Source of the DNA: an uncultured Candidatus Saccharibacteria bacterium
GTDB lineage: Bacteria > Patescibacteriota > Minisyncoccia > Minisyncoccales > MHMH01
DNA length: 64,000 bases
Assembly: GCA_964568775.1 (NCBI GenBank)
Contig: CAZMQW010000004.1
Location: 164-64,163 of the forward strand
Direction: 5' to 3'
Shown: in pieces, positions 1 to 64,000 of the stretch
Numbering within the stretch: position 1 is the stretch's first letter
Layout of the letters: each line of letters opens with the position of its first letter
Position numbers and translations under genes: made by a program
Notes under the pieces: generated by a model
Database searches by the model: none
What the model was told of the DNA's origin: nothing
Seen by the model: the letters and a program-made list of their open reading frames with translations, nothing else

Positions 1-266
1 ATATTTCTAGTTTGATTTTGCTTGAAAAAACAAAAAGTAAACTGATAGAAAATGGCTGGCGGATAATTAATATTGATACTACCGTTGTGACCGAAGAACC
101 CAGATTAGAAAGCTTTATTAATCCTATCCGGAAACGGCTTAGTCAAGCTCTTAATATTAAAATTGACTGCATGAGCGTGAAGGCAAGCACTGCGAACCGG
201 TTAGGTTTTATTGGTCAAAAAAAGGGAGTAGAGGTTTATGCAGTAGCTTTAATTGAAACTCTTTAA
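1..266 (+). CDS. ispF: 2-C-methyl-D-erythritol 2,4-cyclodiphosphate synthase, C-terminal part (5' end outside window)
   Basis: ORF 12..266 is open to the window edge. Translation IINIDTTVVTEEPRL...KASTANRLGFIGQKKGVEVYAVALI matches the IspF C-terminus as I know it. Confidence 0.8.
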   Translation, partial: ISSLILLEKTKSKLIENGWRIINIDTTVVTEEPRLESFINPIRKRLSQALNIKIDCMSVKASTANRLGFIGQKKGVEVYAVALIETL

Positions 267-297
267 CTTAGAAAAGTATAACCATATTAATTAAAAG

Positions 298-325
298 AGG
301 CGGTATCCCAATCCGCCCTTTTTAT
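298..325 (+). terminator. weak intrinsic terminator after ispF
   Basis: GGCGG (299-303) pairs with CCGCC (313-317) around a 9-nt loop, followed by a T-run at 319-323. Confidence 0.45.
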
Positions 326-347
326 TTAATTAAGGCTGAGCCTCAGC

Positions 348-384
348 AAATCGCCAACCAGGCGGTTTTTTGGTAGAATAGAGT
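348..384 (+). promoter_or_regulatory. hairpin + T6 + extended -10 (TGGTAGAAT) module, copy 1
   Basis: aaatCGCCaaccaGGCGgTTTTTTGGTAGAATagagt. TAGAAT is at 374-379 and the pcm ATG at 387, 7 nt later. Near-identical copies lie at 13488-13524 and 35443-35473. Confidence 0.5.
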
Positions 385-386
385 TG

Positions 387-986
387 ATGGAATTAGTTGA
401 TTCTTTAATAAAAGACGGCTGGCTGAAAACGCCCAGGATTATTGGAGCTTTCCGGAAGGTAAAAAGAATAGATTTTTTGCCCCAAGACATTAAGGATTTA
501 GCTGAATTGAACGAAGCTTTGCCGATTGGCTACGGTCAGACCATTTCCCAACCCTTAATAGTTGCTTTTATGCTGGAACAGTTGCAGCCCCAGCCCGGCG
601 ATAAGATATTAGATATTGGTGCCGGTTCCGGTTGGACCACAGCTCTACTGGCTGAGATAGTGGGGAATAGGGGAAAGGTTGTGGCTATTGAGCTCGTCCC
701 CGAGCTGAAAGCATTCAGCCAAAAAAATGTAAAGCATAAGAACGTGCAATTCATTTGCGCTGACGGCGCCAAGGGTTATAAGAAAGAAGCGCCTTTTGAC
801 AAAATTCTGGCTTCGGCCGCAGTACAAGAGAAGGTGCCTGTAGAATGGAAAAAACAATTAAAAACAGGCGGCCGGATAGTCACCCCGATCGGCTCCTCCG
901 TCTGGCTTTTCATTAAGAAATCGGCCGACGAGTTTGTTGAAAAAGAATTTCCCGGCTTTGCTTTCGTGCCTTTGATAGAAACATGA
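387..986 (+). CDS. pcm: protein-L-isoaspartate O-methyltransferase
   Basis: GYGQTISQPLIVAFMLEQL and the SAM-binding motif DIGAGSGWTTALLAEIVG. I prefer the ATG at 387 over the TTG at 384. Confidence 0.85.
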   Translation: MELVDSLIKDGWLKTPRIIGAFRKVKRIDFLPQDIKDLAELNEALPIGYGQTISQPLIVAFMLEQLQPQPGDKILDIGAGSGWTTALLAEIVGNRGKVVAIELVPELKAFSQKNVKHKNVQFICADGAKGYKKEAPFDKILASAAVQEKVPVEWKKQLKTGGRIVTPIGSSVWLFIKKSADEFVEKEFPGFAFVPLIET

Positions 987-1918
987 AAAAATTCATCCCA
1001 ATCATAATTATTGTTTGCCTTTTTATAGTTTTCGTGCCCAAAAATCCTTTTGCCGACGAAGAGATGCTTTTTCCTGTTGAAAAAGGGGAAAGCTCCAAGG
1101 AGATTGCTCTTAATCTAGAAGCAGACGGTTTGATCTGGTGGGGACCTCTTTTCCGAGTTTATGTTTTATTGACCGGCCAGGCCGGAGATTTGCAGGCTGG
1201 CACGTACCGGTTCTCTTCCTCAAACAGTCTTTTTAGCCTGGTTAGAGATATGGCTAATGGCGACATTGCCCAGGAAGAATTCACTATTATTGAGGGCTGG
1301 AATTTAAGGGATATCGGTTTTTATCTTGAAAACAAGGGTATGGCCCGAGCCGAGGAACTCTGGGAATTAACCGGCCTTCCTTTAGATACGCAATCCCGGG
1401 AAGGCTATTTGTTCCCTGATACTTATCTGGTCAGGCACAACGCTTCTCTAACAGAAATCCTTGCTAAGATGCAGGCCAATTTTGATAAAAAAACAGCCTC
1501 GTTGCTGGTAGAAATTGAAAAACAGGGCAAAACGCTTTCTGAAATCATCACCATGGCTTCTCTGATCGAGAAGGAAGTCAGAACAAAGGAAGACAAGGAA
1601 ACAGTTTCTGGTATTTTTTGGAAAAGGATTGCTGCTGGCAGGCCTTTGGAAAGCTGTGCCACCATTGCTTACATTAAAGGAGTCAGCCAGTGGCGCTATT
1701 CGTTTGAAGATACCAGAATTGAATCTTCCTACAACACTTATTTGAACTACGGCTTGCCGGCCGGCCCGATCTGCAATCCCGGCTTAGAAAGCATTGAGGC
1801 CGCCTTACACCCCAGAGAGAGCGATTATTGGTACTGGCTTTCCACTCCCGAGGGCGAAACTATTTTCACCAAAACACTGTCTGAGCACAATGCGGCCAAG
1901 GCGGAATACCTGAAATAA
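983..1918 (+). CDS. mltG: endolytic murein transglycosylase MltG/YceG family
   Basis: N-terminal TM segment, EGYLFPDTY motif, and a C-terminal SxYNTYxxxGLPxGPICNPG-like stretch. Overlaps the pcm stop as ATGA. Confidence 0.85.
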   Translation: MKKFIPIIIIVCLFIVFVPKNPFADEEMLFPVEKGESSKEIALNLEADGLIWWGPLFRVYVLLTGQAGDLQAGTYRFSSSNSLFSLVRDMANGDIAQEEFTIIEGWNLRDIGFYLENKGMARAEELWELTGLPLDTQSREGYLFPDTYLVRHNASLTEILAKMQANFDKKTASLLVEIEKQGKTLSEIITMASLIEKEVRTKEDKETVSGIFWKRIAAGRPLESCATIAYIKGVSQWRYSFEDTRIESSYNTYLNYGLPAGPICNPGLESIEAALHPRESDYWYWLSTPEGETIFTKTLSEHNAAKAEYLK

Positions 1919-1929
1919 GTCTAAAACTG

Positions 1930-1957
1930 TTGACAAAATCAGTGATTCGATTATAAT
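1930..1957 (+). promoter_or_regulatory. sigma70-type promoter of an orphan transcription unit
   Basis: TTGACA (1930-1935), 16-nt spacer, TATAAT (1952-1957). Confidence 0.55.
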
Positions 1958-1963
1958 GGGTGC

Positions 1964-2032
1964 ATGAAAGGAGGTGATGATCCTATGAGAGCGTTCTTGT
2001 CGGCAACATTAGGATCCGTTAAGTTCTTTTAA
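1964..2032 (+). CDS. possible mini-ORF, 22 aa from ATG 1964 (leaderless position) or 15 aa from ATG 1985 (SD AAGGAGGTG)
   Basis: MKGGDDPMRAFLSATLGSVKFF. ATG 1964 lies 6 nt after the -10 box. The in-frame ATG 1985 lies 7 nt after AAGGAGGTG. A second SD-led 4-codon ORF (MTWT) starts at 2103. Confidence 0.2.
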   Translation: MKGGDDPMRAFLSATLGSVKFF

Positions 2033-2173
2033 CCGGCCGGCGGCGCCCTGGACATCTGCCCAGATGCCTGTATTCCTTTTTCCCGAAAGATAAGGAGGCA
2101 TTATGACTTGGACCTGATAGTTATGATTTAAATAACTTGTTCCTGTCAAGCAATCCGTGAATTTATTACATAA

Positions 2174-2212
2174 GAGGGGTTTCCACCGTATTGATGGAGC
2201 CCCTCGTTTTTA
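2174..2212 (+). terminator. intrinsic terminator ending the orphan unit
   Basis: GAGGGG (2174-2179) pairs with CCCCTC (2200-2205), with an inner TCCA/TGGA pairing, followed by TTTTT. Confidence 0.65.
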
Positions 2213-2303
2213 TTGTTTCGGTTAACCATTACTTGACTTTTTTGTCAATTATGGTAAAGTTTATAATCGTCAATTCAGCATCTTTATAAAGGAGGTTATA
2301 ATA

Positions 2304-2972
2304 ATGATAATCCAGGAAAGAGTACAGGAACTGCTTGATTTTGAGGAGGTTTACGATAAGTGGTCGAATTTAGTCGTTTACACCGACCTACTCGCCGAAC
2401 CAGCAAAACTGACGGCCTTGAAACAGATGTTAATACCGAGCAATGCCTTGAAGCCGTTTATTGATGAAAGGTTCGAATGGCAAGTCGCAGAAGCAACGAA
2501 GCGCAAGAAACATGAAAGAGCGATCGCTTTTGTCCACGAAACTCTCAGAAAAATAGAAAGTTTTTTCAGCGACGACGACGCCAATATGAAGACGGCCCGC
2601 ATCCTGCTTTATGGCAAACTGGGAGTTATTTATGAAAAATGGGCCACTCTCGGTAAGCTAGCTGATTATTCGTTTGAGGACGAGGAGCGTCGTTTGAACT
2701 ATCTGTGCGCGGCCCGCTGGTATATGTTAGCTAACCTGGAACTCGGCTATATCAGCGACTACGGGCTGCAGGTAGTAGTTTGTTTCGCTAATGCGCAGTG
2801 TCCCGATTTACGGCTGGCAGCCACAAGAAAGATTTTCGGGGACAGAGAGGTATTCATGGTGGAAGACGCCTTATTGTTTCAAGATCTAGTCAGAAGAACA
2901 AAAAAAGCAGTTAAGTCAGGAAACGGTATAATTCAAATTTTCTGCGATTTACCCAATCCGACGAATAACTAA
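2304..2972 (+). CDS. hypothetical protein (222 aa)
   Basis: Clean ORF with a strong SD (aaaGGAGGttataataATG), its own promoter region at 2233-2267 and its own terminator. I recognise no family. Confidence 0.6.
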   Translation: MIIQERVQELLDFEEVYDKWSNLVVYTDLLAEPAKLTALKQMLIPSNALKPFIDERFEWQVAEATKRKKHERAIAFVHETLRKIESFFSDDDANMKTARILLYGKLGVIYEKWATLGKLADYSFEDEERRLNYLCAARWYMLANLELGYISDYGLQVVVCFANAQCPDLRLAATRKIFGDREVFMVEDALLFQDLVRRTKKAVKSGNGIIQIFCDLPNPTNN

Positions 2973-2977
2973 AAAAG

Positions 2978-3009
2978 GCTCATCACCCGTTTGGATGATG
3001 AGCTTTTTA
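2978..3009 (+). terminator. intrinsic terminator
   Basis: GCTCATCA (2978-2985) pairs with TGATGAGC (2996-3003), followed by TTTTT. Confidence 0.7.
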
Positions 3010-3025
3010 TTTATGTTATGATAAA

Positions 3026-3586
3026 ATGGAATATATGGCAGAAAAATCTTTAAAAGGCAAAAAAATAGCCGTAATTATCGCTTTTCGCGAGTTCCGGGAC
3101 ATAGAATATTTTATTCCCCGTAATATTTTGGCTGGCGCGGGAGCCCAGATTGTAACTTGCAGTTCTCAAAAAGGGATCGCTGTCGGTGCTGACGGGGGAG
3201 AGGCGCAGGTGAATTTGATTGTTCAAGAAATTAAAGTTGAAGATTATGACGCTTTGGTTTTTATCGGTGGGGCCGGCATGGTCAAGAATTTGGATAATCC
3301 TGATTTTCAAAGAATTGCCAGGGAAGCAGTTGAAAAAGGCAAGATTTTGGGAGCCATTTGCATTGCCCCGGCCTTACTAGCCAAAGCAGGTGTTTTAGCT
3401 GGCAAAAATGCGACTGTTTGGTCTAATCCTTTGGATAAATCAGCCGTTAAAATACTAAAAGAAGAAGGAGCTAAATATGTGGCCGAAGACATAGTAATTG
3501 ATGGCAGAATTATTACTGCCAGCGGTCCGCCCGTTGCCCGGCAATTCGGCGAAAGTATTGTCAACCTCTTGACAAAGGAATCATAG
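3026..3586 (+). CDS. DJ-1/PfpI family protein
   Basis: KKIAVIIA..., DALVFIGGAG, nucleophile-elbow-like GAICIAPALLAKAGVL, and a typical length of 186 aa. Confidence 0.8.
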   Translation: MEYMAEKSLKGKKIAVIIAFREFRDIEYFIPRNILAGAGAQIVTCSSQKGIAVGADGGEAQVNLIVQEIKVEDYDALVFIGGAGMVKNLDNPDFQRIAREAVEKGKILGAICIAPALLAKAGVLAGKNATVWSNPLDKSAVKILKEEGAKYVAEDIVIDGRIITASGPPVARQFGESIVNLLTKES

Positions 3587-3596
3587 ATGATAATAT
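3569..3596 (+). promoter_or_regulatory. rplJL promoter
   Basis: TTGACA (3569-3574), 16-nt spacer, TAATAT (3591-3596). It lies within the 3' end of the upstream CDS. Confidence 0.5.
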
Positions 3597-3602
3597 TAAT
3601 AT

Positions 3603-3702
3603 ATCCACAGACAGCAGGCAATTTATAAGTCCTGCCGAGGATAAAATAATCGAGATTGAATCTCTTTGTTTGTCTGTGGATCAACCACAGATTTTTAATT
3701 AT
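3603..3702 (+). promoter_or_regulatory. structured 5' leader of rplJ (L10-leader-like autoregulatory element)
   Basis: An 11-bp closing stem (ATCCACAGACA 3603-3613 with TGTCTGTGGAT 3671-3681) encloses two hairpins (GCAGG/CCTGC and GAGAT/ATCTC). Its position directly upstream of rplJ fits the known L10 leader. Confidence 0.5.
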
Positions 3703-4215
3703 ATGGCTTTAACCAAGACTCAAAAACAAAAAATCATTAGCGATTTAAAGGACAAGGTCGCCAGACAAAAAGCGATTGTTTTTGCTGATTTCCAGGGGTT
3801 GAAAGTGAAAGATTTGACTCAGCTGAGAAAGGAAATGAAAAAGAACGAAGGCGAGTTGAAAGTGGCCAAAAAGACTCTGATTTCAAAGGTTTTTCAAGAA
3901 AAGAAGATTAATTTAGATCTAAAGAAATTGAGCGGTGAAATAGTCCTGGGTTTTGGTTATCAGGATGAGGTTTTGCCTTTCAAAACCATTTATAATTTTT
4001 CCCGTGATCACGAAAATTTGAAGATTCTCGGCGGTTTAATCGGCGGAGAGCTGGTTGAACAGGAAAAAGCCGTTCTCTTGGGCCAATTGCCGGCCAAAGA
4101 GGAATTGCTAGCCAGGTTAATTGGCAGTATTTCCGCTCCGCTGTCGGGTATCGTTAACGTTTTACAAGGCAATATTAAAGGTCTAGTTTACGCTTTAAGC
4201 GCAATTAAAAAATAA
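3703..4215 (+). CDS. rplJ: 50S ribosomal protein L10
   Basis: [18 protein letters not shown]...[23 protein letters not shown] chose the ATG at 3703 because the upstream part of ORF 3670 overlaps the leader stem. Confidence 0.9.
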
Positions 4216-4220
4216 AATTT

Positions 4221-4634
4221 ATGGTCGAGAAAAAAGAACCTGTTAAGGTTCCGGAAAAATTCAGCAAGTTAGTGGAAGAAATTGAGAAGCTCTCGGTTTT
4301 AGAGTTGGCTGATTTGGTCAAGGTTCTGGAAGAGAAGTTCGGCGTTTCGGCTCAAGCTCCGGCGGCTGCCGTCCCAGCTGCGGCCGGAACAGCTACTCCA
4401 GAGGCTGAAGAAAAGTCAGTTTTCAATATTGAGCTGAAAACAGTCGGAGGCAACAAGATAGAAGTGATTAAAGCAGTCAGAGACGCAACCGGCAAGGGCT
4501 TGAAAGAAGCCAAAGACCTGGTTGATGCGGCCGCTACCTCTCCTCAGATGGTCAAAGAAAATGTCAAGAAGGAAGAGGCCGAAGAGCTCAAGAAAAAGTT
4601 TGAAGCAGCCGGCGCCAAGGTAGAGCTGAAGTAA
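4221..4634 (+). CDS. rplL: 50S ribosomal protein L7/L12
   Basis: An Ala/Pro hinge followed by [24 protein letters not shown]...[20 protein letters not shown]. Confidence 0.95.
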
Positions 4635-5822
4635 TTATTCCAAATATTCTTCCAACAGCTTTTTAATATCCAAAGCCTCGTCTCTCAGAGGTTCTCCAAT
4701 TTTGGTTAAAGGCTGGATTATGTCCCAGGCTTCCTGAAAAAGGGCCTGGGCTTTTTCTTCTTCGTTGAGAATCAGCATATTCTCGGCCATGGTCAGTTTC
4801 GATTGGGCCTGCTCTATTTTCTGCTGAGCTTCCTGCATTTCTATTTCTCTTTCGCCCTGGAAAAAGATAAAGAAGGCAATTAAAACTAGAATCAGGGCTA
4901 AAATCAAAATAAAGTTCTTTTTGGGCACAGCCATTTTTATCCGGGACAGCTTCAGACTTAGTTTTAAGTTTTTAAATTTCAGGCTGGGCAGGTTTATCTC
5001 GGGCAGTTTAAATTTAGGCATTTTGAATTCGGGCAGTTTTAAAGAAGGTAGTTTGAAGGAAGGTATTAATTTTGCGATCGGCCTGATAAAGGTTTTTTTA
5101 AAAGAAAAGGGCGGAGCTTCCTGGCGGAAAGTTAATAGCTGTTTAGTTTTGGGATCATCGTTAACCAGCAAAAAAAGGCAGGCTCCCGACACTTCGTTCA
5201 GGATTTGCTTTTTCTTTTTTATTATTTCTTTCAATTCTTTAGCATTGGCCACTTGTTTTAATTGCTTCAAAAAGCCTTTATCCTTGGTCAGAACGGAAAA
5301 AATTTCTTTATTCAGGACGATAACTTTATCGTTTTGGGCTAGTTTGCCAGCAGCAATGCTGCCAAAAACCTTGAGGGGATGGTTGGTTGACTCCCGGGAT
5401 TCCAAGTTCTGGCTGATATCCGAGAGCTCATTGTTTCTAACCAGTAGTATTTTCATCTGGCCTATTTTTGTAAAGTTTAAAGTAAAATTACTCAAACTCA
5501 AAACGCTGAAATTCAGATTGCCCAGCCAGTCAACATTGCCTTTTTGGATTTCCGCTTCCAAAAATTCATTTGCTTTCTTCAAACAGTCCCGCAAGCTCTG
5601 ACTGCAGGATTTTCTGAGTCCGGCACTGTAGTATTCTTTATGGATGATAGAAACCAGATTGTTCAGCAAGCGGGCGTTCTGGGGCAAAATCTGCTTCAGC
5701 TCGCCGCTCATGTATAAATTGCCCAGCTTTTTTTCGTAGATGCTGGCTGGTTCGTAGCTGAAAGTGCCGATGGCTCTATCTTCTTTGTTTTTAGGGATGA
5801 ATTGTAGTTCAAAAACCTGCAT
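4635..5822 (-). CDS. hypothetical single-pass membrane protein with a (x-K-L-P-x) pentapeptide repeat tract
   Basis: 395-aa ORF: N-terminal globular part, repeat tract, TM segment FILILALILVLIAFFIFF, and a C-terminal coiled-coil-like tail. I recognise no family with confidence. Confidence 0.6.
   Translation of the reverse strand: MQVFELQFIPKNKEDRAIGTFSYEPASIYEKKLGNLYMSGELKQILPQNARLLNNLVSIIHKEYYSAGLRKSCSQSLRDCLKKANEFLEAEIQKGNVDWLGNLNFSVLSLSNFTLNFTKIGQMKILLVRNNELSDISQNLESRESTNHPLKVFGSIAAGKLAQNDKVIVLNKEIFSVLTKDKGFLKQLKQVANAKELKEIIKKKKQILNEVSGACLFLLVNDDPKTKQLLTFRQEAPPFSFKKTFIRPIAKLIPSFKLPSLKLPEFKMPKFKLPEINLPSLKFKNLKLSLKLSRIKMAVPKKNFILILALILVLIAFFIFFQGEREIEMQEAQQKIEQAQSKLTMAENMLILNEEEKAQALFQEAWDIIQPLTKIGEPLRDEALDIKKLLEEYLE
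4944..5072 (-). repeat. in-frame tandem 15-nt repeats encoding KLIPS FKLPS LKLPE FKMPK FKLPE INLPS LKFKN LKLSL KLS
   Basis: Read directly from the translation and the periodic DNA (tttaaatttcaggc / tttaaatttaggc / tttgaattcgggc ...). Confidence 0.7.
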
Positions 5823-5851
5823 ATTTTTCTATTATAAAATTTATTGATTCT

Positions 5852-6415
5852 TTATTCCGTTCTTTTGGCATATTGTTCAGTTTGGGTATTGAGCTCGATG
5901 ATGTCGCCTTCCTTAATAAACAGGGGCGCGTTCACCTTGGCGCCGGTCTCCAAGGTGACGATTTTCGTGCCGCCCTGCGCCCGATCGCCCTTGATGCCGG
6001 GTGGAGCTTCAATCACTTTTAACTGGATTTTAATCGGCAAAGAAATATTGATTATTTTTTTATCAAATATCAAAGCTTCAACAATTAAGTTCGGTTTTAG
6101 AAATTTAACCTGAGTCCCTATTTGCTCTAAGCTTAAATCAAACCTTTTTGAAGGAGTTTTTTCTTCGCAGAAAAAATAGCGCTCCCGGTGGGAATAAAGG
6201 AATTTCGCCTTAAGGTTTATTAGTTCGGCTTCTTCAAAAGTTTCGCCCTGGTGGAAATTCCTGTCAAAGACATTGCCGGTTATCAGATTCTTTATCTTGC
6301 TTTGGATGACCGGCCTTCTTTGGGCTTTTTTCATCGGGCTTGCTTCCAGCACTTCGTAAGGTTCTTTGTCCAGAATAATCCTGACGCCTTTTTTTAAATC
6401 AGTGTGGGTTAGCAT
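5852..6415 (-). CDS. efp: elongation factor P
   Basis: MLTHTDLKKGVRIILDKEPYEVLEAS... and the three-domain length. I prefer the start at 6415, which makes the N-terminal 7 aa of the track ORF unlikely. Confidence 0.9.
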   Translation of the reverse strand: MLTHTDLKKGVRIILDKEPYEVLEASPMKKAQRRPVIQSKIKNLITGNVFDRNFHQGETFEEAELINLKAKFLYSHRERYFFCEEKTPSKRFDLSLEQIGTQVKFLKPNLIVEALIFDKKIINISLPIKIQLKVIEAPPGIKGDRAQGGTKIVTLETGAKVNAPLFIKEGDIIELNTQTEQYAKRTE

Positions 6416-6417
6416 AA

Positions 6418-6873
6418 TTACTTGACAATGCGCCATTCAATATCTTCTTCTTTCCCGGCAAACTCCAGCCATTCGTCGTACTCGTTGATCACGTACCATT
6501 TCCTTTTAGTTTCCGACCAAACCATGTGATTATTATTGAAATAAGGCTTTTTAACTATTTCTTTCGGTTTCAACCTGTCCAATTCCAGCCATTTCTTGAA
6601 AACGGTCTCAATGGCGTAATCCAAGCCTCTTGAGTTGGCCCACTGAGCCACCTTATCAACAGCCTCTTTGGCTTTTTTGACTGAGCCTGCCAGAGTTAAA
6701 AGCTGTTTGGCCGGCCGGGTGAATCTTGAATAGATAATTTTCTTCTTCTTGGCATCCTTTTTAATCTGTGTCAAAGTCAGCCCTTTACTGTAAAAGTAAT
6801 GGTTGACGATTTCCTGAATGTCGGTTTCTTTCTGGAGCTGTTTTTTTGTTTTCTTTTTCTTTCTTTTATTCAT
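6418..6873 (-). CDS. hypothetical basic protein (151 aa, Lys-rich N-terminus)
   Basis: Clean ORF. MNKRKKKKTKKQLQ... no family recognised. Confidence 0.55.
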   Translation of the reverse strand: MNKRKKKKTKKQLQKETDIQEIVNHYFYSKGLTLTQIKKDAKKKKIIYSRFTRPAKQLLTLAGSVKKAKEAVDKVAQWANSRGLDYAIETVFKKWLELDRLKPKEIVKKPYFNNNHMVWSETKRKWYVINEYDEWLEFAGKEEDIEWRIVK

Positions 6874-6910
6874 ACTTCTGTTTTTATTCTATATTAAATT
6901 TATTTAAATA

Positions 6911-6940
6911 AAAAGGGTTCAGATTTTACTCTGAACCGCT
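6911..6940 (-). terminator. intrinsic terminator (minus strand)
   Basis: GGTTCAGA (6916-6923) pairs with TCTGAACC (6930-6937). The A-run at 6911-6915 on plus gives a T-run on minus. Confidence 0.55.
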
Positions 6941-6962
6941 TTATGGTTTGATTTTAGGTACT

Positions 6963-7133
6963 TTAGGCGTTTAGAAAATATTTCGCCTGTATACCTTTGC
7001 CAGTGTGGCTCTCGGCCATACACTTGGCCCGGTTGTCACGGCATAGCCTGCTCAGGCAAAGGAGCGTTATGGTTTCGTTCAACCCGGCAGCTTGGCCGAT
7101 TTCTTCGCTGTTTTTGCCTTTTCTTTTCCGCAT
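6963..7133 (-). CDS. possible small basic protein (56 aa, below the track cutoff)
   Basis: Hand translation gives MRKRKGKNSEEIGQAAGLNETITLLCLSRLCRDNRAKCMAESHTGKGIQAKYFLNA. It is followed by the terminator at 6911-6940. No SD and no family. Confidence 0.3.
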   Translation of the reverse strand: MRKRKGKNSEEIGQAAGLNETITLLCLSRLCRDNRAKCMAESHTGKGIQAKYFLNA

Positions 7134-7194
7134 TATGATAAAATTGATTTGTCAATGATTTTAACCCAAGTTTTACGGCTGAAGATATTTATAT

Positions 7195-7206
7195 TAAGAT
7201 TAACTT
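7195..7206 (+). promoter_or_regulatory. -10 box TAAGAT placed 6 nt before the thpR ATG (leaderless geometry)
   Basis: tatTAAGATtaacttATG. Confidence 0.4.
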
Positions 7207-7707
7207 ATGAAACACCGCGTTTTTATTGCTATTAATCTGCCCGCAGGCATTAAAAACCAGCTGGTGAATTATCAGGCCAAATGGCCGGAATTGCCGGTGC
7301 GCTGGACCAAAAAAGAGAATCTGCACGTTACTTTTGATTTTCTGGGATATTTGACTGACGAGGAATTGGTGAAAGTTTGCCAAGATACTCAGGGGATGGC
7401 TTTAAAACACCAGTCTTTTTCCGTCACTCTCAATAAGATTTGTTACGGTCCGCCAGACAAAATGCCACCCCGCATGGTCTGGGTTACGGGAGAGAAAATA
7501 AAAGAATTTAACCTGACGCCTCATATTACCTTGGGCAGGATAAAAGCCTGGGAATTCCGGCGTATTGAACCGGACGAAAGGCCTCAGGTTGACGAAGATA
7601 TAAACCTAAACTTTGAAGTTGACTCAATAGAAGTCATGGAAAGTCAATTGAAAAGAGGGGGCTCAACTTACACTATTTTAGAATCATGTCCGCTCAGAAA
7701 AAATTAA
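7207..7707 (+). CDS. thpR: RNA 2',3'-cyclic phosphodiesterase (2H family, LigT/ThpR)
   Basis: Two H-x-T-x motifs (HVTFDFLG and HITLGRI) at the spacing typical of 2H phosphoesterases. Confidence 0.8.
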   Translation: MKHRVFIAINLPAGIKNQLVNYQAKWPELPVRWTKKENLHVTFDFLGYLTDEELVKVCQDTQGMALKHQSFSVTLNKICYGPPDKMPPRMVWVTGEKIKEFNLTPHITLGRIKAWEFRRIEPDERPQVDEDINLNFEVDSIEVMESQLKRGGSTYTILESCPLRKN

Positions 7708-8975
7708 AAATCCACTTTATCGGCATCGGCGGCATCGGCGTTTCCGCTTTAGCCCAATATTATCTGGCCAAAGGTCACCGGGTGAGCGGGTCTGATTTGG
7801 CGTCTTCGGAAATAATTCAATCTTTGAAAAAGAAAGGCGTTAAGATTTCTCTCGGCCAGCATAAAAGGAAAAATCTGCCCCGAGGTACAGATTTGGTTAT
7901 TTACAGCCCGGCCGTAAAAGGGGATAATCCCGAACTGTTGCCCGGAGCCAAATCTTATCCTCAGGCCCTGGGCGAGTTGACCAAAGAATATTTCACTGTG
8001 GCTGTTTCTGGCACCCACGGCAAAAGTACGACTGCGGCCATGATAGGCTTGATAATGGTTAAAGCCGGCCTTGACCCGACCGTGATTGTCGGCACAAAAG
8101 TCAAGGAATTCAACGACAGCAACTGCCGGGTGGGAAAAGGTAAATATTTGGTGATTGAGGCGGACGAGCATTTTGCTTCTTTTTTGAATTACTGGCCGAA
8201 TGTAATCGTTTTGACTAATATTGAAGAAGACCATCTGGACTATTACAAGAATCTTAAGAATGTTTTGAAAACTTACCGGGAATACCTGGGGCATTTGCCC
8301 GAGGACGGCGTTCTGATCGTTAACAAGGACGATAAAAACAGCCGCAGTCTGATTAAATCAGTCTCAGCTTCAACCAAATATTTTTCAACCAGGCAAAAAG
8401 AAGCAAACAAGTTAAAGAGAATACTTAAAGTGTCCGGGGGATACAACGTGGCCAATGCTTTGGCAGCTTTGACCTTAGTCCGTGTTTTGAAAGTTCCGGA
8501 CCGAAAAAGCTTTAAAGCCCTTTCAGATTACAGGGGTGCTTGGCGCCGGTTTGAAATAAGACAAAAGGGTCAATTGACTGTTGTGAGCGATTACGGCCAT
8601 CATCCGACTGAGATCAAAGCCGCTTTGAAAGCGGCCAGGGAAAAATGGCCGGATCGGGAAATCTGGTGCGTTTTTCAGCCGCACCAGTACCAGAGAACCC
8701 ATTATCTGTTTAAGGATTTCGTCAAAGTATTTTCTCGAACTCCGGTCAACAAAGTTTTTATTACTGATATTTACGACGTGGCCGGCCGGGAGAACAAAAC
8801 GATTAAAAAAAAGGTTAGTTCGGAAAAATTGGTTGGAGCCGTCAAAAAGCCCGAGGTCAGCTATTTGGCTAAAAACAAGATTATTGATTATCTCAAAAAC
8901 AATCTCTGGGGCAGGGAAGTGGTCATTTTTATGGGAGCGGGGGACATATACGAGGTTGACAAAACATTCAATTAA
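7686..8975 (+). CDS. murC: UDP-N-acetylmuramate--L-alanine ligase
   Basis: IHFIGIGGIGVSALAQYYLAKGHRVSGSD, the P-loop VSGTHGKSTT, and DYGHHPTEI. Confidence 0.9.
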   Translation: MSAQKKLKIHFIGIGGIGVSALAQYYLAKGHRVSGSDLASSEIIQSLKKKGVKISLGQHKRKNLPRGTDLVIYSPAVKGDNPELLPGAKSYPQALGELTKEYFTVAVSGTHGKSTTAAMIGLIMVKAGLDPTVIVGTKVKEFNDSNCRVGKGKYLVIEADEHFASFLNYWPNVIVLTNIEEDHLDYYKNLKNVLKTYREYLGHLPEDGVLIVNKDDKNSRSLIKSVSASTKYFSTRQKEANKLKRILKVSGGYNVANALAALTLVRVLKVPDRKSFKALSDYRGAWRRFEIRQKGQLTVVSDYGHHPTEIKAALKAAREKWPDREIWCVFQPHQYQRTHYLFKDFVKVFSRTPVNKVFITDIYDVAGRENKTIKKKVSSEKLVGAVKKPEVSYLAKNKIIDYLKNNLWGREVVIFMGAGDIYEVDKTFN

Positions 8976-9034
8976 AAAGACAATAAAGCAAGAGGCCAAA
9001 GGTCGATTCTTATACCAACCAAAAATACTTTACT

Positions 9035-9199
9035 ATGGATTTCTCGACTATCATTTTAATAATTGCCGCTGTTGTGCTGGTTGCTTTGGCTGTTTTCCTT
9101 TCGACCAGAAAGAAGGGCCCCCGCTTGCCGCAAAAACCAATGGGACCGGCTACGCCGCCTTCTTCGCCGCCTCCACCGCCAGCCACACCGTCAGCTTAG
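9035..9199 (+). CDS. possible small membrane protein with a Pro-rich tail (54 aa, below the track cutoff)
   Basis: Hand translation gives MDFSTIILIIAAVVLVALAVFLSTRKKGPRLPQKPMGPATPPSSPPPPPATPSA. It is in a different frame from track ORFs 8833 and 9063. Confidence 0.4.
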   Translation: MDFSTIILIIAAVVLVALAVFLSTRKKGPRLPQKPMGPATPPSSPPPPPATPSA

Positions 9200-9268
9200 T
9201 TCAGTTTTACTGATATTGTATTTAAGGGTTTGTCATTATGGCAGCCCTTTTATATAATATAGAAAGGT

Positions 9269-9712
9269 ATGAAAACCAGCCATAAAACTTTAGAATTCCA
9301 AACCAAAAAAGAATTTGACTTTATTGACTTGACCCAGGAGGTGGAAGAATTCGTCGGCCAGAGCCAGATTAAAAACGGCTTGGTTAACGTTCAGACCCTG
9401 CACACCACCGCCCCTTTATTTTTAAACGAGAACGAACCCATGCTGCTGGAGGATTTCCGAGAGCACCTGTCCAGGCTTTTCCCCAAGAACTTAAATTACC
9501 ACCACAATGATTTCAGCCGCCGCACAGTCAACATGCACGAGGATGAATGCCGCAACGCCCACTCCCACTGTCAGGCTTTGCATCTGCCCTCCAACCTGAG
9601 TTTGAATATTATTGACGGCCGAATGCAGTTGGGCCAGTGGCAGAGGATTTTTCTGGTTGAGTTAGACCAGGCCAAACTGAGAAAAATTCAACTGCAAATA
9701 ATCGGAGAATAA
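9269..9712 (+). CDS. YjbQ/UPF0047 family protein (secondary thiamine-phosphate synthase-like)
   Basis: VNVQTLHTTAPLFLNENEP...D..E and a C-terminal GxWQRIFLVELD motif, typical of the family. Confidence 0.75.
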   Translation: MKTSHKTLEFQTKKEFDFIDLTQEVEEFVGQSQIKNGLVNVQTLHTTAPLFLNENEPMLLEDFREHLSRLFPKNLNYHHNDFSRRTVNMHEDECRNAHSHCQALHLPSNLSLNIIDGRMQLGQWQRIFLVELDQAKLRKIQLQIIGE

Positions 9713-9713
9713 A

Positions 9714-11093
9714 ATGAAAAGGATTTTAACTATTGAAACAACCAAATATGTCGGGGAAAAGGTTAAGCTTTTCGGCTGGGTCAATACTCGGCGGGACCAC
9801 GGTCAGATAATTTTCATTGATTTAAGAGACAGGGCCGGATTGGTCCAGATTGTTTTCCCGGCCAAAACCGCCCACTCAATCAGGCCGGAGTGGGTGATTG
9901 CTGTTGAAGGAAAAGTCAAAGCCAGGCCTACAGGCATGCAGAATCCCAAAATGGCTACGGGCAAGATTGAGGTTGCAGCTGAAAAACTGGAAGTTCTCTC
10001 GAAAGCCAAAACCCTGCCTTTCAGTATTGATACTCCAGGTTATGAAATATCAGAGGAAAAACGTTTACAATACCGCTATTTGGATTTACGCCGAGCCAGG
10101 CTAAAGAAAAACTTGGCTGTCCGGCACCAGGTTATTCAGTTTATCAGGGACTTTTTAGCCAAAGAAGAATTCTGTGAAATCGAAACTCCGATTTTGACCA
10201 AATCAACGCCCGAGGGAGCTCGGGATTTTTTAGTACCTTCCCGCTTGCAGCCGGGCAAGTTTTACGCTCTGCCCCAAAGCCCCCAGCAGTACAAACAGAT
10301 GCTGCAGGTGGCCGGCTACGAGAGATACTTCCAAATTGCCAGATGTTTAAGGGACGAAGATCCCCGGGCTGACCGGCAGGCCGAACACACGCAGCTGGAT
10401 TTGGAAATGAGTTTTGTTGACCAGGAAGATATTCTAAGTTTAACTGAAAACTTGTATGCTCAGATGGTCAAGAAGCTTTTCCCTGGCAAGAAAATAACCA
10501 AAACTCCTTTTCCCCGGATCAGCTACGCCGAAGCCATGAAAAAATACCGGACCGACAAACCTGACCTGAGAAAAAATAAAAAGAATGCTGACGAACTGGC
10601 TTTTTGTTTTGTGGTTGATTTTCCCATGTTTGAATGGCACAAGGAAGAAAAAAAATGGGGGGCTGTGCATCATCCTTTCACCCGACCACAGACGACTGAA
10701 ATCAATAAGATTAAGAAGCAGCCAGAAAAAGTTTTGGCTCACCAGTACGACTTTGTTTTGAACGGTGCCGAAATCGGCGGTGGAAGCTTGCGGACAATTG
10801 ATTTAGCTGTTTTAACCGCTGTTTTTGAGGTTTTGGGCCACAAAAAACAAGACATTAAGAAAAATTTCAAACAATATTTCGAAGCTTTCACTTATGGAGT
10901 ACCGCCTCACGGTGGCATTGCCCCGGGGATTGACCGGTTTTTGGCCGTGGCTTTGGGCGAACCCAACATTAGGGAAGTGATTGCTTTTCCCAAGACCGGG
11001 GACAATCGGGATTTAATGATGGATGTGCCTTCTGAAGTTTCTCCCCGACAATTAAAAGAGCTTCATTTGAAAACAACCAAAAAGAAGCAATGA
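9714..11093 (+). CDS. aspS: aspartate--tRNA ligase, bacterial-type sequence but without the large insertion (GAD) domain
   Basis: FYALPQSPQQYKQMLQVAGYERYFQIARCLRDEDPRADRQAEHTQLDLEMSF, and motif 3 GGIAPGIDRFLAVALG. It is only 459 aa, and DKPDLR runs almost directly into VVDFPMFEW. Confidence 0.9.
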   Translation: MKRILTIETTKYVGEKVKLFGWVNTRRDHGQIIFIDLRDRAGLVQIVFPAKTAHSIRPEWVIAVEGKVKARPTGMQNPKMATGKIEVAAEKLEVLSKAKTLPFSIDTPGYEISEEKRLQYRYLDLRRARLKKNLAVRHQVIQFIRDFLAKEEFCEIETPILTKSTPEGARDFLVPSRLQPGKFYALPQSPQQYKQMLQVAGYERYFQIARCLRDEDPRADRQAEHTQLDLEMSFVDQEDILSLTENLYAQMVKKLFPGKKITKTPFPRISYAEAMKKYRTDKPDLRKNKKNADELAFCFVVDFPMFEWHKEEKKWGAVHHPFTRPQTTEINKIKKQPEKVLAHQYDFVLNGAEIGGGSLRTIDLAVLTAVFEVLGHKKQDIKKNFKQYFEAFTYGVPPHGGIAPGIDRFLAVALGEPNIREVIAFPKTGDNRDLMMDVPSEVSPRQLKELHLKTTKKKQ

Positions 11094-12049
11094 TTAGAAT
11101 TATCAAGCTAGTTTTACCCCTCCTGGTTTTGGGTCTGCTTGGCTGGTGGGGGATTAATAATTTACAACCGAAAGTTTTTGATTTTTTTTACCAAAGGGAG
11201 CTGATCCACAATCCCAAGATACTGAGCGCCCAGGCCAACCAGACAGCGTTTGAAGAAAGAACTAAAGTGTTGAAGCCCTTGCGCGACCAGAGAACAGCTG
11301 ATTTGAATATTGCGGCCCGCTCAGCCGTTTCTTTTCTGGTTAAGGATTCGGGCCAGGAAATGATGCTTTTTCAAAAACAGATTGACAAACCCCTGCCCAT
11401 TGCCAGTTTGACTAAGTTAATGACCGCTCTGGTTGTTTTAAAAAACTACGACCTTGGCAGAAATATTACAGTTTCCCAGGAAGCGGTTCAGCAGGAAGAA
11501 GACTTGGGCCGGTTGACGGTTGGTCAGACTCTTTCGGTGGAAACCTTGCTCTATCCTTTGCTTATGGAATCGAGTAATGACGCAGCTTTCAGCCTGGCCA
11601 ACGATTATCCGGATATGGATCAGACTAAGTTTGTCGGGCTAATGAACTCTCAAGCGCAAAAACTGGGCATGTCTGATACTTATTTTAGCAATGAAAGCGG
11701 GCTTGATTCGGAGAACTCGGAACCGAGCAATTATTCCACGGCCCGCGACCTGGTTGTTCTGGTCCAGGCTTTACTGGATGAACCTTTAATCTGGCAGATT
11801 CTGGGTACAGCCAAAATAAATCTGTACGGGGTTGAACTGATCAGCACCAACCAGCTTTTAGAAGAGATGCCTCATGTTATCGGCGGCAAGACCGGCTATA
11901 CCGAAGAGGCCCTGGGTTGCTTTCTTCTGGTTCTCAAGCCCTTTATGGGCCACCAGTATGCGGTCAACGTGATTTTAGGCACTGGCAACGGCCGCTTTAC
12001 TGAAATGGCCAAGCTGGTTGACTGGAATAAAAAAGCCTATCAATGGTAA
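11090..12049 (+). CDS. D-alanyl-D-alanine carboxypeptidase (serine type, PBP5/6-like)
   Basis: SxxK (ASLTKLM), SxN (SSND) and KTG (GKTGYT) motifs in the expected order, with an N-terminal signal/anchor. Confidence 0.8.
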   Translation: MIRIIKLVLPLLVLGLLGWWGINNLQPKVFDFFYQRELIHNPKILSAQANQTAFEERTKVLKPLRDQRTADLNIAARSAVSFLVKDSGQEMMLFQKQIDKPLPIASLTKLMTALVVLKNYDLGRNITVSQEAVQQEEDLGRLTVGQTLSVETLLYPLLMESSNDAAFSLANDYPDMDQTKFVGLMNSQAQKLGMSDTYFSNESGLDSENSEPSNYSTARDLVVLVQALLDEPLIWQILGTAKINLYGVELISTNQLLEEMPHVIGGKTGYTEEALGCFLLVLKPFMGHQYAVNVILGTGNGRFTEMAKLVDWNKKAYQW

Positions 12050-12053
12050 ATTT

Positions 12054-13127
12054 ATGCTTTACTTTCCCGAAGCAGCTACCGACGTGATCAAAACATTCTT
12101 TCTGGGAACTGTCAGCTTTCTCATAGCTTTCTGGTTCACGCCTTTTCTGACCAGGATCCTTTACAAGTACAAACTCTGGCGCAAGACTGTCCGAACCAAG
12201 TCAATCGATAACAAGGAACTAACTTACTTCCAGAAGTTTCATTCCGAGGGAGAAACCAATATCCCCAGGTTCGGGGGCGTTTTAATCTGGCTCGCTCCAG
12301 TTTTTATCGCCGGTCTCTTTTATATTTTACACAAAGCTGACACCGGCGTCTGGTGGCTGGAAAAACTGACCTTTTTGAGCCGGGACCAGACCTGGCTGCC
12401 TTTTTTCGCCCTGATTACGGGCGCTTTCGTCGGGCTGATGGACGATTTCCTGCAGATAAGAGGCAAAGGCAGATATATTTCGGGAGGCCTGGGTTTGAAG
12501 CAGAGACTTGTTTTGATGGGGTTGATCGGCATTGCGGGTGCTTGGTGGTTTTACTACAAACTTGGCTGGTCAACTCTGCATGTGCCGGGCATGGGCGATT
12601 TGGAAATCGGCATCTGGTACATTCCTTTGTTCGTTATCGTAATGATGGCAACTTATTCTGGCGGGGTGATTGACGGGCTGGACGGTTTATCGGGAGGAGC
12701 GTTTGCCTCCATCTTCGGAGCTTACGCTGGCATTGCTCTGTTTTTAGGCCAGATTAACCTGGCTGCTTTCTGTACGGTTGTTCTGGGAGCTTTGCTGGCT
12801 TTCTTGTGGTTTAATATTCCGCCGGCCCGCTTCTATATGGGCGAGACCGGGATGATGGGGCTCTGCGCTGCTTTGACCGTGGTTGCTTTTATGACTGATT
12901 CGGTTCTGCTTTTGCCGATCATCGGAATTCTGCTGGTGATAGAGTCAGGCTCGGTTATTCTGCAGTTGCTATCCAAGAAGTTGCGCCATAAAAAAATATT
13001 CCTGGCTGCTCCCATCCATCATCATTTTGAAGCCAAAGGTTGGCCTCCTTACAAGGTAACAATGAGGTTTTGGGTTATTGGGGCGGTAGCGGCCATTATC
13101 GGTATTACTATAAGGTTATTAGGTTGA
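12054..13127 (+). CDS. mraY: phospho-N-acetylmuramoyl-pentapeptide transferase
   Basis: Polytopic membrane protein with GLMDDFLQIRGK, DGLDGLSGG and APIHHHFE motifs. I chose the start at ATG 12054, after the upstream stop. Confidence 0.9.
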   Translation: MLYFPEAATDVIKTFFLGTVSFLIAFWFTPFLTRILYKYKLWRKTVRTKSIDNKELTYFQKFHSEGETNIPRFGGVLIWLAPVFIAGLFYILHKADTGVWWLEKLTFLSRDQTWLPFFALITGAFVGLMDDFLQIRGKGRYISGGLGLKQRLVLMGLIGIAGAWWFYYKLGWSTLHVPGMGDLEIGIWYIPLFVIVMMATYSGGVIDGLDGLSGGAFASIFGAYAGIALFLGQINLAAFCTVVLGALLAFLWFNIPPARFYMGETGMMGLCAALTVVAFMTDSVLLLPIIGILLVIESGSVILQLLSKKLRHKKIFLAAPIHHHFEAKGWPPYKVTMRFWVIGAVAAIIGITIRLLG

Positions 13128-13185
13128 GTTTGAGTCTCTGCGCCCCTGCGGTTAAAATCCAAACAATCACTCAATAGGTGGGGGA

Positions 13186-13213
13186 CTTGACAAATTTTAG
13201 CAAGGGTGTACAA
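13186..13213 (+). promoter_or_regulatory. near-consensus promoter with extended -10
   Basis: TTGACA (13186-13191), 16-nt spacer, TGTACAAT (TACAAT at 13208-13213). Confidence 0.55.
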
Positions 13214-13219
13214 TGTGAA

Positions 13220-13369
13220 GATAGAAGGGTGGTTCGTCACAGTGACTCAAGGTATGTATGTCCTTAACGTAACAGGCCTCTCTACCTAGTAGAGAGACGC
13301 TCTCCATGAGAGAGTGATAGTATGGACAGAAGTATCTTGAATAGTGGCATTACAACCACCCCTTTTTTT
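13220..13369 (+). ncRNA. candidate ~150-nt structured small RNA of unknown class
   Basis: No credible ORF. The ends pair (GGGTGGTT near 13223-13230 with AACCACCC near 13354-13361), followed by T7 at 13363-13369. Internal hairpins include CTCTCTAC/GTAGAGAG and CTCTC/GAGAG. Confidence 0.4.
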
Positions 13370-13487
13370 ACTTAAAATATCACTAGAATTAGGCTCAAAG
13401 GGTTAAATCTGGCATACAAACATATCTCTCCAATCTTTCAAACACAGTTCTAATGTCGTCCACGAGCCCATGCGGATTAAATTTAAA

Positions 13488-13524
13488 GAATCGCCAAGTA
13501 GGCGGTTTTTTGGTAGAATAGAGT
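13488..13524 (+). promoter_or_regulatory. hairpin + T6 + extended -10 module, copy 2
   Basis: Identical to copy 1 at 32 of 34 nt, with both differences in the hairpin loop. TAGAAT is at 13514-13519 and the ATG at 13527, 7 nt later. Confidence 0.5.
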
Positions 13525-13526
13525 AT

Positions 13527-14783
13527 ATGAAAAAGTTAAGCTTTTTAAGGAAAAGGCATCCTCGGTTCATCTACCAAGATTACTATTACAAGATTGTCAA
13601 CGATAATCTGCGGATTTGTTTCAAGTTCAAGATTGAACCGAATATCCGCTTCAAACCGGAAATCATTATCAGGAACGTTTCCGCATCAAGGCTGAAGAAG
13701 ATAGGGGAGAGGGCTTTAAACAATTTCGTCTTCCATTTGGGTCTGATAGAGATGTTAAGCTATTGGAAAGCCACCTGTTCACCGGAAATACTGGTCAGAG
13801 CCGGCTATTTGAACAAGGAGCAGATTAAATGGTGGCACGATTTGATAGTCAAAGGAATGGGCCAGTTCTTCTACGAGAATAAAATAGACTGGCGGCCAGC
13901 TGGCTTTTTAAAAATAACCAGCAATCCCAAGATTGAGGTTAAAAGTACCGAAGCCAGTAAGCTTGAGTTTAAAGACAGGTATTTGGTACCAATTGGCGGG
14001 GGCAAGGACTCAATTGTTACGTTGGAGCGCTTGAAAAGCCGAAAGGAATCTTTAAATTGTTTCTTGCTCAATCCCATTCAGGCAGCTAAGAGAATAACCA
14101 GGCTGGCCGGCGTTAGAAAGCCTGTTGTCGTTGAAAGAAAGATTGATCCGGTCTTGTTAAGGTTGAATAAACAAAGCTATCTTAACGGCCACACGCCCTT
14201 CACTGCTCTGCTTTCCTTTTTAAGCGTTTTCTGCGCCGTACTTTTTGACTACGAACACGTTGCTTTTTCCAATGAAAAGTCAGCTGACGAGGGCAATGTC
14301 AGATATCGGGGCAAAGTAATCAACCACCAGTACTCAAAAAGTTCGGAGTTTGAAAATAAATTCAAAGCTTATTGCAAAAAATATCTGGCCAGAAACATTC
14401 ATTATTTCAGCTTTTTGAGAAGATACAGCGAACTTCAAATCTCCCGGCTGTTTGCCAAATACCCCAAGTATTTTATTGCTTTCAGCAGCTGCAACGTGGC
14501 TGCCAAAACAAAGAAGAAATGGTGCGGCCAATGCCCCAAATGCCTTTTCGTTTACGCTGCTTTGTATCCTTATCTTGATAAAAAACAGCTTTTGAAGATA
14601 TTCGGTAAAGATCTTTTTGTCGATAAAAAACTGCTGCCTGTTTTGAAAAGTCTGATAGGGCAGGGGAGACATAAGCCGTTTGAGTGCGTCGGTACTTACC
14701 AGGAGAGCCGGCAAGCTTTAAAATTGAGCCTTAAAAAAGCAAAGCAATCAGGTAAAGTACCTTATTTGTTGACAAAATTATAA
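13527..14783 (+). CDS. PP-loop ATPase-like protein; candidate MurL-type UDP-MurNAc-L-Ala-L-Glu epimerase
   Basis: PP-loop-like LVPIGGGKDS and C-terminal CGQCPKCLF. The gene sits between mraY and murD. The MurL assignment rests on context plus the known ATP dependence of MurL, so it is inference. I chose the start at MKKLSF. Confidence 0.5.
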   Translation: MKKLSFLRKRHPRFIYQDYYYKIVNDNLRICFKFKIEPNIRFKPEIIIRNVSASRLKKIGERALNNFVFHLGLIEMLSYWKATCSPEILVRAGYLNKEQIKWWHDLIVKGMGQFFYENKIDWRPAGFLKITSNPKIEVKSTEASKLEFKDRYLVPIGGGKDSIVTLERLKSRKESLNCFLLNPIQAAKRITRLAGVRKPVVVERKIDPVLLRLNKQSYLNGHTPFTALLSFLSVFCAVLFDYEHVAFSNEKSADEGNVRYRGKVINHQYSKSSEFENKFKAYCKKYLARNIHYFSFLRRYSELQISRLFAKYPKYFIAFSSCNVAAKTKKKWCGQCPKCLFVYAALYPYLDKKQLLKIFGKDLFVDKKLLPVLKSLIGQGRHKPFECVGTYQESRQALKLSLKKAKQSGKVPYLLTKL

Positions 14784-14820
14784 TAGTATTTTAACAATTT
14801 ATTAAAAGGAGGCTAGGTCG

Positions 14821-15267
14821 ATGAACGAACAGAAAACAAACAAGAATTGTCGCCAGAAAATAGTTCTGGCAGCTCTTTACCTTTTTTCTCAAAACAAGAA
14901 CAAAAAAGCAGACAGCCCGCATGGTCGAGATAAAGAAGTCAGCTGGCCTGAAATTGCCGAATGCGTAAAGGAATTCCAGAAAAAGTTCCCCTTGGGATAT
15001 GAATTCTCCGATGAGCTTCTTGTCTGCCAAGACTTGATAGAAGACTTAAAAGACCTATGGCTAGATAAAAATTATATCAGAATGTGGACTAATGAGCCCA
15101 GGGGTGTTCCGCTTTTCCCCACGAACTTCGTTGCTTTAAAGCCAGAGGGCGCAAATTATATTAAAAGAGAAGTATTACTGTCTTTCGAAATGATAGAAGC
15201 GCTGAACAAGGCTATCGAGTTGGCAATTGAAAGATATAAAAAAACCTGGGGACCATATAGTCGTTGA
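14821..15267 (+). CDS. hypothetical protein (148 aa) inserted in the mur cluster
   Basis: Strong SD (aaaaGGAGGctaggtcgATG) and its own terminator. No family recognised. Confidence 0.6.
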   Translation: MNEQKTNKNCRQKIVLAALYLFSQNKNKKADSPHGRDKEVSWPEIAECVKEFQKKFPLGYEFSDELLVCQDLIEDLKDLWLDKNYIRMWTNEPRGVPLFPTNFVALKPEGANYIKREVLLSFEMIEALNKAIELAIERYKKTWGPYSR

Positions 15268-15270
15268 TAG

Positions 15271-15297
15271 GAGGCAGGAAAATTCCTGCCTTTTTTA
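15271..15297 (+). terminator. intrinsic terminator
   Basis: GGCAGGAA (15273-15280) pairs with TTCCTGCC (15283-15290), followed by T6. Confidence 0.75.
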
Positions 15298-15336
15298 TTT
15301 TAAAAAAGCCTGAATTTATGCTATTTTAAAAATAGC

Positions 15337-16575
15337 ATGCTGGAAGAATTCAAAGATAAGAAAATACTAATTTTGGGTTTTGGCCGGGAAGGCCAGGACA
15401 ATTTTTTGTTTTTGAGAAGGCTGTTTCCTAAAAAGACCTTGGGCGTTGCCGACAGATTAAAAATTAGGGGGCGCTGGCGAAAGGTTAAAAACGCGGAGTT
15501 CCATTGTGGCGAAAGTTACCTGACTTCTCTCAAAGATTACAAGGTGATTATTAAGTCTCCGGGAATTCCTTTTAAAATCATTACTCCTTTTTTAACCAAG
15601 AAACAAATAGTGACAACGCAAACAGAAATATTCCTGAAAAACTGTCCCGGTCAAGTTGTCGGCGTAACCGGCACCAAAGGGAAAAGCACCACCGCTACCT
15701 TGATCCACGAAATTCTCAAAAAAGGAGGCGTTAAATCCCAACTGGTCGGTAATATCGGCCGGCCCTCTCTTTCTTTATTATTTCAGGCTAAACCCCAATC
15801 GGTCTATGTTTACGAACTGTCTTCCCATCAGCTGTACAATCTTAAAAAAAGTCCTCAAATTGCCGTTCTTTTGAATATTTACCCCGAACATTTAGATTAT
15901 TACCGCAGTTTCAGTGAATATGTCATGACTAAAGCCAATATCACCAAATACCAGACAAAAAAGGATTATCTTGTTTTTAATTCCCGGGATCCTTTGGTCA
16001 GCAAAATAGCCCGGCAGTCAAAAGCCAAAAAGATTCCAGTTCAAGGAAAGTATTATAATCTGGACAAACAAGCAGCCAGAAGAGTAGGGGAGATATTCAA
16101 GATTTCTCCTCAGATTATTTCAAAGGCTATTGCAGAATTCAAGTTTTTGCCTCACCGTTTGGAATTTGTCGGTAAGTTCAGAGGAGTTGAATTTTACAAC
16201 GATTCTTTGTCAACCATTCCCCAAACAACCATGGAAGCTTTGGATCATTTGGGCGATAGGGTGCATACCTTGATTCTGGGCGGGTATGACAGGGGATTGG
16301 ATTTCAAGAAATTAGGACAAAGAATCAATAAAAGCAAAATAAAAACTCTGATTCTTTTCCCCAACACCGGTCAGCGCATCCTGGCTCAAGTTAAATCCCG
16401 CTCCATCAAGCACTTTTTTGTCAGCAACATGAAAAAAGCAATTGAAATAGCTTATCAACAGACCGCCAAAGGCAAAATCTGCCTGTTGTCGCCAGCTTCG
16501 CCCAGCTTCGGCTTGTTCCGAGATTACGAAGAGAGAGGCAATTTATTTAAAAAGTTCGTTAAAATGTTAAAATAG
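15337..16575 (+). CDS. murD: UDP-N-acetylmuramoylalanine--glutamate ligase (MurD family; D-Glu versus L-Glu specificity not decidable)
   Basis: GVTGTKGKSTTATLIHEIL, Mur ligase middle and C-terminal domains, and a SPASPSFGLF.DYEERG tail. Confidence 0.9.
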   Translation: MLEEFKDKKILILGFGREGQDNFLFLRRLFPKKTLGVADRLKIRGRWRKVKNAEFHCGESYLTSLKDYKVIIKSPGIPFKIITPFLTKKQIVTTQTEIFLKNCPGQVVGVTGTKGKSTTATLIHEILKKGGVKSQLVGNIGRPSLSLLFQAKPQSVYVYELSSHQLYNLKKSPQIAVLLNIYPEHLDYYRSFSEYVMTKANITKYQTKKDYLVFNSRDPLVSKIARQSKAKKIPVQGKYYNLDKQAARRVGEIFKISPQIISKAIAEFKFLPHRLEFVGKFRGVEFYNDSLSTIPQTTMEALDHLGDRVHTLILGGYDRGLDFKKLGQRINKSKIKTLILFPNTGQRILAQVKSRSIKHFFVSNMKKAIEIAYQQTAKGKICLLSPASPSFGLFRDYEERGNLFKKFVKMLK

Positions 16576-16579
16576 AACA

Positions 16580-17671
16580 ATGAAAGGCAAACCCGATCAT
16601 ATTCTGCTGGCTTCGGTGATTATGCTGATTTTGCTGGGCGTTGTCATCTTAACCAGCGTTTCAGCCGCTTTAAGCTTGGAGAAGTTCAATTCGTCTACCT
16701 TTTACCTGTTTCACCATATTGTTTATGGTCTTTTGCCGGGCATTCTGTTGGGATTTTTGGCTTTTAAAATGCCCCTGAACCTTATCAAAAAATGGGCGCC
16801 TCTTCTGCTTTTGTTTAATTTAATGCTGCTGATTCTGGTTTTTATGCCCAAGATCGGTCTGACTTTAGGGGGAGCCAGGAGCTGGATTAACTTGGGCTTT
16901 GCTTCTTTCCAGCCTTCGGAGTTTTTAAAACTAACTTTTGTTCTGTATCTGGCTTCCTGGCTGGCAATCAGGACAGAGAAATCTAGGCAGAATTTTTCCA
17001 AAACTTTGGTTGCTTTTTTGGCAGCCATTGGCCTGATCGGATTGCTCTTGATTCTGCAGCCAGACATCGGCACCCTGGGAATAATTGTTATGACCGGAGT
17101 GGTCATGTATTTTTTGGCGGGCACGCCGTTGAGGCACAGCTTTTTAATGGTTTTGGGCATTGGCGCGGCCCTAGCTGCTTTGATCAAAATTGCGCCTTAC
17201 CGTTTGGCCAGAATATCTGTTTTTTTCAATCCGGACATTGACCCAATGGGCATCGGCTACCAGGTCAAGCAAGCCTTGATCGCGGTCGGCTCGGGCGGCA
17301 TCCTGGGCCGGGGACTGGGCATGAGCGTCCAGAGATACGGCTTTCTGCCCCAGCCCATGGCCGATTCCATTTTTGCCTGCTACGCTGAAGAATGGGGGCT
17401 GATCGGCGCTCTGGTCCTGATAGCTTTGTTAATGGTTTTTATCTGGCGGGGCTTCACCATCGCCAAGAATACCACCAACAAGTTCTTTCAGCTGACCGCC
17501 CTGGGCTTGACCGGCTGGCTGGCTTTGCAGGCTTTCATCAACATCGGCTCCATGGTCGGGATACTGCCGTTAACCGGCATTCCTTTGCCTTTTATAAGCT
17601 ACGGCGGTTCGGCTCTGATAACTTCGTTGGTCGGGGTCGGTATTCTGCTTAATATTTCAAAACAAACATGA
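16580..17671 (+). CDS. ftsW: SEDS-family peptidoglycan polymerase FtsW/RodA
   Basis: About 10 TM segments, QPSEFLKL, GYQVKQALIAVGSGGILGRGLG and LPLTGIPLPFISYGGS. Confidence 0.85.
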   Translation: MKGKPDHILLASVIMLILLGVVILTSVSAALSLEKFNSSTFYLFHHIVYGLLPGILLGFLAFKMPLNLIKKWAPLLLLFNLMLLILVFMPKIGLTLGGARSWINLGFASFQPSEFLKLTFVLYLASWLAIRTEKSRQNFSKTLVAFLAAIGLIGLLLILQPDIGTLGIIVMTGVVMYFLAGTPLRHSFLMVLGIGAALAALIKIAPYRLARISVFFNPDIDPMGIGYQVKQALIAVGSGGILGRGLGMSVQRYGFLPQPMADSIFACYAEEWGLIGALVLIALLMVFIWRGFTIAKNTTNKFFQLTALGLTGWLALQAFINIGSMVGILPLTGIPLPFISYGGSALITSLVGVGILLNISKQT

Positions 17672-18795
17672 TTAAAATTTTATTCACCGGCGGAGGCACG
17701 GCCGGCCACGTTATACCCATTGTGGCCGTGGCCCGGGAGATAAGGAAACTGGGGTTTGAGGACAATTTCTTTTATCTTGGGCCGAAGGACGAGTTCAGCT
17801 CGATTTTGCTTTCGCAAGAGGACATTAAAATTAAAACAGTGATGGCCGGCAAAATCAGAAGATATTGGACATGGAAAAGTTTTTTACGCAACATCGTTGA
17901 TCTGCTGTTTAAAACGCCTTTGGGATTTTTCCAGGCTTTTTTCCAGGTCTTTCTCATCAACCCGAACCTGATTTTCAGTAAAGGAGGCTATGGCGCTTTG
18001 AGTACTTGTCTGGCCGGCTGGCTGTTGCAGGTGCCGGTTTTTTTGCACGAGTCAGACGTGGTGCCGGGCCTGGCCAACCGTTTTCTGAGCAGATTCAGCG
18101 CCAAAATCTTTGTTTCTTTCCCGGTGGCCCAGACAGAATATTTCTCAGCCGAGAAAATGATTTCGGTCGGCAACCCGATCAGAAGAGAAATAACTCAGGG
18201 CAATCGGGCAAATGCCAAGAAATTGTTTAATATTCAAGGCGACCGGCCGGTCATCCTGATTCTGGGCGGCTCGCAGGGAGCGCAGAAGATCAATGACATG
18301 GTTTTGACTATTCTGCCGCAGATGCTTAATGACTTTGAAATAATCCACCAGACCGGTGAAAAAAACTTCCAGCAGGTCAGGGCCGAAGCCAAGGTGGTTA
18401 TTGACCAGAGCTTGAGTAAATACTACCATCCCGTTGCTTTTCTGCGGGAAGTGGAAATCAGGGAGGCTTACAAGGTAGCTGACTTGGTGGTAAGCAGAGC
18501 TGGTTCTGGCAGCATATTTGAAATAGCAGCCTGCACCAAGCCAAGCATTCTGATTCCTTTGTCAAACTCGGCCCAGAACCATCAGGTTAAGAACGCTTAC
18601 GCTTACGCTGAATACGGCGCTGCTTTGGTGATGGAAGAAGCTAATCTGGCACCCCATTTTTTCCTGGAAAAGCTCAAGTATCTGTTCTCCCGTCCGGCCG
18701 AACTGGACAATATGAAAAAAACAGCGGAAGGTTTTGGCCAGCCGGAATCGGCCACCATCATCGCTCAATACGTCATTGACCGCCTCAAGAAATAA
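17668..18795 (+). CDS. murG: UDP-GlcNAc--lipid I N-acetylglucosaminyltransferase
   Basis: FTGGGTAGHVIP, LGGSQGA and RAGSGSIFE motifs. ATGA overlap with ftsW. Confidence 0.9.
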   Translation: MIKILFTGGGTAGHVIPIVAVAREIRKLGFEDNFFYLGPKDEFSSILLSQEDIKIKTVMAGKIRRYWTWKSFLRNIVDLLFKTPLGFFQAFFQVFLINPNLIFSKGGYGALSTCLAGWLLQVPVFLHESDVVPGLANRFLSRFSAKIFVSFPVAQTEYFSAEKMISVGNPIRREITQGNRANAKKLFNIQGDRPVILILGGSQGAQKINDMVLTILPQMLNDFEIIHQTGEKNFQQVRAEAKVVIDQSLSKYYHPVAFLREVEIREAYKVADLVVSRAGSGSIFEIAACTKPSILIPLSNSAQNHQVKNAYAYAEYGAALVMEEANLAPHFFLEKLKYLFSRPAELDNMKKTAEGFGQPESATIIAQYVIDRLKK

Positions 18796-18806
18796 TCTTA
18801 TTTATC

Positions 18807-19492
18807 ATGGCTTCGATCAAAGAAAATACTACCATCCGGCAATACCAGGATTTTACCAACCAGGTTTACGGCCTGTCCAACAAACGGCATTTCGGCTTGT
18901 GGGACATGGTCAGCAACCTGGAGCGGTTTGTCACGAGAGGTTTAAAAGGCATCAGAAAAAAAGACAAAAAAAAATCAAACTGAATCTTTTAATCGCTCTA
19001 ACCTGGTTCAGCTCAATTATGAACAGGCTGCAGATAGACCTGGAGGATGTTACGTGGCAGAGGTTTCCTTTTTTATGTTCTTACTGCGGTTCGTGCCCCT
19101 GCGTTTGCAAGGAGAAAAAAGTTAAAACAAGACAGGCTATCGCTGTGGACGAAATAAAGAGAGTTAAAACATTGAAAGGATTCCAGAATATGTTCAGCCA
19201 GATTTATCCTTCTGGCCGGCGGACGATCGAGGATGCGGGCATTCATTTGGCCGAGGAGCTGGGGGAATTTTCCGAATCAATCATGACTTATCGGGGCGGC
19301 CACCAGGAAAATGATTTCAATAAAATAGAAAAAGAAGCGGCTGATCTGCTTTCCTGCTTCATGGGCGTTTTTAACTCGGCCGACATATCCATGGCCAAGG
19401 AACTGTCTTTAATGTTCGCTGAAAACTGCCACGTTTGCAAAAAACTGCCCTGCACCTGCCAATTCCTTGACATTACCAAATTTAAATCCTAG
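18807..19492 (+). pseudogene. MazG-like nucleotide pyrophosphohydrolase (tandem domains, Cys clusters) split by a -1 frame change in a poly-A tract
   Basis: Frame 3 reads MASIKENTTIRQYQDF...GLKGIRKKDKKKSN* (stop at 18981). The MazG-like helix continues in frame 2 as IKLNLLIALTWFSSIMNRLQIDLEDV..., with EELGEFSE and EAADLL later. The junction is the A9 run at 18966-18974, preceded by an A7 run. Confidence 0.6.
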
Positions 19493-19539
19493 CATAAGGA
19501 AATAAAACCGAATACTTAGTTTCAGAAAAGGAGGTTCCG

Positions 19540-19971
19540 ATGTACTGGGGAAATTGCGTAGAGTCAATAATAATATTTCGTAGAGAAGGCCACCCGACCG
19601 CAAGAAAAGAACACGAATGCTGCGAATGTGGAGAGACGATTAAAATAGGTGATAAATACTGGTATTTCGTCGGCTGCTGGAACGATGGTTACCATGATGA
19701 CTATGATAATTATTTCGGGGCGTATAAAACGTGCTCACAGTGCGAAAAAGACTGGGATAAAATCATAGCAGCTCACCACGAAAACGGAGAAATAGAAGCC
19801 TGTCATATTTTCGGATTACTCAGAGAGGCCGTCCAGGAAGCGTTTGACGAAGGCTTCTTAACAGAAAACGACCAGCTAGTGCAAGAGTGGCTTGGTATTT
19901 TCCCGATAGAGATCCAGGGAAAACAAGAGGCACTTTTACAAATGAAACTTTACAGCGAACCCCTTCTTTAA
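19540..19971 (+). CDS. hypothetical Cys-rich protein (143 aa) with an N-terminal CxxC...CxxC zinc-ribbon-like module
   Basis: SD aaaaGGAGGttccgATG. HECCECGETIKIGDKYWYFVGC...CSQCEKDW. Confidence 0.6.
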   Translation: MYWGNCVESIIIFRREGHPTARKEHECCECGETIKIGDKYWYFVGCWNDGYHDDYDNYFGAYKTCSQCEKDWDKIIAAHHENGEIEACHIFGLLREAVQEAFDEGFLTENDQLVQEWLGIFPIEIQGKQEALLQMKLYSEPLL

Positions 19972-19986
19972 AAACGCAACCAGTGT

Positions 19987-20016
19987 AAGCTTCGGGACGA
20001 AACCGGAGCTTTTTTA
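19987..20016 (+). terminator. intrinsic terminator
   Basis: AAGCTTCGG (19987-19995) pairs with CCGGAGCTT (20003-20011), followed by a T-run. Confidence 0.7.
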
Positions 20017-20042
20017 TTGAATAAGATTATGATAAGCTGAAA

Positions 20043-21470
20043 TTGATGAAGATGTTTGATTTTGGTAAAACTCCTAGAGTCAGAATAGCGCCTTCTCCCA
20101 CCGGCTCTCTTCATATCGGTACGGCCAGAGCCGCGCTTTTCAATTATCTTTTTGCCAAAAAAGAGAATGGCAAGTTCATTTTGCGGATAGAAGACACCGA
20201 TCTGGCCAGATCTTTGCCCAAATTCGAAAAGGATATTATCGAAAGCCTGGGATGGCTAGGCATCAAATGGGACGAAGGTCCTTTCCGACAAAGCGAAAGA
20301 ATTTCAAGTTATAATAAACATTTAAAAAAACTTTTAGAAGAAAATAAAGTTTATTATTGTTTTTGCTCGGCCGACGAATTGGAAGATAAAAGACAGGAGC
20401 AGATGAGTAGGGGAGAGGCTCCCCGGTACAACGGCAAATGCCGGGAATTGTCCGAGAAAGAAGTTGAAAAAAACCTGGCTGATAAAAAACCCTGCATCAT
20501 CAGATTCAAAACTCCGGCCAAAAAAGTAAGTTTTATTGATTTAATCAGGGGCAAGGTGGAGTTCGACGCTTCTTTATTGGGAGACTTTGCTATAGCCAAA
20601 AGCCTGGACAGCCCTTTGTACAATTTTGCCGTGGTGGTGGATGATTTTGAAATGAAAATCTCCGATGTTATCCGGGGGGAAGACCACTTGCCTAACACGC
20701 CAAAGCAGATTCTCTTGCAGGAGGCTTTGGGCCTTCCCCAGCCCCAATACGCCCATCTGCCTTTGATTTTGGGACCTGACCGCAGCAAGCTGAGTAAAAG
20801 GCACGGGGCTGTGGCCATTGCCGATTACCGCAAACAGGGCTATCTGCCCGAAGCTATGGTCAACTTTATGGCGTTTCTCGGCTGGAATCCCGACACGGAA
20901 AGAGAGATTTATTCTCTGGCTTCCTTGGTCAAGGAATTCTCCTTGAAAAACGTGCAGAAATCAGGCGCTGTTTTTAATATTAAACGGCTGGACTATCTGA
21001 ACGGTTTTTATCTGAGGAGTAAGTCAGTAAGTAAATTGGCTGAATTGTGCGCCCCTTATTTGCCCAAGACTGACAAAATTCAGCTGGAAAAAATCGTGGC
21101 TCTTTATCAGGAAAGGCTGAAAAAGCTTTCCGAAATCAAGGGATTGACCGAATTCTTCTTTAAAGACAAGCTGAACTACGATAAAAAGCTTTTGCAGTGG
21201 AAAAGCATGGCTGACAAGGAAATCAGCCAATCTCTTGACAAATCAGAGAAAATATTGTTTAAAATAGATAAGAAAGAATGGACCAGGGGCAACCTGGAAA
21301 AGAGTTTGATGGCAGAGGCGGAAAAAGCAGGGGACAGGGGAGAGCTTTTGTGGCCCCTAAGGGTTGCTTTGACCGGCCAGGAAGCTTCCGCCCCGCCGTT
21401 TGAGATAGCCGAGATCCTGGGCAAGGAAAAAACATTAAAAAGGATAAAAGAGGCGAAAAAGCTTTTATGA
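20043..21470 (+). CDS. gltX: glutamate--tRNA ligase
   Basis: RIAPSPTGSLHIGTARAALFNY (HIGH) and KLSKRHG (KMSKS). The start could be any of the first three Met/Leu codons. Confidence 0.9.
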   Translation: MMKMFDFGKTPRVRIAPSPTGSLHIGTARAALFNYLFAKKENGKFILRIEDTDLARSLPKFEKDIIESLGWLGIKWDEGPFRQSERISSYNKHLKKLLEENKVYYCFCSADELEDKRQEQMSRGEAPRYNGKCRELSEKEVEKNLADKKPCIIRFKTPAKKVSFIDLIRGKVEFDASLLGDFAIAKSLDSPLYNFAVVVDDFEMKISDVIRGEDHLPNTPKQILLQEALGLPQPQYAHLPLILGPDRSKLSKRHGAVAIADYRKQGYLPEAMVNFMAFLGWNPDTEREIYSLASLVKEFSLKNVQKSGAVFNIKRLDYLNGFYLRSKSVSKLAELCAPYLPKTDKIQLEKIVALYQERLKKLSEIKGLTEFFFKDKLNYDKKLLQWKSMADKEISQSLDKSEKILFKIDKKEWTRGNLEKSLMAEAEKAGDRGELLWPLRVALTGQEASAPPFEIAEILGKEKTLKRIKEAKKLL

Positions 21471-21844
21471 CAAAAATCAAAACCATCATCAATATTTCAT
21501 TAATCGTTGGTTTGCTGTTGCCGGGTTTTTGTTTTGCGCAAGAAGACGCCGTAGCCATGCCCCAAACCATAGAAGAGGCGAAAGGCTTTGGTTTAAACAT
21601 CCTCAAAGCCCTGCCTGACGCCACTAAAAAGGTCTGGCAGGAAGAAGCCTGGCCTTTTATCCTGCAGATGTGGGGTTGGGCGCAGGATATGTGGAATACC
21701 TATTTGGGTCATTATGTTGAGGATTGGTGGAATAAGGTGCTCAACTGGACCGGCAAAGAACCGGCCAATCTGCAAACAGAATTCCAAAAAGAGAGACAAG
21801 AGATGGAAAAAGACACCTGGGAAAGGTTTAAAGACCTCTTTTAA
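21467..21844 (+). CDS. hypothetical secreted Trp-rich protein (125 aa)
   Basis: Signal-peptide-like N-terminus. ATGA overlap with gltX. Confidence 0.55.
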   Translation: MTKIKTIINISLIVGLLLPGFCFAQEDAVAMPQTIEEAKGFGLNILKALPDATKKVWQEEAWPFILQMWGWAQDMWNTYLGHYVEDWWNKVLNWTGKEPANLQTEFQKERQEMEKDTWERFKDLF

Positions 21845-21943
21845 AGGCAGGGGAGGTACTTGACAGGGCTTTTGGCCCTGTTATTGTATATATAGGGAAC
21901 GTCGCACAATGTTAGTAAAGCGATATATAATATAAGCACTAAT

Positions 21944-22900
21944 ATGACCAGGTCTAATACCCCTATTATCAAGCATATTCCTGACTTCCTTGACTATTGC
22001 GAGGTTGAGAAAGGTTTAGCTGATAAAACCCAGGAAAATTATCAGAGATATTTAAATAAGTTTATCGGCTGGCTGAAAAAGACCAAGAAGCAGGATCTCA
22101 AACCCCACGAGCTCTCGGCCGATGACATCTGGGCTTACAGGCTCTATTTATCACGCTCCCAGGATGAAAAGGGCCGTATATTGAAGAGAACCACCCAAAA
22201 CTACTATCTAATAGCTCTGAGGGCCATTTTGGGCTATTTTGTGGCCAAAGACGTGGTTTCCATCCCCCCGGGCAAAATAACCCTGCCAAAGGACGTTAGA
22301 ACCCAAAAAACCGTTAAATTCCTTACCTTAGAGCAGGTTGAGAAACTTTTGCTGGCTCCGGACATAAAGACCAAGCCAGGGCTGAGAGACAGGGCTATTT
22401 TGGAGGCTCTTTTTTCCACTGGCTTGAGGATAGCTGAACTGGTGGCTCTGAATAAAGAGCAGTTCACCAACATAAAAGACAAGAAGGATCTGGAACTTGG
22501 CATCATCGGCAAAGGCGGCACTCCCCGGACCGTTTATTTTTCTGAAAGAGCCCTGCTCTGGCTCAGGAAATATCTGGATAGCCGCCAAGACAAAGAAAAA
22601 CCCTTGTTCGTCCATTATAAGGCCAGGAAAGACTCAAACAGCCGGCTGACAGCCCGCTCCATGGAGAGAATCATCAAAAAATACGCTCTGTTGGCTGGCG
22701 TGCCCATATTTACCACCCCTCATACTCTGCGTCACAGCATGGCTACAGATTTGCTCAACCAGGGGGTTGATTTGAGGACCATCCAGGAATTTCTGGGCCA
22801 CCGCAGCATTATCAGCACCCAGATCTACACCCACGTTACCAACAAGCGCCTGAGGGATATCCACCGCCAGTTCCACGGGGGCAAAAATCTCAAAAAATAG
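21944..22900 (+). CDS. tyrosine recombinase, XerC/XerD-like
   Basis: N-terminal SAM-like domain. Catalytic region GLRIAEL...HTLRHSMATDLLNQGVDLRTIQEFLGHRSIISTQIYTHV. Confidence 0.85.
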   Translation: MTRSNTPIIKHIPDFLDYCEVEKGLADKTQENYQRYLNKFIGWLKKTKKQDLKPHELSADDIWAYRLYLSRSQDEKGRILKRTTQNYYLIALRAILGYFVAKDVVSIPPGKITLPKDVRTQKTVKFLTLEQVEKLLLAPDIKTKPGLRDRAILEALFSTGLRIAELVALNKEQFTNIKDKKDLELGIIGKGGTPRTVYFSERALLWLRKYLDSRQDKEKPLFVHYKARKDSNSRLTARSMERIIKKYALLAGVPIFTTPHTLRHSMATDLLNQGVDLRTIQEFLGHRSIISTQIYTHVTNKRLRDIHRQFHGGKNLKK

Positions 22901-22926
22901 ATGACCGAGGCAGAACCTCGATCATC
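22900..22926. other. 27-bp imperfect palindrome (11-5-11) overlapping the recombinase stop codon by 1 nt; terminator hairpin or dif-like site
   Basis: GATGACCGAGG cagaa CCTCGATCATC. The arms match at 10 of 11 positions. No T-run follows. Confidence 0.3.
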
Positions 22927-22932
22927 TAAAAC

Positions 22933-22961
22933 TTGACGTTTGGCTAGTTATGGGGTGTAAT
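22933..22961 (+). promoter_or_regulatory. candidate promoter
   Basis: TTGACG (22933-22938), 17-nt spacer, TGTAAT (22956-22961). Confidence 0.4.
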
Positions 22962-22967
22962 AGTTTC

Positions 22968-23043
22968 CTTGTTTTCCCGTCATAACTATAAGGAGAGAAA
23001 CAAAACCTTAGTGTTTGTACCAGGAGTTAATCCTGGTTTTTTC
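22968..23043 (+). ncRNA. candidate ~75-nt small RNA
   Basis: Lies between the candidate promoter and a clean terminator (ACCAGGA gttaa TCCTGGT + T6, 23019-23043). There is no start codon after the internal AAGGAGAG. Confidence 0.3.
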
Positions 23044-23067
23044 AATCATACTATATGTCGCACAATA

Positions 23068-23283
23068 TTACTCCCCTTTTACCTCAACCTGTTTCTTTTT
23101 GCTGAAAAAGAAGATATAGATAATCTCCAGAATGGCCAGGGTGTTAAGGATAAGGATGGCGATAAACCACTTCTTGTGGCTGTTTTTGGCGGCCCGCCAA
23201 AGCGCTATCCCCTTCCAGGGTAGAACCCATAAAACAAGCAGGTAGATATACAATTGATTTTCCAAAAGAAACTGCTCCGTCAT
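23068..23283 (-). CDS. small two-TM membrane protein (DUF5652-like by recollection)
   Basis: LPWKGIALWRAAKNSHKKWFIAILILNTLAILEIIYIF. Confidence 0.55.
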   Translation of the reverse strand: MTEQFLLENQLYIYLLVLWVLPWKGIALWRAAKNSHKKWFIAILILNTLAILEIIYIFFFSKKKQVEVKGE

Positions 23284-23294
23284 ATTATTTAAAA

Positions 23295-24086
23295 TTAATA
23301 AATCTCGTAAGTTACCGTAACCGTGACCGTTACCTTATTCTCGCCGGTTTCAATCTGCATCTCTCCCCCGCCGCCGCCCATGGCTTCCGGCACAGCGGCG
23401 TAATCGTACCGCGGCACAACTCCGCCCTCGCTGAACCCGACCACCTTGCCCAGGCTCATGTCCAATTGGTCAGCCAGAACCTTGGCTTTAGCTTTTGCTT
23501 CCTCAACCGCCGCTTCCCTGGCCTGATTTTTTAAATCATCCTCGTCCTCAATCGTAAACTGCAGATCGCTGACCTGGTTAGCTCCCTCTCCGGTCGCTCC
23601 CTGTATAATGTCGCCGACCTTGGCCAGATCCCTGATTTTAACCTGCAGGGCTTGGTAAACTTCATACCCTACTAGAACTCTCCGGCCGCTGGGGCAAGGT
23701 ATCAGGCAAGTGCCCGGTTCATACCATTCGTAGCGCGGGTAGATGTTGAACCCGGTTGTTTTAACGTCCTTGTCAGTCACGCCCTCGCCTTTAACAAAGG
23801 CAATGACAGCGTTCATTTTTTCGGTATTTTCACTCAGAGCCTCGTTGACTGTTTTAGCCTCGGTCACCACTGAAAAAGAAGTTAAAGCTAAATCTGGAGC
23901 TGCGTAGACCTCGCCCGTGCCAGAAACCGAAATCGTGTTCTCGGTGGCGGTGATTTTGTCGCCGATATCAATCGCCAGAGAAACAATTAAAACAACCAAG
24001 AGCACGCTGACCAGTATCAACAAAGCGTTGATGCTGGTAATGAGGCCCTTGGTGGTTTTCTTTAAAAAATCAATGTTAAACTTCAT
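23295..24086 (-). CDS. SIMPL/DUF541 family periplasmic protein
   Basis: N-terminal anchor, TISVSGTGEVYAAPDLALTSFSV, and a C-terminal ...KVTVTVTVTYEI pattern. Confidence 0.75.
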   Translation of the reverse strand: MKFNIDFLKKTTKGLITSINALLILVSVLLVVLIVSLAIDIGDKITATENTISVSGTGEVYAAPDLALTSFSVVTEAKTVNEALSENTEKMNAVIAFVKGEGVTDKDVKTTGFNIYPRYEWYEPGTCLIPCPSGRRVLVGYEVYQALQVKIRDLAKVGDIIQGATGEGANQVSDLQFTIEDEDDLKNQAREAAVEEAKAKAKVLADQLDMSLGKVVGFSEGGVVPRYDYAAVPEAMGGGGGEMQIETGENKVTVTVTVTYEIY

Positions 24087-24123
24087 ATTGGTTAATGTTA
24101 TTAATTATCTTCGACCTGAATCC

Positions 24124-24175
24124 ATTATACCACAATAAAAGGCCCCCAAGGAATAATAGATAATGTTTGGGGGCT
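24124..24175 (-). promoter_or_regulatory. terminator hairpin + T-run followed directly by extended -10 TGGTATAAT
   Basis: On minus: GCCCCCAA...TTGGGGGC cTTTTATTG TGGTATAAT. This is the same terminator-then-promoter layout as the three-copy module. Confidence 0.55.
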
Positions 24176-24185
24176 TGTTGCGAGA

Positions 24186-24734
24186 TTATGTGGCGGCGCC
24201 GGTAAGCAAGGACAAGTTTGTTAACTCAATCATCTCCCCGTCGACAGCTCGATATATTTTTATGGTTGTCTGGCAGTCAGGGGAAATTTCCTTGTGCTGC
24301 TGAAAGGCTTTTCGTATGGCAGGCTGGTAGTCGGTATCAGATATGATCTCAATCCCGTCCCCTTGGCCGCATTTCGGACAATGCCACATGCCGTCGCAGT
24401 CTGCGGAGATAGCTAGTTTGGCGAGCAGTTTAGGTTTTATGTGCACCCGGGTCGAATCTTGGCCAAAAGATAATCCTGCTCCAACAAGTATCTGTTTGAC
24501 ATGTTGACCTAGTCTGGTGCCGGTAGTTTCTTGAAACTCGCGGATAGTCTGTTTGTCGGGCAAAACTATCACTGCTTCGTCGCCAACCACTAAAAGAATA
24601 TTGAGGGTGCAGTATGGGCTGTTTCCTTTTCTGCTGGTATAAACCAGGCTGCTTTTGATGTCAGCTTTCTCCCTTAAGGGAGAAAGTAATTTTCTAACAA
24701 AAGCGATGAAAGCATCATTTATCTTAAATTCCAT
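24186..24734 (-). CDS. hypothetical protein (182 aa)
   Basis: SD acGGAGGGaagaacgaATG. Contains CDGMWHCPKCGQ. No family recognised. Confidence 0.55.
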   Translation of the reverse strand: MEFKINDAFIAFVRKLLSPLREKADIKSSLVYTSRKGNSPYCTLNILLVVGDEAVIVLPDKQTIREFQETTGTRLGQHVKQILVGAGLSFGQDSTRVHIKPKLLAKLAISADCDGMWHCPKCGQGDGIEIISDTDYQPAIRKAFQQHKEISPDCQTTIKIYRAVDGEMIELTNLSLLTGAAT

Positions 24735-24836
24735 TCGTTCTTCCCTCCGTATTGTTCAATTATCTATTAATATATTCGCTCAATATTATTAAAAAGTCAA
24801 ATATAAAAACCGCCTGTTGAGCGGTGAAGAATATTC

Positions 24837-25109
24837 TTAAAATTCAGTCTCCAGTATTTCCTCGTACGATTTATCAAGGAAGTCATCAAGCTTACCGGCA
24901 ATCGTTTCTATTTCCATTTCGCCTTCTGCGTTTTTGGCTACGATGGCGGCTCGGCTGCCGTTCTTGAAGTTCAGTTCCAGCTTGCCGTCTATTCTATTAA
25001 AACCTACCAGCATGCAGAATCTTGGCTCATAAACATTGTACTCCTCAAACGAATCGGTCATCTTGGGCTTTTTGTCGTGTTTCAGGTTTTTACTTTCTTT
25101 AATCTTCAT
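24837..25109 (-). CDS. hypothetical protein (90 aa)
   Basis: Clean ORF between intergenic regions. No family recognised. Confidence 0.45.
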   Translation of the reverse strand: MKIKESKNLKHDKKPKMTDSFEEYNVYEPRFCMLVGFNRIDGKLELNFKNGSRAAIVAKNAEGEMEIETIAGKLDDFLDKSYEEILETEF

Positions 25110-25169
25110 AAAACGATTAAAGATAAGTTGATAGTCCCTTAATTCAGTTTAAACTTATTTATTGAAGCG

Positions 25170-25838
25170 TCAAGCCATGGAATTATTATTGGATTCTTTA
25201 ATTTTTCGGTAGGCAAAATAAGAATAAACCAGACTCAATAGAGCGGCCGCCAAAACAGCTGCGATAAAAATAGAAAAGGATAAATTAGGAAAAACTAAGC
25301 CGACCAGAGCGACCAGACCGGCGACAACAAACAATTTGCCGCCGAATCGGTGGGTCTTGTCCCAAACCTCTTCCGAATGAAGAGTCCAGGGGGTTCTGAT
25401 GCCGACAAAATAATTCTTTTTCACCTTGGGTAGAACCAAACCGATGGAGATGAATAAAATAGAGAAAGCTGGCAGGATAAAGTAATTGATATTGAACTCA
25501 GTACCCAGAGCCATTCCCAAACTGTAGAGGTAAAGTAAAACCAGGAATAAGACCATAATAGTACGCAGCCAGTAATAAGGCAGAGCGAACCTGGCGTAGT
25601 TTTTTTTCAAAGGGTCAATCAGGGGCAGGAACGTCATTAAAAGATAGACTCCCAGAGCAATAGCCGGCAAAAACAGAACGCCGAATGTCTTGCCAGACCA
25701 AGCGTCAACCTCTCCCCTGGCGTTCCAGTGGGAAGGTATTTGCTCTGGCAGTTCGGGATAAAGAACCAAGCCGATGATAAAAGCAAAAACAATCAAGGCA
25801 ACCGGCAGCAGTTCTTTTCTGGTGAAATTATTTATCAT
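25170..25838 (-). CDS. SdpI/YhfL-family membrane protein with DUF1648-like N-terminus
   Basis: LYPELPEQIPSHWNARGEVDAWSGK followed by multiple TM segments. Confidence 0.7.
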   Translation of the reverse strand: MINNFTRKELLPVALIVFAFIIGLVLYPELPEQIPSHWNARGEVDAWSGKTFGVLFLPAIALGVYLLMTFLPLIDPLKKNYARFALPYYWLRTIMVLFLVLLYLYSLGMALGTEFNINYFILPAFSILFISIGLVLPKVKKNYFVGIRTPWTLHSEEVWDKTHRFGGKLFVVAGLVALVGLVFPNLSFSIFIAAVLAAALLSLVYSYFAYRKIKESNNNSMA

Positions 25839-25940
25839 GTTTCTTAATTGACTATACCATAAAAAAGGAGCCGATTGAATAATCGACCCCTTATTTTTAT
25901 TATTTTCTTTCTTACCTCCTAATTATTAATCTTTTGACCG

Positions 25941-26378
25941 TCAAGCACCGAGGAAAATCGGGTCTTTTTTATTTTTTCCCTCTTTTTCTTCGGGTCTTTT
26001 GACGTGGTTTTCCATTACTGGACGGTTAGAAATATTCTTTGGCTGGCATTCCAGGCAGAAGAGCACGGGATAGCCTCCATTTTCCGCCATGGTTTTTAAC
26101 CTTTCCATGGGGATGACTGCGCCGCAATCGCTGCACAGTTCAAGAGTGCCTTGCTCTATTTTCGATAGAACCTTTTCGATCTTCCGGAGCTCTTTAGTAT
26201 TCTTGTCGTAAAGCACCGGGCTTGATTCTTCGATCATGAAGGAGCCGTTGCCGCCGAAACAATCTCCTTCGCGCCGGCCCTCGGCCAGCGGAGACGAATG
26301 GTTATTTAGCCATTTTTGCAGTTGTTCCGCCTTTTTGGTAACTGCTGTTTTGATTTCAAGTTCTGTCTGTTTATTCAA
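25941..26378 (-). CDS. TraR/DksA-family C4 zinc-finger protein
   Basis: A coiled-coil-like N-terminal part followed by CSDCGAVIPMERLKTMAENGGYPVLFCLECQ. Confidence 0.55.
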   Translation of the reverse strand: MNKQTELEIKTAVTKKAEQLQKWLNNHSSPLAEGRREGDCFGGNGSFMIEESSPVLYDKNTKELRKIEKVLSKIEQGTLELCSDCGAVIPMERLKTMAENGGYPVLFCLECQPKNISNRPVMENHVKRPEEKEGKNKKDPIFLGA

Positions 26379-26475
26379 CTTATTACTCCTGCATTCTTTT
26401 ATTGTGTTAGTCTTGCTCCACTCCGGAACTGAAACAAAACTACTATGGCGTCACCCCCTTTCTTTTTAAGATTTA

Positions 26476-27174
26476 TTAATTTTCAAGGTGCGATAATTTC
26501 AATAAATTGATGATATATTCCTTGGCTTTTAATTGTAACCTTATATTATTCTCAAATTCCAGAGCTGTCAATGGCCCGAAATATTCCAAAGGATACCTTT
26601 TTAGATAGTCCAGTTCGGACAAATCATTTAAATAATGGGGCTCTTCCGGAAAAGCCTTATCTTTTTTATTCAGCATTGGAAAGTTTTTGGCCGGGCTGAT
26701 ATGGCTACAGCCAACCGGGTATTTTTCTATCAGTTTGATGTTTTGTTGGTATCTGGCCGGCTGAAAAACCCGGGCGTTTTCCAAATGGGAGAAATCAAGA
26801 CAAATACCCCCGAACTCCTGAAGTTCTTTTTCGTCAAACGGATAAAGGCAGTTTTCAATGTAAATTGTTTTTTTATATTTGTCCAAATTATAAAGAAAAG
26901 GGAATTCCCTTTCGGTGTGGGTGTTGAAAACCTCGGTCTGGTAATGCTCAATCAAATAATCCATTTCCCACGGCTCCATATCGTTTCTAATATGGACGAA
27001 CGGGATTCTCTCAACCTTGGTTTGTTTGAGCAGCTGATAAAGTTGCTTCCTTTCTTCCTGCTTCAAACAAGTGGGAAAAAGAGCCACTTCCTTCAACCCC
27101 AGATCCTTTACTTCTTTAACCTTATCCCGCCAGGCTGATTTGGTTTTGGTGGTGATGGCCGGTAAAATTTTCAT
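26476..27174 (-). CDS. hypothetical protein (232 aa), last gene of the isoprenoid operon
   Basis: I chose the start at MKILPAI (27174), 1 nt after the uppS stop. No family recognised; a TIM-barrel-like alternation is only an impression. Confidence 0.55.
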   Translation of the reverse strand: MKILPAITTKTKSAWRDKVKEVKDLGLKEVALFPTCLKQEERKQLYQLLKQTKVERIPFVHIRNDMEPWEMDYLIEHYQTEVFNTHTEREFPFLYNLDKYKKTIYIENCLYPFDEKELQEFGGICLDFSHLENARVFQPARYQQNIKLIEKYPVGCSHISPAKNFPMLNKKDKAFPEEPHYLNDLSELDYLKRYPLEYFGPLTALEFENNIRLQLKAKEYIINLLKLSHLEN

Positions 27175-27175
27175 A

Positions 27176-27865
27176 TTATCTTCCTTTTGTTCTTTGACGA
27201 AGGCTGAACTCGGCCAAAGCTTTATCCAAATCAACTTCGGTAAAGTCCGGCCAGTACTTATTGCAGAAATAAAGTTCGGAATAAGCTGCCTGCCAGATTA
27301 AAAAATTGGAGATTCTTTGCTCTTTCCCGGTTCTGACCATCAAGTCAACGTCCGAGGTCCAGAGGTTTTCGGAAATGGTTTTTTCGGTAATCTTCTCCGG
27401 TGAAATCTTCTTTCGAATGATATTCCTGACGGCTGAGGTTATCTCGGCCCGGCCCCCGTAGCTTAAAGCTATATTCAAAACCATACCGCAGTTCTTTTTG
27501 GTCAAATCCTCGGCTTTTTTAAAAGAAGCTTGGATAACCTTGGGTAGTTTTTCTCTTTGGCCGATAATTTTAAGTCTAATCCCCTCTTTGGCAAACTGCC
27601 TGACGTCTTTGCTCAGAGCTTTTTTGAGCAAACTCATTAAAAAACTAACCTCAGTTTTGGATCTCTGCCAGTTCTCGGTTGAAAAAGTAAAAAGGGTCAG
27701 GATTTTGACGCCTTTTTTCTGGCAGTGCCTGATAATTCTTTCGGCCATTTCCATCCCTTTCTCGTGGCCTTTAGAAACCGACAAGCCTCGCTCTTTAGCC
27801 CAGCGCCGGTTGCCGTCCATAATAATGCCCAAATGTTGTGGAATTTTACTCATTTTGTCTTGCAA
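27176..27865 (-). CDS. uppS: isoprenyl transferase (undecaprenyl-diphosphate synthase family)
   Basis: HLGIIMDGNRRWAKERG, FSTENWQR, and RTGKEQRISNFLIWQAAYSELYF. Confidence 0.9.
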   Translation of the reverse strand: MQDKMSKIPQHLGIIMDGNRRWAKERGLSVSKGHEKGMEMAERIIRHCQKKGVKILTLFTFSTENWQRSKTEVSFLMSLLKKALSKDVRQFAKEGIRLKIIGQREKLPKVIQASFKKAEDLTKKNCGMVLNIALSYGGRAEITSAVRNIIRKKISPEKITEKTISENLWTSDVDLMVRTGKEQRISNFLIWQAAYSELYFCNKYWPDFTEVDLDKALAEFSLRQRTKGR

Positions 27866-28692
27866 TAATCGGCTAAGTTTAAAAGAAATTCCTTTTCCTT
27901 TTTAGGAAAAATCTTTTCTTGCTTTATGTTTTCCTGGCTCTTAACGATCAGACGTTGCTGCATTTTTCGGTATTTTTCTTTCTGGAAACCAAAAATATTC
28001 TCAATGTCGCCGTCTTTCAGGTCGTCCCTGATCTGAAAAGCTATACCCAGAGGCAGAGCGAACCGCTCTATTTTTTTCAGAAATTTTTCATCGGCTCCCC
28101 CCAATAAAGCCCCGACCTGCAAAGGAGTTACTACGGTGTAAAAAGCGGTTTTCCTGGTGTATATTTCCAGAACGTCTTGATCGGTGAATTTTTTCTTATT
28201 CCTTAAGTTTAACTCAAACATCTGGCCGTAGCCAGTGGAATACAGAGTCTGATTGAGTTTTTCCAGGGCCTTAAGCCTGTAACCAACCGGAAAAGGGCTG
28301 TCAGTCAAAATTTCGTAGCCCAGCGCATTGACCAAATCGCCAGCGCAAATCGCCAGATTTTCTCCGCAAAGGCGGTGCAGGGCTTTTTTGCCTCTTCTCA
28401 GTTCGTCTTTATCAATGATGTCGTCGTGAATTAAAAGATAGTTATGGATTAGCTCAATAAAAATAGAAGTTGTTAAAATGCCTTTTTTATTGCTTCCCCC
28501 GGCTAAAAAATAACCGTAATTAACCAAAATCGCCCGGATTCTTTTGGCCGGACGCAGAGAATATTCTTTCAGCCAGCCGAGCACCTCTTTTTCAAAAGGC
28601 GCTTTGGCTTGAGAAATCTTACCGTCAAAAAATTTCTCTATCTCTTGGCTAATTCCTTTTTGATAGTTTGATAAAGTTTGAGAAAATTGCAT
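27850..28692 (-). CDS. trans-polyprenyl diphosphate synthase
   Basis: First Asp-rich motif LIHDDIIDKDELRRGK and second motif FQIRDDLKD. Confidence 0.85.
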   Translation of the reverse strand: MQFSQTLSNYQKGISQEIEKFFDGKISQAKAPFEKEVLGWLKEYSLRPAKRIRAILVNYGYFLAGGSNKKGILTTSIFIELIHNYLLIHDDIIDKDELRRGKKALHRLCGENLAICAGDLVNALGYEILTDSPFPVGYRLKALEKLNQTLYSTGYGQMFELNLRNKKKFTDQDVLEIYTRKTAFYTVVTPLQVGALLGGADEKFLKKIERFALPLGIAFQIRDDLKDGDIENIFGFQKEKYRKMQQRLIVKSQENIKQEKIFPKKEKEFLLNLADYCKTK

Positions 28693-29638
28693 CGCTTTCC
28701 ATTTTAATGGTTTTTGGCAAAAGCCACGGCAGGTTGAAACCCAAAAAATAGACCGTCTTAGTGATTAACTGTAAAACAGTAATCTTGAACTGAAAACGTT
28801 TTTTTAACTGCCGATGGTATTTTAGGAAATCCGGAAAAGTGCTGAGCATAATATCGGCTGCTGTCAGCCCCCAGATCACTCCCCCGCCCGACCATGGCTT
28901 GGTTAACCCGGCCGCGTCGCCGCAAACAGTGACTGATTTATTAAAAGGCAAAGAAAATCCCTGGGGAATCAAAGCTGAAAGTTTATTGGACAATTGAATA
29001 TTCTTTTGCTTTAAAAAATCTTCAAAAATTAATACCGCTTCCTTGGGCCGGCCGATAATGCCGTATTCTGTTTTCTGGCCTCGGGGAATCTTCCAGATAA
29101 AGCCGTCCTTGACTGCCCAGGTTTCAACGCAGTCAGAACTGTCTGATTGATCAACAAAACCAAGAATGCCGACCCGGTATTTCAATTGTTTCAAACTTAA
29201 ACTTTTTCTGACAAAAGAATTGACACCGTCGCACCCGATTATCCTGTCAAACCCCTGGGGCAAAGCATCAACCGTTTTGCCCAAGACAATTTCTGCGCCC
29301 GCTCTCTTAGCCGAATCAGCTACCAATATATCAAGTTCGGCGTGGCTCATCACCAGAAAATCCTGGGAAAAGTTAATTCTGACTGTTTTGCCGGGAAAAT
29401 GAACCAAGGCCGATTTAATCCTGTTCTGGGCCAATGATCGGCTCCGGGGAATAAACTCTAAAATCTTTTCAGAAAAAAGACCTGCACAGGCCTCTTTACC
29501 GATTTTATTCTTTTTTTCAAAAATTATCACCCGATGACCTTTTTCAGACAGTTTCCAACCAAGATACAGTCCGACTATCCCGGCTCCGATAATAGCCACT
29601 TTCAATTTTGATTGGTTCTTTTCCATTGTTTTTAGCAA
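28649..29638 (-). CDS. FAD-dependent oxidoreductase, geranylgeranyl-reductase-like
   Basis: Rossmann motif VAIIGAGIVGLYLGWKLSEKGHRVIIFEKK and later VCGDAAG. Overlaps the prenyl synthase gene. Confidence 0.65.
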   Translation of the reverse strand: MLKTMEKNQSKLKVAIIGAGIVGLYLGWKLSEKGHRVIIFEKKNKIGKEACAGLFSEKILEFIPRSRSLAQNRIKSALVHFPGKTVRINFSQDFLVMSHAELDILVADSAKRAGAEIVLGKTVDALPQGFDRIIGCDGVNSFVRKSLSLKQLKYRVGILGFVDQSDSSDCVETWAVKDGFIWKIPRGQKTEYGIIGRPKEAVLIFEDFLKQKNIQLSNKLSALIPQGFSLPFNKSVTVCGDAAGLTKPWSGGGVIWGLTAADIMLSTFPDFLKYHRQLKKRFQFKITVLQLITKTVYFLGFNLPWLLPKTIKMESDAIFSNFIKLSKRN

Positions 29639-29747
29639 TAATGAAACCTACGGCGAAAGAAAGCAGAGAAATCAGGATGACGCCGACAACTAAAATGATA
29701 TCAGACTGGTTGTTTTTGACAAATTGTTTGAACTTTGCTAAATTCAT
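29544..29747 (-). CDS. possible small membrane protein (67 aa), overlaps the start of the reductase gene out of frame
   Basis: TM segment IILVVGVILISLLSFAVGFIIA. Doubtful because of the ~90-nt overlap. Confidence 0.3.
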   Translation of the reverse strand: MNLAKFKQFVKNNQSDIILVVGVILISLLSFAVGFIIAKNNGKEPIKIESGYYRSRDSRTVSWLETV

Positions 29748-29752
29748 ATTAT

Positions 29753-30028
29753 ATGGCTAAGACTAAAGCTACCGGTACCAGCCGCTTGGGTAGAGATTCC
29801 GCTCCCAAATATTTGGGAGTCAAACTGTTTGAGGGAGAAAAAGCCAAGCCAGGCATGATTATTATAAAACAGCGCGGTACCAAATTCCTACCCGGCAGAA
29901 ACGTAAGTAAAGGCCGGGACGACACCCTTTACGCTCTGAAAGAGGGTGTGGTTAAATTTTCCACCAAAAGAAAGAAATCTTTTAACAACAGCCAGAGAAT
30001 CGTAAAAATCGTCAATATAGAACCTTAA
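29753..30028 (+). CDS. rpmA: 50S ribosomal protein L27
   Basis: MAKTKATGTSRLGRDSAPKYLGVKLFEGE...IIIKQRGTKF.PG.NV. I chose the start at ATG 29753. Confidence 0.9.
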   Translation: MAKTKATGTSRLGRDSAPKYLGVKLFEGEKAKPGMIIIKQRGTKFLPGRNVSKGRDDTLYALKEGVVKFSTKRKKSFNNSQRIVKIVNIEP

Positions 30029-30046
30029 TAAAAAAAAGGAGGCAAT

Positions 30047-30283
30047 ATGACAGGGATAAAACTTGCTTTAGTGATTATCGGTACGCTTATTGGCGCGCTC
30101 TGTGTGTCTTACGGATTCCCGATTTATTTCCTGACGGACTGGGAGGTATCTCAACCTGCTACTTTCTTTTTCTGGTTGGGTATATTCGGTCTAGCTATAT
30201 TATTTAGCGTAGCAATAGTAACGACGGGACCCGCCTTAATCTCCAGATTGAATTTCAATAAAAAAACGCTGAAAAAACGATGA
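30047..30283 (+). CDS. small membrane protein (78 aa, 2 TM)
   Basis: SD aaaaaGGAGGcaatATG. Hydrophobic segments. Confidence 0.55.
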   Translation: MTGIKLALVIIGTLIGALCVSYGFPIYFLTDWEVSQPATFFFWLGIFGLAILFSVAIVTTGPALISRLNFNKKTLKKR

Positions 30284-30312
30284 TTGACCATAACAGCTAA
30301 AGTTCTATCAAA

Positions 30313-30342
30313 CCGGTTGAGGTATAAACCTCAACCTTTTTA
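30313..30342 (+). terminator. terminator between convergent genes
   Basis: GGTTGAGGT (30315-30323) pairs with ACCTCAACC (30328-30336), followed by TTTTT. Confidence 0.65.
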
Positions 30343-31959
30343 TTTTGTCGCTGCTTTTATAAAATCGCGGAACAAGGGATGGGGTCGCAGCGGTCTTGAT
30401 TTCAATTCGGGATGGAACTGCGTGCCCACAAAAAACGGATGCTTGGCGATTTCAATTATTTCCACCAAATCCTTTTCGGGGTTAAGGCCGGCCACAATCA
30501 GTCCTCTCTTCTCCAAAACGTCCCGGAAAGCGTTGTTCAATTCGTAGCGGTGGCGGTGCCTCTCAAAAACAGTGGAACGCTTGTAGGCTTTAAAACTTCT
30601 GGTTTTGGGCTTTATCCGGCATTTGTACTCCCCTAATCTCATGGTGCCCCCGTACTTTTTTTCCTTTAAAAGAGCGCTCTGGTCGGGCATTACGTCAATC
30701 ACGTTCTCTTTGCCTTTGGGAGAGAATTCGGCTGAGTTGGCCCGTTTCAGCCCGGCCACGTGCCGGGAGAACTCAACCACGGCCAATTGCATGCCCAGAC
30801 ACAATCCCAAGAATGGGATTTTATTTTTGCGGCAGAACTCAATCGCTTTGATTTTCCCTTCTATCCCACGGGAGCCGAAACCGCCCGGCACAATAATGCC
30901 GTCGTAATCTTTCAGCTCTTTGAGGGCGCGGGGATTCTTTTCGTAATCTTCGGCCGACAGCCAAAAAATCTCCGGTTTTCTTTTGTGGAACCAAGCAGCG
31001 TGCTTGACCGCCTCGATAATGGAAATATAAGAATCCATTAAAGTGAACTTGCCGCTTTCAAAATATTTGCCCACAATCCCGATTTTGACCGGCTTCTTAG
31101 CTGATTTAATAGTTTGAACTAGTCTTTTCCAGTCTTTGAGGTTACCTTTTCTCTTGGTCCGCAGGCCGAACTTTTTCAGTATCCTTTCTCCCATCTTGTC
31201 TTTTTCGAAATTAATAGGTATTTCGTAAATCGCTTTGATGTCGGGAGCGGAAATAACGTCTTCCTTGGCTACGTTGCAGAAAACAGAGATTTTCTTTTTA
31301 CGAGGCTGATCCAAAGGCACAGCTGCCCTAGCCACGATCATGTCGGGCTGGATACCGGCCATATTCAGCCACCGGACCGCCTGTTGGGTCGGTTTTGACT
31401 TCATCTCCCCTATCATCCGGGGCAAAGGCAGATAACTGACCAGAATGAAAATAACGTCGCTGGGCGAATTCAGCCTCATCATCCTGGAGGCCTCTAAAAA
31501 CAGACTGTTTTGGTACTCGCCGACCGTGCCGCCGATTTCAATCAAAACAAAATCAGCCTTGGTTTTTCTGGCTGCTTTTTTTATTCGGAAAATGACCTCT
31601 TCTGGAATGTGCGGTACTACCTCAACGCATTTACCTTTGTATTCCAGGTTCCTTTCCCGGTTGATGACCGCCTGATAGACTCGGCCAGTCGTAATATAAT
31701 TCAAAGTACTCAGGTCCTCGTCAATAAAGCGTTCGTAATTGCCCACGTCCTGGTCGCACTCGGTGCCGTCGGCAGTCACGAAAACTTCTCCGTGCTCAAT
31801 AGGATTCATGGTGCCCGCGTCAACGTTGACGTAGGGGTCAATTTTAACGGCCGTAACTCTGTAGCCTTTGCTTTTTAGAATACGGCCGATGCTGGCTGTA
31901 GTCACTCCTTTGCCGATGCCTGACATTACCCCGCCAGCCACGAAAATGTATTTTGCCAT
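30340..31959 (-). CDS. pyrG: CTP synthase
   Basis: MAKYIFVAGGVMSGIGKG and glutaminase domain motifs GLCLGMQ and HRHRYE. Confidence 0.95.
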   Translation of the reverse strand: MAKYIFVAGGVMSGIGKGVTTASIGRILKSKGYRVTAVKIDPYVNVDAGTMNPIEHGEVFVTADGTECDQDVGNYERFIDEDLSTLNYITTGRVYQAVINRERNLEYKGKCVEVVPHIPEEVIFRIKKAARKTKADFVLIEIGGTVGEYQNSLFLEASRMMRLNSPSDVIFILVSYLPLPRMIGEMKSKPTQQAVRWLNMAGIQPDMIVARAAVPLDQPRKKKISVFCNVAKEDVISAPDIKAIYEIPINFEKDKMGERILKKFGLRTKRKGNLKDWKRLVQTIKSAKKPVKIGIVGKYFESGKFTLMDSYISIIEAVKHAAWFHKRKPEIFWLSAEDYEKNPRALKELKDYDGIIVPGGFGSRGIEGKIKAIEFCRKNKIPFLGLCLGMQLAVVEFSRHVAGLKRANSAEFSPKGKENVIDVMPDQSALLKEKKYGGTMRLGEYKCRIKPKTRSFKAYKRSTVFERHRHRYELNNAFRDVLEKRGLIVAGLNPEKDLVEIIEIAKHPFFVGTQFHPELKSRPLRPHPLFRDFIKAATK

Positions 31960-31962
31960 TGA

Positions 31963-32415
31963 TTATTCTGTTTTCTCTTCGCTAACGATTACTTTTATTT
32001 CCACTTCCAAATTATGGCTGAAGCGAATCTTGATTGGGAATTCGCCCAATTCTTTGATCGGCGTTTCCAAAATAATCTGATCTTTTTTAACATCAAATCC
32101 CGTTTCCTTTAATTTTTCAAAAATCTTCGGAGCTGTAATCGCCTCGAACAGCTGCTTTTCGTCGCCGATCTTGACCGGTATCATTATTTCCTGGCCTTCC
32201 AACGAACCGGCTAAAGCCTGGACTTTTTTCAAGTCGTCTTCAGCTTTTTTCTCTAAATCGGCCTGCTGGGTTTCCAGCCATTTCAAAGCTTCGGGCGTGG
32301 CCGGCTTGACCAGGCCCTTGGGAATCAGAAAATTCCTGGCATGTCCGTCAGCCACGTGTTTTACTTCGTATTTCTTGCCTAATTTCTCAATGTCTTGGAG
32401 AAGGATAACTTTCAT
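31963..32415 (-). CDS. rplI: 50S ribosomal protein L9
   Basis: [35 protein letters not shown]. Confidence 0.9.
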
Positions 32416-32426
32416 ACTAATTTATC

Positions 32427-33629
32427 TTATCTGATTTGTTTGATTAATTCAATAGCTTTGTCCAGCTGGGGGTCAAGATCTTCGGCGTAATCGTCCTCGG
32501 TCATTTCTATTTCAACGTCGGGAGCCAACCCTTCGCCGTCAATCAAGGTGCCGTTGGGCGTCAACCATCTGGCCACGGTCACTTTGACCGAACCTTTGGT
32601 TAAATCCTCCAGGGTTTGAACCGAACCTTTGCCAAAAGACTGCTCGCCTACCAGCAGAACGTCTCTGTTGTCTCTCAAAGCGCCAGCCAGAATCTCCGAG
32701 CCCGAAGCCGAACCCTGATTAATAAGAACAATTAAAGGATAGGTTGAAAGCTGGCCCGCGCCCTGAGCCAGATATTCTTTGTTTTCTTTTTTGCCACCGA
32801 AATCCTCAACCGTCACCACCTGGCCTTTTTCCAAAAACCAGCCCGCGATTGATTGAGCCACTTCCAAGTAGCCGCCCGGATTGTTTCTCAAATCCAAAAT
32901 AATTCTGTCGGCCTGGCTGTTGAGAATCTGAACGCCAGCTTGCTGGAAAGCTGTGCGGCCGGTTTCGGAAAAGTGATAAAGTTTGATATAGGCAATGTTA
33001 TCCTCTTTCATCTCCAGCTTCAGAGAAGGTATTTCAACCACGTCTCTGACAATGCTGATTTCTTTTGTTTCGGACCAGCCTTCCCGGAAAATCGTCAGCA
33101 CAACTTCTGTGTTTTTGGGTCCGCGAATAAGCTTGACTGCGTCGTCAGTCGTCATCCCGGCAGTAGAAGTTTCGTCCACCTTAAGAATCTTGTCGCCGGC
33201 CAAAAGACCTGCCCGGAAAGCCGGAGTGCCCTCTAAAGGAGCAACCACAGTCAATTCATTATTTCTGATGCCTATTTCCATGCCGACTCCCTGGAATTCG
33301 CCCGAAACATCCTCTTTGAAAATCTTGGAATCGGCCGGGGGCATGAAAACCGTGTAAGGATCTTTCAAGGAACTGACCATGCCAGAAATCGCCCCGTAAA
33401 TCATCTGCTGGTAGTCTATTTTGTCAGGGTCTACGAATTCTTTCTCCAGAACCTGCCAGGCTTCCCAGAAAAGGGAGAAATCAAATTCAGCCGGCTCGCC
33501 CGATTCGGTGTTGATTAAACAAGCGGGCGGGGCAACTGGTATCTGGGATTGGCGGAAATAAAAGCCGCCCGCAAACCCGGCTAAAACAATTATTAACAGG
33601 ACAAATAAAAATATACCTTTTTTCAGCAT
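32427..33629 (-). CDS. S41-family C-terminal processing peptidase
   Basis: A PDZ-like segment, then NQGSASGSEILAGAL and FGKGSVQ. Confidence 0.85.
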   Translation of the reverse strand: MLKKGIFLFVLLIIVLAGFAGGFYFRQSQIPVAPPACLINTESGEPAEFDFSLFWEAWQVLEKEFVDPDKIDYQQMIYGAISGMVSSLKDPYTVFMPPADSKIFKEDVSGEFQGVGMEIGIRNNELTVVAPLEGTPAFRAGLLAGDKILKVDETSTAGMTTDDAVKLIRGPKNTEVVLTIFREGWSETKEISIVRDVVEIPSLKLEMKEDNIAYIKLYHFSETGRTAFQQAGVQILNSQADRIILDLRNNPGGYLEVAQSIAGWFLEKGQVVTVEDFGGKKENKEYLAQGAGQLSTYPLIVLINQGSASGSEILAGALRDNRDVLLVGEQSFGKGSVQTLEDLTKGSVKVTVARWLTPNGTLIDGEGLAPDVEIEMTEDDYAEDLDPQLDKAIELIKQIR

Positions 33630-33669
33630 ATTGAATTATTGTAGCTTAAAACAATGCATCGAGCAAATA

Positions 33670-34578
33670 TTATTTATTCATTTTACCAGATTTTCTCTGA
33701 CGGGAAAATCTCAATATCAAAAAGACGATGCAAAGAAAGCCGAAAGCGCTAAACAGCTGGCCGACTAGCATATTGCCTTTCTCTATTTCCAGCTTGACCG
33801 CAGCTCCGACCGAAGCAAAAGCTAAACGGGCCAAATCCCATTCGTTCCGGTCCGGCTTTAAAAAACCGATGGTTACCTCTCTTTTATCGGAAATTAAATC
33901 GTGGTCAGTATCGGGATCCAAGGGATTGATATTGAGAGCCAATTCAACCTCGTCAGTCAAACCGTCGTTGTCGTCGTCCGTATCAAGGTTGTTGCCCAGA
34001 CCGTCTTCATCAGTATCGGCCCACTCAGCCGCATCTAAAGGAAAGATATCGTCGGAATCTTGAACTTCGTCCCCGTCAGTATCGGGATTCAAATAATCCG
34101 TGCCCAAAACAGATTCTTCCTCGTCAGTCAGCCCGTCGTTATCGTTGTCGTCGTCAACCCTGTCCCCTATCTCATCCTCATCAACATCCGAGTCAACGAA
34201 ATAGCTTTCTTGGCCGGCTTCATTGTTCTCAATGTTTTCGTCGGCCGGATAGGTTCCAACAATTTCTGCTCCGATGTTATGGGTGCCGGGAGCAAAAACC
34301 CAGTCAATGAAAACATCGTCGTACGTGCCCACTTTGACTGAAATCGGCTGGGGGTCGGCAATTTCCTGGCCGTTAAGGAAAAAAGTAACGAAGCCGCAGA
34401 TATCCTCGTCCCCGACGTTGAACACCCGGGCAAAAACCCTCACTTCTTCTCCCTCAACCGGGTTCTCTTTGGAAAAAGTAATATCGGAAACATTAAGAGA
34501 CAGATCGGCTCCAGCCAAAACAAAACCGCTAGTCAGCAAGCAAAAGAAAGTTGTAAGTAATATTAAAAACTTTTTCAT
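33670..34578 (-). CDS. secreted, C-terminally anchored protein with a CARDB-like domain and Asp-rich calcium-binding (thrombospondin type-3-like) repeats
   Basis: Signal peptide from MKKFLILL, repeated DTDGDEVQDSDD / DTDEDGLGNNLDTDDDNDGLTD, and a C-terminal TM segment. Confidence 0.6.
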   Translation of the reverse strand: MKKFLILLTTFFCLLTSGFVLAGADLSLNVSDITFSKENPVEGEEVRVFARVFNVGDEDICGFVTFFLNGQEIADPQPISVKVGTYDDVFIDWVFAPGTHNIGAEIVGTYPADENIENNEAGQESYFVDSDVDEDEIGDRVDDDNDNDGLTDEEESVLGTDYLNPDTDGDEVQDSDDIFPLDAAEWADTDEDGLGNNLDTDDDNDGLTDEVELALNINPLDPDTDHDLISDKREVTIGFLKPDRNEWDLARLAFASVGAAVKLEIEKGNMLVGQLFSAFGFLCIVFLILRFSRQRKSGKMNK

Positions 34579-34657
34579 GATTTGAAAAATAACCGGCAAA
34601 GGCAGCGGCCATCTTTTTTAATCTCCTGGCGGTGCCAAATACAGGGACAAATCTCTG

Positions 34658-34972
34658 TCATAGATTTTTATCCAGCCATTCTCTGATTAATTCCTCTGGC
34701 TGAACTCCCATAAGCCCGCTGACCACTTTGCCCTCCTTGAACAAGAGAACGATCGGTATCCGGTCAATCTCGTATTCGGTAGCGGTCAAGGGGGCTTGGT
34801 CAACGTTGAGTTTGGCGAAAATCGCCTTGTCTTGGTATTCTCCAGCCAGTTTTTCCAGAATCGGAGCAAGCATCAGACAAGGCAAGCAGGCGGACGACCA
34901 AAAATCCACCAACACGGGCTTGGCAGCGGTCTGGACTTCCTTTTTGAAATTTTCATCTGTCAAATCAAGCAT
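34658..34972 (-). CDS. trxA: thioredoxin with an atypical A-C-L-P-C active site
   Basis: VLVDFWSSACLPCLMLAPILEKLAGEY aligns with the canonical WCGPC region. Confidence 0.8.
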   Translation of the reverse strand: MLDLTDENFKKEVQTAAKPVLVDFWSSACLPCLMLAPILEKLAGEYQDKAIFAKLNVDQAPLTATEYEIDRIPIVLLFKEGKVVSGLMGVQPEELIREWLDKNL

Positions 34973-35373
34973 TACTCGGTGGTTTTGCCGTCAAATTCGT
35001 CGGTCGTATCGGCCTCGGCCTCTTCCTTAGTGGAGTGAATCACCTTGTCCCGGTGTTCGGGCGGAGAATAAACAGTATACAGCTTCATTGCCTTGTCGGA
35101 AGAAGTGTTAATGATGTTGTGTTTCACCCCGGCCGGGATAACCACGGCTGAGCCGTCCTCTAAAGGATATTCCACGTCATTCAAAACAGCTTTGCCTTCG
35201 CCTTCCTCCACCCGGATAAACTGATCCAGGGTATTATGGGTCTCCGAACCGATTTCCTCGTTGGGCTTGAGACTCATTACCACCAATTGGCTGTTTTTGG
35301 CCGTATAGAGAACCTGGCGGAAATTGCTGTTCTCTTCGGTCAATTTTTCAATGTTGGTTACGTAGCCTTTCAT
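34972..35373 (-). CDS. cupin-domain protein
   Basis: SETHNTLDQFIRVEEGEG...VVIPAGVKHNIIN, a two-motif cupin pattern. Confidence 0.7.
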   Translation of the reverse strand: MKGYVTNIEKLTEENSNFRQVLYTAKNSQLVVMSLKPNEEIGSETHNTLDQFIRVEEGEGKAVLNDVEYPLEDGSAVVIPAGVKHNIINTSSDKAMKLYTVYSPPEHRDKVIHSTKEEAEADTTDEFDGKTTE

Positions 35374-35412
35374 GTTTTTTTAAAAAATATATTAATTTAC
35401 TTTCGACCGTTG

Positions 35413-35436
35413 ACGATTAAGACTGAATCTTAATCG
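35413..35436 (-). promoter_or_regulatory. perfect 9-bp hairpin in the ~60-70-nt 5' UTR of the cupin-thioredoxin operon
   Basis: CGATTAAGA (35413-35421) pairs with TCTTAATCG (35428-35436). No U-run follows. Confidence 0.35.
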
Positions 35437-35442
35437 CATATT

Positions 35443-35473
35443 CCATCTTACCAAAAAATCGCCTGGTTGGCGA
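35443..35473 (-). promoter_or_regulatory. hairpin + T6 + extended -10 module, copy 3
   Basis: On minus: tCGCCaaccaGGCGaTTTTTTGGTAAGATgg, matching copy 1 at 27 of 30 nt. Confidence 0.45.
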
Positions 35474-35494
35474 CTTTTTGGGATTAAATCATAT

Positions 35495-36229
35495 TTATCT
35501 TCCCCAGCGGAACAGATTCTTTACCCAGCCGAATACGCCCTGGCTGTTATTTTCTCTTTCAGCCAGCTCTTGGAGTCTGGCCTGCTCCTGTTCCATTTTC
35601 TGGATTTGTTCCTGCATCATAGTTCTGACTTCTTCGTTACAGGCAACACAATCTTCTCTCAATTGTTTGAGCTCCTGAACTCTTTCCTGGTTCTGGTTTA
35701 TCTCCTGCTTCATTTCTTGGGCCGCTTCTTTTTCACCGCCCATGAAGAACCTGACAAAAGTATTTCTCTTTTGTATTTTTTCTTCAGCCACAATGGTTGC
35801 CTGGACGGAATTGTTGAATTCCTGAGCGATTACAGAAACCTGAGGGCCGATGCCGGGAGCCAAGTCTTCTATCGCCAACAAGGCGTGGATCGCTTCCCTG
35901 GCTTTGTTCTGATTCTGGTACACTTTCTGCTGGACCCCGCTTAGAGTTTCAACCTCCTGGGCCATTTCTTGCTCTCTCTGCTGGATCATCTCTCTGGCCT
36001 GGATGGTGTTAACGGCTCTTTCCGGCGCTTCCAATATAAAAGGTCCGGCCTCTTCCCTAATCTGAGCCTGCTGCTCGGTCCTTATCTGCTGCTCCTGGCC
36101 CTGATTCTGCGTCTGCTGTTCTGTCTGTACTTGCTGCGCTTGCTGGATTCCCTGTTGACCGGTCTGGGCGGCCAAAGCCGCCGAACCGATCAAGGTAAGG
36201 GCCAACAATGGTATTATTAGTTTTTTCAT
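35495..36229 (-). CDS. secreted Gln/Glu-rich coiled-coil protein (244 aa)
   Basis: Signal peptide MKKLIIPLLALTLIGSAALA and a Q/E-rich low-complexity body. Confidence 0.55.
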   Translation of the reverse strand: MKKLIIPLLALTLIGSAALAAQTGQQGIQQAQQVQTEQQTQNQGQEQQIRTEQQAQIREEAGPFILEAPERAVNTIQAREMIQQREQEMAQEVETLSGVQQKVYQNQNKAREAIHALLAIEDLAPGIGPQVSVIAQEFNNSVQATIVAEEKIQKRNTFVRFFMGGEKEAAQEMKQEINQNQERVQELKQLREDCVACNEEVRTMMQEQIQKMEQEQARLQELAERENNSQGVFGWVKNLFRWGR

Positions 36230-36288
36230 ATGTGTTGAATGCGAAAAATAATTATCGACCTTTCCTCTTTTTTATAGCAAAAGAGTTT

Positions 36289-36483
36289 CTATTTGGCAAT
36301 TTGTTTTACAAAGTTGCTGATCGAACGATCATAGGTTTTCTCCGCTTCTTTGGAAAAATAGCAAGCGGGTAACTCACCCTTCTCCCGGTGGTGTTTGATG
36401 CATTCGCAGCAAATCCCTTTCCGCGGACAGCCCGGATAGGTGCAGGGGCAGTCTTTTAAGTTTTGCTCTTTTTGGCATTCCAT
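36289..36483 (-). CDS. small Cys-rich protein (64 aa)
   Basis: [27 protein letters not shown] lies 6 nt upstream of the ATG. Confidence 0.55.
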
Positions 36484-36501
36484 ATATTTATCTTAGCAAA
36501 A

Positions 36502-37653
36502 TCAGCCTATCTTGGCTTGTCTCCTGGTGTAAAAGTAAAAAACAGTCCCGCCTAAAAATTCAATCAGCCCGGCCGTGCAGAAAACGTACCTAATACTAGA
36601 AGCATCCATTATCGCTCCCAAAAGCAAAGGCGAGACAACGAAACCCGCTGTCATAGCCGTATCCAGAGAACTCATCAAAGTGCCCATGCCCATATTTTTT
36701 CCCAGCAGAACAGTAATGGCGGTAACTGAAGGTATGGCCACGGCCGTGCCAATACCCATTAAAGCGCTGATAAAAATCAGTTCTCTAAAGCTGTCAACGA
36801 ACGGTATCAGCAACAAACCCGTGCCGCCGATCAGAATGCCGATCATAATAAAAGAAAACTTGTTGTATCTGTCAGCCAGCCGGCCGAACACCCTCTGCAG
36901 CGAAATGTTGAAGAATGTATCAACCGCGAACAAGATGCCGATCTTGGAGGCGGTAATATTGATATTGGAAGCAAATAGCGGCAGGAACACCATTAGGCTG
37001 GCCCGGCCCATGGCCATGCTTATCCTGGTAAAAAAAAGTCCTTTAACAATGTTATTTTTGAAAATTGTCCTGAACGGAATAATATCCTCTTTTTTTCTTA
37101 AATTTTTTATATCGGGCAACAAAAACAAAGTGATAAAGAAAGCCGCCAAAGACAGCAAGGCCATAGCGTAAAAAGCAGCGTCAAACCCGAAAACGTCTTT
37201 GAGCAAACCGCCCAGAATCGGGCCCATGCCCATGCCCAAGAATAAAGCAATGTTGAAAGTGCCCATGGAAGCTGCTTCCTTACCTTCTTTCCTGGTCTCC
37301 CCAACATAAGCCATGGCCACCGGCACAATCATGGCCGAGGTAAACCCGTGAATGATTCTAACCACGGCCAAAGAATAAATGCTGTCGGCCAAAAGATAAA
37401 ACAGGGAAATGACCGCGTAGCCCAGCAATCCCCAGACAATGAATTTTTTCCTGCCTTTCAAATCGGAAATCCGGCCGATGATCGGCAGTAATATCAGGCG
37501 GGACAGGGCAAAGCCGGAGAATATCACTCCCAGCCAAAGACCGCCAGCTCCCAAACTCTCAGCATAAATCGGCATTAAAGGGGTTATAATGCCGATGCCT
37601 AACATGGAAGCAAAGACAGCTACGAATAATGTGTTGAATATTTTCTTATGCAT
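36502..37653 (-). CDS. MFS transporter
   Basis: 12 TM-like segments and GRISDLKGRKK (MFS motif A-like). I chose the start at ATG 37653. Confidence 0.8.
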   Translation of the reverse strand: MHKKIFNTLFVAVFASMLGIGIITPLMPIYAESLGAGGLWLGVIFSGFALSRLILLPIIGRISDLKGRKKFIVWGLLGYAVISLFYLLADSIYSLAVVRIIHGFTSAMIVPVAMAYVGETRKEGKEAASMGTFNIALFLGMGMGPILGGLLKDVFGFDAAFYAMALLSLAAFFITLFLLPDIKNLRKKEDIIPFRTIFKNNIVKGLFFTRISMAMGRASLMVFLPLFASNINITASKIGILFAVDTFFNISLQRVFGRLADRYNKFSFIMIGILIGGTGLLLIPFVDSFRELIFISALMGIGTAVAIPSVTAITVLLGKNMGMGTLMSSLDTAMTAGFVVSPLLLGAIMDASSIRYVFCTAGLIEFLGGTVFYFYTRRQAKIG

Positions 37654-37731
37654 AAACGTCAACGTTTATTTTATCAGTTAAACAAAGCTAAGGCAAGAAA
37701 AAACCGCTCTTTGAGCGATTTCCGGCCAAAT

Positions 37732-38268
37732 TCAGTCTGCCAGAACAAAACGCCATTTTCTCTTTGACCAGTAGGGGCCCGCGTAATCTATGCCGATACG
37801 GGCCGTGGCTTTAATTTGAGATGGTTTTACCGCCTCTCCCCTATCTTCCAGCCAGATTCTTTTGCTTTTAGTTAAATCTTCCCCGTAAAATGATTTGTCC
37901 AGTTTCAGATAGCGGCAAAGCTTGCCCGGGCCGGATGTTTCTTTCCCCTGGTCAAGCGCCCTGATTAAAACGCATTCGGGCTCGTTTTTTTGGCCCGTGG
38001 AAATATTGAACTGCCAGTACATGCCGTAAACCAGATAAATGTAGATATGCCCGCCCACCAGATACTCGGCCTTGTTACGCTCGGTCATCTTTCCTTTGAA
38101 AGCGTGGGAAGCTTTGTCTTGGGGTCCGATGTAGGCTTCGGTTTCTGTAATCTTGCCGACTATCCTTTTACGCCCTACTTTTCTGACAATGCATCTGCCC
38201 AAAAGCTTTTTGGCCGCGGTTAAAGTCGGCTGGGTATAAAAACTCCTGGCCAGTCTTTCATGTTTCAT
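37732..38268 (-). CDS. mpg: DNA-3-methyladenine glycosylase (Mpg/AAG family)
   Basis: FYTQPTLTAAKKLLG..., ITETEAYIGPQDKASHA, and GHIYIYLVYGMYWQFN. The N-terminal 75 aa of the track ORF overlap the upstream gene and are rejected. Confidence 0.85.
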   Translation of the reverse strand: MKHERLARSFYTQPTLTAAKKLLGRCIVRKVGRKRIVGKITETEAYIGPQDKASHAFKGKMTERNKAEYLVGGHIYIYLVYGMYWQFNISTGQKNEPECVLIRALDQGKETSGPGKLCRYLKLDKSFYGEDLTKSKRIWLEDRGEAVKPSQIKATARIGIDYAGPYWSKRKWRFVLAD

Positions 38269-38269
38269 T

Positions 38270-38896
38270 TTACTCTCCCGGTTTAAAGCTTCTGGCCATC
38301 TGATAGAACAGATTCCGATAAGCTGACCAGGCATTCTGGTAGGCGTTGAAAGAGAGACCCCAGATAGTGCCGTCAGCCTCTTCAACAAAAACCAGCAGGG
38401 TTTTGAAATCAATTTCCTCCTGGGTGCTCTCAATTTCAATAAAATAAGCGGCATTCCCGTTAATTGTCTCTTCTTTCTCCTCGGTAAACTCAATAATGGG
38501 GATTGCCTGGGTTAAAGATTCTTTGATGCTGACAGCATACTCTTGCACGTTATTCAGGCCTTGATATATCCCCAAATCGTCGTTCTTGATAGTCAGGTTG
38601 GTCCTGAAATTAATCTCCTGGTTTGAAATCTCTTCCTGTCCGTCAACCGCCATAAACAAAATGCTGTAAGGAGGCTCGGCATCTTCCTGCCAGCCGGGCG
38701 GCAAAATTATCTCAAAACCTTCTTTTGCTAAAAGGGTTTCTCCTAACACTTTTGTTGCCTCCGGCCCTCCAGTAACTTCCTCATCTAAAACCAAAGGAGT
38801 CCCTTCTTCCTGCGGTCTGTTTAAATAATAGTGAGTAGCTACCGCTGCAGCAACCAGCACAACTATAACGATGGTAATGATAATTTTTGAGTTCAT
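38270..38896 (-). CDS. hypothetical membrane-anchored extracytoplasmic protein (208 aa)
   Basis: N-terminal TM segment. TAGAAT lies 7 nt upstream of the ATG. Confidence 0.55.
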   Translation of the reverse strand: MNSKIIITIVIVVLVAAAVATHYYLNRPQEEGTPLVLDEEVTGGPEATKVLGETLLAKEGFEIILPPGWQEDAEPPYSILFMAVDGQEEISNQEINFRTNLTIKNDDLGIYQGLNNVQEYAVSIKESLTQAIPIIEFTEEKEETINGNAAYFIEIESTQEEIDFKTLLVFVEEADGTIWGLSFNAYQNAWSAYRNLFYQMARSFKPGE

Positions 38897-38925
38897 CTTC
38901 TTAATTCTACCAAAAAATCGTCTTT

Positions 38926-39345
38926 TTACAAATCAACCAAATAATTTTTTAAGAATTGCTCAACCGCCATAACGGTTTCTTTTTTTAACTTGGGCGGACT
39001 TTCAGCCACCCAAACTGCAAAATTATAGAGTTCTTTATTGTCAACTTTCAACCACCTCTTGTTTTTATGAAGAAAAAGAAAGAGCGTCGTCATAGCGACT
39101 CTCTTATTGCTATTCTGGAAGGGGTGATTTTTAACCATCAAATAAAAAAGAATCGCCGCCTTCCCGGTGAATCCTTTATAAACCGGCTTTCTTTCAAACG
39201 TCTGAAAAGGAACTATCAGAGAACTTTCCAAAATATTGGGGAAACGAGTGGTAAAATCAGGTATCGGCTCGCTGTAGGTCATTAATTCTCTGGCCAGTCT
39301 AAAGGCAGTGTATTCCACTTCGGCAACAGATAAGGTTTTTATCAT
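38926..39345 (-). CDS. doc: Fic/Doc-family toxin (death-on-curing-like)
   Basis: HPFQNSNKRVA matches the Doc variant of the Fic motif. 4-nt overlap with the upstream HTH gene. Confidence 0.7.
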   Translation of the reverse strand: MIKTLSVAEVEYTAFRLARELMTYSEPIPDFTTRFPNILESSLIVPFQTFERKPVYKGFTGKAAILFYLMVKNHPFQNSNKRVAMTTLFLFLHKNKRWLKVDNKELYNFAVWVAESPPKLKKETVMAVEQFLKNYLVDL

Positions 39346-39599
39346 GTCGTACCAAGTAATTTTAATGTTTCTTTGTACTCGGCAACCGTTTTCTTAACCG
39401 CTTTTTCAACCTCTAGTTTTTCCTGCTTGCTCAGCTCTTTTCCCAGAATCTCCCCCACATCCTTCTTGTCAATAATGAAATTCCGGCCAACCTTTGTCGC
39501 TTTAATTTTCCCGCCCTTAATCTTTTTAAAAACCGCTATCCGGCTAATACCCAATATCTTTGCTAATTCGGTTGTTGAAAGGAATTTTTTGTCTTCCAT
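39342..39599 (-). CDS. excisionase/MerR-type HTH protein, probable antitoxin of Doc
   Basis: LSTTELAKILGISRIAVFKKIKGGKIKATKVGRNFIIDKKDV. Confidence 0.6.
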   Translation of the reverse strand: MEDKKFLSTTELAKILGISRIAVFKKIKGGKIKATKVGRNFIIDKKDVGEILGKELSKQEKLEVEKAVKKTVAEYKETLKLLGTT

Positions 39600-39666
39600 G
39601 ATAAAATTTATTAGGTTAACGCTCTGTTATCAGATTAACATATGTTAACATGCTTGTCAATGGTTT

Positions 39667-40149
39667 TTAGAAAAATGAGCCGATAAAGAAACCGATAATT
39701 ATCAAAGCGAGAATCAACCTGATAAGCGTGCCGAAAAAGAAACCGACGAAAGTGCCCAGAGCCGACTTGAAAGCCTGTTTCTTTTCCCGGCCCGTGGCCA
39801 GCTCGCCCAAGAAAGCGCCGACAAACGGCCCCACGATTATTCCCCAAAAGCCCAAAACAACCAATCCAGCCGCCAATCCCAGAAAAGCTCCCAGAATGCC
39901 TAACTTACCAGCCTGGTATTTCTTAGCTCCCAGCAAAGGAGCCAGAAAGTCCAAAGCCAGCACTACTGCCGTCAGCCCGAAAAAGACTAAAACAGCCAGC
40001 AAAGAAATCTGGCTGAACCCGGTGGCTGCAGCGTAAATGAAAAAACCCAGCCAGACCAATATAACACCGGGCAGAAAGGGCAAGATTACTCCGGCCAGGC
40101 CGGCCAGCATTAATACAGCTGCCAGGATAATTAGTATTATCTCGCTCAT
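39667..40149 (-). CDS. DUF456-like membrane protein
   Basis: Four hydrophobic segments. LAGLAGVILPFLPGVILVWLGFFIYA. Confidence 0.65.
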   Translation of the reverse strand: MSEIILIILAAVLMLAGLAGVILPFLPGVILVWLGFFIYAAATGFSQISLLAVLVFFGLTAVVLALDFLAPLLGAKKYQAGKLGILGAFLGLAAGLVVLGFWGIIVGPFVGAFLGELATGREKKQAFKSALGTFVGFFFGTLIRLILALIIIGFFIGSFF

Positions 40150-40153
40150 TTAA

Positions 40154-40708
40154 CTATTTGAAATAGATGGTGAATTCCAGCGCGTCGTCGTGCTCGGGCA
40201 AACCCGAGGGATTGTCTTTCTGGAAAATAATGGCTCCTCTTTTCATGAAATCGGGCGCTCCCTCGTAATAAGGATTTTCAAACTCCAAAACAGCGGTGAA
40301 GGGCACGAATTCCTCGGTCATCCAGTCGCTCTGGGCCGTGGCAATCGCTTCAGCAATAATCAAACCGTCCCAATCGGTCAAAACGATCGGGAAATCCGCC
40401 TCAAAGAACCAGTAGCCCCGAGCCTCTCCCCTGACTTCTAAGGGACTGCTGACGACTGAATTGGGCCGCGGATTGTCTGCCCGAATCAAGTCAATCTTTT
40501 CCAGTTCGTTGCCGATATCTTCAATAAAGGTTATGTCCCCGGCCCGGCACTGCCTGGGATAAGACTCCATAACAGCATAACCGGCCTCAATACATTCATT
40601 AAAGCTTTCGATGCTGATTTCTGATTGCTTTTTTGATTGAAAACCGAAGTAATAGACAGCGCCTATAACGATCAAAATCAAAATTATTATCAAAACTTTG
40701 TTTCTCAT
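40154..40708 (-). CDS. secreted protein with a Gmad2-type Ig-like domain
   Basis: SSPLEVRGEARGYWFFEADFPIVLTDWDG. TAAGAT lies 6 nt upstream of the ATG. Confidence 0.55.
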   Translation of the reverse strand: MRNKVLIIILILIVIGAVYYFGFQSKKQSEISIESFNECIEAGYAVMESYPRQCRAGDITFIEDIGNELEKIDLIRADNPRPNSVVSSPLEVRGEARGYWFFEADFPIVLTDWDGLIIAEAIATAQSDWMTEEFVPFTAVLEFENPYYEGAPDFMKRGAIIFQKDNPSGLPEHDDALEFTIYFK

Positions 40709-40742
40709 GTTTTTATCTTACCAAAAAAGCATTGGTTTGGCT

Positions 40743-40770
40743 AAAAAGAAACCGCCGAATATCGGCGGCT
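40743..40770 (-). terminator. intrinsic terminator
   Basis: CCGCCGA (40752-40758) pairs with TCGGCGG (40762-40768). A T-rich run follows on minus. Confidence 0.6.
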
Positions 40771-40779
40771 TCTTTCACC

Positions 40780-40866
40780 CTATTTTTCGGGTTTTGGCTT
40801 CTTGGCCATTTTTTTGAGCTCCCGTTTTCTGAAGCTCCATTTAGAAGAGGCCACTGGAGCGACCAT
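40780..40866 (-). CDS. possible 28-aa basic peptide inside an orphan promoter-terminator unit (could instead be an sRNA)
   Basis: Hand translation gives MVAPVASSKWSFRKRELKKMAKKPKPEK. No good SD. Confidence 0.2.
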   Translation of the reverse strand: MVAPVASSKWSFRKRELKKMAKKPKPEK

Positions 40867-40891
40867 TTCCGTTGGAGCCTCTAGCAAGCAA

Positions 40892-40919
40892 ATTATAGCC
40901 TGGCCGAAACCCCTGTCAA
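40892..40919 (-). promoter_or_regulatory. consensus sigma70 promoter
   Basis: On minus: TTGACA (40919-40914), 16-nt spacer, TATAAT (40897-40892). Confidence 0.55.
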
Positions 40920-40972
40920 TAGGTCTTGAGGGTATGGGAAATGAAATGAATAAGATTCTTTTTCCTGTTATT

Positions 40973-41197
40973 TTAAATCCCGTTTATTTTGAAAATCTTG
41001 TTTCTTTCTCGGAAGCCCTTGACTATTCTTATTTTTGATTCGGGAATCCTGAAATAAAGAGCCAGGCTTTTCACCACCGCCCTGTTGGCCAGACCCATGA
41101 CGGGCTTTTCTTTTACCTTTACCTCAAAACCGTCTTCTGCCTTCTTAATAATCTCTTCCTTTTTCGAATTCGGAAAGACTTTAACCTTTATCAGCAT
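40973..41197 (-). CDS. DUF167/YggU-like protein
   Basis: IKVKVFPNSKKEEI...KEKPVMGLANRAVVKSLALYF. Confidence 0.7.
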   Translation of the reverse strand: MLIKVKVFPNSKKEEIIKKAEDGFEVKVKEKPVMGLANRAVVKSLALYFRIPESKIRIVKGFRERNKIFKINGI

Positions 41198-41609
41198 ATT
41201 TATTCAGGCAAAAGCCGGCAATCGCCGCAATAATGATAAAATAGCCGATGGTCAGATACCAGCTGTCGATATAAACCGTAATATAACGGTGGGCCAGGCT
41301 AGGCACCCAGGTTGAACTGCCCCAGGCGTGACCCAAAAAGAAACTCAGGGCCACTATGATGTTCAGCGGCCTTTTCAGGTTGATTATTAAAAAAGAAACG
41401 AAAAGGAGATAGAAAATGAAGAACAAAATGAAATAGCCCGGGTGCAAAACCAGCAAGGAAGCGCCCAAGGGACCGCCTTCGTTAAAAAGGCCGTAATTCT
41501 GCCAATAGTATTCCGACTGGCCGGCCAGAGTGAAAATCAAATCCAGCGCCATGACCAAGACAACCGGAACGATAAATGGAATATTGGATTTAGAAAAAGG
41601 ATTTTTCAT
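41181..41609 (-). CDS. hypothetical polytopic membrane protein (142 aa)
   Basis: Four hydrophobic segments. Confidence 0.55.
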   Translation of the reverse strand: MKNPFSKSNIPFIVPVVLVMALDLIFTLAGQSEYYWQNYGLFNEGGPLGASLLVLHPGYFILFFIFYLLFVSFLIINLKRPLNIIVALSFFLGHAWGSSTWVPSLAHRYITVYIDSWYLTIGYFIIIAAIAGFCLNKYADKG

Positions 41610-41614
41610 TGATA

Positions 41615-42451
41615 TTATCTTAACAGGGTCTTCGCCTCTTTAACCAAGGCGCCAATCTTTTTGACCGGTATATTGAAAGCTCGGCCGAATCTCTGCGTGT
41701 TTATCTTCAAAACGTCCTCGGCCAGCATTATGTTCCTGCGGATGAATGCTTCTTTGACGTATCCTCTCAACGAAGGAAGAATGGTCACGGGATAAAGCTT
41801 TCTTTCCTCTATCAGACGCTCCAATCCCCTGTTCCTGGGAAACTTCCAGCCCAGAAGCTCAATGCCCGCGCATAAGGCGTATTTTACGGCCCGGTTGGTG
41901 AACTTGGTGTTGGTCACCATAATTGTCTTTGTTTCCAGCCTTTTTCCTTTAAATCGTGAACCTCCTTTAATATCGAGGTAGCGGGCGTAGTTGGCTAGCA
42001 CATCCTTGGTATGGACTCTTTCGCCAGGCAGGTTGCGGTATTTGCACTCGCCGACATAAAAGACATTACCCTTCTTAGCTGTAAAGTCTATTTCGTGGCC
42101 GGACAGGCACCGGCCCGACAAATACTGGTTCGTTTTGACTTTAAACCCCTCTTCCCTGAAGATTTCTCCAATGTACTTTTCAAAAGGAAACCCGGTCGGC
42201 CCCAGCTTCCTCATCCCGTCCTTTAAAGAAAACCTCAAAGCCGACTGGTTGTTTTTCTTGGCCAGTAGACTTTTTACCCGGTTGAAGATGCGGGACGTCT
42301 TCATCCCGGGCCGAACCTCTTTTTGTACGGTCCCGGCTATTTCTTCAGCCAAAGACCGGGAAGCGCCGACCCTCCTGGCCGAATCGTAAACCTTTTTGAA
42401 AGAAAAAGGCTCTTTTTCGCTTCTTGAATTAATAATATAAATGGGAACCAT
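41615..42451 (-). CDS. ATP-cone domain fused to an Mrr-like PD-(D/E)xK endonuclease domain
   Basis: The N-terminal KEPFSFKKVYDSARRVGAS...AEEIAGTVQKEV is ATP-cone-like. It is followed by FEKYIGEIFREEGF...GHEIDF...VGECKY. Confidence 0.65.
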   Translation of the reverse strand: MVPIYIINSRSEKEPFSFKKVYDSARRVGASRSLAEEIAGTVQKEVRPGMKTSRIFNRVKSLLAKKNNQSALRFSLKDGMRKLGPTGFPFEKYIGEIFREEGFKVKTNQYLSGRCLSGHEIDFTAKKGNVFYVGECKYRNLPGERVHTKDVLANYARYLDIKGGSRFKGKRLETKTIMVTNTKFTNRAVKYALCAGIELLGWKFPRNRGLERLIEERKLYPVTILPSLRGYVKEAFIRRNIMLAEDVLKINTQRFGRAFNIPVKKIGALVKEAKTLLR

Positions 42452-42464
42452 TTGGGTATTTCTT

Positions 42465-42650
42465 TTAAGGTGATCCTATGCCCAGGTCTCGACAAATTTT
42501 CTTAGCTAAAAAGTTATCGATTTCGTTATGCCGAGGAACAGTAGATGATTTCTTCACCAAAGGATTAAAAAAGACGCTGTGTTTAGCGCCTTCTCTAACA
42601 AGAATGCAATTATTTTTTACAATATGCCTGATTAAACCGTTCCGTCTCAT
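42465..42650 (-). CDS. hicA: HicA-family mRNA interferase toxin
   Basis: REGAKHSVFFNP...STVPRHNEIDNFLAKKICRDLGI. Confidence 0.75.
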   Translation of the reverse strand: MRRNGLIRHIVKNNCILVREGAKHSVFFNPLVKKSSTVPRHNEIDNFLAKKICRDLGIGSP

Positions 42651-42871
42651 TTTAAAGAAACCGAAAGGGGTTCCCGGATTACTTTTCCTTTAGGAAGTTC
42701 TTTTTTATTAATAATTCGGTTGGTTTCCAGGATTAGCGAAAGAGCCTCTTTGAGGTTTTCTTTTACCTCCCGCAGACTTCTTCCCTGAGTATTAACCCCG
42801 GGTATCTCTTCCACCCAACCCAAATACCATTTTCCGCTTTTTTTATAGATGGCCGTGAATTGTTTCACCAT
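42647..42871 (-). CDS. hicB: HicB-family antitoxin
   Basis: FTAIYKKSGKWYLGWVEEIPGVNTQGRSLREVKENLKEAL. 4-nt overlap with hicA. Confidence 0.75.
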   Translation of the reverse strand: MVKQFTAIYKKSGKWYLGWVEEIPGVNTQGRSLREVKENLKEALSLILETNRIINKKELPKGKVIREPLSVSLK

Positions 42872-43013
42872 ACATTTTTATTGTATAACGCACTAAAAAT
42901 AGTGTCAACTTCAAGCTGAATTTTGGCTATTTTTGACTTTCCTTGCGGTATAAATTATCGAAAAGAGATCTCTTGAACAGAGAGTTTAAAAATAATAATT
43001 TAAAATCGAAAAC

Positions 43014-43166
43014 CTATTTCTTTGCAATCAGATATATGGACTGGAACCCTACCGCCACCCCCAATCCGATCAATACCCAAGCCAGATCGCTTTTACCAAT
43101 CCACATGGCCTCATTGATTATGACGATAACCGCGATGATCAGCGAAATCCAAGGTAAATATTTCAT
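43014..43166 (-). CDS. possible small membrane protein (50 aa, below the track cutoff)
   Basis: Hand translation gives MKYLPWISLIIAVIVIINEAMWIGKSDLAWVLIGLGVAVGFQSIYLIAKK. Confidence 0.3.
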   Translation of the reverse strand: MKYLPWISLIIAVIVIINEAMWIGKSDLAWVLIGLGVAVGFQSIYLIAKK

Positions 43167-43205
43167 AGATTATTCGTTTTTAATTGTTCGACCTTTAAAC
43201 TTTGG

Positions 43206-43526
43206 TTACTTTTGGTCTTCTCTCAAGTGCCGCCAGTCCCCGCTCTTGCCATAATACTCCCGCTTCTCGTTCTTCTTGATTTTCTTCATCAACTCCTGGT
43301 AACCATCCTTATCTAGCATTTCCAGTATACTCAAACAATAAATCACTATGTCGATAATTTCCTCAGCTAATTCGTCTTTGTCGTCTTTGCGATAAGCCTT
43401 GACCGCCTCTCCCAACTCTTCGGTCAAAAACAAAAACTCCTTGCTCAAATCGATAGTATTGAAGCCTTTTTTAACTTTATTCTCAAGAATCCTCTTTTGT
43501 AGTTGTTTGATGGTTAATTCGTCCAT
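43206..43526 (-). CDS. MazG-like nucleotide pyrophosphohydrolase
   Basis: LTEELGEAVKAYRK...ELAEEIIDIVIYCL (the EExxE ... ExxD pattern). I chose the start at MDELTIK. Confidence 0.75.
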   Translation of the reverse strand: MDELTIKQLQKRILENKVKKGFNTIDLSKEFLFLTEELGEAVKAYRKDDKDELAEEIIDIVIYCLSILEMLDKDGYQELMKKIKKNEKREYYGKSGDWRHLREDQK

Positions 43527-43527
43527 A

Positions 43528-43701
43528 CTACATACCCAAAGTCTCAAAAGCCCTATAGACCAAAAACGCCGGCCAAACCAAAGCTTTTAAGAATCCCAGT
43601 ATTCCCGTCCAAAAAGTGGGCGCCTGGCTGATGAAATAAACGGCTGCGCCAATCATCCCCAGGCCATAGACCGCGCTGCCGCCGCGAAATATGTGTTTCA
43701 T
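43528..43701 (-). CDS. small membrane protein (57 aa, below the track cutoff)
   Basis: Hand translation gives MKHIFRGGSAVYGLGMIGAAVYFISQAPTFWTGILGFLKALVWPAFLVYRAFETLGM. TTTTTTGGTAGAAT lies 6 nt upstream of the ATG. Confidence 0.45.
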   Translation of the reverse strand: MKHIFRGGSAVYGLGMIGAAVYFISQAPTFWTGILGFLKALVWPAFLVYRAFETLGM

Positions 43702-43751
43702 ATTTTCATTCTACCAAAAAACAGCTCCAAATAAAAACCGCTAGGTAAAAC

Positions 43752-44255
43752 CTAACGGCTCTTTTTTATAACTTTATCTTTACTTATTACTTCGGCAATC
43801 TGATGAATCTCCCAATTATACATGGTGTCGTCCTTTTCCAGACGGGCAAATTCTACTGCATCTTCTTTCTGGGTGAAATAAAGATAAGATAGAAAAGCCC
43901 GAGGGTTTAGACCGATAGGTCCGTCAGCCACAATATCCCAATTTCCCTTTGGCTGAGGCGAAAGAATCCCGAGATCAATCAAAAGGGAGTGCACTTTCTT
44001 TTTCTGGTCATGGAATCTTCCCATGGCAAAATGCTCATGGTAATGCGGCCAGTCAACCTTCGGTTTGTCATTAACTAAACTAATGAATCCTTTGGCGCTT
44101 TCCTCAAAGTCTTTTATCCACTCTTCCTTGGCGCAAGCGATGCAAGTTAAACCGTCTTTAAATATGGTTACCGACAGACCAAGGTAAATAAAAGAAATGT
44201 TCCGGTATTTCCCGGCCTTCGTGTCCTTACATTTCCAGCACAATCCTTTTAACAC
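43752..44255 (-). CDS. hypothetical protein (167 aa) with an N-terminal CxxC...CxxC module
   Basis: SD gaaaGGAGGaagaagGTG. CWKCKD...FIYLG...CIACAKEEW. Confidence 0.55.
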   Translation of the reverse strand: MLKGLCWKCKDTKAGKYRNISFIYLGLSVTIFKDGLTCIACAKEEWIKDFEESAKGFISLVNDKPKVDWPHYHEHFAMGRFHDQKKKVHSLLIDLGILSPQPKGNWDIVADGPIGLNPRAFLSYLYFTQKEDAVEFARLEKDDTMYNWEIHQIAEVISKDKVIKKSR

Positions 44256-44268
44256 CTTCTTCCTCCTT

Positions 44269-44640
44269 TCAACTATCTAAGTTTTCTAAGGCTTTAATAA
44301 AACTGAATTCCGGATACTTTGGCTTGCCGTCTTTATCTCGGATAACGCAATAAGCCTCAGGAATGGCGCAGAGACACTCGACCCATTTTCCACCGGCATT
44401 GCAGTATTGCTTATCACCCTCTATTTTATAGAAGTCGCAGACACCGAAATCAATCTTGTAGGCTTTTTGGAGATAATAAACTAACTGTCGGGCAGACATC
44501 GGATCCCATAGCCAGGCCCCTGGCAGAAGCTCCATTAACTTATCCAGTCTTTCTTTGACGCTGCCAGCTTGTCGCAGGGCTTCAATTAATTCCTTATTCT
44601 CTTCAATCTGTTTAATTGCCTCTTGAACCTGATTTGCCAT
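44269..44640 (-). CDS. hypothetical Cys-containing protein (123 aa)
   Basis: SD ttaaGGAGGtttaaaATG. Confidence 0.55.
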   Translation of the reverse strand: MANQVQEAIKQIEENKELIEALRQAGSVKERLDKLMELLPGAWLWDPMSARQLVYYLQKAYKIDFGVCDFYKIEGDKQYCNAGGKWVECLCAIPEAYCVIRDKDGKPKYPEFSFIKALENLDS

Positions 44641-44742
44641 TTTAAACCTCCTTAATAATAAGAACTATATTAATAGCTATTTTTAACATCAGTCAACTAA
44701 AAAATCAAGTCTTTTATACTTGATTAACTTCAGACTAACAGA

Positions 44743-44979
44743 CTAAATTTTGGTTATTTTTGATTTGGCTTTTTTAATTTGAGTAGGTTTTTCCAGCAAC
44801 CTTCCTTTGTGCAGCTTATATAAAAGCGGGATTACACCGCAGTCCTTACATCTTCCCCAGCCGCACTTTCCTCTGCCTTTTTTTGATAGTTGCCTGCACA
44901 AAGCAATTTCCCTATTAAAAACATTCTTATTAATAATGTTCTTCTTTAGCCCTGTTTTACAGGTTATTTTCTTTTTCAT
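44743..44979 (-). CDS. small basic Cys-rich protein (78 aa)
   Basis: CRQLSKKGRGKCGWGRCKDCGVIPLLYKL. ATGA overlap with the CYTH gene. Confidence 0.5.
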   Translation of the reverse strand: MKKKITCKTGLKKNIINKNVFNREIALCRQLSKKGRGKCGWGRCKDCGVIPLLYKLHKGRLLEKPTQIKKAKSKITKI

Positions 44980-45497
44980 GGTTTTACTTTTGAATAATTG
45001 TATTTCTCCAAGAAAGATTTGATGTCCGAGTATTTCTTCCCCGACAAAAAACCACCAGCCATGAACTCTTCCTGGGTAACGTCGGCCAAACAGAAATCCG
45101 GCATTTTAAAATTCGCTTTTTCTTCGGCTGAGTTAAACTCAAAATCCGCTAAAGCCAAGCCTGCCAGATCGTCTAGGAAAACATCAATTTCCGCCATTGT
45201 ATTATTTACTGGATAAAAATACCTGATTTTCCTTACTCTTTTACCTTTCAATTTGGACAATCCCTCAAATTCTTTTTCTGAAATAGGAATGTTATATTCG
45301 TGATGCTCCGATGCATCATTGGCTGCAATTGGAAACTTCTTGGTAATCTCGTAATTGTCTCCCTGCCGGCGGATCCGTAAAGTCGGATGCACCGCTGATT
45401 GAGGAATGTAAATATCAAGCACCTCGACTGATTTGCAGTTTTTCAAATCCTTTGGCATTTCCTTGAGTAGAAATGTTCTCTCTAATTCTAACTCCAT
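44976..45497 (-). CDS. CYTH-domain (triphosphate tunnel metalloenzyme) protein
   Basis: The N-terminal LELERTFLL corresponds to the ExExK signature, and the length is ~170 aa. TGCTAGAAT lies 7 nt upstream of the ATG. Confidence 0.7.
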   Translation of the reverse strand: MELELERTFLLKEMPKDLKNCKSVEVLDIYIPQSAVHPTLRIRRQGDNYEITKKFPIAANDASEHHEYNIPISEKEFEGLSKLKGKRVRKIRYFYPVNNTMAEIDVFLDDLAGLALADFEFNSAEEKANFKMPDFCLADVTQEEFMAGGFLSGKKYSDIKSFLEKYNYSKVKP

Positions 45498-45502
45498 ATA
45501 TT

Positions 45503-45826
45503 TTATTCTAGCAGAAAAACGTCTGCTCGACGAATTATTATAATTAAAAAAAGGACGGGCTTGGAGGCAAAGTAGCGAGACTCCGAGTGCTCGTAAAATA
45601 ATTCGGCTGCACTTCCGTCTCCCCAGTTAATGCTGCCGACGCAGTGCATTACGGCCAAACGCGGACTCGTAAATACTACCCATAAAGGCAGATAATACCG
45701 GTGGGCATCTATCAGGCCTATTAAAACCTCCTTCTTACATTCTCTTTCGGCTTCCTCAACTTTTTCATCTTTGAGCTTTTCAAATTGCTCGGTGAATAGC
45801 TGGGAAATACTTGTCTTTTTGGACAT
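45503..45826 (-). CDS. hypothetical protein (107 aa)
   Basis: SD aaaaaGGAGGagaaATG. Confidence 0.5.
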   Translation of the reverse strand: MSKKTSISQLFTEQFEKLKDEKVEEAERECKKEVLIGLIDAHRYYLPLWVVFTSPRLAVMHCVGSINWGDGSAAELFYEHSESRYFASKPVLFLIIIIRRADVFLLE

Positions 45827-45895
45827 TTCTCCTCCTTTTTATTTATGAAGTTGTTCGGGTGCAACGGGATTCTTTATCCTACCGCATCTCATGAG

Positions 45896-45930
45896 AAAAT
45901 CAAGTCCGTCCGTCTCTATATTGTCAGACG
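45896..45930 (-). repeat. island intergenic element, copy a
   Basis: Plus strand: aaaatcaagtccgtccgtcTCTATATTGTCagacg. Confidence 0.5.
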
Positions 45931-46010
45931 CAAAATAAAAAGGTACTGACATTATGCCAGCACCTACTCGAATATCCCTTTAAGTGTTTTATGCCACTCC
46001 CTTGATTCAG

Positions 46011-46613
46011 CTAACCAAATAATTCTTTCATCATCTTCTTGATGTCTTCTGATTGGCCAACCTTTTTGGTCACCCCGTTTGTCGTTTCCGAATAGCTTAT
46101 GGAAACGACGGGTGTCGTGTGATGAACGTTCGCGCGCGACCAGATGTTTTCGACCGTTTCAAGCTTTCTGATCTCCTGAATTTCTTCCTGACTGAAATAG
46201 TTCAGAAGCATTGTTTTGCCCGTGCGCAGTAGCATTATCGCGGCATAGGTAAACGGGAGATCCGTTCCCTCTTTGAAAACCGGCCGGTGCAGAGCTAACT
46301 GTTTCTGAAGGGGCGCAACGAGAGAAGACGTTTTCTCCAAAGGCTCGCCCAGCATGTAAACCGCTCCGCTCTCCGTTTGGACCCTTATGGCCTTATCGAC
46401 AAACTCTTGAGGCACGAGCCGCCAAACGGCTCCTAAGGGTTTGGCTATCCCGGTCTCGTCGAAATCCACCATTCTTGCAATCCAGCATTCGAAACAAAAG
46501 TGCCCTGAAATATTCTGGGGAACCATCTCGCCGTAATAGATGAAACTGCAGCCCTTGAAACCGCAATCATCGCATAACATTTCTGGGAAATATCCCCTTT
46601 TTGTATCAGCCAT
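46011..46613 (-). CDS. hypothetical protein (200 aa) with an N-terminal CxxC...CxxC module
   Basis: SD gcaaGGAGGtggataATG. CDDCGFKGCSFIYYG...CFECW. Confidence 0.55.
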   Translation of the reverse strand: MADTKRGYFPEMLCDDCGFKGCSFIYYGEMVPQNISGHFCFECWIARMVDFDETGIAKPLGAVWRLVPQEFVDKAIRVQTESGAVYMLGEPLEKTSSLVAPLQKQLALHRPVFKEGTDLPFTYAAIMLLRTGKTMLLNYFSQEEIQEIRKLETVENIWSRANVHHTTPVVSISYSETTNGVTKKVGQSEDIKKMMKELFG

Positions 46614-46706
46614 TATCCACCTCCTTGCATAGTTGACTTATCGCTTTATTTAAAAAGAAAGGTTTTTCTTCCTCCTTACTAATTTGTATATTAAACAATC
46701 CATCTT

Positions 46707-46741
46707 AAAAATCAAGCTCCGACTGTCTATATTGTCGGATG
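46707..46741 (-). repeat. island intergenic element, copy b
   Basis: Plus strand: aaaaatcaagctccgactgTCTATATTGTCggatg. Confidence 0.5.
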
Positions 46742-46794
46742 TAAAAATAAAATGGGCAGGGATGTCATATAACTTCCCTGCCTTTGTTTGTTGG

Positions 46795-47832
46795 TTAGTA
46801 TAGAGTAACATTCTCCGGGTTATACAGTTCGGTAATTGACTGGCCCAAGACTGTCCTTTTGACGGCTTCGGCAAGCAAAGATTCTACCCACAGCACGACG
46901 AACTTGGACCTGCCGGAAATCATTTGAGCGGTGTTAGGTATGCTGTTGGTGACGACGAACTTCTCTATGGATGAAAATTCCAGTTTCCGAATCAAGCTGT
47001 CTTTGGCCATTTTTTTGTCGGCAAAGACGGCATGAGGAGCTATCATCCAAACCGATCGGCCGCCCTCTTCTAAGACCTTGGCCGCGTCTTTGATAGCGGT
47101 CTTGCCGGTCAGGATTTCATCGTCAATCATCAGACAGAACTTGTCTCCGACGTCGCCGATAATGCCCTTAATTTCCGGCTCTTCCCGGTCATCGCGCCTG
47201 CCCTTGTCAATGTAGGCTGTCGGAATATGCAGAAGTCTAGCAAAGTCACTGTAGCGCTTGCTCGCTCCTTCATCGGGAAAAACGAGCACGCTTTCTTCTT
47301 TCGGCTGGAAGGTGAAAACGTTTTTTTCCAGATAATCAAGCAGAATGTAAATGCTTGTTATCTCGTCAGCCACCGGATCGAAGTAGTGTTTAAGATGATC
47401 GTCGTGAGGATCAAGCAGCAGAATCCGGTTGATGCCGAAAGAATAATTCAGGATGTGAGCCAGGCGATAGGCCATAGTGGAAATGCGGGGCTGATTCTTT
47501 TTGTCCGACCTGGCGTAAGGATAGTAAGGAAAGACAACCAGAATGTCGGCTGGCCTGGCGCCCTTCAAGGCGTCAAGAAGCGCAAAAAGCTCAATTATCC
47601 TCTCGTTGACCGGCGGCACTTGGGTATGAATCACCACTACGAAATGGTCCCGGACGTTTTCCACCCGCACTTGGAGATTTTCATTACTGAAGCGAGCAAC
47701 CTGACTTCTCCCCAGCTTTAGGCAACCGTCTGCTTGCAGGTTTTTAGGTAAACGGGTTTGCAAAGCTTTGCAGATTTCTTTTGCCAAGACATCAGAACCT
47801 CTCGTGCTAAAAACCTTAACAGGATACGGCAT
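46795..47832 (-). CDS. prs: ribose-phosphate pyrophosphokinase family protein (divergent)
   Basis: VFPYYPYARSDKK and MIDDEILTGKT correspond to the Prs Y(F/A)RQDR and PRPP-binding loops. SD atGGAGGGAGGaaaagaatATG. Confidence 0.8.
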   Translation of the reverse strand: MPYPVKVFSTRGSDVLAKEICKALQTRLPKNLQADGCLKLGRSQVARFSNENLQVRVENVRDHFVVVIHTQVPPVNERIIELFALLDALKGARPADILVVFPYYPYARSDKKNQPRISTMAYRLAHILNYSFGINRILLLDPHDDHLKHYFDPVADEITSIYILLDYLEKNVFTFQPKEESVLVFPDEGASKRYSDFARLLHIPTAYIDKGRRDDREEPEIKGIIGDVGDKFCLMIDDEILTGKTAIKDAAKVLEEGGRSVWMIAPHAVFADKKMAKDSLIRKLEFSSIEKFVVTNSIPNTAQMISGRSKFVVLWVESLLAEAVKRTVLGQSITELYNPENVTLY

Positions 47833-47948
47833 ATTCTTTTCCTCCCTCCATTATTAATTTAGAACCATCCTTTATGGTTCTTTTGAATCTTGCCACTTTC
47901 TAACTGTTTTGTCCACCTCCCTTTAAATCAACTTTGTACAAGATGCAA

Positions 47949-47984
47949 CTTCCGTAACTCAATCCCTGTTATGTCGTGTAATGT
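47949..47984. repeat. 36-nt repeat R1
   Basis: cttccgtaactcaatccctgttatgtcgtgtaatgt, identical to R2 at 33 of 36 nt. Confidence 0.6.
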
Positions 47985-48074
47985 TATCTGATGGTCAGGA
48001 GGTCGTTCGGCCTACCTGATGCACTGATAGTTAAGGGAGGGCCTCCGACCCACTAGATGAGTTGTGGGATAATC

Positions 48075-48113
48075 TACAAAAAAGCTCCAATCAAGTATGT
48101 GTGATTTGGAGCT
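48075..48113 (-). terminator. intrinsic terminator
   Basis: AGCTCCAA (48083-48090) pairs with TTGGAGCT (48106-48113). T6 follows on minus. Confidence 0.7.
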
Positions 48114-48132
48114 ATTATTCTGGTTATCCCTT

Positions 48133-48582
48133 TTAGGGACGCAATATAACCCTTTTAATGGCGTGCAAAGGGACTCTCCAACTGGTGCCAGCGAAATTGA
48201 CTTCAACCTTTTTATTTTTATCTTCTTTATCTGGTGCTCTGAGATACTGGGCCACGAGACAGAAACTTATATCTGGATTTTCCAATATCCCTTCCGCTCT
48301 TATTTTCTCGGTTTTTTCCTTGGCGCCGGCGATCATAGCCCAGTCAGAATATCCTTTACAATTAGCAACAGCGCTGATGTCAACCTCTAAAAAAATTCTG
48401 GCGTCTTTGCTTATCTTGCCGCAGTAGCAATGGACCGATAACCGAAAAATGTGGCAGATTTCTTGATTTACAAGGTTCTCGTGGATAGACCTCCGCAGTT
48501 CGTCTTACTCTTTCTTAGGCCTTCCTTGCCAGCTAAGAACATCTAAATCAATACAGTGAAACCACGCTGAATTTTGAGCCAT
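48133..48582 (-). pseudogene. 150-codon reading frame with a strong SD, interrupted by an in-frame TAA at codon 26
   Basis: aaaGGGAGGaaaatcaaATG at 48582. MAQNSAWFHCIDLDVLSWQGRPKKE, then TAA (48507-48505), then DELRRSIHENLVNQ...MIAGAKEK... in the same frame. No ATG, GTG or TTG occurs between 48504 and 48336. Confidence 0.5.
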
Positions 48583-48637
48583 TTGATTTTCCTCCCTTTA
48601 TAGAATTCGCTAAAAGTAGTTTACAGTATTTCAATAA

Positions 48638-48661
48638 GAAAAGTCAACTCCGACCGTCTAT
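48638..48661 (-). repeat. island intergenic element, proximal half (copy c2)
   Basis: Plus strand: gaaaagtcaactccgaccgtctat. Confidence 0.45.
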
Positions 48662-48663
48662 GG

Positions 48664-48699
48664 CTTCCGTAACTCAGTCCCTGTTTTGTCGTGCAATGT
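48664..48699. repeat. 36-nt repeat R2
   Basis: cttccgtaactcagtccctgttttgtcgtgcaatgt. Confidence 0.6.
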
Positions 48700-48722
48700 A
48701 TTAGGATAATCAGACGGTTAAT

Positions 48723-48748
48723 CCGCCGTCCGTCTATATTGTCGAATG
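48723..48748 (-). repeat. island intergenic element, distal half (copy c1)
   Basis: Plus strand: ccgccgtccgTCTATATTGTCgaatg. It shares ccgtctat with c2, 62 nt away. Confidence 0.45.
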
Positions 48749-48814
48749 TAAAATAAAAGGGCCGTGTGGTTTCTACGAGGAAAGCACGGCCTTAATAAAC
48801 AATCCCTTTTTATA

Positions 48815-49390
48815 TTATCTCGTATTTATTATCCTTTCACCGGCATCTTCGGGCAGGTTCTTGCCACCGGGACCAATAATTCTCATGGGCAACCGCTTCA
48901 CACCGCCGGATTTTGCTATTTCCTCCATCTGCTTTTTTATTTCAGTGAAGCGAGGATCTTCTTTGGGCGGTACGTATGAGGGGCCGATGACCATCCGCCA
49001 TTTCTTATGGGAGGGACACGATGGCGAAGGACAATCTCCAGGGCTTCCTGCTATTTCGGAGTAATGACAGTCTGCACAATGGACGGTTCCTCCGATAACT
49101 CCCGGCGGACCCATGCTGTACCAGTGCTCACCGAGATACCATATCAGCAGCTCAATCGTCTCTAGAAACTCCTTTCGCGTTTTGCTGTCGAACGATTTCA
49201 GGGTAACGTTCTTGTCGTGAAGCTCAAAAAGAGCATCCTGGATTTTATTTTCGATACTGATTCGCTTCACTCCTTTAAGCCTGTTCAGCAACATTACCGT
49301 TTTGACGCGAAGGCCTTTGGGCAGATCGTTTACTTTATCTCCGTCTACCCTGCTTTCCCTGACATTATCTTCCACTCTTATGATTTGCAT
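48815..49390 (-). CDS. hypothetical protein (191 aa) with a Cys/His cluster
   Basis: SD aaaaGGAGGctaagcgATG. HCADCH...CPSPSCPSH. Confidence 0.55.
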   Translation of the reverse strand: MQIIRVEDNVRESRVDGDKVNDLPKGLRVKTVMLLNRLKGVKRISIENKIQDALFELHDKNVTLKSFDSKTRKEFLETIELLIWYLGEHWYSMGPPGVIGGTVHCADCHYSEIAGSPGDCPSPSCPSHKKWRMVIGPSYVPPKEDPRFTEIKKQMEEIAKSGGVKRLPMRIIGPGGKNLPEDAGERIINTR

Positions 49391-49487
49391 CGCTTAGCCT
49401 CCTTTTATTGCGATATATTTTTAAATCTACGCGTTCTCTTTCACGCCGTCTGTCCGAAAGAATAAAGAGTTCTTTTTTTCGCCCCTT

Positions 49488-49721
49488 TCAATCATCATGG
49501 CGTTCCATTTTTATTCCCGGCTGGAAACGACCTTCGTACACAAGACGATCCCTCTTTCTGCAACGGGGGCAATAGGCAAATATTTTAGGGGTTACTTTTT
49601 CTTTTTTCTCTTCCCCTAGACGTAATGCGCCGTTGCAATCTTTGCAGGTTTTTTCTCCGGCAATCTCTATTTTCACATCTTCCAAACCGAGAGATCTGGC
49701 TATTTTTTTAAAGTTCGGCAT
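49488..49721 (-). CDS. small zinc-ribbon protein (77 aa)
   Basis: SD taaGGAGGtgagataATG. CKDC...CPRC. Confidence 0.55.
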   Translation of the reverse strand: MPNFKKIARSLGLEDVKIEIAGEKTCKDCNGALRLGEEKKEKVTPKIFAYCPRCRKRDRLVYEGRFQPGIKMERHDD

Positions 49722-49758
49722 TATCTCACCTCCTTATATCAAATTACACAATCCTGAT

Positions 49759-49795
49759 AAAAAAACAAGTCCTCCCGTCCTATGTTGCCGGATAT
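49759..49795 (-). repeat. island intergenic element, copy d (variant)
   Basis: Plus strand: aaaaaacaagtcctcccgtcctatgttgccggatat. Confidence 0.4.
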
Positions 49796-49836
49796 AAAAA
49801 AGCCAGCTGGCCCCGGCTCCAATCACCCCGACTAAT

Positions 49837-50865
49837 CTATTTAGGAACCACTCTTTTTATCATAAAAACTATATTCTCATTTGCATTACGGTATCCTATT
49901 TCAATTTTAGGGTTCTTCTTATGCCAAACTCTAAAAATCTCATCCGCAAAAGCCTGGCCCACCGTATCCACCCCCTTAAAATCTAAAATTATTTTATTGA
50001 ATTTATCCAAGCCGCTGACTATTCTTCTTGCCTGGGAACGGGATATAAATTCGGGATTAATTTTATAAAGCGACACCTTTGTCTCCGTTTTGGAAAATTC
50101 AAAAGCCGGACCAGAATATTTTCTGAATATATCATTCAAATTTCTTCGGTAATCCAAACTAATATTAAAACCGACTTTGGTGCCTTTAATCCTCGCTGCA
50201 TCTTTTATGAATACATCGTTCAAAATATTATCGAATATCAATTTCTTGGCCGAAGACCGAATAACCAATTTCTCAGCTGCTTTTGAGGTAAAGAAAATCC
50301 CCTCCCCGCTATGTTCTTTCGGGACGGTAGTCTGCTTTCCTTTCAATAAATCTTGTATTGCCTCCAGCTCGTTCTTCAACTTTCTTTTTTTCATTATATT
50401 AACAAAGATTCCTATACCCCAATCCCTGACTTCAAACTCGACGCCTCCCCTGTCTTTTTTTATCGTTACCCGTATCTTATCTGAAATAGAGTGCTCGATT
50501 GCGTTGTTGAGCATTTCTGTAAAAGCATACCGTACGATACTCAGAACATTCTTGGGAAGGCTGAATAAGATGCCGGTATTTTTCTCTATCTCGTCGAAAA
50601 CCAAATCTTCCGAAACGTCTTTATTCTTAAAATAACGCCGAGCAGTCAGAATTGATCTTTTGGCCGACAAATCTGCCTTATTTTTAGCAGACACATAACG
50701 GGCCATGTTCGCTTTGCCGATAAGAGATATCTTTCCTTCTTGCTTTAACTTTTGGAAAAATCTATTAATATAGGCGCGAGAAAAACCGGTTTCCTTCACA
50801 ATATCGGAAACTTTAACTCTTTTATTTTTATTTATTTTTGCCAATATCAGCTTATAAATATCCAT
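49837..50865 (-). CDS. wHTH + GHKL (anti-sigma-kinase-like ATPase) + STAS-like (DUF4325-type) fusion protein
   Basis: N-terminal VKVSDIVKETGFSRAYINRFFQKLKQEGKI; middle FTEMLNNAIEHS...VRDWGIGIF; C-terminal ILDFKGVDTVGQAFADEIFRVW. Confidence 0.6.
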   Translation of the reverse strand: MDIYKLILAKINKNKRVKVSDIVKETGFSRAYINRFFQKLKQEGKISLIGKANMARYVSAKNKADLSAKRSILTARRYFKNKDVSEDLVFDEIEKNTGILFSLPKNVLSIVRYAFTEMLNNAIEHSISDKIRVTIKKDRGGVEFEVRDWGIGIFVNIMKKRKLKNELEAIQDLLKGKQTTVPKEHSGEGIFFTSKAAEKLVIRSSAKKLIFDNILNDVFIKDAARIKGTKVGFNISLDYRRNLNDIFRKYSGPAFEFSKTETKVSLYKINPEFISRSQARRIVSGLDKFNKIILDFKGVDTVGQAFADEIFRVWHKKNPKIEIGYRNANENIVFMIKRVVPK

Positions 50866-50902
50866 ATGTTTGTTGACGACTTTATTGTATTATTAAAATT
50901 GA

Positions 50903-50924
50903 AAGTTGTCAACAAGTTGTCAAC
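50903..50924. repeat. perfect tandem 11-bp direct repeat over the promoter of the wHTH gene (candidate operator)
   Basis: aagttgtcaac occurs twice in tandem. The core GTTGNCAAC is palindromic. A third near-copy, gttgacgac, lies at 50871-50879 next to the ATG. Confidence 0.45.
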
Positions 50925-50930
50925 ATATAT

Positions 50931-50973
50931 GGTCAAGTATAGCCTGTCTCCGACCGTTTATGTTGTACGGATG
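50931..50973 (-). repeat. island intergenic element, copy e (variant)
   Basis: Plus strand: ggtcaagtatagcctgtctccgaccgtttatgttgtacggatg. Confidence 0.4.
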
Positions 50974-51025
50974 TAAAATAAAAGGCCTGCCTTTCGGTTT
51001 AAATCCGATTGGTAGGCCATAATAG

Positions 51026-51334
51026 CTAATCATCGACAGCCGGTCTAAATCTTGACGCAACCCATCTAATGTCGCTGTGCAGCTGGCGGAGATGCTTTAT
51101 ATTTGTTCTGTTGTAAACCCCGATCGGAGATCCCTCGTAAGGAATTGCATTATATCTGCCGTTGCCGCCGATTTTATAGGTTCGGCCTTCGAAAGTCCAT
51201 GTTCCTGCCACCTTGTCAACGATTACCCCTTCCGGCACTCCCGCTATTAAGGTCGAAGCGGTGGTATTCACAGGCCAGACAAGCGATATTAAGTTCTTTT
51301 TTTTACACCTCGGCTTTAACTCTTCTGCTGCCAT
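51026..51334 (-). CDS. hypothetical protein (102 aa)
   Basis: I chose the start at MAAEEL because the first ATG of the track ORF is part of the SD (atGAAGGAGGctaaaATG). Confidence 0.5.
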   Translation of the reverse strand: MAAEELKPRCKKKNLISLVWPVNTTASTLIAGVPEGVIVDKVAGTWTFEGRTYKIGGNGRYNAIPYEGSPIGVYNRTNIKHLRQLHSDIRWVASRFRPAVDD

Positions 51335-51402
51335 TTTAGCCTCCTTCATTCTGGCAAAATCTTAAAATTATTAAAGAATATAATAATTATGAATCTTTCA
51401 TA

Positions 51403-51435
51403 AGAAAAGTCAAGGCTCCGGCCCTCTATATCATC
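51403..51435 (-). repeat. island intergenic element, copy f (variant, overlaps the acyP stop)
   Basis: Plus strand: agaaaagtcaaggctccggccctctatatcatc. Confidence 0.4.
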
Positions 51436-51709
51436 TCACTTTAAACGTATTGAATTCGCCTTGATAATCCTCCCAACTGAGCCGAAAGTCGTCCACCTGG
51501 GCAAAAGCCGGGCCCTGCCTGGTCCAATCAACCATTTCCTCCACTTTATCTTTCTCTCCCTCAAACACGGCTTCCAGCCTACCGTCAGGCAGATTGCGCA
51601 CCCAGCCGGTAACCGACAAGGCCAAAGCTTTTTTGAGAGTGTTGTTCCTGAAAAACACTCCCTGGACCCTGCCCGAAACCAATAAATGGCATCTGATTTT
51701 TTCAGTCAT
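51431..51709 (-). CDS. acyP: acylphosphatase
   Basis: VSGRVQGVFFRNNTLKKALALSVTGWVRNLPDGRLEAVFEG. Confidence 0.85.
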   Translation of the reverse strand: MTEKIRCHLLVSGRVQGVFFRNNTLKKALALSVTGWVRNLPDGRLEAVFEGEKDKVEEMVDWTRQGPAFAQVDDFRLSWEDYQGEFNTFKVR

Positions 51710-51760
51710 AAATTTCAGTAAAACTACTTTAATTTTATGTTCTTAAAACGTCCATGTCAA

Positions 51761-51784
51761 AATAAAAACCGCCGAAAGGCGGGG
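51761..51784 (-). terminator. intrinsic terminator
   Basis: CCGCC gaaa GGCGG (51769-51782) with a T-run on minus. Confidence 0.7.
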
Positions 51785-51829
51785 TGATCAAGGCCAAGCC
51801 TTAACCAATGAACGTTTGTTATTGAATCA

Positions 51830-52045
51830 TTATTTCTCTTCCCTGCTGATTTCCTGTTTTTCTTTAGTGCTGAGAGACGTCAGCCAGAAAATGAAAGGCC
51901 GGCGCAGTTTGTCTATGGACCAATTGTTATCTTTGAAAAGGGACGCCTTAGCCACCTTGAAATGAGACAGCAAAGAGGGGGTCGCCTGCAGGTTGTCAGA
52001 AGCCAATCGGTTGTGTTCCTCTAAAAATTGCTGTTTCTTGGTCAT
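51830..52045 (-). CDS. hypothetical protein (71 aa)
   Basis: TATTAT lies 6 nt upstream of the ATG. No family recognised. Confidence 0.45.
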   Translation of the reverse strand: MTKKQQFLEEHNRLASDNLQATPSLLSHFKVAKASLFKDNNWSIDKLRRPFIFWLTSLSTKEKQEISREEK

Positions 52046-52064
52046 GCTTCTATAATACGCTTAT

Positions 52065-52367
52065 TCACGAAAAAAGCAATACCGCCGGTTCGAGACTAAA
52101 AAACCTTGAATAAAATAAAAAGTGGGTCGGTGTTACCGCTCCACTTCTCTTGAAAACTAAGGGACCTGCCCTTTCCAGCTTCTTCCAGGCTTCTAACTCT
52201 TTTTGATGTCTTTCTTCTATTCTGGCGTCTACCGCAATTGCATAGTTCATTTCAAACTGACGGAGCTTTTCATGGTCAATCGGTTCGGTAAACTGAATGG
52301 CGGAACCGCATATTCTTACCGCCGAACCCTCTTTAACTGCTTCCTGACAAGCCTTAGCAAGATTCAT
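52065..52367 (-). CDS. hypothetical protein (100 aa)
   Basis: SD taaGGAGGtattaacaATG. Confidence 0.5.
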   Translation of the reverse strand: MNLAKACQEAVKEGSAVRICGSAIQFTEPIDHEKLRQFEMNYAIAVDARIEERHQKELEAWKKLERAGPLVFKRSGAVTPTHFLFYSRFFSLEPAVLLFS

Positions 52368-52417
52368 TGTTAATACCTCCTTATAATAGGTCTAATTCTA
52401 TAATGCGCTTTATAATT

Positions 52418-52453
52418 GAAAAATCAAGTCCGGCCGGAATTATATTGCAAGGC
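52418..52453 (-). repeat. island intergenic element, copy g (variant)
   Basis: Plus strand: gaaaaatcaagtccggccggaattatattgcaagg. Confidence 0.45.
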
Positions 52454-52514
52454 TGTTTTCAAAAAGAAAACGCCCCAGGGAAGGGACGCTTCCTGTCGGA
52501 TCGACCCCGAGCAT

Positions 52515-52859
52515 TTAGATCCCCTTCTTTTCCTTGTCGTACTTTCTCCAAGCTTCGGCGATAGACGGCTCAACTTTGTCCAGCTCCGCCAGGGTCTTTT
52601 CCCTGAGTTCCGAGGTGGTTATCTCTTCTTGGCTCTCAGCCAGCTGGATTATGGTTGAGGCCACCTGCTCGGCCACTTCGTTCTTCCTCTCCTCCGGCAG
52701 ATCGGCTTCGCGGGCGGCGGCCAGGATTGAATTCTTTATTTTTTCGGGGGCAAAGGGCTGCCTTATCCCGTCTTTTTTAGTAACTTCTTTAGCCATAATG
52801 GATGAATATTTGTTTAATTTAGAACTGCGACCTTTTTTGAGAATACTTAATTTTCCCAT
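52515..52859 (-). CDS. stand-alone ATP-cone domain protein (start uncertain: 52859 or 52796)
   Basis: VTKKDGIRQPFAPEKIKNSILAAAREADL...EITTSELRE resembles the ATP-cone of NrdR and RNR. Confidence 0.55.
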   Translation of the reverse strand: MGKLSILKKGRSSKLNKYSSIMAKEVTKKDGIRQPFAPEKIKNSILAAAREADLPEERKNEVAEQVASTIIQLAESQEEITTSELREKTLAELDKVEPSIAEAWRKYDKEKKGI

Positions 52860-52916
52860 TTTATGGCCTTCCTGTCAAAATAAAAAGCCCCGCAATTTAC
52901 GTTTTGAGAAACGGGG

Positions 52917-53237
52917 CTAAACCAGAACTTCCGTGCTGGCTTCCAGCGTATTAAACCTTTTTTGTTTTTTTAACTTATTAAGCTTCTGTCCTTCTAAAAG
53001 CCAGGTGAAAATGTCGTAGACCGGTGATTGCTGCCCTTCGAGAATTATCTCTAAATATTGAAAGGATCTTTCCTGCCCGAGGATTGTCTCCGGCTCTTGG
53101 CTTGAAGTAGTGCTAATAATGCAGGAAACGCGGCCTTTGGTAGATTCTTCTTTTATTAATTGTTCAAGGTTCTTGTTTAAAGCTTCCGTTTTGATGTTGA
53201 TCTTAAGCCTGATTTTCGCTTTGCCGCTGCCAGCCAT
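52917..53237 (-). CDS. hypothetical protein (106 aa)
   Basis: I chose the start at MAGSGKAK, after the SD aaaaGGAGGtgagcggaATG. Confidence 0.5.
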   Translation of the reverse strand: MAGSGKAKIRLKINIKTEALNKNLEQLIKEESTKGRVSCIISTTSSQEPETILGQERSFQYLEIILEGQQSPVYDIFTWLLEGQKLNKLKKQKRFNTLEASTEVLV

Positions 53238-53277
53238 TCCGCTCACCTCCTTTTGATACAAATTAGCAGGAATCACT

Positions 53278-53297
53278 GAAAAGTCAAGGTTATAAAA
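53278..53297 (-). repeat. island intergenic element, copy h (promoter-proximal part only)
   Basis: Plus strand: gaaaagtcaaggttataaaa. Confidence 0.3.
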
Positions 53298-53359
53298 ACA
53301 AATTTAAAAGGAGCCTGCAACGAGACAGACTCCTCAACTTATTAAACTCTTGATTCTCC

Positions 53360-54544
53360 TTAATAGGACACGGCTGCTTCTTTGAATGCAGCTTCGATGT
53401 CTTCTTGCAAGGCCGGGATATCAGCCACTACTGAATAACGGATGTAGTCGCCGAAATGGACTCCGACAGCGCCGGTCTTTTCAATCATGGCGAAGTTGAA
53501 GTCTTCGGAACTCTGTATTTCCCGTCCAAGTGCTTCTTTGGGCGTCTGCCAGAACGTATAGAAAGTGGAATGTGGCTCAACTACTAATCTCATGCCGTAT
53601 ATCTTCAGCAGATTAATCAGCAACTGCCGTTTGTCCCGGTAAGCCCTAACGCACCGGCCTATGCCTTCTTGGTCATTCCTGATGGTATTGAGCACTCCGG
53701 CCGCCATAGCCGAGACAAAACCGCTATCGGTATTGCCCTTAATGGTTTTGAGGTTGCCGATGAAGTCGGGCGAACCGGCCATGGCGCCGACCCGCCAGCC
53801 GGTACCGTTAGCGATCAGTTTTGAGGCCGAATAACCGGTTATCCATGACAGCTTCGGGAAGTGAGGCGCCACATCGGTCAAGGAACAGTTCTCGGGGCCG
53901 AAGTTATGGGACAGGTAAGCTTCGTCATCGAATATCCTTATTCCTTCCTGGGCGCAGAAATCGCAAAGTTCTTTCCACCAGTTGAAGTCAACCGTCTGGC
54001 CGCTCGGGTTGTGGCCGCCGTAATTGAGCATTAGCAGGTTGACGCCCGGCTCAATGTCGTTAACGGAAAAACGGAAAGAGTTTTCCGGATTAAGCGGCAA
54101 TTCCTGTACCGGCACTCTTAGATAACGACACCAGTCCTTGGGTGTGGGATAGCCGGGGAAGGTCATGGCCGCGACCTTAACAGGTCTGCCGTCAAGGTAC
54201 GAACCGCAGGCCAAAGGAATTAACCCCAGCATTGCCTTAATGCCCGGTATGGGTAAAAAGTCCGCGTCTATATCAGATAAAGGTACGCTGGTGTGATACT
54301 GAGCGAACTCCTTGGCAAAGTGAGGTAGGGGCGGACAACCGTTGTCCGCATATTCGTGCCACACCTCTTCCTTGCTTTTGATCGCGTTTGACGCTTTCAG
54401 TCTGGCGCTCCAGAGAGCGGGACCGGTCGGCTGACCGATAGAAAGTTTAATGGGTTTTATCCCCTGCGCTACTGCTTCATTTGTCTTTTCTTTAATTCTC
54501 TGGAATAGGTTTTCTCCTCCGGGTGGTAACCATGATGGTAACAT
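53360..54544 (-). CDS. class I/II PLP-dependent aminotransferase (LL-diaminopimelate-aminotransferase-like; specificity unknown)
   Basis: HNPSG and the PLP-lysine context YSASK. ~394 aa. SD aaaaaGGAGGtatgtaagATG. Confidence 0.75.
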   Translation of the reverse strand: MLPSWLPPGGENLFQRIKEKTNEAVAQGIKPIKLSIGQPTGPALWSARLKASNAIKSKEEVWHEYADNGCPPLPHFAKEFAQYHTSVPLSDIDADFLPIPGIKAMLGLIPLACGSYLDGRPVKVAAMTFPGYPTPKDWCRYLRVPVQELPLNPENSFRFSVNDIEPGVNLLMLNYGGHNPSGQTVDFNWWKELCDFCAQEGIRIFDDEAYLSHNFGPENCSLTDVAPHFPKLSWITGYSASKLIANGTGWRVGAMAGSPDFIGNLKTIKGNTDSGFVSAMAAGVLNTIRNDQEGIGRCVRAYRDKRQLLINLLKIYGMRLVVEPHSTFYTFWQTPKEALGREIQSSEDFNFAMIEKTGAVGVHFGDYIRYSVVADIPALQEDIEAAFKEAAVSY

Positions 54545-54560
54545 CTTACATACCTCCTTT

Positions 54561-55865
54561 TTATTTACTTGGTTTCAGGATGTCCTTTTCGAATTCCAGC
54601 GTGGCGAAGAGGTCCTCAATCGTTTCGGCTCGCCGGATCAGTTCAACGCTGCCGTCGGGGTGCAGTAACAGCTCTTTGATTCTCAACCAACCGTTGTAGT
54701 TGGAACACATGCCGGGACTGTGCGCGCCAACGTCGTGCTGAAGCATAAAGTCGTTAACTTCGGTATTCTTGGGCAGAAGTCTGCGTTTGGCGAAATAGTC
54801 GTTGTCTTCACAAAGCGATCCGTGGACGTTAAACACTCCCTGGCTACCTTTTTTGCATTCTTTAAGCCGGCAGTCAGAATCAAGGATATCAATATGATGA
54901 TAAGCTGTCTTGGGATAAACGGCCGGTCGCGGGTTAGCTGCCAAAGTACAGGTGTCAACGCCAATTAGCTTATGGTATTTTTTTGTGCGTTGAATCACTC
55001 TAGCTACCAAGGCGCCATGGGGGCCGGTCATTAAACGACCGCACTCCATAAACAATCTCGGTGCATACCCGTGCTTCTCTTTGAACTTATACAGCAGCTT
55101 TCCAGATTCTCTGGCCAGGCCCGGCAAATTGAATGGTTTTTCGCTGGGGCGATAAGGAATGCCGATTCCGCCCCCGATATTGAAAAACTCAAATTTGATA
55201 TTGAGTGCTTCGGAAACCATTTCAATAACCTGTAACAACATCTTGACCGTTTGCACCATGTAACGAAGCCTCCGTTCGTTGGATATTATCATGGTGTGTA
55301 TGCCGACATGCTTGGCTCCCCTCTCAATCGCCCGGCGGTACGCCTCAACGATATTCTCATGAGGAACGCCGTATTTAGAATCATACGGATTGCCAATAAA
55401 TCCGGTACCGGTGCGCCGCTTGCCCGGGTTATACCTGAAGCAGATGAGCTTGGGAAACTTCAGCACTCTGTCAATCATTTCTTCCGCATCCAGATTCAGA
55501 ATGCAACCGCCGTCAGCCGCCGCCAACTCAAATAACTCATCAGAAGTATTGTTTGAGGTCAGCATTAAGTGGGTGGGCGGTATCTTTTGCTCGCGCATTG
55601 ATATCAGCTCTGACGGAGAACTGCAGTCAAACCCGAAATCCTGCTCCTGGTACATCAATCTGGCTATTACCGAAGCATTGGGCCAGGCTTTGACAGCGTA
55701 GTATTCTTGGAAGCCGAAGATAGGATCCTGGAAACAGGCTTTCAATATTCTCGCTTCGTCACGTATCCCCTGTACATCGAAAATGCGAAAGGGCGTGCCG
55801 TAATGCTGGATAACTTCTGGCAGAACTGGCAACAGACGTTCTTTGAACGCTTTTGACATAGGCAT
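54561..55865 (-). CDS. fold-type III PLP decarboxylase (diaminopimelate/ornithine/carboxynorspermidine decarboxylase family)
   Basis: YAVKAW (PLP Lys), GGGIGIPY, CEDND, and HDVGAHSPGMCSNYNG. Confidence 0.8.
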   Translation of the reverse strand: MPMSKAFKERLLPVLPEVIQHYGTPFRIFDVQGIRDEARILKACFQDPIFGFQEYYAVKAWPNASVIARLMYQEQDFGFDCSSPSELISMREQKIPPTHLMLTSNNTSDELFELAAADGGCILNLDAEEMIDRVLKFPKLICFRYNPGKRRTGTGFIGNPYDSKYGVPHENIVEAYRRAIERGAKHVGIHTMIISNERRLRYMVQTVKMLLQVIEMVSEALNIKFEFFNIGGGIGIPYRPSEKPFNLPGLARESGKLLYKFKEKHGYAPRLFMECGRLMTGPHGALVARVIQRTKKYHKLIGVDTCTLAANPRPAVYPKTAYHHIDILDSDCRLKECKKGSQGVFNVHGSLCEDNDYFAKRRLLPKNTEVNDFMLQHDVGAHSPGMCSNYNGWLRIKELLLHPDGSVELIRRAETIEDLFATLEFEKDILKPSK

Positions 55866-55916
55866 AGTCTTTATCTCCCTTCCTTTATTTTTTACTTAAA
55901 GTGCTTATATATTAAA

Positions 55917-55973
55917 AGGAGGGTTAATCCTCCTGCTAATTCTGTATATTAATCAGATAAATGGATTAGTCAA
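55917..55973 (-). promoter_or_regulatory. promoter plus SD/anti-SD-like leader hairpin of the decarboxylase-aminotransferase operon
   Basis: On minus: TTGACT (55973-55968), 16 nt, TAATAT (55951-55946). In the leader, AGGAGG gattaa/ttaatc CCTCCT (55917-55934) is followed by TTTTAAT. Confidence 0.45.
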
Positions 55974-56011
55974 CCCCTCCTGATCTTAGTCTTTTTTTTC
56001 TTGGTAATTGC

Positions 56012-56039
56012 TTGACATATTTGGAATAAAGAGTATAAT
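56012..56039 (+). promoter_or_regulatory. consensus sigma70 promoter
   Basis: TTGACA (56012-56017), 16 nt, TATAAT (56034-56039). Divergent from the promoter at 55946-55973. Confidence 0.55.
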
Positions 56040-56143
56040 GAAAGCAGATTAGTAAGTCGAGGTATCTTAGTTTTATTAATTAAGTATGGCGGCTTAAGAG
56101 TCACAAAGGTCGCTATTTATTTTTAACCAAAAACCATCAGAAC

Positions 56144-56332
56144 ATGGAATTCAAGAAATTTGGCGACAGGCCCAAAAGAGATTTTGCCCCCAGAGAAATG
56201 GTTAAAGGAAGCTGGAAATGCGCCGACTGCGGTGCTGAAATAACCGAGCTTCCGTTTGAACCATCTGGCGACAGGCCGATCTATTGCCGGGACTGTCATT
56301 CTAAGCGAAGAGCCCAAAGATTTGGACGCTAA
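56144..56332 (+). CDS. small CxxC-x17-CxxC zinc-ribbon protein (62 aa)
   Basis: WKCADCGAEITELPFEPSGDRPIYCRDCH. Confidence 0.65.
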   Translation: MEFKKFGDRPKRDFAPREMVKGSWKCADCGAEITELPFEPSGDRPIYCRDCHSKRRAQRFGR

Positions 56333-56345
56333 GCTAGAAATCAAA

Positions 56346-56372
56346 AACCCGCCGGAATCCGGCGGGTTTTTG
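56346..56372. terminator. bidirectional intrinsic terminator
   Basis: ACCCGCCGG (56347-56355) pairs with CCGGCGGGT (56359-56367), with an A-run before and a T-run after. Confidence 0.8.
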
Positions 56373-56377
56373 TATCG

Positions 56378-56535
56378 TCCGACGAAAAGTTCAAGAAATT
56401 AAAAGATGGCGGTGTAAACCGCCACGTCTATTACTTCTGCGCAAAGACAAAAAATATTAACTGCAAGAATCCGGCTATCAACGAAACGAATTGGTCGGGC
56501 TGATGGATAAAATCGACTTGGACGAGCAAAATTGA
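56378..56535 (+). pseudogene. decayed fragment of a large serine recombinase (zinc-ribbon/coiled-coil region), frameshifted
   Basis: SDEKFKKLKDGGVNRHVYYFCAKTKNINCKNPAINE, then after a frame change ELVGLMDKIDLDEQN*. There is no start codon and no catalytic domain. Confidence 0.4.
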
Positions 56536-56544
56536 TGTGTTTTT

Positions 56545-56573
56545 AGTATACAATTTATTTATTATTTTGTCAA
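56545..56573 (-). promoter_or_regulatory. orphan promoter firing antisense across the recombinase fragment
   Basis: On minus: taaatccTTGACA (56573-56568), 17 nt, TATACT (56550-56545). The next terminator on this strand is at 56346-56372. Confidence 0.4.
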
Positions 56574-56602
56574 GGATTTAAGCTTTTAATGAAATCAGAG
56601 GC

Positions 56603-56654
56603 AAAATAAAAGAGGGCTGGGACTTAATTCGCTTTCGCGAACAAATCCCAACCC
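56603..56654 (-). terminator. intrinsic terminator
   Basis: On minus: GGGTTGGGA...TCCCAGCCC followed by tcTTTTATTTT. Confidence 0.6.
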
Positions 56655-56683
56655 TTATATTGTATTTACAGTCAGTACCAACT

Positions 56684-57496
56684 TTACTTAATCAGTTTTC
56701 TGAGTCTTATCACTTTCCAGCCAACCAAGCCAAGCGATACCACCAAGGCAAAGAGAACACAGGCCACACCTTCAAACATAGAGATGTATTCATGTCTTAC
56801 CCGTTGGATGTAAGCCGTCAGGTTATTGAAATCAGTTACCCGGGCTGTCTCCAAAACTTGAATCTGGGCATTAAGCTGGGCAGTCTGGCTGTCTACAGTT
56901 CGCTGGTTAACATCAACGCGGTAGGACAAATCATCAATGGATTGCTCGTTGATTGCTATGTGTGTCTCGGCTCCGTAGACAACTTTGTCCATTATCTTTT
57001 CGTCCTCTTGTTCGCTCTCCTTTGTGACAATCGCCAATCGGAGACCAAGCTTATCTAATCTCGCTGTTAGTTGGGTAGTTTGGTTATCTAAGGTTTGTTT
57101 CCCAATAATCAACTTGGTGATTGCATCCATTGATAACCCTGTAAGTTCCCGTAGTTCAGCTATCTGGCCTTCGATTCTCGGTCCTATTCCTGTAATCTTC
57201 CAGTAGTAGACGTAATCATACATTCCATTACCATTCATATGTTGAATGATATATTGGTTCATCTGGTCCTGAACAACCGCCACTTGCTGTTGACTGGCCA
57301 TTGGCGCTCCGTTGATGTCAAATGATACATCACCGCCGGCATTTATGTCAACGTCGAAGTCCACATCGCCAGGGGTCACTACGGCCACATCAACGTCTAC
57401 GCCTGGTGGCGGATCATCAGCAAATGCGGGCACGCTTACCCCTAAACATACTACCAGTACCAGGAGAACGGCTAGACTTTTTAATAGGTGTTTCAT
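56684..57496 (-). CDS. secreted, C-terminally anchored coiled-coil protein (270 aa)
   Basis: Start at MKHLLKSLAVLL after the SD gaaaGGAGGttgttgtATG. Signal peptide, (V/I)D(V/F)D repeats, Q-rich heptad-like region, and a terminal TM segment plus RLRKLIK. Confidence 0.6.
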   Translation of the reverse strand: MKHLLKSLAVLLVLVVCLGVSVPAFADDPPPGVDVDVAVVTPGDVDFDVDINAGGDVSFDINGAPMASQQQVAVVQDQMNQYIIQHMNGNGMYDYVYYWKITGIGPRIEGQIAELRELTGLSMDAITKLIIGKQTLDNQTTQLTARLDKLGLRLAIVTKESEQEDEKIMDKVVYGAETHIAINEQSIDDLSYRVDVNQRTVDSQTAQLNAQIQVLETARVTDFNNLTAYIQRVRHEYISMFEGVACVLFALVVSLGLVGWKVIRLRKLIK

Positions 57497-57627
57497 ACAA
57501 CAACCTCCTTTCTTATATATTTTTTTCGGTTTGCCATTCGTTTTCAAGCATCATCTCCTTATCGGTCGTTATTTTTATGTTAAAGGGCTAATTACCCTGT
57601 TAAAAAGGGAATAATTATCAATGTTTA

Positions 57628-57656
57628 ATTTTAACACACCAGAGAGTTTCTGTCAA
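57628..57656 (-). promoter_or_regulatory. promoter of the 56684 gene
   Basis: On minus: taaatccTTGACA, 17 nt (gaaactctctggtgtgt), TAAAAT. Confidence 0.5.
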
Positions 57657-57667
57657 GGATTTAAAAA

Positions 57668-57708
57668 GAAGAAGGGCTGGAATGAATTGAATCGATTCCA
57701 GCCCTTTT
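57668..57708 (-). terminator. intrinsic terminator
   Basis: GGGCTGGAAT (57674-57683) pairs with ATTCCAGCCC (57695-57704). A T-rich run follows on minus. Confidence 0.7.
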
Positions 57709-57760
57709 GAAGTTATTTGCTTCTTGGAAAGCTCGGGGAGCAAATTTCCCGGGTGCTAGT

Positions 57761-58645
57761 TTACCATGCCTTTGTCGAAAAATCAGGCATACTGAAGTTG
57801 CTGACAAAGTCGGCGACGATGTTGAGCATGGCACCGAAACCAGTATCAGTAGCTGTTATCGTGGGAAGACCACTGACGTCAAGACTACCTAGCCAGTTAA
57901 AGGCACCGCTGGTGGAGCCTGTCATCGAAATGTTATTGAATGTGACTCCGTTGTTGCCAAGGCCGTAGAGATTGAATGTGCCGATACCTACTGCGTTAAA
58001 GTCAGCATTCGTGTAGCAACCACAACCTTCACCTAATCTTACCTGTCCTGCGCTGGCTTCTGCGTTCATGCAGTCAAGATCAGCATCCCCGGTACCGCCA
58101 GCCCATAGACCGGCGAAATTAACATTGCCGCTGTCCATGGATCTCTCAAGGTAATAGCTGTCTGCACCGGTTACAGTGATATGGTCGTTGGCATTCCATC
58201 CGTAGTTACAGTCCTTCATGCTGGCATAATTGGTCGCAGATCTGTTCTGGAGAGTAGCCGAGCCATTCATAATCTCAACGTAGGTATAGGAGTTCTGTCC
58301 GGCCGCGCCATAAGAAGTTTTGGCGTCTGTCCTCTCTACGTTCAGCGAAGCTTGACCAAAACCGGTGATGGCGGTTTCCAGGGTAAAGGAGTTTGAATCA
58401 ACGCCATAGTTGTAGGGATTATCGTTGCTGTCGGTAGCATGGAATTCGCCCACATGATTGCTGCCCCCAGAATGGAAGTTCGCGTTAGCGTCTCCGGTGT
58501 CAACCGTCCCATCAACAATTCCTGCTCCGCCCCAGGTTACATCCACCTGCGTTGGGTCAGCGGCCAGGACGGCGCCGGTAAGAGCCGTCGTCATCAGGAT
58601 AACCAGGGTAAGTGTACTAAGAATCCTGAAAAGTCCTTTTTTCAT
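57761..58645 (-). CDS. secreted Gly/Asn/Thr/Ser-rich protein (294 aa), unknown family
   Basis: SD aaGGAGaaGGAGaataaggaaATG. Signal peptide ending VLAADP. Beta-rich composition. Confidence 0.6.
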   Translation of the reverse strand: MKKGLFRILSTLTLVILMTTALTGAVLAADPTQVDVTWGGAGIVDGTVDTGDANANFHSGGSNHVGEFHATDSNDNPYNYGVDSNSFTLETAITGFGQASLNVERTDAKTSYGAAGQNSYTYVEIMNGSATLQNRSATNYASMKDCNYGWNANDHITVTGADSYYLERSMDSGNVNFAGLWAGGTGDADLDCMNAEASAGQVRLGEGCGCYTNADFNAVGIGTFNLYGLGNNGVTFNNISMTGSTSGAFNWLGSLDVSGLPTITATDTGFGAMLNIVADFVSNFSMPDFSTKAW

Positions 58646-58863
58646 TTCCTTATTCTCCTTCTCTCCTTAGTTTTGATTTCGCTTGCGCGAGCTAAGAAGA
58701 AAATATATCAACCAGTCTTTACTGGGTAATTTTCTCTTATAGGCATCACTTCCTTTTATTCATAACTTTCTAACTTTCCGTATTATCTTGTTAAGAAACT
58801 GTAATTAATTACTTAAAAATTGGGGGATACCATCCTTAATAATGGTTCCTCCAATAATAACAA

Positions 58864-58892
58864 AGGTTAACACATCCAGAAAATCTTGTCAA
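58864..58892 (-). promoter_or_regulatory. candidate promoter of the 57761 gene (leaves a ~215-nt 5' UTR)
   Basis: On minus: cTTGACA, 17 nt (agattttctggatgtgt), TAACCT. The spacer resembles that of the promoter at 57628-57656. Confidence 0.35.
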
Positions 58893-59005
58893 GCTCTCTC
58901 CATTACATAGATATATATTTAGCGAAACCAAGCAATCTTGTTAAATCCTTTCAATCCAATTCTTAGACAAATAAAAAGCCAAGTTTTTAGAAATCCTAAA
59001 ATTAT

Positions 59006-60184
59006 TTAAGATATCTGTTTCTTTCTTTTTCTCTTTTTGGATAGGAATAATAAAATAACGAGTATAACTACAACAAGAATTAAAATCCACCACATATTTA
59101 CCTGACCAAAGAAACCACCAACTGCGGCTAAAAATATGTTTGAATCCCCTTCTTCTTCAACTATCTCTGCTGCTTCTTCTTCTTCTTCTCCTTCTTCTTC
59201 AATGGTTTCTTCTCCTTCAGTTCCTTCTTCAGCCTCTCCTTCAATAATTTCTCCGCCTTCTTCTCCTTCGGTCTCTTCAACTACTTCTTCTCCCCCCTCT
59301 TCCTCTTCAGTTGTTTCTTCTTCAGTTGTCTCTTCCTCAGTCTCTGTTCCTAAAGTAGTAAAACTATGCTCAGTGCTAATTGCTAAAGAAGCATGAGAAA
59401 CACAACGATAATAATAAGTACTACCAGGCGCTAGCCCAGGAATAGTTACCGAATGATAAGTTACCTTTGTATAGTCTTCAGGATTGGGATAAGAGTGAGG
59501 GTAGCCATAAGTGGTGGTGGCTAAATTAAATTCATAATCTTCGCCTTCAAGCGCATAAATCACCCAGCTGGTAGAAGGATAGCTGGTATTCCAAGCTATA
59601 GTTACGCTTGTTGTGGCAACGTCTGGTATTGCTTCATTAAAAATTGATAAACCAGGTGGAATGCCGCCGCCTCCACCACCGCCGGTTCCGCCACCTGATG
59701 GCGGTAATGGCAAGCCGCCTTCAGTGCCTTCAAAACCAACTAAAATATCAAAGCCTAAAGTTTTTTCCTGGTAGTCGTTTTCAGAACCAGGATTAAAAGT
59801 AATTATAAAATCATACTGAGTTTGATTTCCGTCAGCCAAATCAGAAAGATAGGTTTCACCCTGACTAAAGAATTTTTCCAAAGTATCGTTGAAAATAGCT
59901 GTTGTTCCTTCTTTAATAGTTAAATTTAATTGAGAAGAAAGATCATCAGGATCGATTTGATTTATGGCTTCGGTAGCGATTCTTTGAGTTTCTCCAGAGT
60001 TATTAGTAACTTTAACCCAACGGGTAACACTATCTCCCGGCAAAAAATTAGCTTGATTAAATAAAGGCGTGCTTTCAAACTCCACTTCTAAAGGAGAAAC
60101 AGCCTGAGTTGAAGAAATAGACAAAAATCCAACACCAAAAAAAGTGATTGAAATTATTAAAATTGTTTTAGTTATCTTATTCAT
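59006..60184 (-). CDS. fibre-locus accessory protein: signal peptide, TasA-body-like domain, poly-Gly linker, Fn3-like domain, polyacidic tract, C-terminal TM + KKRKRKK
   Basis: FLPGDSVTRWVKVTNNSGETQ...NDYQEKTLGFDILVGFEG, GGGTGGGGGGG, SVTIAWNTSYPSTSWV...YYYRC, the (E/T/G)-rich tract, and WWILILVVVILVILLFLSKKRKRKK. Confidence 0.6.
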   Translation of the reverse strand: MNKITKTILIISITFFGVGFLSISSTQAVSPLEVEFESTPLFNQANFLPGDSVTRWVKVTNNSGETQRIATEAINQIDPDDLSSQLNLTIKEGTTAIFNDTLEKFFSQGETYLSDLADGNQTQYDFIITFNPGSENDYQEKTLGFDILVGFEGTEGGLPLPPSGGGTGGGGGGGIPPGLSIFNEAIPDVATTSVTIAWNTSYPSTSWVIYALEGEDYEFNLATTTYGYPHSYPNPEDYTKVTYHSVTIPGLAPGSTYYYRCVSHASLAISTEHSFTTLGTETEEETTEEETTEEEEGGEEVVEETEGEEGGEIIEGEAEEGTEGEETIEEEGEEEEEAAEIVEEEGDSNIFLAAVGGFFGQVNMWWILILVVVILVILLFLSKKRKRKKQIS

Positions 60185-60190
60185 AATTTA

Positions 60191-62080
60191 TTATTCACTA
60201 AGATTAATTTCAGAATCTTCCGTGTCTTCAGGCTCTTCACCCTCTTCTTCGTCTGATGTGTCGTCGTTCTCTGATCCTAGTTCTTGCCCTAGCTCCTCTT
60301 CGGGTTGATCTATTACTTGTTCTTCAATAGCTGGTTCTTCTTCTAAAAGTTCTTCACTTGGTTCTTCTGCTGGTTCTTCCTCGGTTGGTTCAACTGAAAG
60401 TTCTTCAACGGGTTCCTCTTGAGTTGCTTCTTCTTCAATAGGTTCTTCTTTAGTGGTTGGTTCCTCTTCCAAGGGTTCTTCAGTTGGTTCGTCTGGAATT
60501 TCGGTCACCTCTTCAGTAATTTCATCATCTTCGGTTTCAATATTTTCATCATTAATAACTGCATCAGTGGTAGTTTTATTGGTATTTTCATTAATAGTTT
60601 CTTCAACAACTTCTTCTTCATCAACCGGTTCTTCTTCTACTGGTTCCTCTTCTAAAGGTTCTTCAATAGAAAGTTCTTCCTCTATGGGTTCTTCTTCAAC
60701 GAGTGGTTCTTCTTCGACAAAAGGTAGCTCGTCAACACCTAACAACTGACTCAAACTACAAACACCTCCTTCGTCAACCTCGCCATCGCAATCGTTGTCA
60801 ACCTCATCGCAAATTTCATAAGTTGGCATCACGGCTCCAATGCATTTTCCCCAAATCCCTTGCTCGCAAATCTGCACTCCAATCTGACAAGCACCAATTT
60901 CACATCCACAAGGCCGGTTGGCACCATTTTGTTCACAAGTTTCACGAACTGGTTCTTGAACAATATTTTCCATAATAAATTCTTGGGTCTCTGCAATCTC
61001 TATTATCTCATCGTCACCTAATTGATTAAATGTGCCTGGGGTTGGAATAGGATCAACCCAGTTAGGAGAACCATCTGGTATTCTTGCGTAAGTCTTATCA
61101 ATTATAATTGCTCCATCATAAGAAATTGTATCTATTTCATTATTTTCACTGTCGTAGAGAGTAATTATATCGCCTTCATCATCTAAAATATCTTCTCCGA
61201 CTTTTGATAAATCAATAACTAACCATTCTCCAGGCTCAATTATTGTATTTGTCGTACTTCCGTATAGAATATCTGAATTTATTGTAATAATTGTACTTTG
61301 ACTTTCAATCAGCCAATTAGCAATATCCACCGGATAAGTATCGCCTCTATTGTAAAGTTCAACAAACTCTGGATAATCGCCAGCAATTGGCAAAAATTCA
61401 TTCAGAACAATAGAAGAAGGATCCGCTATATAATTACTGATATCTTCTGTATTTGAAAAACCAGAAAGATAGTCGAAATCTACTTGCCAGCCGTCAAAAA
61501 TAAACTTGAAATCGCAGAATTTATCTTTATAATTTTCCTCTGGAGTCCCTAATGGCAGGGAAACTTGGAAATACCATCTATCTTCTTGTCCTTCATATCC
61601 AGAAATCTCTATAGCTGGAAAGGTTAAATCCATTAAAGGGCCGCTGTATTCCAATTGCATATTTTGCCCACTGGGTCTTGGCCAAACAGTATAAAGCCAA
61701 GTTTTAAGCTGAAGCACCCCACAGAAATCATCGTCTCCGGAGATTTTTTCTGTTTGAGCTGTATATTTAAAAGGCAGTGTACCGTCATTATCAATATAAA
61801 TATCCCGAGCCACCGAATCGCCTGGTTTTAGGTCTTCAGCTTTATCATACGGGTAAAAGTTCGTTTGTCCTGATCTCAAATGAAAATCCAAGGTTCCGGC
61901 AGCAAAAGTATTAGCATTAGAATTTTCGTTATCAAAGAAATAAGCCAGAGTTTTACCAACAGCTAAAAGTCCGGTCCAGTTAAGACCGACAATTACAAAA
62001 AGTACAACTATCTTTAAAACAGATGTTTTTATAATTCCTTTATTCTGCTTTATTTGTTTTTTTCTTTTTAACCTCGCCAT
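60191..62080 (-). CDS. large TasA-like subunit fused to a lamin-tail domain, a Cys-rich DNDCDG module and a ~190-aa polyacidic (E/P) tail
   Basis: GKTLAYFFDNENSNANTFAAGTLDF (SipW-type signal/TasA N-terminus), VLNEFLPIAGDYPEFVELYN (LTD), CEICDEVDNDCDGEVDEGGVC, and EEPLVEEEPIEEE... repeats. Confidence 0.7.
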   Translation of the reverse strand: MARLKRKKQIKQNKGIIKTSVLKIVVLFVIVGLNWTGLLAVGKTLAYFFDNENSNANTFAAGTLDFHLRSGQTNFYPYDKAEDLKPGDSVARDIYIDNDGTLPFKYTAQTEKISGDDDFCGVLQLKTWLYTVWPRPSGQNMQLEYSGPLMDLTFPAIEISGYEGQEDRWYFQVSLPLGTPEENYKDKFCDFKFIFDGWQVDFDYLSGFSNTEDISNYIADPSSIVLNEFLPIAGDYPEFVELYNRGDTYPVDIANWLIESQSTIITINSDILYGSTTNTIIEPGEWLVIDLSKVGEDILDDEGDIITLYDSENNEIDTISYDGAIIIDKTYARIPDGSPNWVDPIPTPGTFNQLGDDEIIEIAETQEFIMENIVQEPVRETCEQNGANRPCGCEIGACQIGVQICEQGIWGKCIGAVMPTYEICDEVDNDCDGEVDEGGVCSLSQLLGVDELPFVEEEPLVEEEPIEEELSIEEPLEEEPVEEEPVDEEEVVEETINENTNKTTTDAVINDENIETEDDEITEEVTEIPDEPTEEPLEEEPTTKEEPIEEEATQEEPVEELSVEPTEEEPAEEPSEELLEEEPAIEEQVIDQPEEELGQELGSENDDTSDEEEGEEPEDTEDSEINLSE

Positions 62081-62555
62081 AAATCTTTTTTATCTCATCA
62101 AAAATAATGATAGCGGCTGGCACAATAATAATTAAGGCGAACCCTATTGGTTTTTTAGCAAAATCTACGGCATAACCAATAAACGGAACAGAAAATAAAA
62201 CTTTACCTAAAATATCTTTTTTGGTGATTTCTTTAATGTCCGGAGCGTTATTAGCATCACCTTTGGTAATGTAATAGGGTTCTCCTCCAGTTACTTTAAT
62301 GTCATGAATTCGGTGGGTGGTCGGTGTTTTTATTTTAGTTACCTTACCAAAAGAAATAACATCACCAATTTTATAGTCGTCCATCGGCTTTACCATCACA
62401 ATACCTCCCATTTTAATCGCCGGCTCCATTGATCCTGATTGAACAATCATCAATTTATAATTCCCGGTAATTGGAAAAATTGAAACAATTAATAAAACGG
62501 CGATTACAGCAATCAAAGCAATAATAATATAATAAATAATTTTAAAAGATTTCAT
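62040..62555 (-). CDS. sipW: signal peptidase I, archaeal/ER type (SipW-like)
   Basis: N-terminal TM segment, SGSMEP catalytic Ser box, TTHRIHDI His box, and a C-terminal TM segment. Confidence 0.8.
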   Translation of the reverse strand: MKSFKIIYYIIIALIAVIAVLLIVSIFPITGNYKLMIVQSGSMEPAIKMGGIVMVKPMDDYKIGDVISFGKVTKIKTPTTHRIHDIKVTGGEPYYITKGDANNAPDIKEITKKDILGKVLFSVPFIGYAVDFAKKPIGFALIIIVPAAIIIFDEIKKIYGEVKKKKTNKAE

Positions 62556-62581
62556 TTTGGCTGCTGACTATAATTTTTTTG

Positions 62582-63289
62582 TTAAGGAGTTATCTGATTT
62601 AAACCTAATTCAATATCAAACTGAAAATCATCGCCCATTGCAGTATTATTTGGAATACCGTCAAGAATCCAGCTGTAAGAAGGCCAGGTCTCACTGATAA
62701 ACATAACGGTAATACCCATATACAATTCCTCGCCCGGATTTAAAACAATGTTTTCTTCGGCCATCAAATCGGTATCTGTTGGTAAGCTATAATAGTCGCT
62801 TTCATTTGGATATCCTGCCCAGAATTTGCAATCTTCCCAGTCGTAGGAAGCTGGACGTTGCCCGGAAGTGTCATCAACCCAAAATACAATATACACTTGA
62901 TCAAGAAATTCTCCGTAACCACTTGCTGCTATTGAGTAGCCATCCGGATCTAATCTAAGATTTTCTGCATCACCTGCACTTTCTTCTGGGTCAATAACTC
63001 CGTTTTCATTAGTTGTTACATTAGTAACTTTATAAGACAATACACCCGGCAATGACCCGTTATTCTTTATTGTATAGGTAGCGGTGCCAAGGGTATCTCC
63101 AGGTTTCATATTGCTTATTTCAAATGGAATGAAAGCATCCTCCCCATTCACTTTCAAATCCAAGGTTCCAGTAGTAAAGGTGTTGCCGGTGCTGGTTTCG
63201 GTATCGCTGAAATAAGCGACTGTTCCGCCAATACCAATAGCCCCCGCCATACTAACAATTGACAAACTAATTAGGATTTTTTTGCTCAT
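62582..63289 (-). CDS. TasA/camelysin-like fibre subunit (235 aa)
   Basis: GGTVAYFSDTETSTGNTFTTGTLDLKV, PGD..., and the C-terminal DDFQFDIELGLNQ. Confidence 0.75.
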   Translation of the reverse strand: MSKKILISLSIVSMAGAIGIGGTVAYFSDTETSTGNTFTTGTLDLKVNGEDAFIPFEISNMKPGDTLGTATYTIKNNGSLPGVLSYKVTNVTTNENGVIDPEESAGDAENLRLDPDGYSIAASGYGEFLDQVYIVFWVDDTSGQRPASYDWEDCKFWAGYPNESDYYSLPTDTDLMAEENIVLNPGEELYMGITVMFISETWPSYSWILDGIPNNTAMGDDFQFDIELGLNQITP

Positions 63290-63389
63290 TATATTTTAAT
63301 GTTTATTTCTTAAAACCTTTACAGGTTGCCCCAAAATAGCCACAAGGAAAGGTTTGAGGCAACCGAAAGAGCTTCAAGGATAAATCCTT

Positions 63390-64000
63390 TTATTTATCTG
63401 TATCCGTGTAGGTCATCAAAGCCGTATCAAAGAGGTAATCTGCGGGAGTCCAGCTAGTCATCGGACCAGTTGTTTCACTGCCATTATTGTAGTCACTGGC
63501 TGTAACTAACCAAATCTTGGCACCTTCTGGATGATTCTCGTCTGCGCAAGTCCCCCAATCTGGAAGATCCATTCCTAAGTCTACACTACCACTGAAACTG
63601 ATAGTTCTGTTACCACTAGCTGTTCTTCCACAACCAATCAAAGCACCGTCTCCTGCCCATGGATCAGCATAGTAGATTAAGCAATATTTAGTATCTATCA
63701 GGGGCGCTTTTCCAGTCAAACTATAGTCAAAAGTCGGACCAGTAAGGTTGTAGGTTAAAGTAGCTTTGATATTATCAGCTTCATCTATAATCTGCCAATC
63801 AGGAGCTCCTGTTTTGTTTTCCAAAACGAGTTCACCTGTGAGCTGTTCAGCGTAAATTTCGATGTCAAAGGTCATTGTGTCAGCCTGTGCCCAGTTGCCA
63901 GTTTCCGGAACTAAATGATAGCTCTGGGTTACTTTCATGCTTCCGTTGGCTGGAATCATACCTAAGAAAATAGATTGGCCATTAATATCTGAAATTCTAA
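63390..64000 (-). CDS. TasA-like subunit with an extra C-terminal domain, 5' end outside the window
   Basis: The frame stays open upstream of the track Met to the window edge (...RISDINGQSIFLGMIPANGS...). TMTFDIEIYAEQ resembles the TasA-family C-terminal strand. Confidence 0.6.
   Translation of the reverse strand, partial: RISDINGQSIFLGMIPANGSMKVTQSYHLVPETGNWAQADTMTFDIEIYAEQLTGELVLENKTGAPDWQIIDEADNIKATLTYNLTGPTFDYSLTGKAPLIDTKYCLIYYADPWAGDGALIGCGRTASGNRTISFSGSVDLGMDLPDWGTCADENHPEGAKIWLVTASDYNNGSETTGPMTSWTPADYLFDTALMTYTDTDK

Follow-up and report, generated by a model that had tools for sequence, protein, structure and literature searches.

Shine–Dalgarno-led accessory genes between SD-less core genes in a Parcubacteria-like genome

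Gene content of the island and its isolated counterparts

The analysis covered one 64-kb stretch of DNA (hereafter, the window) and about 130 kb of contig fragments from relatives (designated by L numbers), rather than whole genomes. Shine–Dalgarno (SD) sites were scored as the RNA duplex energy, in kcal/mol, between positions −20 to −4 and the canonical anti-SD CACCUCCUUUC, and genes are named here by their lower coordinate. The region from 43.7 to 58.6 kb, referred to as the island, contains genes on the minus strand only, save for 56144, as the first-pass annotation had described. Its features, followed by five isolated SD-led genes from elsewhere in the window, are as follows.

43752–44640, minus: two-gene SD-led orphan operon, 44269–44640 (123 aa), then 43752–44255 (167 aa)
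44743–45497, minus: SD-less pair within the island, 44976–45497 (173 aa) and 44743–44979; no Pfam match
45503–45826, minus: SD-led orphan, 107 aa (SD −12.2)
46011–46613, minus: SD-led orphan, 200 aa, with CxxC...CxxC (SD −15.7)
46795–47832, minus: prs, class I ribose-phosphate pyrophosphokinase; Pfam and PDB matches (SD −13.6)
47833–48814, minus: gene-poor spacer of 982 nt with repeats, a mini-ORF and the doubtful ORF 48133–48336
48815–49721, minus: two SD-led orphans with separate leaders, 49488–49721 and 48815–49390
49837–50865, minus: HTH, HATPase and DUF4325 protein, SD-less; backbone gene, 66% identical in L007
51026–51334, minus: SD-led orphan, 102 aa (SD −12.4 at the +15 start, 51334)
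51431–52045, minus: SD-less genes, acylphosphatase 51431–51709 and 71-aa gene 51830–52045
52065–52367, minus: SD-led orphan, 100 aa (SD −12.5)
52515–52859, minus: ATP-cone protein, SD-less backbone gene, present in L007
52917–53237, minus: SD-led orphan, 106 aa (SD −16.5 at the +39 start, 53237)
53360–55865, minus: SD-led two-gene operon with Pfam and PDB matches (SD −11.2 and −13.6)
56144–56332, plus: treble-clef zinc-finger gene, SD-less, present in L007
56684–58645, minus: two SD-led monocistronic genes, 57761–58645 (294 aa) and 56684–57496 (270 aa)
2304–2972, plus: SD-led orphan, 222 aa; promoter CTTGACTTTT at 2232–2241, terminator present
14821–15267, plus: SD-led orphan, 148 aa, in the dcw cluster between 13527–14783 and the murD-like 15337
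19540–19971, plus: SD-led orphan, 143 aa, four Cys, between murG and gltX
24186–24734, minus: SD-led orphan, 182 aa; promoter TTGACTTTTT, terminator present
30047–30283, plus: SD-led gene for a small membrane protein of 78 aa, between rpmA (L27) and pyrG

The operon 44269–43752 is preceded by a single promoter (CTTGATTTTT, 44700–44709) and closed by a terminator 3′ of 43752; its genes have SDs of −12.3 and −14.4 and no Pfam or PHROG match, and the 43752 product carries CxxC...CxxC at its N-terminus. Gene 44976 has TGCTAGAAT 7 nt before its ATG, a leaderless geometry, and is overlapped by 44743–44979 through an ATGA stop/start. It is abutted by 45503, which has a junction repeat and promoter at 45895–45931 and lacks its own terminator. 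The leader of 46011, a member of a six-member family with 56–100% identity, contains a second AAGGAGG and a 5-codon uORF (46608–46630) overlapping the SD, while that of prs, about 85 nt long and conserved at the DNA level, contains a hairpin at 47862–47880. The spacer at 47833–48814 holds 64-nt direct repeats (47949–48012 and 48664–48727, 77% identical), a split junction repeat and an SD-led mini-ORF of 25 codons (48505–48582), and gave no Rfam match.

Among the orphans at 48815–49721 (SD −15.4 for 49488 and −12.2 for 48815), the first encodes a zinc-ribbon-like protein of 77 aa and the second a 191-aa protein of a seven-member family, with invariant Cys105, Cys108, Cys120, Cys125 and His128. 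Repeated TTGACAAC motifs lie upstream of 49837, and CTTGACTTTT promoters precede 51026 (51405–51414) and 52917 (53279–53288). SD-less 51830 has TATTAT 6 nt before its ATG and is conserved, likewise without an SD, in L005 and L007. In the operon 54561–53360, a diaminopimelate-decarboxylase-like gene (54561–55865), whose leader has a hairpin AGGAGGattaacCCTCCT followed by a T-run (55911–55934), precedes a class I aminotransferase gene (53360–54544). The zinc-finger gene 56144 has a perfect TTGACA-16-TATAAT promoter at 56012–56039. Genes 57761 and 56684 (SD −9.7 and −15.8, the latter at start 57496) are each followed by a terminator and have no Pfam match; both products have hydrophobic signal-peptide-like N-termini, that of 56684 also having a coiled coil and a C-terminal hydrophobic segment, and they are predicted, from reading by eye rather than with a prediction tool, to be secreted or membrane proteins.

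Three stretches depart from the single-gene cassette plan: the operons 44269–43752 and 54561–53360 and the terminator-less 45503. A decayed serine-recombinase fragment, proposed at 56.4 kb, received no Pfam support.

Two classes of genes in the window

The SD duplex energies at annotated starts in the window are bimodal. Nineteen genes reach −9.7 kcal/mol or lower, at the annotated start or 15–51 nt inside the longest ORF; the remaining annotated starts score −6.9 or weaker, except for the doubtful TTG ORF 22969 (−8.5). SD usage is not uniform: SD-led genes make up 14 of 22 between 43,752 and 58,645 and 5 of 68 elsewhere (Fisher p = 2.4e-7). Fourteen of the fifteen island genes originally listed as SD-bearing were recovered, 48133 having only AAGGA 20 nt upstream, as were all five isolated ones. 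The motif AGGAGG is not over-represented window-wide (39 copies versus 33.5 expected), and 15 copies versus 0.25 expected lie 5–13 nt 5′ of starts. Across 33 genes from seven genomes, the SD consensus is AAGGAGG(T), with a modal spacing of 6–8 nt.

The two classes also differ in content. Pfam matches were found for 3 of 19 SD-led versus 47 of 60 SD-less genes (p = 1.6e-6), and the association of SDs with orphans persists when only the 45 genes preceded by a gap of at least 50 nt are considered. SD-led genes mostly encode small, Cys-rich proteins, the exceptions to the small-orphan rule being prs and the decarboxylase/aminotransferase pair. Compositional deviation was partial: codon usage of SD-led genes is flatter and modestly shifted from that of core genes (p ~ 0.002), with no significant difference in GC or GC3.

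The lack of SDs in the named housekeeping genes was borne out, and their starts are backed by homologues aligning from residue 1–2. Several core genes have TTTTGGTAGAAT 6–7 nt before the ATG, a leaderless geometry. The motif TTTTGGTANRAT has six matches in the window versus about 0.2 (0.22) expected, five of them 6–7 nt before an ATG:

368–379, plus: TTTTGGTAGAAT, promoter of leaderless type; ATG (387) follows after 7 nt
13508–13519, plus: further copy, motif match
38904–38915, minus: further copy, motif match
40715–40726, minus: further copy, motif match
43708–43719, minus: further copy, motif match
35445–35456, minus: sixth copy; nearest annotated start lies about 70 nt downstream

The strict motif occurs at only about 7–9 core genes, and a relaxed TANNNT shows modest enrichment 5–9 nt before starts; further SD-less core genes overlap the preceding stop codon or follow A-rich sequence. 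Judged from these sequence features, the SD-less core mRNAs are probably leaderless or SD-independent.

Most SD-led genes have a promoter with a −35 box of the CTTGAC plus T-run type and a leader of mostly 20–60 nt. CTTGAYTTTT occurs seven times in the window versus 1.3 expected, six copies lie upstream of SD-led genes, and this −35 type was not found at leaderless-type core promoters. Of the 19 SD-led genes, about 14 are followed by a GC hairpin and TTTTATTTT terminator on direct reading of the flanks. The claim that most island genes have their own promoter and terminator is supported to this extent, although a generic scan showed no enrichment.

Comparison with relatives

The same split was observed in L019, L022 and L023, whose contigs carry independent gene calls: an SD precedes 1 of 28 genes with and 12 of 20 genes without a Pfam match (p = 1.9e-5). 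SD-led and leaderless-type promoters both recur in relatives' contigs. The two translation-initiation regimes proposed for this genome, evident from the bimodal energies and the clustering, are real and common to close relatives.

SD status follows the gene rather than the region, for four reasons. First, three relatives in which prs has different neighbours (L004, −10.2; L005, −14.2; L006, −13.1) retain its SD. Second, SDs are kept in the 46011 family in L019 and L022, with dS > 1 (saturated) and dN/dS of 0.12–0.18, and in the 48815 homologue in L023 (−14.9). Third, 56144, 52515, 51830 and 49837, which have no SD in the island, have none in L007 either. Fourth, SD-led genes share a promoter type missing from SD-less ones. 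The near-perfect SD of 46011 orthologues despite saturated synonymous sites, and of prs down to 55% identity, points to selection in the recipient lineage.

In L007, the SD-less backbone is syntenic, and the SD-led orphans 52917, 52065, 51026, 49488 and 48815 are individually missing. Gene 52065, with a 53% identical homologue elsewhere in L019, sits between the ATP-cone gene and 51830, which are adjacent to each other in L007. It is flanked on both sides by 37-nt direct repeats (52396–52432 and 52048–52084) that duplicate the promoter of 51830; they are identical at 27 of 37 positions versus 22 of 37 for the next-best intergenic match, and the duplication is significant. Outside the island, a homologue of 14821 is missing in L008, L009, L010 and L011, the flanking genes abutting in L008 and L010; 19540 is likewise missing from the dcw clusters of these four, murG and gltX being adjacent in L009 and L011; and rpmA and pyrG abut in L004, where 30047 is absent.

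The prs gene is 89% identical to that of L004 with a pS of 0.42, versus 70% and 0.75 for pyrG, and core genes are 47–70% identical; prs is 89% and 85% identical to Parcubacteria and Nealsonbacteria MAGs, respectively. The homologues found for the SD-led units are few, the only taxon-named match being a Parcubacteria MAG and the others metagenome contigs. In more distant relatives (~59% identical proteins), 63 kb of sequence contained virtually no SD-led genes, and the class may therefore be confined to a subclade.

Origin of the SD-led units

We consider it probable that this genome, apparently of a Ca. Nealsonbacteria-like member of Parcubacteria, runs two expression architectures in parallel, and that the island is a hot spot of units gained piecemeal. 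Core genes lack an SD, and many start 6–8 nt after an extended −10 element (T-run-TGGTAGAAT) with no −35 box. The second, a minority class, has a promoter composed of a G-rich stretch, CTTGAC/T, a T-run and, after about 17 nt, a −10 box, followed by a leader, a short ORF whose ATG lies 6–8 nt after AAGGAGG(T) and, in most cases, a hairpin-TTTTATTTT terminator. Such units would have accumulated singly between the backbone genes (zinc finger, ATP-cone, 51830, HATPase and prs, all SD-less except prs), and likewise between core genes elsewhere, as in the dcw cluster and between rpmA and pyrG.

The SD-led mRNAs would use ordinary 30S/anti-SD initiation, and the 16S rRNA would therefore be expected to keep CCUCCU; against this, the share of Parcubacteria with a detected anti-SD motif was only 48% (Tsurumaki et al. 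2022, PMC9297842). Since core genes tend to have their own start-proximal promoters, an insulated unit could land without polar damage, and the two classes might be controlled separately via promoter recognition and initiation. The SD-led units are "moron-like" self-contained accessory cassettes, small, lineage-restricted and with fast turnover. Their indel pattern, codon shift and the 89% identity of prs support piecemeal gain rather than acquisition as one island and suggest some lateral exchange; given the codon usage and the similarity of prs to that of L004, many units may be of foreign or laterally exchanged origin. Of the two readings initially offered, a dedicated expression class fits better, in view of gene-level SD retention and the shared promoter type.

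Alternatively, the SDs could be relics of SD-using donors (other bacteria, CPR phages or plasmids), the units having arrived piecemeal with donor promoter and ribosome-binding site kept and no host-selected class. The indels, the flatter codon usage, the prs and pyrG values and the scarcity of SD-led genes in distant relatives agree with this, as does 19540, a member of a family of 248 clusters, whose structure model (pLDDT 90) has no PDB analogue and resembles uncharacterised phage proteins (BFVD E = 1.4e-5). We nevertheless regard this origin as unlikely, considering the SD retention described above, the −35 motif typical of the lineage and the local junction repeats in place of heterogeneous donor promoters, the few homologues with their Parcubacteria match, the unchanged GC and GC3, and the absence of PHROG or IMG/VR relatives and of any match in 50,697 phage genomes.

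Two further readings concern a repeat family at 45895–52453 (minus strand), which sits between the −35 box and the terminator upstream of it, with the consensus TTTTATTTT-ACATCCGACAAYATAGAC.G.CGGAS-CTTGAYTTTT. A repeat search gave seven copies, all on the minus strand:

45895–45931: junction repeat
46707–46742: junction repeat
48725–48749 plus 48638–48663: junction repeat, split
49759–49793: junction repeat
50931–50974: junction repeat
51404–51430: junction repeat
52418–52453: junction repeat

A single transcription factor or alternative sigma factor could co-control the SD-led island genes by recognising a conserved element that overlaps the −35 box and extends upstream of it, the SD being incidental to the leader. 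Seven promoters at 45.9–52.5 kb share CAAYATAG-ACGG.CGGAS-CTTGAYTTTT, the HTH-HATPase-DUF4325 protein is encoded among them, and leaderless core promoters lack this −35 type. However, SD-led genes outside 45.9–52.5 kb lack the upstream portion of the element, as do relatives, which have other local repeats, and the indel pattern and orphan bias are left unexplained; such a regulon, which is compatible with the two-architecture explanation, seems quite improbable.

The co-oriented one- and two-gene units, the repeat of about 35–45 nt with imperfect dyad symmetry, the flanked cassette 52065 and the local junction-repeat families of relatives (L022) recall an integron-like array built by site-specific recombination at the repeat. 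We consider this very unlikely: no IntI-type integrase is nearby, the sole tyrosine recombinase (21944–22900) lies 21 kb away and is 81% conserved in L009, as expected for XerC/D, and the cassettes, unlike those of integrons, have their own promoters and terminators. The repeat is conserved in sequence, its inverted-repeat arms do not covary between copies and R″/R′ (RYYYAAC/GTTRRRY) cores were not seen (both by eye), and it is largely a terminator tail plus −35 consensus.

Occupation of 43.7–58.6 kb by one integrated mobile element (a prophage, an ICE or a genomic island) that came from an SD-using donor would agree with the co-oriented small unknown genes, the suspected recombinase remnant and a raised tetranucleotide distance. 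It is largely refuted and scarcely credible, since no integrase, att-like boundary, terminase, capsid, phage or defence signal or PHROG match was found, the whole window lacks tRNA genes, the L007 backbone is syntenic with SD-led genes individually missing, and identical units occur singly outside the island. Tetranucleotide distance is 0.16–0.175 in 15-kb windows starting at 44–49 kb versus 0.09–0.147 elsewhere, a shift that extends past the island to 64 kb. The island is located 20–35 kb from a terminus-like GC-skew switch.

Shine-Dalgarno sites and the genes that carry them

Non-overlapping ORFs were called in the window, and each in-frame start within the first third of an ORF was scored by the duplex energy of the −20 to −4 region with CACCUCCUUUC. 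The resulting Shine-Dalgarno (SD) energies were bimodal: 19 genes had values of −9.7 to −16.5 kcal/mol at the start, and the remaining annotated starts were weaker (−8.5 for 22969, a doubtful ORF beginning with TTG, and −6.9 or weaker for the others; genes are named here by the left coordinate of the ORF). For 51026, 52917, and 56684, the SD-linked ATG lies 15–51 nt inside the longest ORF. The SD-led genes are concentrated in the region 43752–58645, with 14 of 22 genes there versus 5 of 68 elsewhere (p = 2.4e-7). The first-pass annotation had listed 15 such genes in this region, and the duplex energies bore out its list of SD genes with the exception of 48133, a doubtful ORF of 67 aa without a properly spaced SD.

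Overall, the window shows no excess of the hexamer AGGAGG (39 copies observed versus 33.5 expected), but 15 copies, versus 0.25 expected, lie 5–13 nt upstream of a start. The consensus obtained from 33 SD-led genes of this and related genomes, A-A-G-G-A-G-G-(T) with spacing peaks at 6 and 8 nt, is that of a textbook SD, and the GGAGG-type motif 5–10 nt before the start is kept in orthologues, as in canonical initiation by SD/anti-SD pairing. Start-site artefacts do not account for the SD-less calls: most core-gene homologues in relatives align from residue 1–2, and strong internal 'SDs' are confined to positions deep inside conserved domains. Outside the region, the sequence GGGAGGTATTGTG-ATG is found at 62394–62409, 159 nt inside the ORF 62040–62555; this ATG could be the true start of a 118-aa protein and thus of an additional SD-led gene.

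Pfam scans, which covered 79 genes, yielded matches for 3 of 19 SD-led genes and 47 of 60 SD-less genes (p = 1.6e-6). The SD-led genes are overwhelmingly orphans, and the only ones with a Pfam match are prs, a class I aminotransferase, and a diaminopimelate-decarboxylase-like enzyme. Position within operons was rejected as the cause of the split, since the orphan bias persists among genes with spacers of at least 50 nt. Among the 45 genes taken with an upstream spacer of this length, those with a Pfam match comprised 21 SD-less and 2 SD-led genes, and those without comprised 12 SD-led and 5 SD-less genes; where the upstream gap was below 50 nt and the Pfam status known, there were 32 SD-less genes (25 with a Pfam match) versus 5 SD-led ones. 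The cysteine content is 2.1% in SD-led proteins versus 1.0% in the others. They do not form a paralogous family, as judged from an all-against-all BLASTP comparison, in which the sole likeness between SD-led proteins was a faint one of 43752 and 46011 in the N-terminal zinc-ribbon. An AlphaFold model of the 46011 family built from 6 sequences was unusable (pLDDT 37).

Just upstream of the region are a Fic/Doc and HTH pair resembling a toxin-antitoxin system and an Mrr-like restriction endonuclease gene with an ATP-cone domain (38926–39599 and 41615–42451, respectively). Both are SD-less, and the Mrr-like protein had no match in PADLOC.

Promoters, leaders, and terminators

Reading of the flanks revealed a common anatomy of the SD-led units: a GC hairpin and TTTTATTTT after the upstream gene are followed by a G-rich stretch, CTTGAC/T, a T-run, a −10 hexamer about 17 nt further on, and a leader of 20–60 nt carrying the SD. 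Each transcription unit has its own −35/−10 promoter and leader. These lineage-specific motifs were recognised by reading the flanks, and a generic promoter and terminator scanner detected no enrichment. The decamer CTTGAYTTTT occurs 7 times versus 1.3 expected, and 6 of the 7 copies are upstream of SD-led genes; the combination of CTTGAC/T with a T-run was never seen in the flanks read of SD-less genes.

Several SD-less genes are preceded by an extended −10 box without a −35 element, TTTTGGTAGAAT/TAAGAT, also written TTTTGGTANRAT (6 copies versus 0.2 expected). Five of the six copies end 6–7 nt before an ATG; for the sixth, at 35445–35456, the nearest annotated start is about 70 nt downstream. 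The motif TGNTANAAT was found 21 times versus 10.7 expected. A spacing of 6–7 nt between the −10 box and the ATG is, judging by sequence, the geometry that a leaderless mRNA would have, and the same geometry was seen in L019, L022, and L023, three of the loci of relatives (L004–L023) compared with the window, where TTTTTTGGTAGAAT adjoins the ATG of Pfam-matched genes. Because the enrichment of the relaxed pattern TANNNT at 5–9 nt was only modest, the number of firm leaderless candidates was put at 7–9. In other core genes, the start overlaps the stop codon of the gene before it, or the upstream sequence is rich in A.

Four leaders have features of their own:

3587–3706 (plus strand, within 3026–4634): L10 leader (RF00557) preceding rplJ-rplL; the gene upstream of it encodes a DJ-1/PfpI protein and is not rplK-rplA (uL1 is missing in some Parcubacteria).
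46608–46680 (minus strand): leader of 46011, in which AAGGAGGAA occurs a second time about 55 nt upstream, a copy also conserved in L019, together with a 5-codon uORF (MQGGG*); the codons of this uORF form the SD for the main ORF, and its stop codon overlaps the main ATG (TAATG).
47833–47920 (minus strand): about 85 nt upstream of prs conserved at the DNA level in L004, L005, and L007, which may be a regulatory leader; just before the SD it contains a perfect 7-bp hairpin, with 8 pairs in the predicted fold (47862–47880), and as a whole it folds slightly better than shuffled sequences (z −2.1).
55911–55934 (minus strand): hairpin AGGAGGattaacCCTCCT followed by TTTTAAT in the leader of the decarboxylase/aminotransferase operon, in which an SD-like sequence pairs with an anti-SD-like one; it resembles a terminator or attenuator, with a z of only −1.6.

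The L10 leader was the only Rfam match at the gathering threshold in the window, and nothing credible was found in the region 43752–58645 at E ≤ 1.

Distribution of the units among related genomes

The presence of an SD is a property of the genes and not of the region. The SD of prs is strong in L004, L005, and L006 (−10.2, −14.2, and −13.1), with different neighbours in each of them. For 46011, five homologues with 56–74% identity were found, and its SD is retained in L019 and L022 (−12.5 and −14.9), the former also having the second AAGGAGG of the leader. The dN/dS values of this family (0.12–0.18, with dS > 1) indicate a real protein under purifying selection, and its SD has been kept although synonymous sites are saturated. 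The same holds for the 48815 family in L023. In the gene calls of L019, L022, and L023, which are independent and were supplied by the collection, an SD precedes 1 of 28 genes with a Pfam match versus 12 of 20 genes without one (p = 1.9e-5). Essentially no SD-led genes were present in 63 kb of the more distant relatives L009, L010, L011, and L014 (about 59% protein identity); therefore, the SD-less state is the broader background, and the SD-led class marks a subclade.

In L023, a contig of 156 kb, a stretch of 1.5 kb without called genes (16060–17551) was rejected as an rRNA locus, since a scan found no rRNA. It contains several uncalled small ORFs with CxxC motifs; a clear SD precedes three of these, and most possess a promoter and a terminator of their own. 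Mini-cassettes of this kind are apparently overlooked by gene callers.

The region 43752–58645 is not one block. L007 preserves the order of genes for a zinc finger protein, an ATP-cone protein, 51830, a HATPase, and then prs; the SD-less backbone genes of the window are also SD-less there, and the SD-led orphans 52917, 52065, 51026, 49488, and 48815 are missing from this backbone. Outside the region, the genes flanking 14821 abut in L008 and L010, rpmA and pyrG abut in L004 at the site of 30047, and murG and gltX, which flank 19540, are adjacent in L009 and L011. The murG-gltX gap, empty in these two relatives, is filled in the window by 19540 together with an SD-less gene for a MazG-like NTP pyrophosphohydrolase (18920–19492; a second such gene is at 43206–43547), which means that inserted genes are not always SD-led. 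Around prs, each of the relatives examined has a different gene content and order, and the homologue of 52065 in L019 has different neighbours. A misassembled or chimeric contig was rejected: L004, L006, and L007 join prs to the same core genes, and the metagenomic contig of 64.7 kb is on record in NCBI and JGI.

Repeats were found at the junctions. Direct repeats of 37 nt, identical at 27 of 37 positions (22 of 37 for the next-best intergenic match), flank the 52065 unit. They are a duplicate of the leaderless-type promoter that serves 51830, the next gene downstream, and the copy on the upstream side would now drive an mRNA with a leader and an SD. A longer repeat, ACATCCGACAAYATAGAC.G.CGGAS-CTTGAYTTTT, is common to seven junctions between 45.9 and 52.5 kb, and L022 has a local family of junction repeats of its own. 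Upstream of prs there is a gene-poor spacer of 982 nt (47833–48814) with two 64-nt direct repeats (47949–48012 and 48664–48727; 77% identical), one of which splits a junction repeat, and an SD-led mini-ORF of 25 codons (48505–48582). Rfam gave no match for the spacer, which is perhaps the remains of a decayed cassette or the site of an RNA not yet recognised.

No sign of a prophage, ICE, or integron was seen. Besides a dedicated expression class, the first-pass annotation had suggested acquisition from an SD-using donor such as a phage or other integrated element; a single element of this kind is not supported, since in L007 the backbone is syntenic and the SD-led genes are absent individually. 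The remnant of a serine recombinase that it had placed at 56.4 kb had no Pfam match and was rejected, and neither a recombinase domain nor a boundary integrase was found among the ORFs of the region scanned with Pfam. The nearest recombinase is the XerC/D-like gene at 21944–22900, which is conserved in relatives, and no tyrosine recombinase lies within 20 kb. The window contains no tRNA gene, and no insertion of a single block at a tRNA/att site was found. No matches were obtained for 10 SD-led orphans of the region in PHROG, for 11 SD-led orphans in a tblastn search against 50,697 phage genomes, or for 10 proteins, seven of them in or flanking the region, in PADLOC; scans of IMG/VR for two families found no relatives.

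Codon usage deviates, being flatter in SD-led genes (L1 distance 3.44 versus 1.97 ± 0.36 for random partitions, p ~ 0.002). GC and GC3 do not differ significantly between SD-led and other genes, and the G+C content of about 0.36–0.49 throughout the window has no step at the claimed island. The tetranucleotide distance is moderately raised for windows starting at 44–49 kb and is still rising past the region to the window end. Two SD-less genes of low GC content at 59006–62080 contribute to the shift at the window end; they encode large predicted surface proteins with long acidic Glu/Thr-rich repeats (repeat families D1–D4) and fn3/purple-acid-phosphatase-N, lamin-tail, and camelysin-like domains.

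A gene pool that moves horizontally stays in play, in the form of single modules. The prs gene (46795–47832) is 89% identical to that of a 'Parcubacteria group' MAG and 85% and 55% identical to those of two Ca. Nealsonbacteria MAGs. Its closeness to the L004 copy (89% identity, pS 0.42), with adjacent core genes only 47–70% identical and a pS of 0.75 for pyrG, suggests that prs may have been exchanged recently among related lineages. The family of 19540 (19540–19971; 143 aa, four Cys) comprises about 248 clusters at 50% identity (E ≤ 1e-3) and has no Pfam model; its one named member is from a Parcubacteria MAG. The AlphaFold model of 19540 is confident (pLDDT 90) and had no analogue in the PDB at E < 0.1, but it shows a fold-level likeness to uncharacterised tailed-phage proteins in BFVD (E 1e-5 to 6e-4, TM 0.4–0.58).

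Possible meaning and likeness to known systems

The best reading of these data is a lineage-wide dual architecture, in which an SD-less and partly leaderless core would coexist with self-contained, SD-led 'moron-like' accessory units, this locus being a local hot spot of such units. From the sequence, we infer that core mRNAs are probably leaderless, that the 16S rRNA of the organism would carry CCUCCU, and that the two classes may be separately regulated. That a canonical SD at the correct spacing has been conserved beyond the point where synonymous sites are saturated speaks for a working anti-SD in the subclade. Scans of the window and of a single related locus, L023, found no rRNA gene.

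We consider it rather unlikely that the division is one of age and exchange, with an old core that is leaderless or SD-independent (extended −10 without −35) and a young, exchanged set of small zinc-binding or secreted proteins that is SD-dependent (−35/−10). If it were so, the accessory set, possibly involved in host interaction, could be switched globally through the ribosome or an initiation factor, or through a sigma factor, separately from the housekeeping genes. Relatives would then pass new genes among themselves as ready-made promoter-SD-ORF-terminator modules; since leaderless core genes have promoters of their own, such modules could insert at any site. A sharper variant of this reading would be a 16S rRNA without the anti-SD, as in about half of Parcubacteria, with AAGGAGG read by something else.

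The dual architecture suggests a route by which reduced genomes gain genes without disrupting compact clusters, and separate regulation of the two classes would make it a case in which partitioning of the proteome by initiation mechanism could be tested. Promoter type and SD together would provide a sequence marker separating core genes from recently gained or fast-evolving ones in an uncultured host-dependent lineage, where 'hypothetical' genes are the main unknown. For gene calling in CPR genomes, a single RBS model would mis-set starts in a mixed architecture.

Genomes in which leaderless and SD-led genes coexist are well known, among them 'group C' of GeneMarkS-2, which includes Mycobacterium, Streptomyces, and Deinococcus (Lomsadze et al. 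2018, PMC6028130). As in group C, many first genes have a Pribnow-type box, recognised here by sequence geometry, about 6–8 nt from the start codon, and leadered genes of the same genome have an SD at the same distance of 6–8 nt. However, group C models internal operon genes with an SD, while internal or closely spaced core genes of the window lack one and it is the leadered orphans that have it. In the window, nearly all SD use is by orphan or accessory monocistronic units with the −35-bearing promoter type, and the lineage belongs to the CPR, of which no taxon came up in a term search of PMC6028130. No description of leaderless/SD partitioning in CPR was found in the literature searched.

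Phage 'morons' are independent promoter-ORF-terminator units between phage genes (Cumby et al. 2012, PMC3594210). The units of the window resemble them in being small, self-contained sets of 1–2 ORFs of unknown function with their own promoter and intrinsic terminator, in lying between conserved neighbours, in their absence from related genomes, and in their mildly atypical codon usage. Unlike morons, they reside in a cellular chromosome among core genes (the dcw cluster, rpmA/pyrG, and prs) without a prophage context, and only the 19540 family is phage-like, at the fold level.

Arrays of integron cassettes and CALINs likewise consist of co-oriented short cassettes of unknown function with repeated junction elements between them. 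Here, however, no integron integrase was found, and the cassettes have their own promoters, SDs, and terminators rather than being mostly promoterless and driven from Pc. By eye, the junction repeats are conserved in sequence and consist mostly of a terminator tail and a −35 box; no attC-type structure or GTTRRRY/RYYYAAC core sites were seen in them.

SD-poor lineages, which include Bacteroidota, offer a further parallel. Core genes without SD, A-rich upstream regions, and the phylum-level context of Parcubacteria are shared with them, but a subset of genes in the window has near-perfect, conserved, and canonically spaced SDs. The anti-SD motif was detected in only 48% of Parcubacteria (Tsurumaki et al. 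2022, PMC9297842). Set against this frequent absence, the subclade evidently still selects SDs, only in a special gene class.

Variable DNA is common at replication termini, and the region 43752–58645, variable in gene content, lies 20–35 kb from a sign change of the GC skew and a switch of gene strand; unlike usual variable regions of this kind, it carries accessory genes that stand out by a translation-initiation signal of their own. The cumulative GC skew peaks at 21000–24200, where genes on the plus strand (1–22.9 kb) converge with those on the minus strand (23.3–64 kb), and this point looks like a replication terminus. The XerC/D-like tyrosine recombinase gene at the strand switch is 81% identical in L009.

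Follow-up and report, generated by a model that had tools for sequence, protein, structure and literature searches.

The repeated intergenic element in a window of 64 kb (the whole stretch of DNA analysed) from an uncultured, Nealsonbacteria-like member of Patescibacteria is real, and a junction site of single-gene units appears to describe it better than a shared promoter or regulator site does. Seven intergenic copies of an ~45-nt module, all on the minus strand, lie between 45.9 and 52.5 kb, the rest of the 64 kb being free of them, and the same core family occurs at non-homologous loci in other Nealsonbacteria-like genomes. On comparison with a few contigs of related genomes, we give about even chances to the core being a cassette-junction recombination site, integron-like in its logic, with neither attC nor IntI, and perhaps used by Xer.

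Parts of the element and its copies in the window

Read on the coding strand, the module opens with a terminator tail of generic type (TTTTATTTTAC), continues with a core of ~24 nt that is specific to it (GTCTGACAATATAGACGGTCGGAC or ATCCGACAATATAGACAGTCGGAG) and closes with the generic −35 of the clade, CTTGAYTTTT. The latter also serves as the ordinary −35 region elsewhere in the window (2233+, 24793− and 44701−) and in related genomes, and the T-rich tail is likewise common to the organism's terminators; 10-mers of the type CTTTTTATTT are the commonest in the window. Since both flanks are generic, the element-specific part amounts to ~24–26 nt. The objection that the motif is simply a genome-wide promoter consensus would apply to the −35 part only. 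The core reads GTCTGACAA-TATAGA-CGGTCGGAC with inverted outer ends GTC...GAC; the dyad symmetry of its arms is weak (about 6/9) and absent from several copies. A 24-nt frame, GTC-N18-GAC, is common to copies from two related genomes, L067 and L071, and to the conserved site just upstream of xer, and copy a of the window fits it given a 2-nt insertion.

A profile built from the window copies and scanned over the 64 kb yielded seven loci with E = 1.4e-11 to 5.8e-5 (eight scored pieces, because copy c is split; Table 1), the next best having E = 1.2. These E-values are circular, as the same copies trained the profile; independent support came from an exact 11-mer, TCTATATTGTC, present three times in the 64 kb and only within the array, from a core regular expression with four of its five matches in the array, on a single strand, and from an untrained locus of another genome that scored E = 5e-11. 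The initial annotation had counted at least eight copies, and at every listed position the minus (coding) strand does read as described; seven stand, and the eighth, copy h, was rejected from the family, being a −35 box (TTGACTTTT) with no core. The splitting of copy c is genuine: a 62-nt insert lies between duplicated ATAGACGG(A/T)CGG, holds a GTCGTGCAATGT box when read on the plus strand, and has homology to unit X2 of L067 as well as to the composite unit at 47925-48050, with which it has ACATTRCACGACAWAACAGGGAYTGAGTTACGGAAG in common.

Table 1. Positions of the element copies, the adjoining boxes and the xer locus in the 64-kb window
Feature	Position	Strand	E	Sequence and context
Copy a core	45904..45929	-	2.1e-11	GTCTGACAATATAGAGACGGACGGAC; after 200-aa gene terminator
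Copy a −35	45898-45903	-		TTGATT; directly after core
Copy b core	46717..46740	-	1.4e-11	ATCCGACAATATAGACAGTCGGAG; after prs terminator
−35 of 200-aa gene	46708-46715	-		TTGATTTT; after copy b core and one C (46716)
Degenerate core and long composite unit	47925..48050	-		TCTAGTGGGTCGGAGG; upstream of prs
−35 after c2	48642-48647	-		TTGACT (TTGACTTT, 48640-48647); serves pseudogene 48133-48582
Copy c, 3′ piece (c2)	48648..48661	-	5.8e-5	ATAGACGGTCGGAG
Insert splitting copy c	48662..48723	-		62 nt, GATTAACCGTCTGATTATCC...CAGGGACTGAGTTACGGAAGCC
Copy c, 5′ piece (c1)	48724..48747	-	1e-8	ATTCGACAATATAGACGGACGGCG; after 191-aa gene terminator
Copy d core	49769..49793	-	4.8e-9	ATCCGGCAACATAGGACGGGAGGAC, diverged; HTH-HATPase gene terminator before, −35 TTGTTT of 77-aa gene after
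HTH-HATPase gene promoter	50884-50912	-		TTGACA-17-TACAAT, the real promoter; ~35 nt beyond copy e
Copy e core	50948..50971	-	6.4e-9	TCCGTACAACATAAACGGTCGGAG; after 107-aa gene terminator
Copy f	51414..51435	-	4e-5	GATGATATAGAGGGCCGGAGCC, left arm lacking; overlaps acylphosphatase gene stop codon, then −35 TTGACT
Copy g	52428..52453	-	2e-6	GCCTTGCAATATAATTCCGGCCGGAC, diverged; then −35 TTGATT of 100-aa gene
Former copy h (53278-53297)	53280..53287	-		TTGACTTT; generic −35 only
Site R1	21901..21924	+		GTCGCACAATGTTAGTAAAGCGAT; 24 bp, inverted outer arms
Xer-like tyrosine recombinase gene	21944..22900	+		At cumulative GC skew maximum
Site R2	23057..23080	+		GTCGCACAATATTACTCC...; downstream of xer, after terminator; conserved in L076

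The seven co-oriented copies part non-homologous genes with no paralogy, most of which have a promoter and a terminator of their own. Backbone genes common to relatives (prs, ATP-cone and acylphosphatase) lack an intact upstream copy, and most of the lineage-specific genes have one. A terminator tail, claimed earlier for every copy, precedes copies a to e; copy f has none, and the terminator before copy g lies further away. The 3′ third of the motif, rightly read earlier as a possible −35, is a good sigma-70-type −35 box, and −10-like hexamers follow 16–19 nt downstream, so every window copy stands before a promoter.

The core follows terminators independently of promoters in related genomes

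The core in relatives is oriented as the upstream gene and sits past its terminator T-run, with or without a promoter beyond it. In L067 (Ca. Nealsonbacteria, GCA_043822605.1), where 40 nt of the element match at 90% identity and orthologous proteins are 41–64% identical, a 239-aa gene beside tRNA-Glu lies between direct copies identical at 32 of 35 positions, and the first copy is found ~75 nt past the tRNA-Glu gene. L071 (GCA_043817685.1) has nine plus-strand copies within 10.7 kb, and a TTTAT/TTTAC T-run immediately precedes eight of these; at 6269-6494 and 8802-9194 the core follows a terminator, the next gene is convergent and a promoter is absent, and the distance from core to next −35 in this locus ranges from 0 to about 110 nt. 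Piece c1 of the window and L2, X2 and X3 of L067 likewise have no adjoining −35. Tandem and composite forms of the core also occur in relatives, and in L074 a different, much longer repeat family occupies the equivalent position.

Gene-bearing indels and breakpoints between strains fall at the site. An ~750–800-bp segment with a 141-aa gene is present in L071 and absent from L072, its two flanking copies having a 54-nt overlap in common, and the divergence between L072 and L073 begins right past GGACAATCTACC. The same cassette genes also turn up in different contexts: homologues of the window's 200-aa gene (71–74% identity) and 100-aa gene (53% identity) are found in L071 and L074 as single genes between local repeats, in other neighbourhoods.

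Junction site, selfish repeat or regulator site

As a junction, the site would have the terminator of a single-gene unit before it and the −35 of the following unit after it, and would mark where units, each with its own promoter, gene and terminator, are inserted, deleted or exchanged by recombination; the T-run on its left and CTTGAYTTTT on its right would be the ordinary terminator tail and −35 of the neighbour units, packed against it. A repeat spreading with the cassettes, raised earlier as an alternative, is the version that the evidence favours. The exchange would presumably be site-specific rather than RecA-mediated between repeats, against which it counts that repeat-flanked indels are equally expected from homologous recombination between dispersed repeats.

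Such ordinary recombination between dispersed copies is all that the gene-bearing indels would amount to if the element were a selfish or neutral miniature repeat (REP/BIME- or MITE-like) accumulating just past intrinsic terminators with no role in gene capture, which we consider unlikely but worth weighing. The extragenic post-terminator position, the genome-specific variants, the tandem, inverted and composite arrangements, the gene-less insert in copy c and the replacement family of L074 all conform to it. However, no hairpin was conserved across the copies: by folding against 200 shuffles, copy b alone beat all of them, and three copies had no or negligible predicted structure. The hairpins noted earlier in copies a and b are present, in different registers. 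Terminal inverted repeats are absent, and no transposase or RAYT was found among the window ORFs screened. Moreover, the copies are limited to 6.6 kb of variable genes and not scattered over the 64 kb; they delimit single transcription units exactly, and these genes are found again as element-bounded units in other genomes. REP/BIME and other post-terminator repeats are likewise extragenic, placed at gene 3′ ends and species-specific, and form mosaic, tandem or inverted clusters that act as rearrangement substrates, but they are dispersed, whereas the copies here are restricted to variable-gene arrays, with no stable conserved palindrome, no GTAG-hairpin architecture and no RAYT gene seen.

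The initial annotation had suggested a regulator or UP-like site in the conserved part beyond the −35, and with it a regulon of the island genes. A core that binds a shared transcription factor, or acts as an UP-like element, upstream of the −35 is improbable in our view, yet several observations speak for it: six of the seven copies, and L1 and L3 of L067, abut a −35 at near-constant spacing, with the box centre 14–16 nt upstream (about −50), a spacing which the binding-site model explains more simply; the core is a W-degenerate pseudo-palindrome, CCGWCWATATWGWCGG, and is kept across genera at non-orthologous loci, as expected of a functional binding site. What turned the evidence the other way were the copies in promoter-less convergent spacers, those with no adjoining −35, the variable distance to the next −35 in L071, and the orthologous promoter of the 200-aa gene in L074 and L071, which keeps its −35, −10 and 5′ UTR, but differs just upstream of the −35 and has no adjacent core. 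In addition, the downstream genes are unrelated and mainly lineage-specific, and the stretch adjoining the −35 is rich in G+C, which a proximal UP subsite is not. The wHTH protein of the island is a poor candidate binder of the motif: its gene carries separate, operator-like GTTGACAAC repeats of its own, which accompany it in L002, and L002 lacks the island motif.

Very unlikely are decayed direct repeats of a tRNA 3′ part, left as att scars by serial integrative elements at tRNA-Glu: c2 with its −35 (GACGGTCGGAGTT-GACT) matches the variable-loop/T-arm of the L067 tRNA-Glu (GACGATCGGAGTTCGACT) at 16 of 17 aligned positions with one gap, which none of 300 shuffles equalled, and the first L067 copy lies near that gene, but c2 alone is significant, the other copies sharing ≤10 nt, the T-stem 3′ strand and acceptor end usual in att repeats are absent, and neither a tRNA gene in the window nor an integrase adjoining the arrays was found. 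Barely credible is a structured RNA or guide-RNA array (TIGR stem-loop array, sRNA or riboswitch); TIGR arrays are common in Patescibacteria and missed by standard annotation tools (PMC12045711; 10.64898/2026.09.09.750476), and the composite units hold short stems, but Rfam gave no match at E ≤ 1, the copies are dispersed between genes with no regular tandem period, the segments between conserved boxes are conserved rather than variable, no Nop-domain protein was found by Pfam among the ORFs screened, and most copies, lying past terminators and upstream of the −35, would go untranscribed.

Known systems and the candidate recombinase

Like integron gene-cassette arrays, above all those of sedentary chromosomal integrons, whose attC sites are homogeneous and species-specific, the array consists of unrelated, co-oriented, mostly single-gene units parted by one repeated site, the same genes recur in different arrays, gene-less units exist, and the site is uniform per genome and differs between genomes. 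Unlike in integrons, no IntI, attI or Pc lies beside it, there are neither RYYYAAC/GTTRRRY core sites nor the conserved attC hairpin, and the site is only ~24 nt. Integron cassettes usually lack a promoter, whereas each unit here comes with a promoter and a terminator. Putative mobile promoters, i.e. promoter propagation, defined by >50 nt at ≥80% identity (Matus-Garcia et al. 2012, PMC3488235), are comparable as homologous sequences before non-homologous CDSs, both within a genome and across genera; here one pair (a–b, 50 nt at 80%) stands at the threshold, the other pairs aligning over 9–59 nt, and the specific part is distinct from the promoter proper, being present without one in relatives. 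IMEX at dif and the pdif modules of Acinetobacter plasmids are alike in their small gene modules, short sites and lack of a module recombinase, with a conserved host Xer recombinase present, in the 9+6+9-like geometry with inverted outer ends, where the left arm resembles that of the xer-adjacent conserved site, and in the array lying within about 25–30 kb of the putative terminus. However, pdif modules alternate in orientation whereas the sites here are direct repeats, and the array is not at the candidate dif, to which the likeness is statistically weak.

The Xer-like gene, at whose locus gene orientation converges and the terminus presumably lies, is a core gene (77–88% identical across the clade) situated 23 kb from the array; no other recombinase was found among the window ORFs screened, and none adjoins the array. 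Site R1 ends ~20 nt before the xer start codon, has a conserved counterpart in L076, GTCGCACAATAATGCTAAAGCGAC, and is a candidate dif or Xer site. Its left arm resembles that of the element, and R2 matches an L071 copy, GTCTCACAATATACC, at 13 of 15 positions, but by PWM scan the likeness of the xer-adjacent boxes to the element was not significant (R2 at rank 6 with a score of 9.1, versus a null top mean of 14.7).

As candidate catalyst, the conserved host Xer-type tyrosine recombinase may use the junction site. A circular or incoming one-copy unit would then recombine with a resident copy and come to lie between two direct copies, and repeats of this event would build up an array of unrelated, co-oriented genes parted by the site.

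Composition and distribution of the element

In the 45.9-53.3 kb region, short genes follow one another on the minus strand with spacers of 57-300 nt between them, and seven of these spacers have a coding-strand module in common, i.e. terminator hairpin - TTTTATTTTAC - ATCCGACAATATAGACGGTCGGAG - CTTGAYTTTT. A profile trained on the copies recovered seven loci (eight pieces, copy c being split) at E = 1.4e-11 to 5.8e-5, values that are circular because the same copies were used for training, while the second-tier match anywhere in the 64 kb had E = 1.2. Three further results lent independent support: TCTATATTGTC, an exact 11-mer, is present three times in the window, always inside the array region; four of the five window matches of a core regular expression fall in the array region on a single strand; and L033, an other-genome locus left out of the training, scored a profile E of 5e-11. 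The motif is real and non-random. Seven of the eight copies in the initial annotation were confirmed, and the eighth (53278-53297) proved to be merely a -35 box.

CTTGAYTTTT was also found at other putative promoters of the window (2233+, 24793- and 44701-) and in related genomes that have no core, and the T-rich tail ranks among the commonest 10-mers of the window; with the -35 and the tail both generic, the specific part comes to ~24 nt, its most conserved piece being ATAGACGGTCGGA. Two site variants were distinguished, GTCTGAC...GGTCGGAC versus GTCTCAC...GTGTGGAC. Folding did not support a DNA hairpin conserved among the copies: copy b alone beat all 200 shuffles (z = -4.5), and predicted DNA structure was absent or negligible in copies c and g and in L3, a copy from the related contig L067.

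The window is part of an NCBI MAG contig of 64.7 kb. Proteins named Candidatus Nealsonbacteria share 82% identity with its Xer-like protein, and synteny with GCA_001819335.1 extends over window 11-33 kb (66-73% nucleotide identity), so the organism is a Nealsonbacteria-like member of Patescibacteria. Genome contigs (a collection without the source genome) and metagenome contigs were scanned with ACAAYATARAN{2,6}CGGAN{1,3}TTGAYTTT. The former yielded 21 single matches in unrelated taxa, none a supported member on profile rescoring, the weak rescored values being those expected from the pattern; the latter yielded 35 matches, of which L033 was the only real one; it belongs to contig L067 (Ca. 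Nealsonbacteria, GCA_043822605.1). Two core-pattern scans of viral contigs and a megablast of the region against a phage collection gave zero matches.

In L067, a 239-aa gene adjoining tRNA-Glu lies between two direct copies (32/35 identical), the next gene has a third, degenerate copy directly against its -35, and two further cores, X2 and X3, come after that gene without any -35. The element is the top nucleotide match between the window and L067, 90% identical over 40 nt, whereas orthologous proteins are just 41-64% identical. A segment of the tRNA-Glu, variable loop plus T-arm (GACGATCGGAGTTCGACT), closely matches c2, the 3′ piece of copy c, together with its -35 (GACGGTCGGAGTTGACT), and the T-loop resembles a -35 box; a tRNA-Glu origin of the element was rejected, copy c2 alone being significant.

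Four more contigs, L071 to L074, were reached via homologues of the window 200-aa gene. L071 (GCA_043817685.1) carries nine plus-strand copies of a variant, GTCTCACAATCTACCAGTGTGGAC, in 10.7 kb, and eight of them begin directly after a TTTAT/TTTAC T-run, oriented as the upstream gene. A called 178-aa ORF of this contig begins inside a copy, its start ATG in TTTATGTCTCAC consisting of the last T-run base and the element start, so that annotation of these genomes can mistake the element for a gene start. In the corresponding position, L074 has a different, longer repeat family (..CCAATCTAAGGTTCTGAACCTGCCCTGTAGCCCCTG..AATCGCCAAGAAGGCGGTTTTTTGG), which fills most spacers between terminators and GGGGCTTGAYTTTTT promoters, and some of its units contain tRNA-like T-arm fragments (GGGGTTCGAGTCC).

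Features located in the window and in related contigs
Feature	Sequence	Position (strand)	Detail
Ribosomal protein L10 leader	window	3587-3706	Rfam RF00557, 48.6 bits; upstream of rplJ
24-bp site upstream of xer	window	21901-21924	GTCGCACAA-N6-TAAAGCGA(C/T) or GTCGCACAA-N6-TAAAGCGAY; inverted outer arms
Xer-like tyrosine recombinase gene	window	21944-22900	
Second GTCGCACAAT box, downstream of xer	window	23057-23080	
Toxin-antitoxin-type genes adjoining the array	window	38926-39599 and 42465-42871	Fic/Doc-like gene and excisionase-type HTH partner; HicA/HicB-like pair (by eye, from translations)
ATP-cone-Mrr-like fusion	window	41615-42451	
5′ UTR of 200-aa gene	window	46614-46700 (minus)	two Shine-Dalgarno-like AAGGAGG boxes; possible pairing partner CCTTTCTT
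Same 5′ UTR, conserved	L071	~9900-10000	
prs (ribose-phosphate diphosphokinase)	window	46795-47832	
Second promoter-like family, upstream of prs	window	~47850-47905 (minus)	TGGACAAAAC-N7-AAAGTGGCARAATT
Same family, four occurrences before unrelated genes	L002	~2035, ~6500, ~7670, ~10090	
ORF downstream of copy c	window	48133-48582 (minus)	one in-frame TAA (KKE*DEL)
c2 plus -35, matching tRNA-Glu	window	48630-48661	
tRNA-Glu segment	L067	4483-4555	
GTTGACAAC repeats	window	50866-50935 (minus)	two direct, one inverted/degenerate
GTTGACAAC repeats	L002	2760-2824	
178-aa ORF beginning inside a copy	L071	5329-5865	
Convergent spacers holding a copy	L071	6269-6494 and 8802-9194	
Repeat-filled spacers (examples)	L074	1509-1737, 2203-2471, 4014-4299, 10601-10786	

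Proposed exchange of gene units and known systems

Pair-wise comparison of L071 with its strain variant L072 gave two aligned blocks sharing 54 nt of element sequence where they overlap, indicating that L071 has an extra ~750-800-bp segment, with a 141-aa gene, between two copies; L072 and L073, another strain variant, part directly after GGACAATCTACC. Copy c of the window is interrupted between duplicated ATAGACGG, and its 62-nt insert shows homology to L067 unit X2 as well as to a unit upstream of prs. The window 200-aa gene was found in three different neighbourhoods, and in L071 two copies flank a homologue of the 100-aa gene (53% identity). Compared with L002, a relative that has the backbone genes, the element lies at the upstream boundary of most lineage-specific window genes, while the shared backbone genes are without an intact copy. 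The best explanation, to which we give about an even chance, is that the core is a cassette-junction recombination site common to Nealsonbacteria-like genomes.

A selfish post-terminator repeat, one of the two main rivals, appears rather unlikely. Unlike REP/BIME sequences, the copies conserve no stable imperfect palindrome, and a RAYT gene was not found among the window ORFs screened. Unlike MITEs, the element showed no TIRs, and instead of a short target-site duplication it is the 12-15-nt core itself that is duplicated at the copy c insert.

The array of unrelated, co-oriented cassettes with a repeated site between them is like an integron, but an IntI-type recombinase, attI and Pc were not found beside it, with no recombinase among the ORFs screened at 38.9-64 kb, the attC motifs RYYYAAC...GTTRRRY were absent on inspection and the hairpin is not conserved. 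The array logic is that of integrons or dif modules; the defining recombinase and sites of integrons were not found, and the resemblance to dif-type sites is equivocal. No description of such a system in the Candidate Phyla Radiation was found in the literature searched. The nearest published concept is promoter propagation, in which putative mobile promoters were defined by >50 nt aligned at >=80% identity upstream of non-homologous CDSs (PMC3488235); here copies a and b align over 50 nt at 80%, b and d over 59 nt at 76% and other pairs over 9-39 nt, and the CDSs behind the compared copies are non-homologous.

Other candidates were rejected. Tandem duplication of whole units was discarded because the island proteins are not paralogous. 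In a TIGR array, units repeat in tandem at a regular period, their spacers vary, and a Nop-domain Tas protein is encoded alongside (PMC12045711); this reading was rejected, the copies being dispersed between genes with conserved inner segments. Among the ORFs screened, the Nop domain had zero Pfam matches. CCGTCTGA resembles the Neisseria DUS; a DNA uptake sequence was rejected since the core is not over-represented, CGTCTGA occurring seven times in the window, which equals chance expectation.

Promoter readings and gene content of the array

A promoter had been proposed at the element, and this was supported: in copies a-d, f and g, TAnnnT-like hexamers lie 16-19 nt beyond TTGAYT, as in a sigma-70 promoter. 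The -35 part of the motif is an ordinary promoter element, and promoter-like sites in the region are not above shuffles (17 versus 14.8). The proposals built upon it fared differently. The suggested UP-like element would call for A+T-rich sequence at -40 to -60; positions -36 to -47 are G+C-rich (CGGNCGGAG), A+T-richness being confined to the distal box. A site for a shared regulator or class I activator is contradicted by the variable position of the core relative to the -35 and by copies that have none, namely c1 (the 5′ piece of copy c) and L2, X2 and X3 of L067; in L071, the next -35 is 0 to ~110 nt away from a copy, and two copies occupy convergent spacers in which no promoter follows. 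The suggested regulon was not borne out either, as orthologous genes in related genomes are without the core upstream. For the 200-aa gene, the window, L074 and L071 retain a conserved promoter and 5′ UTR but differ immediately ahead of the -35; and the relatives L002-L008 have prs (89-90% identity), the ATP-cone gene and the HTH-HATPase gene in common with the window, with no core found upstream of their prs and ATP-cone orthologues. A regulator or UP-like site, the other main rival, is quite improbable. The left box resembles the NrdR box and the PurBox (half-site matches), for which supporting context was not found.

The island wHTH protein is an unlikely binder of the motif, because the GTTGACAAC repeats of the HTH-HATPase gene travel with that gene and are conserved in L002. 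They surround the TTGACA-17-TACAAT promoter of this HTH-HATPase_c_2-DUF4325 gene, in which an obvious Shine-Dalgarno sequence is absent, and by their sequence arrangement, conserved with the gene in L002, they likely form an autoregulatory operator.

The genes between copies are mutually non-homologous and include prs, an ATP-cone protein, an acylphosphatase, an HTH-HATPase-STAS-like protein and several proteins without a family match. The search for a defence island gave no noteworthy PADLOC matches, Rfam searches of the whole window (gathering threshold) and the region (E <= 1) found nothing beyond the L10 leader, and the window has no tRNA genes. Side observations concern individual genes. 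At 89-90% identity to its orthologues, prs stands out from the neighbouring orthologues in the same genomes (just 58-66%), reflecting either unusually strong conservation or recent transfer. The second promoter-like family recurs in L002, and promoter modules seem to be reused as wholes in these genomes. A leader or an element of translational control may lie in the 5′ UTR of the 200-aa gene, and the interrupted ORF that copy c precedes is probably either a pseudogene or a split gene.

Xer recombinase, a candidate dif site and possible gene turnover

The sole recombinase among the window ORFs screened is the Xer-like tyrosine recombinase. Its gene coincides exactly with the peak of the cumulative GC skew and with a convergence of gene orientation, and from these two features we infer that this position is the replication terminus. 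Xer belongs to the core genes: the matches listed are 77-88% identical, thousands more fall below E = 1e-40, and its synteny is conserved. The 24-bp site ends ~20 nt before the xer start codon in the window and ~14 nt before it in L076, a relative with xer-adjacent sites; it is conserved between the two, and both xer-flanking sites are conserved in GCA_001819335.1. Judged from sequence, the xer-flanking site is a candidate dif site of Nealsonbacteria.

Xer/dif-type sites (IMEX, dif modules) have two arms with partial dyad symmetry on either side of a 6-8-bp central region. The junction element and the xer-adjacent site have a common GTC-N18-GAC frame and a similar left arm (7/9 identical between the candidate dif and the element); GTCTGACAA-TATAGA-CGGTCGGAC has 6/9 symmetric positions, several copies being without symmetry, and a PWM trained on the L067 and L071 copies did not score the xer-adjacent boxes above background. 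We hypothesize that Xer acts on the element; difSL adjoins xerS in streptococci, a parallel offered as analogy. In such a mechanism, a single, highly conserved chromosomal Xer recombinase would carry out recombination at a 24-bp dif-like site, compact single-gene cassettes with their own promoter and terminator would be inserted and excised, and repeated rounds would build variable arrays near the replication terminus. That Nealsonbacteria (Patescibacteria) have an Xer-driven, integron-like gene capture without a dedicated integrase is a doubtful proposition.

Patescibacteria have tiny genomes with few recognizable mobile elements and regulators, and nonetheless vary between strains in small genes of unknown function. 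The junction site recurs across genera and coincides with differences in gene content between strains. A short site bounding single-gene units would supply a concrete mechanism of accessory-gene turnover and would let variable cassettes be spotted in metagenome-assembled genomes by a simple sequence marker, and motifs "in front of genes" here may have arisen as scars of recombination, with no regulatory function. Were Xer the catalyst, a housekeeping recombinase would have been co-opted for chromosomal gene capture.
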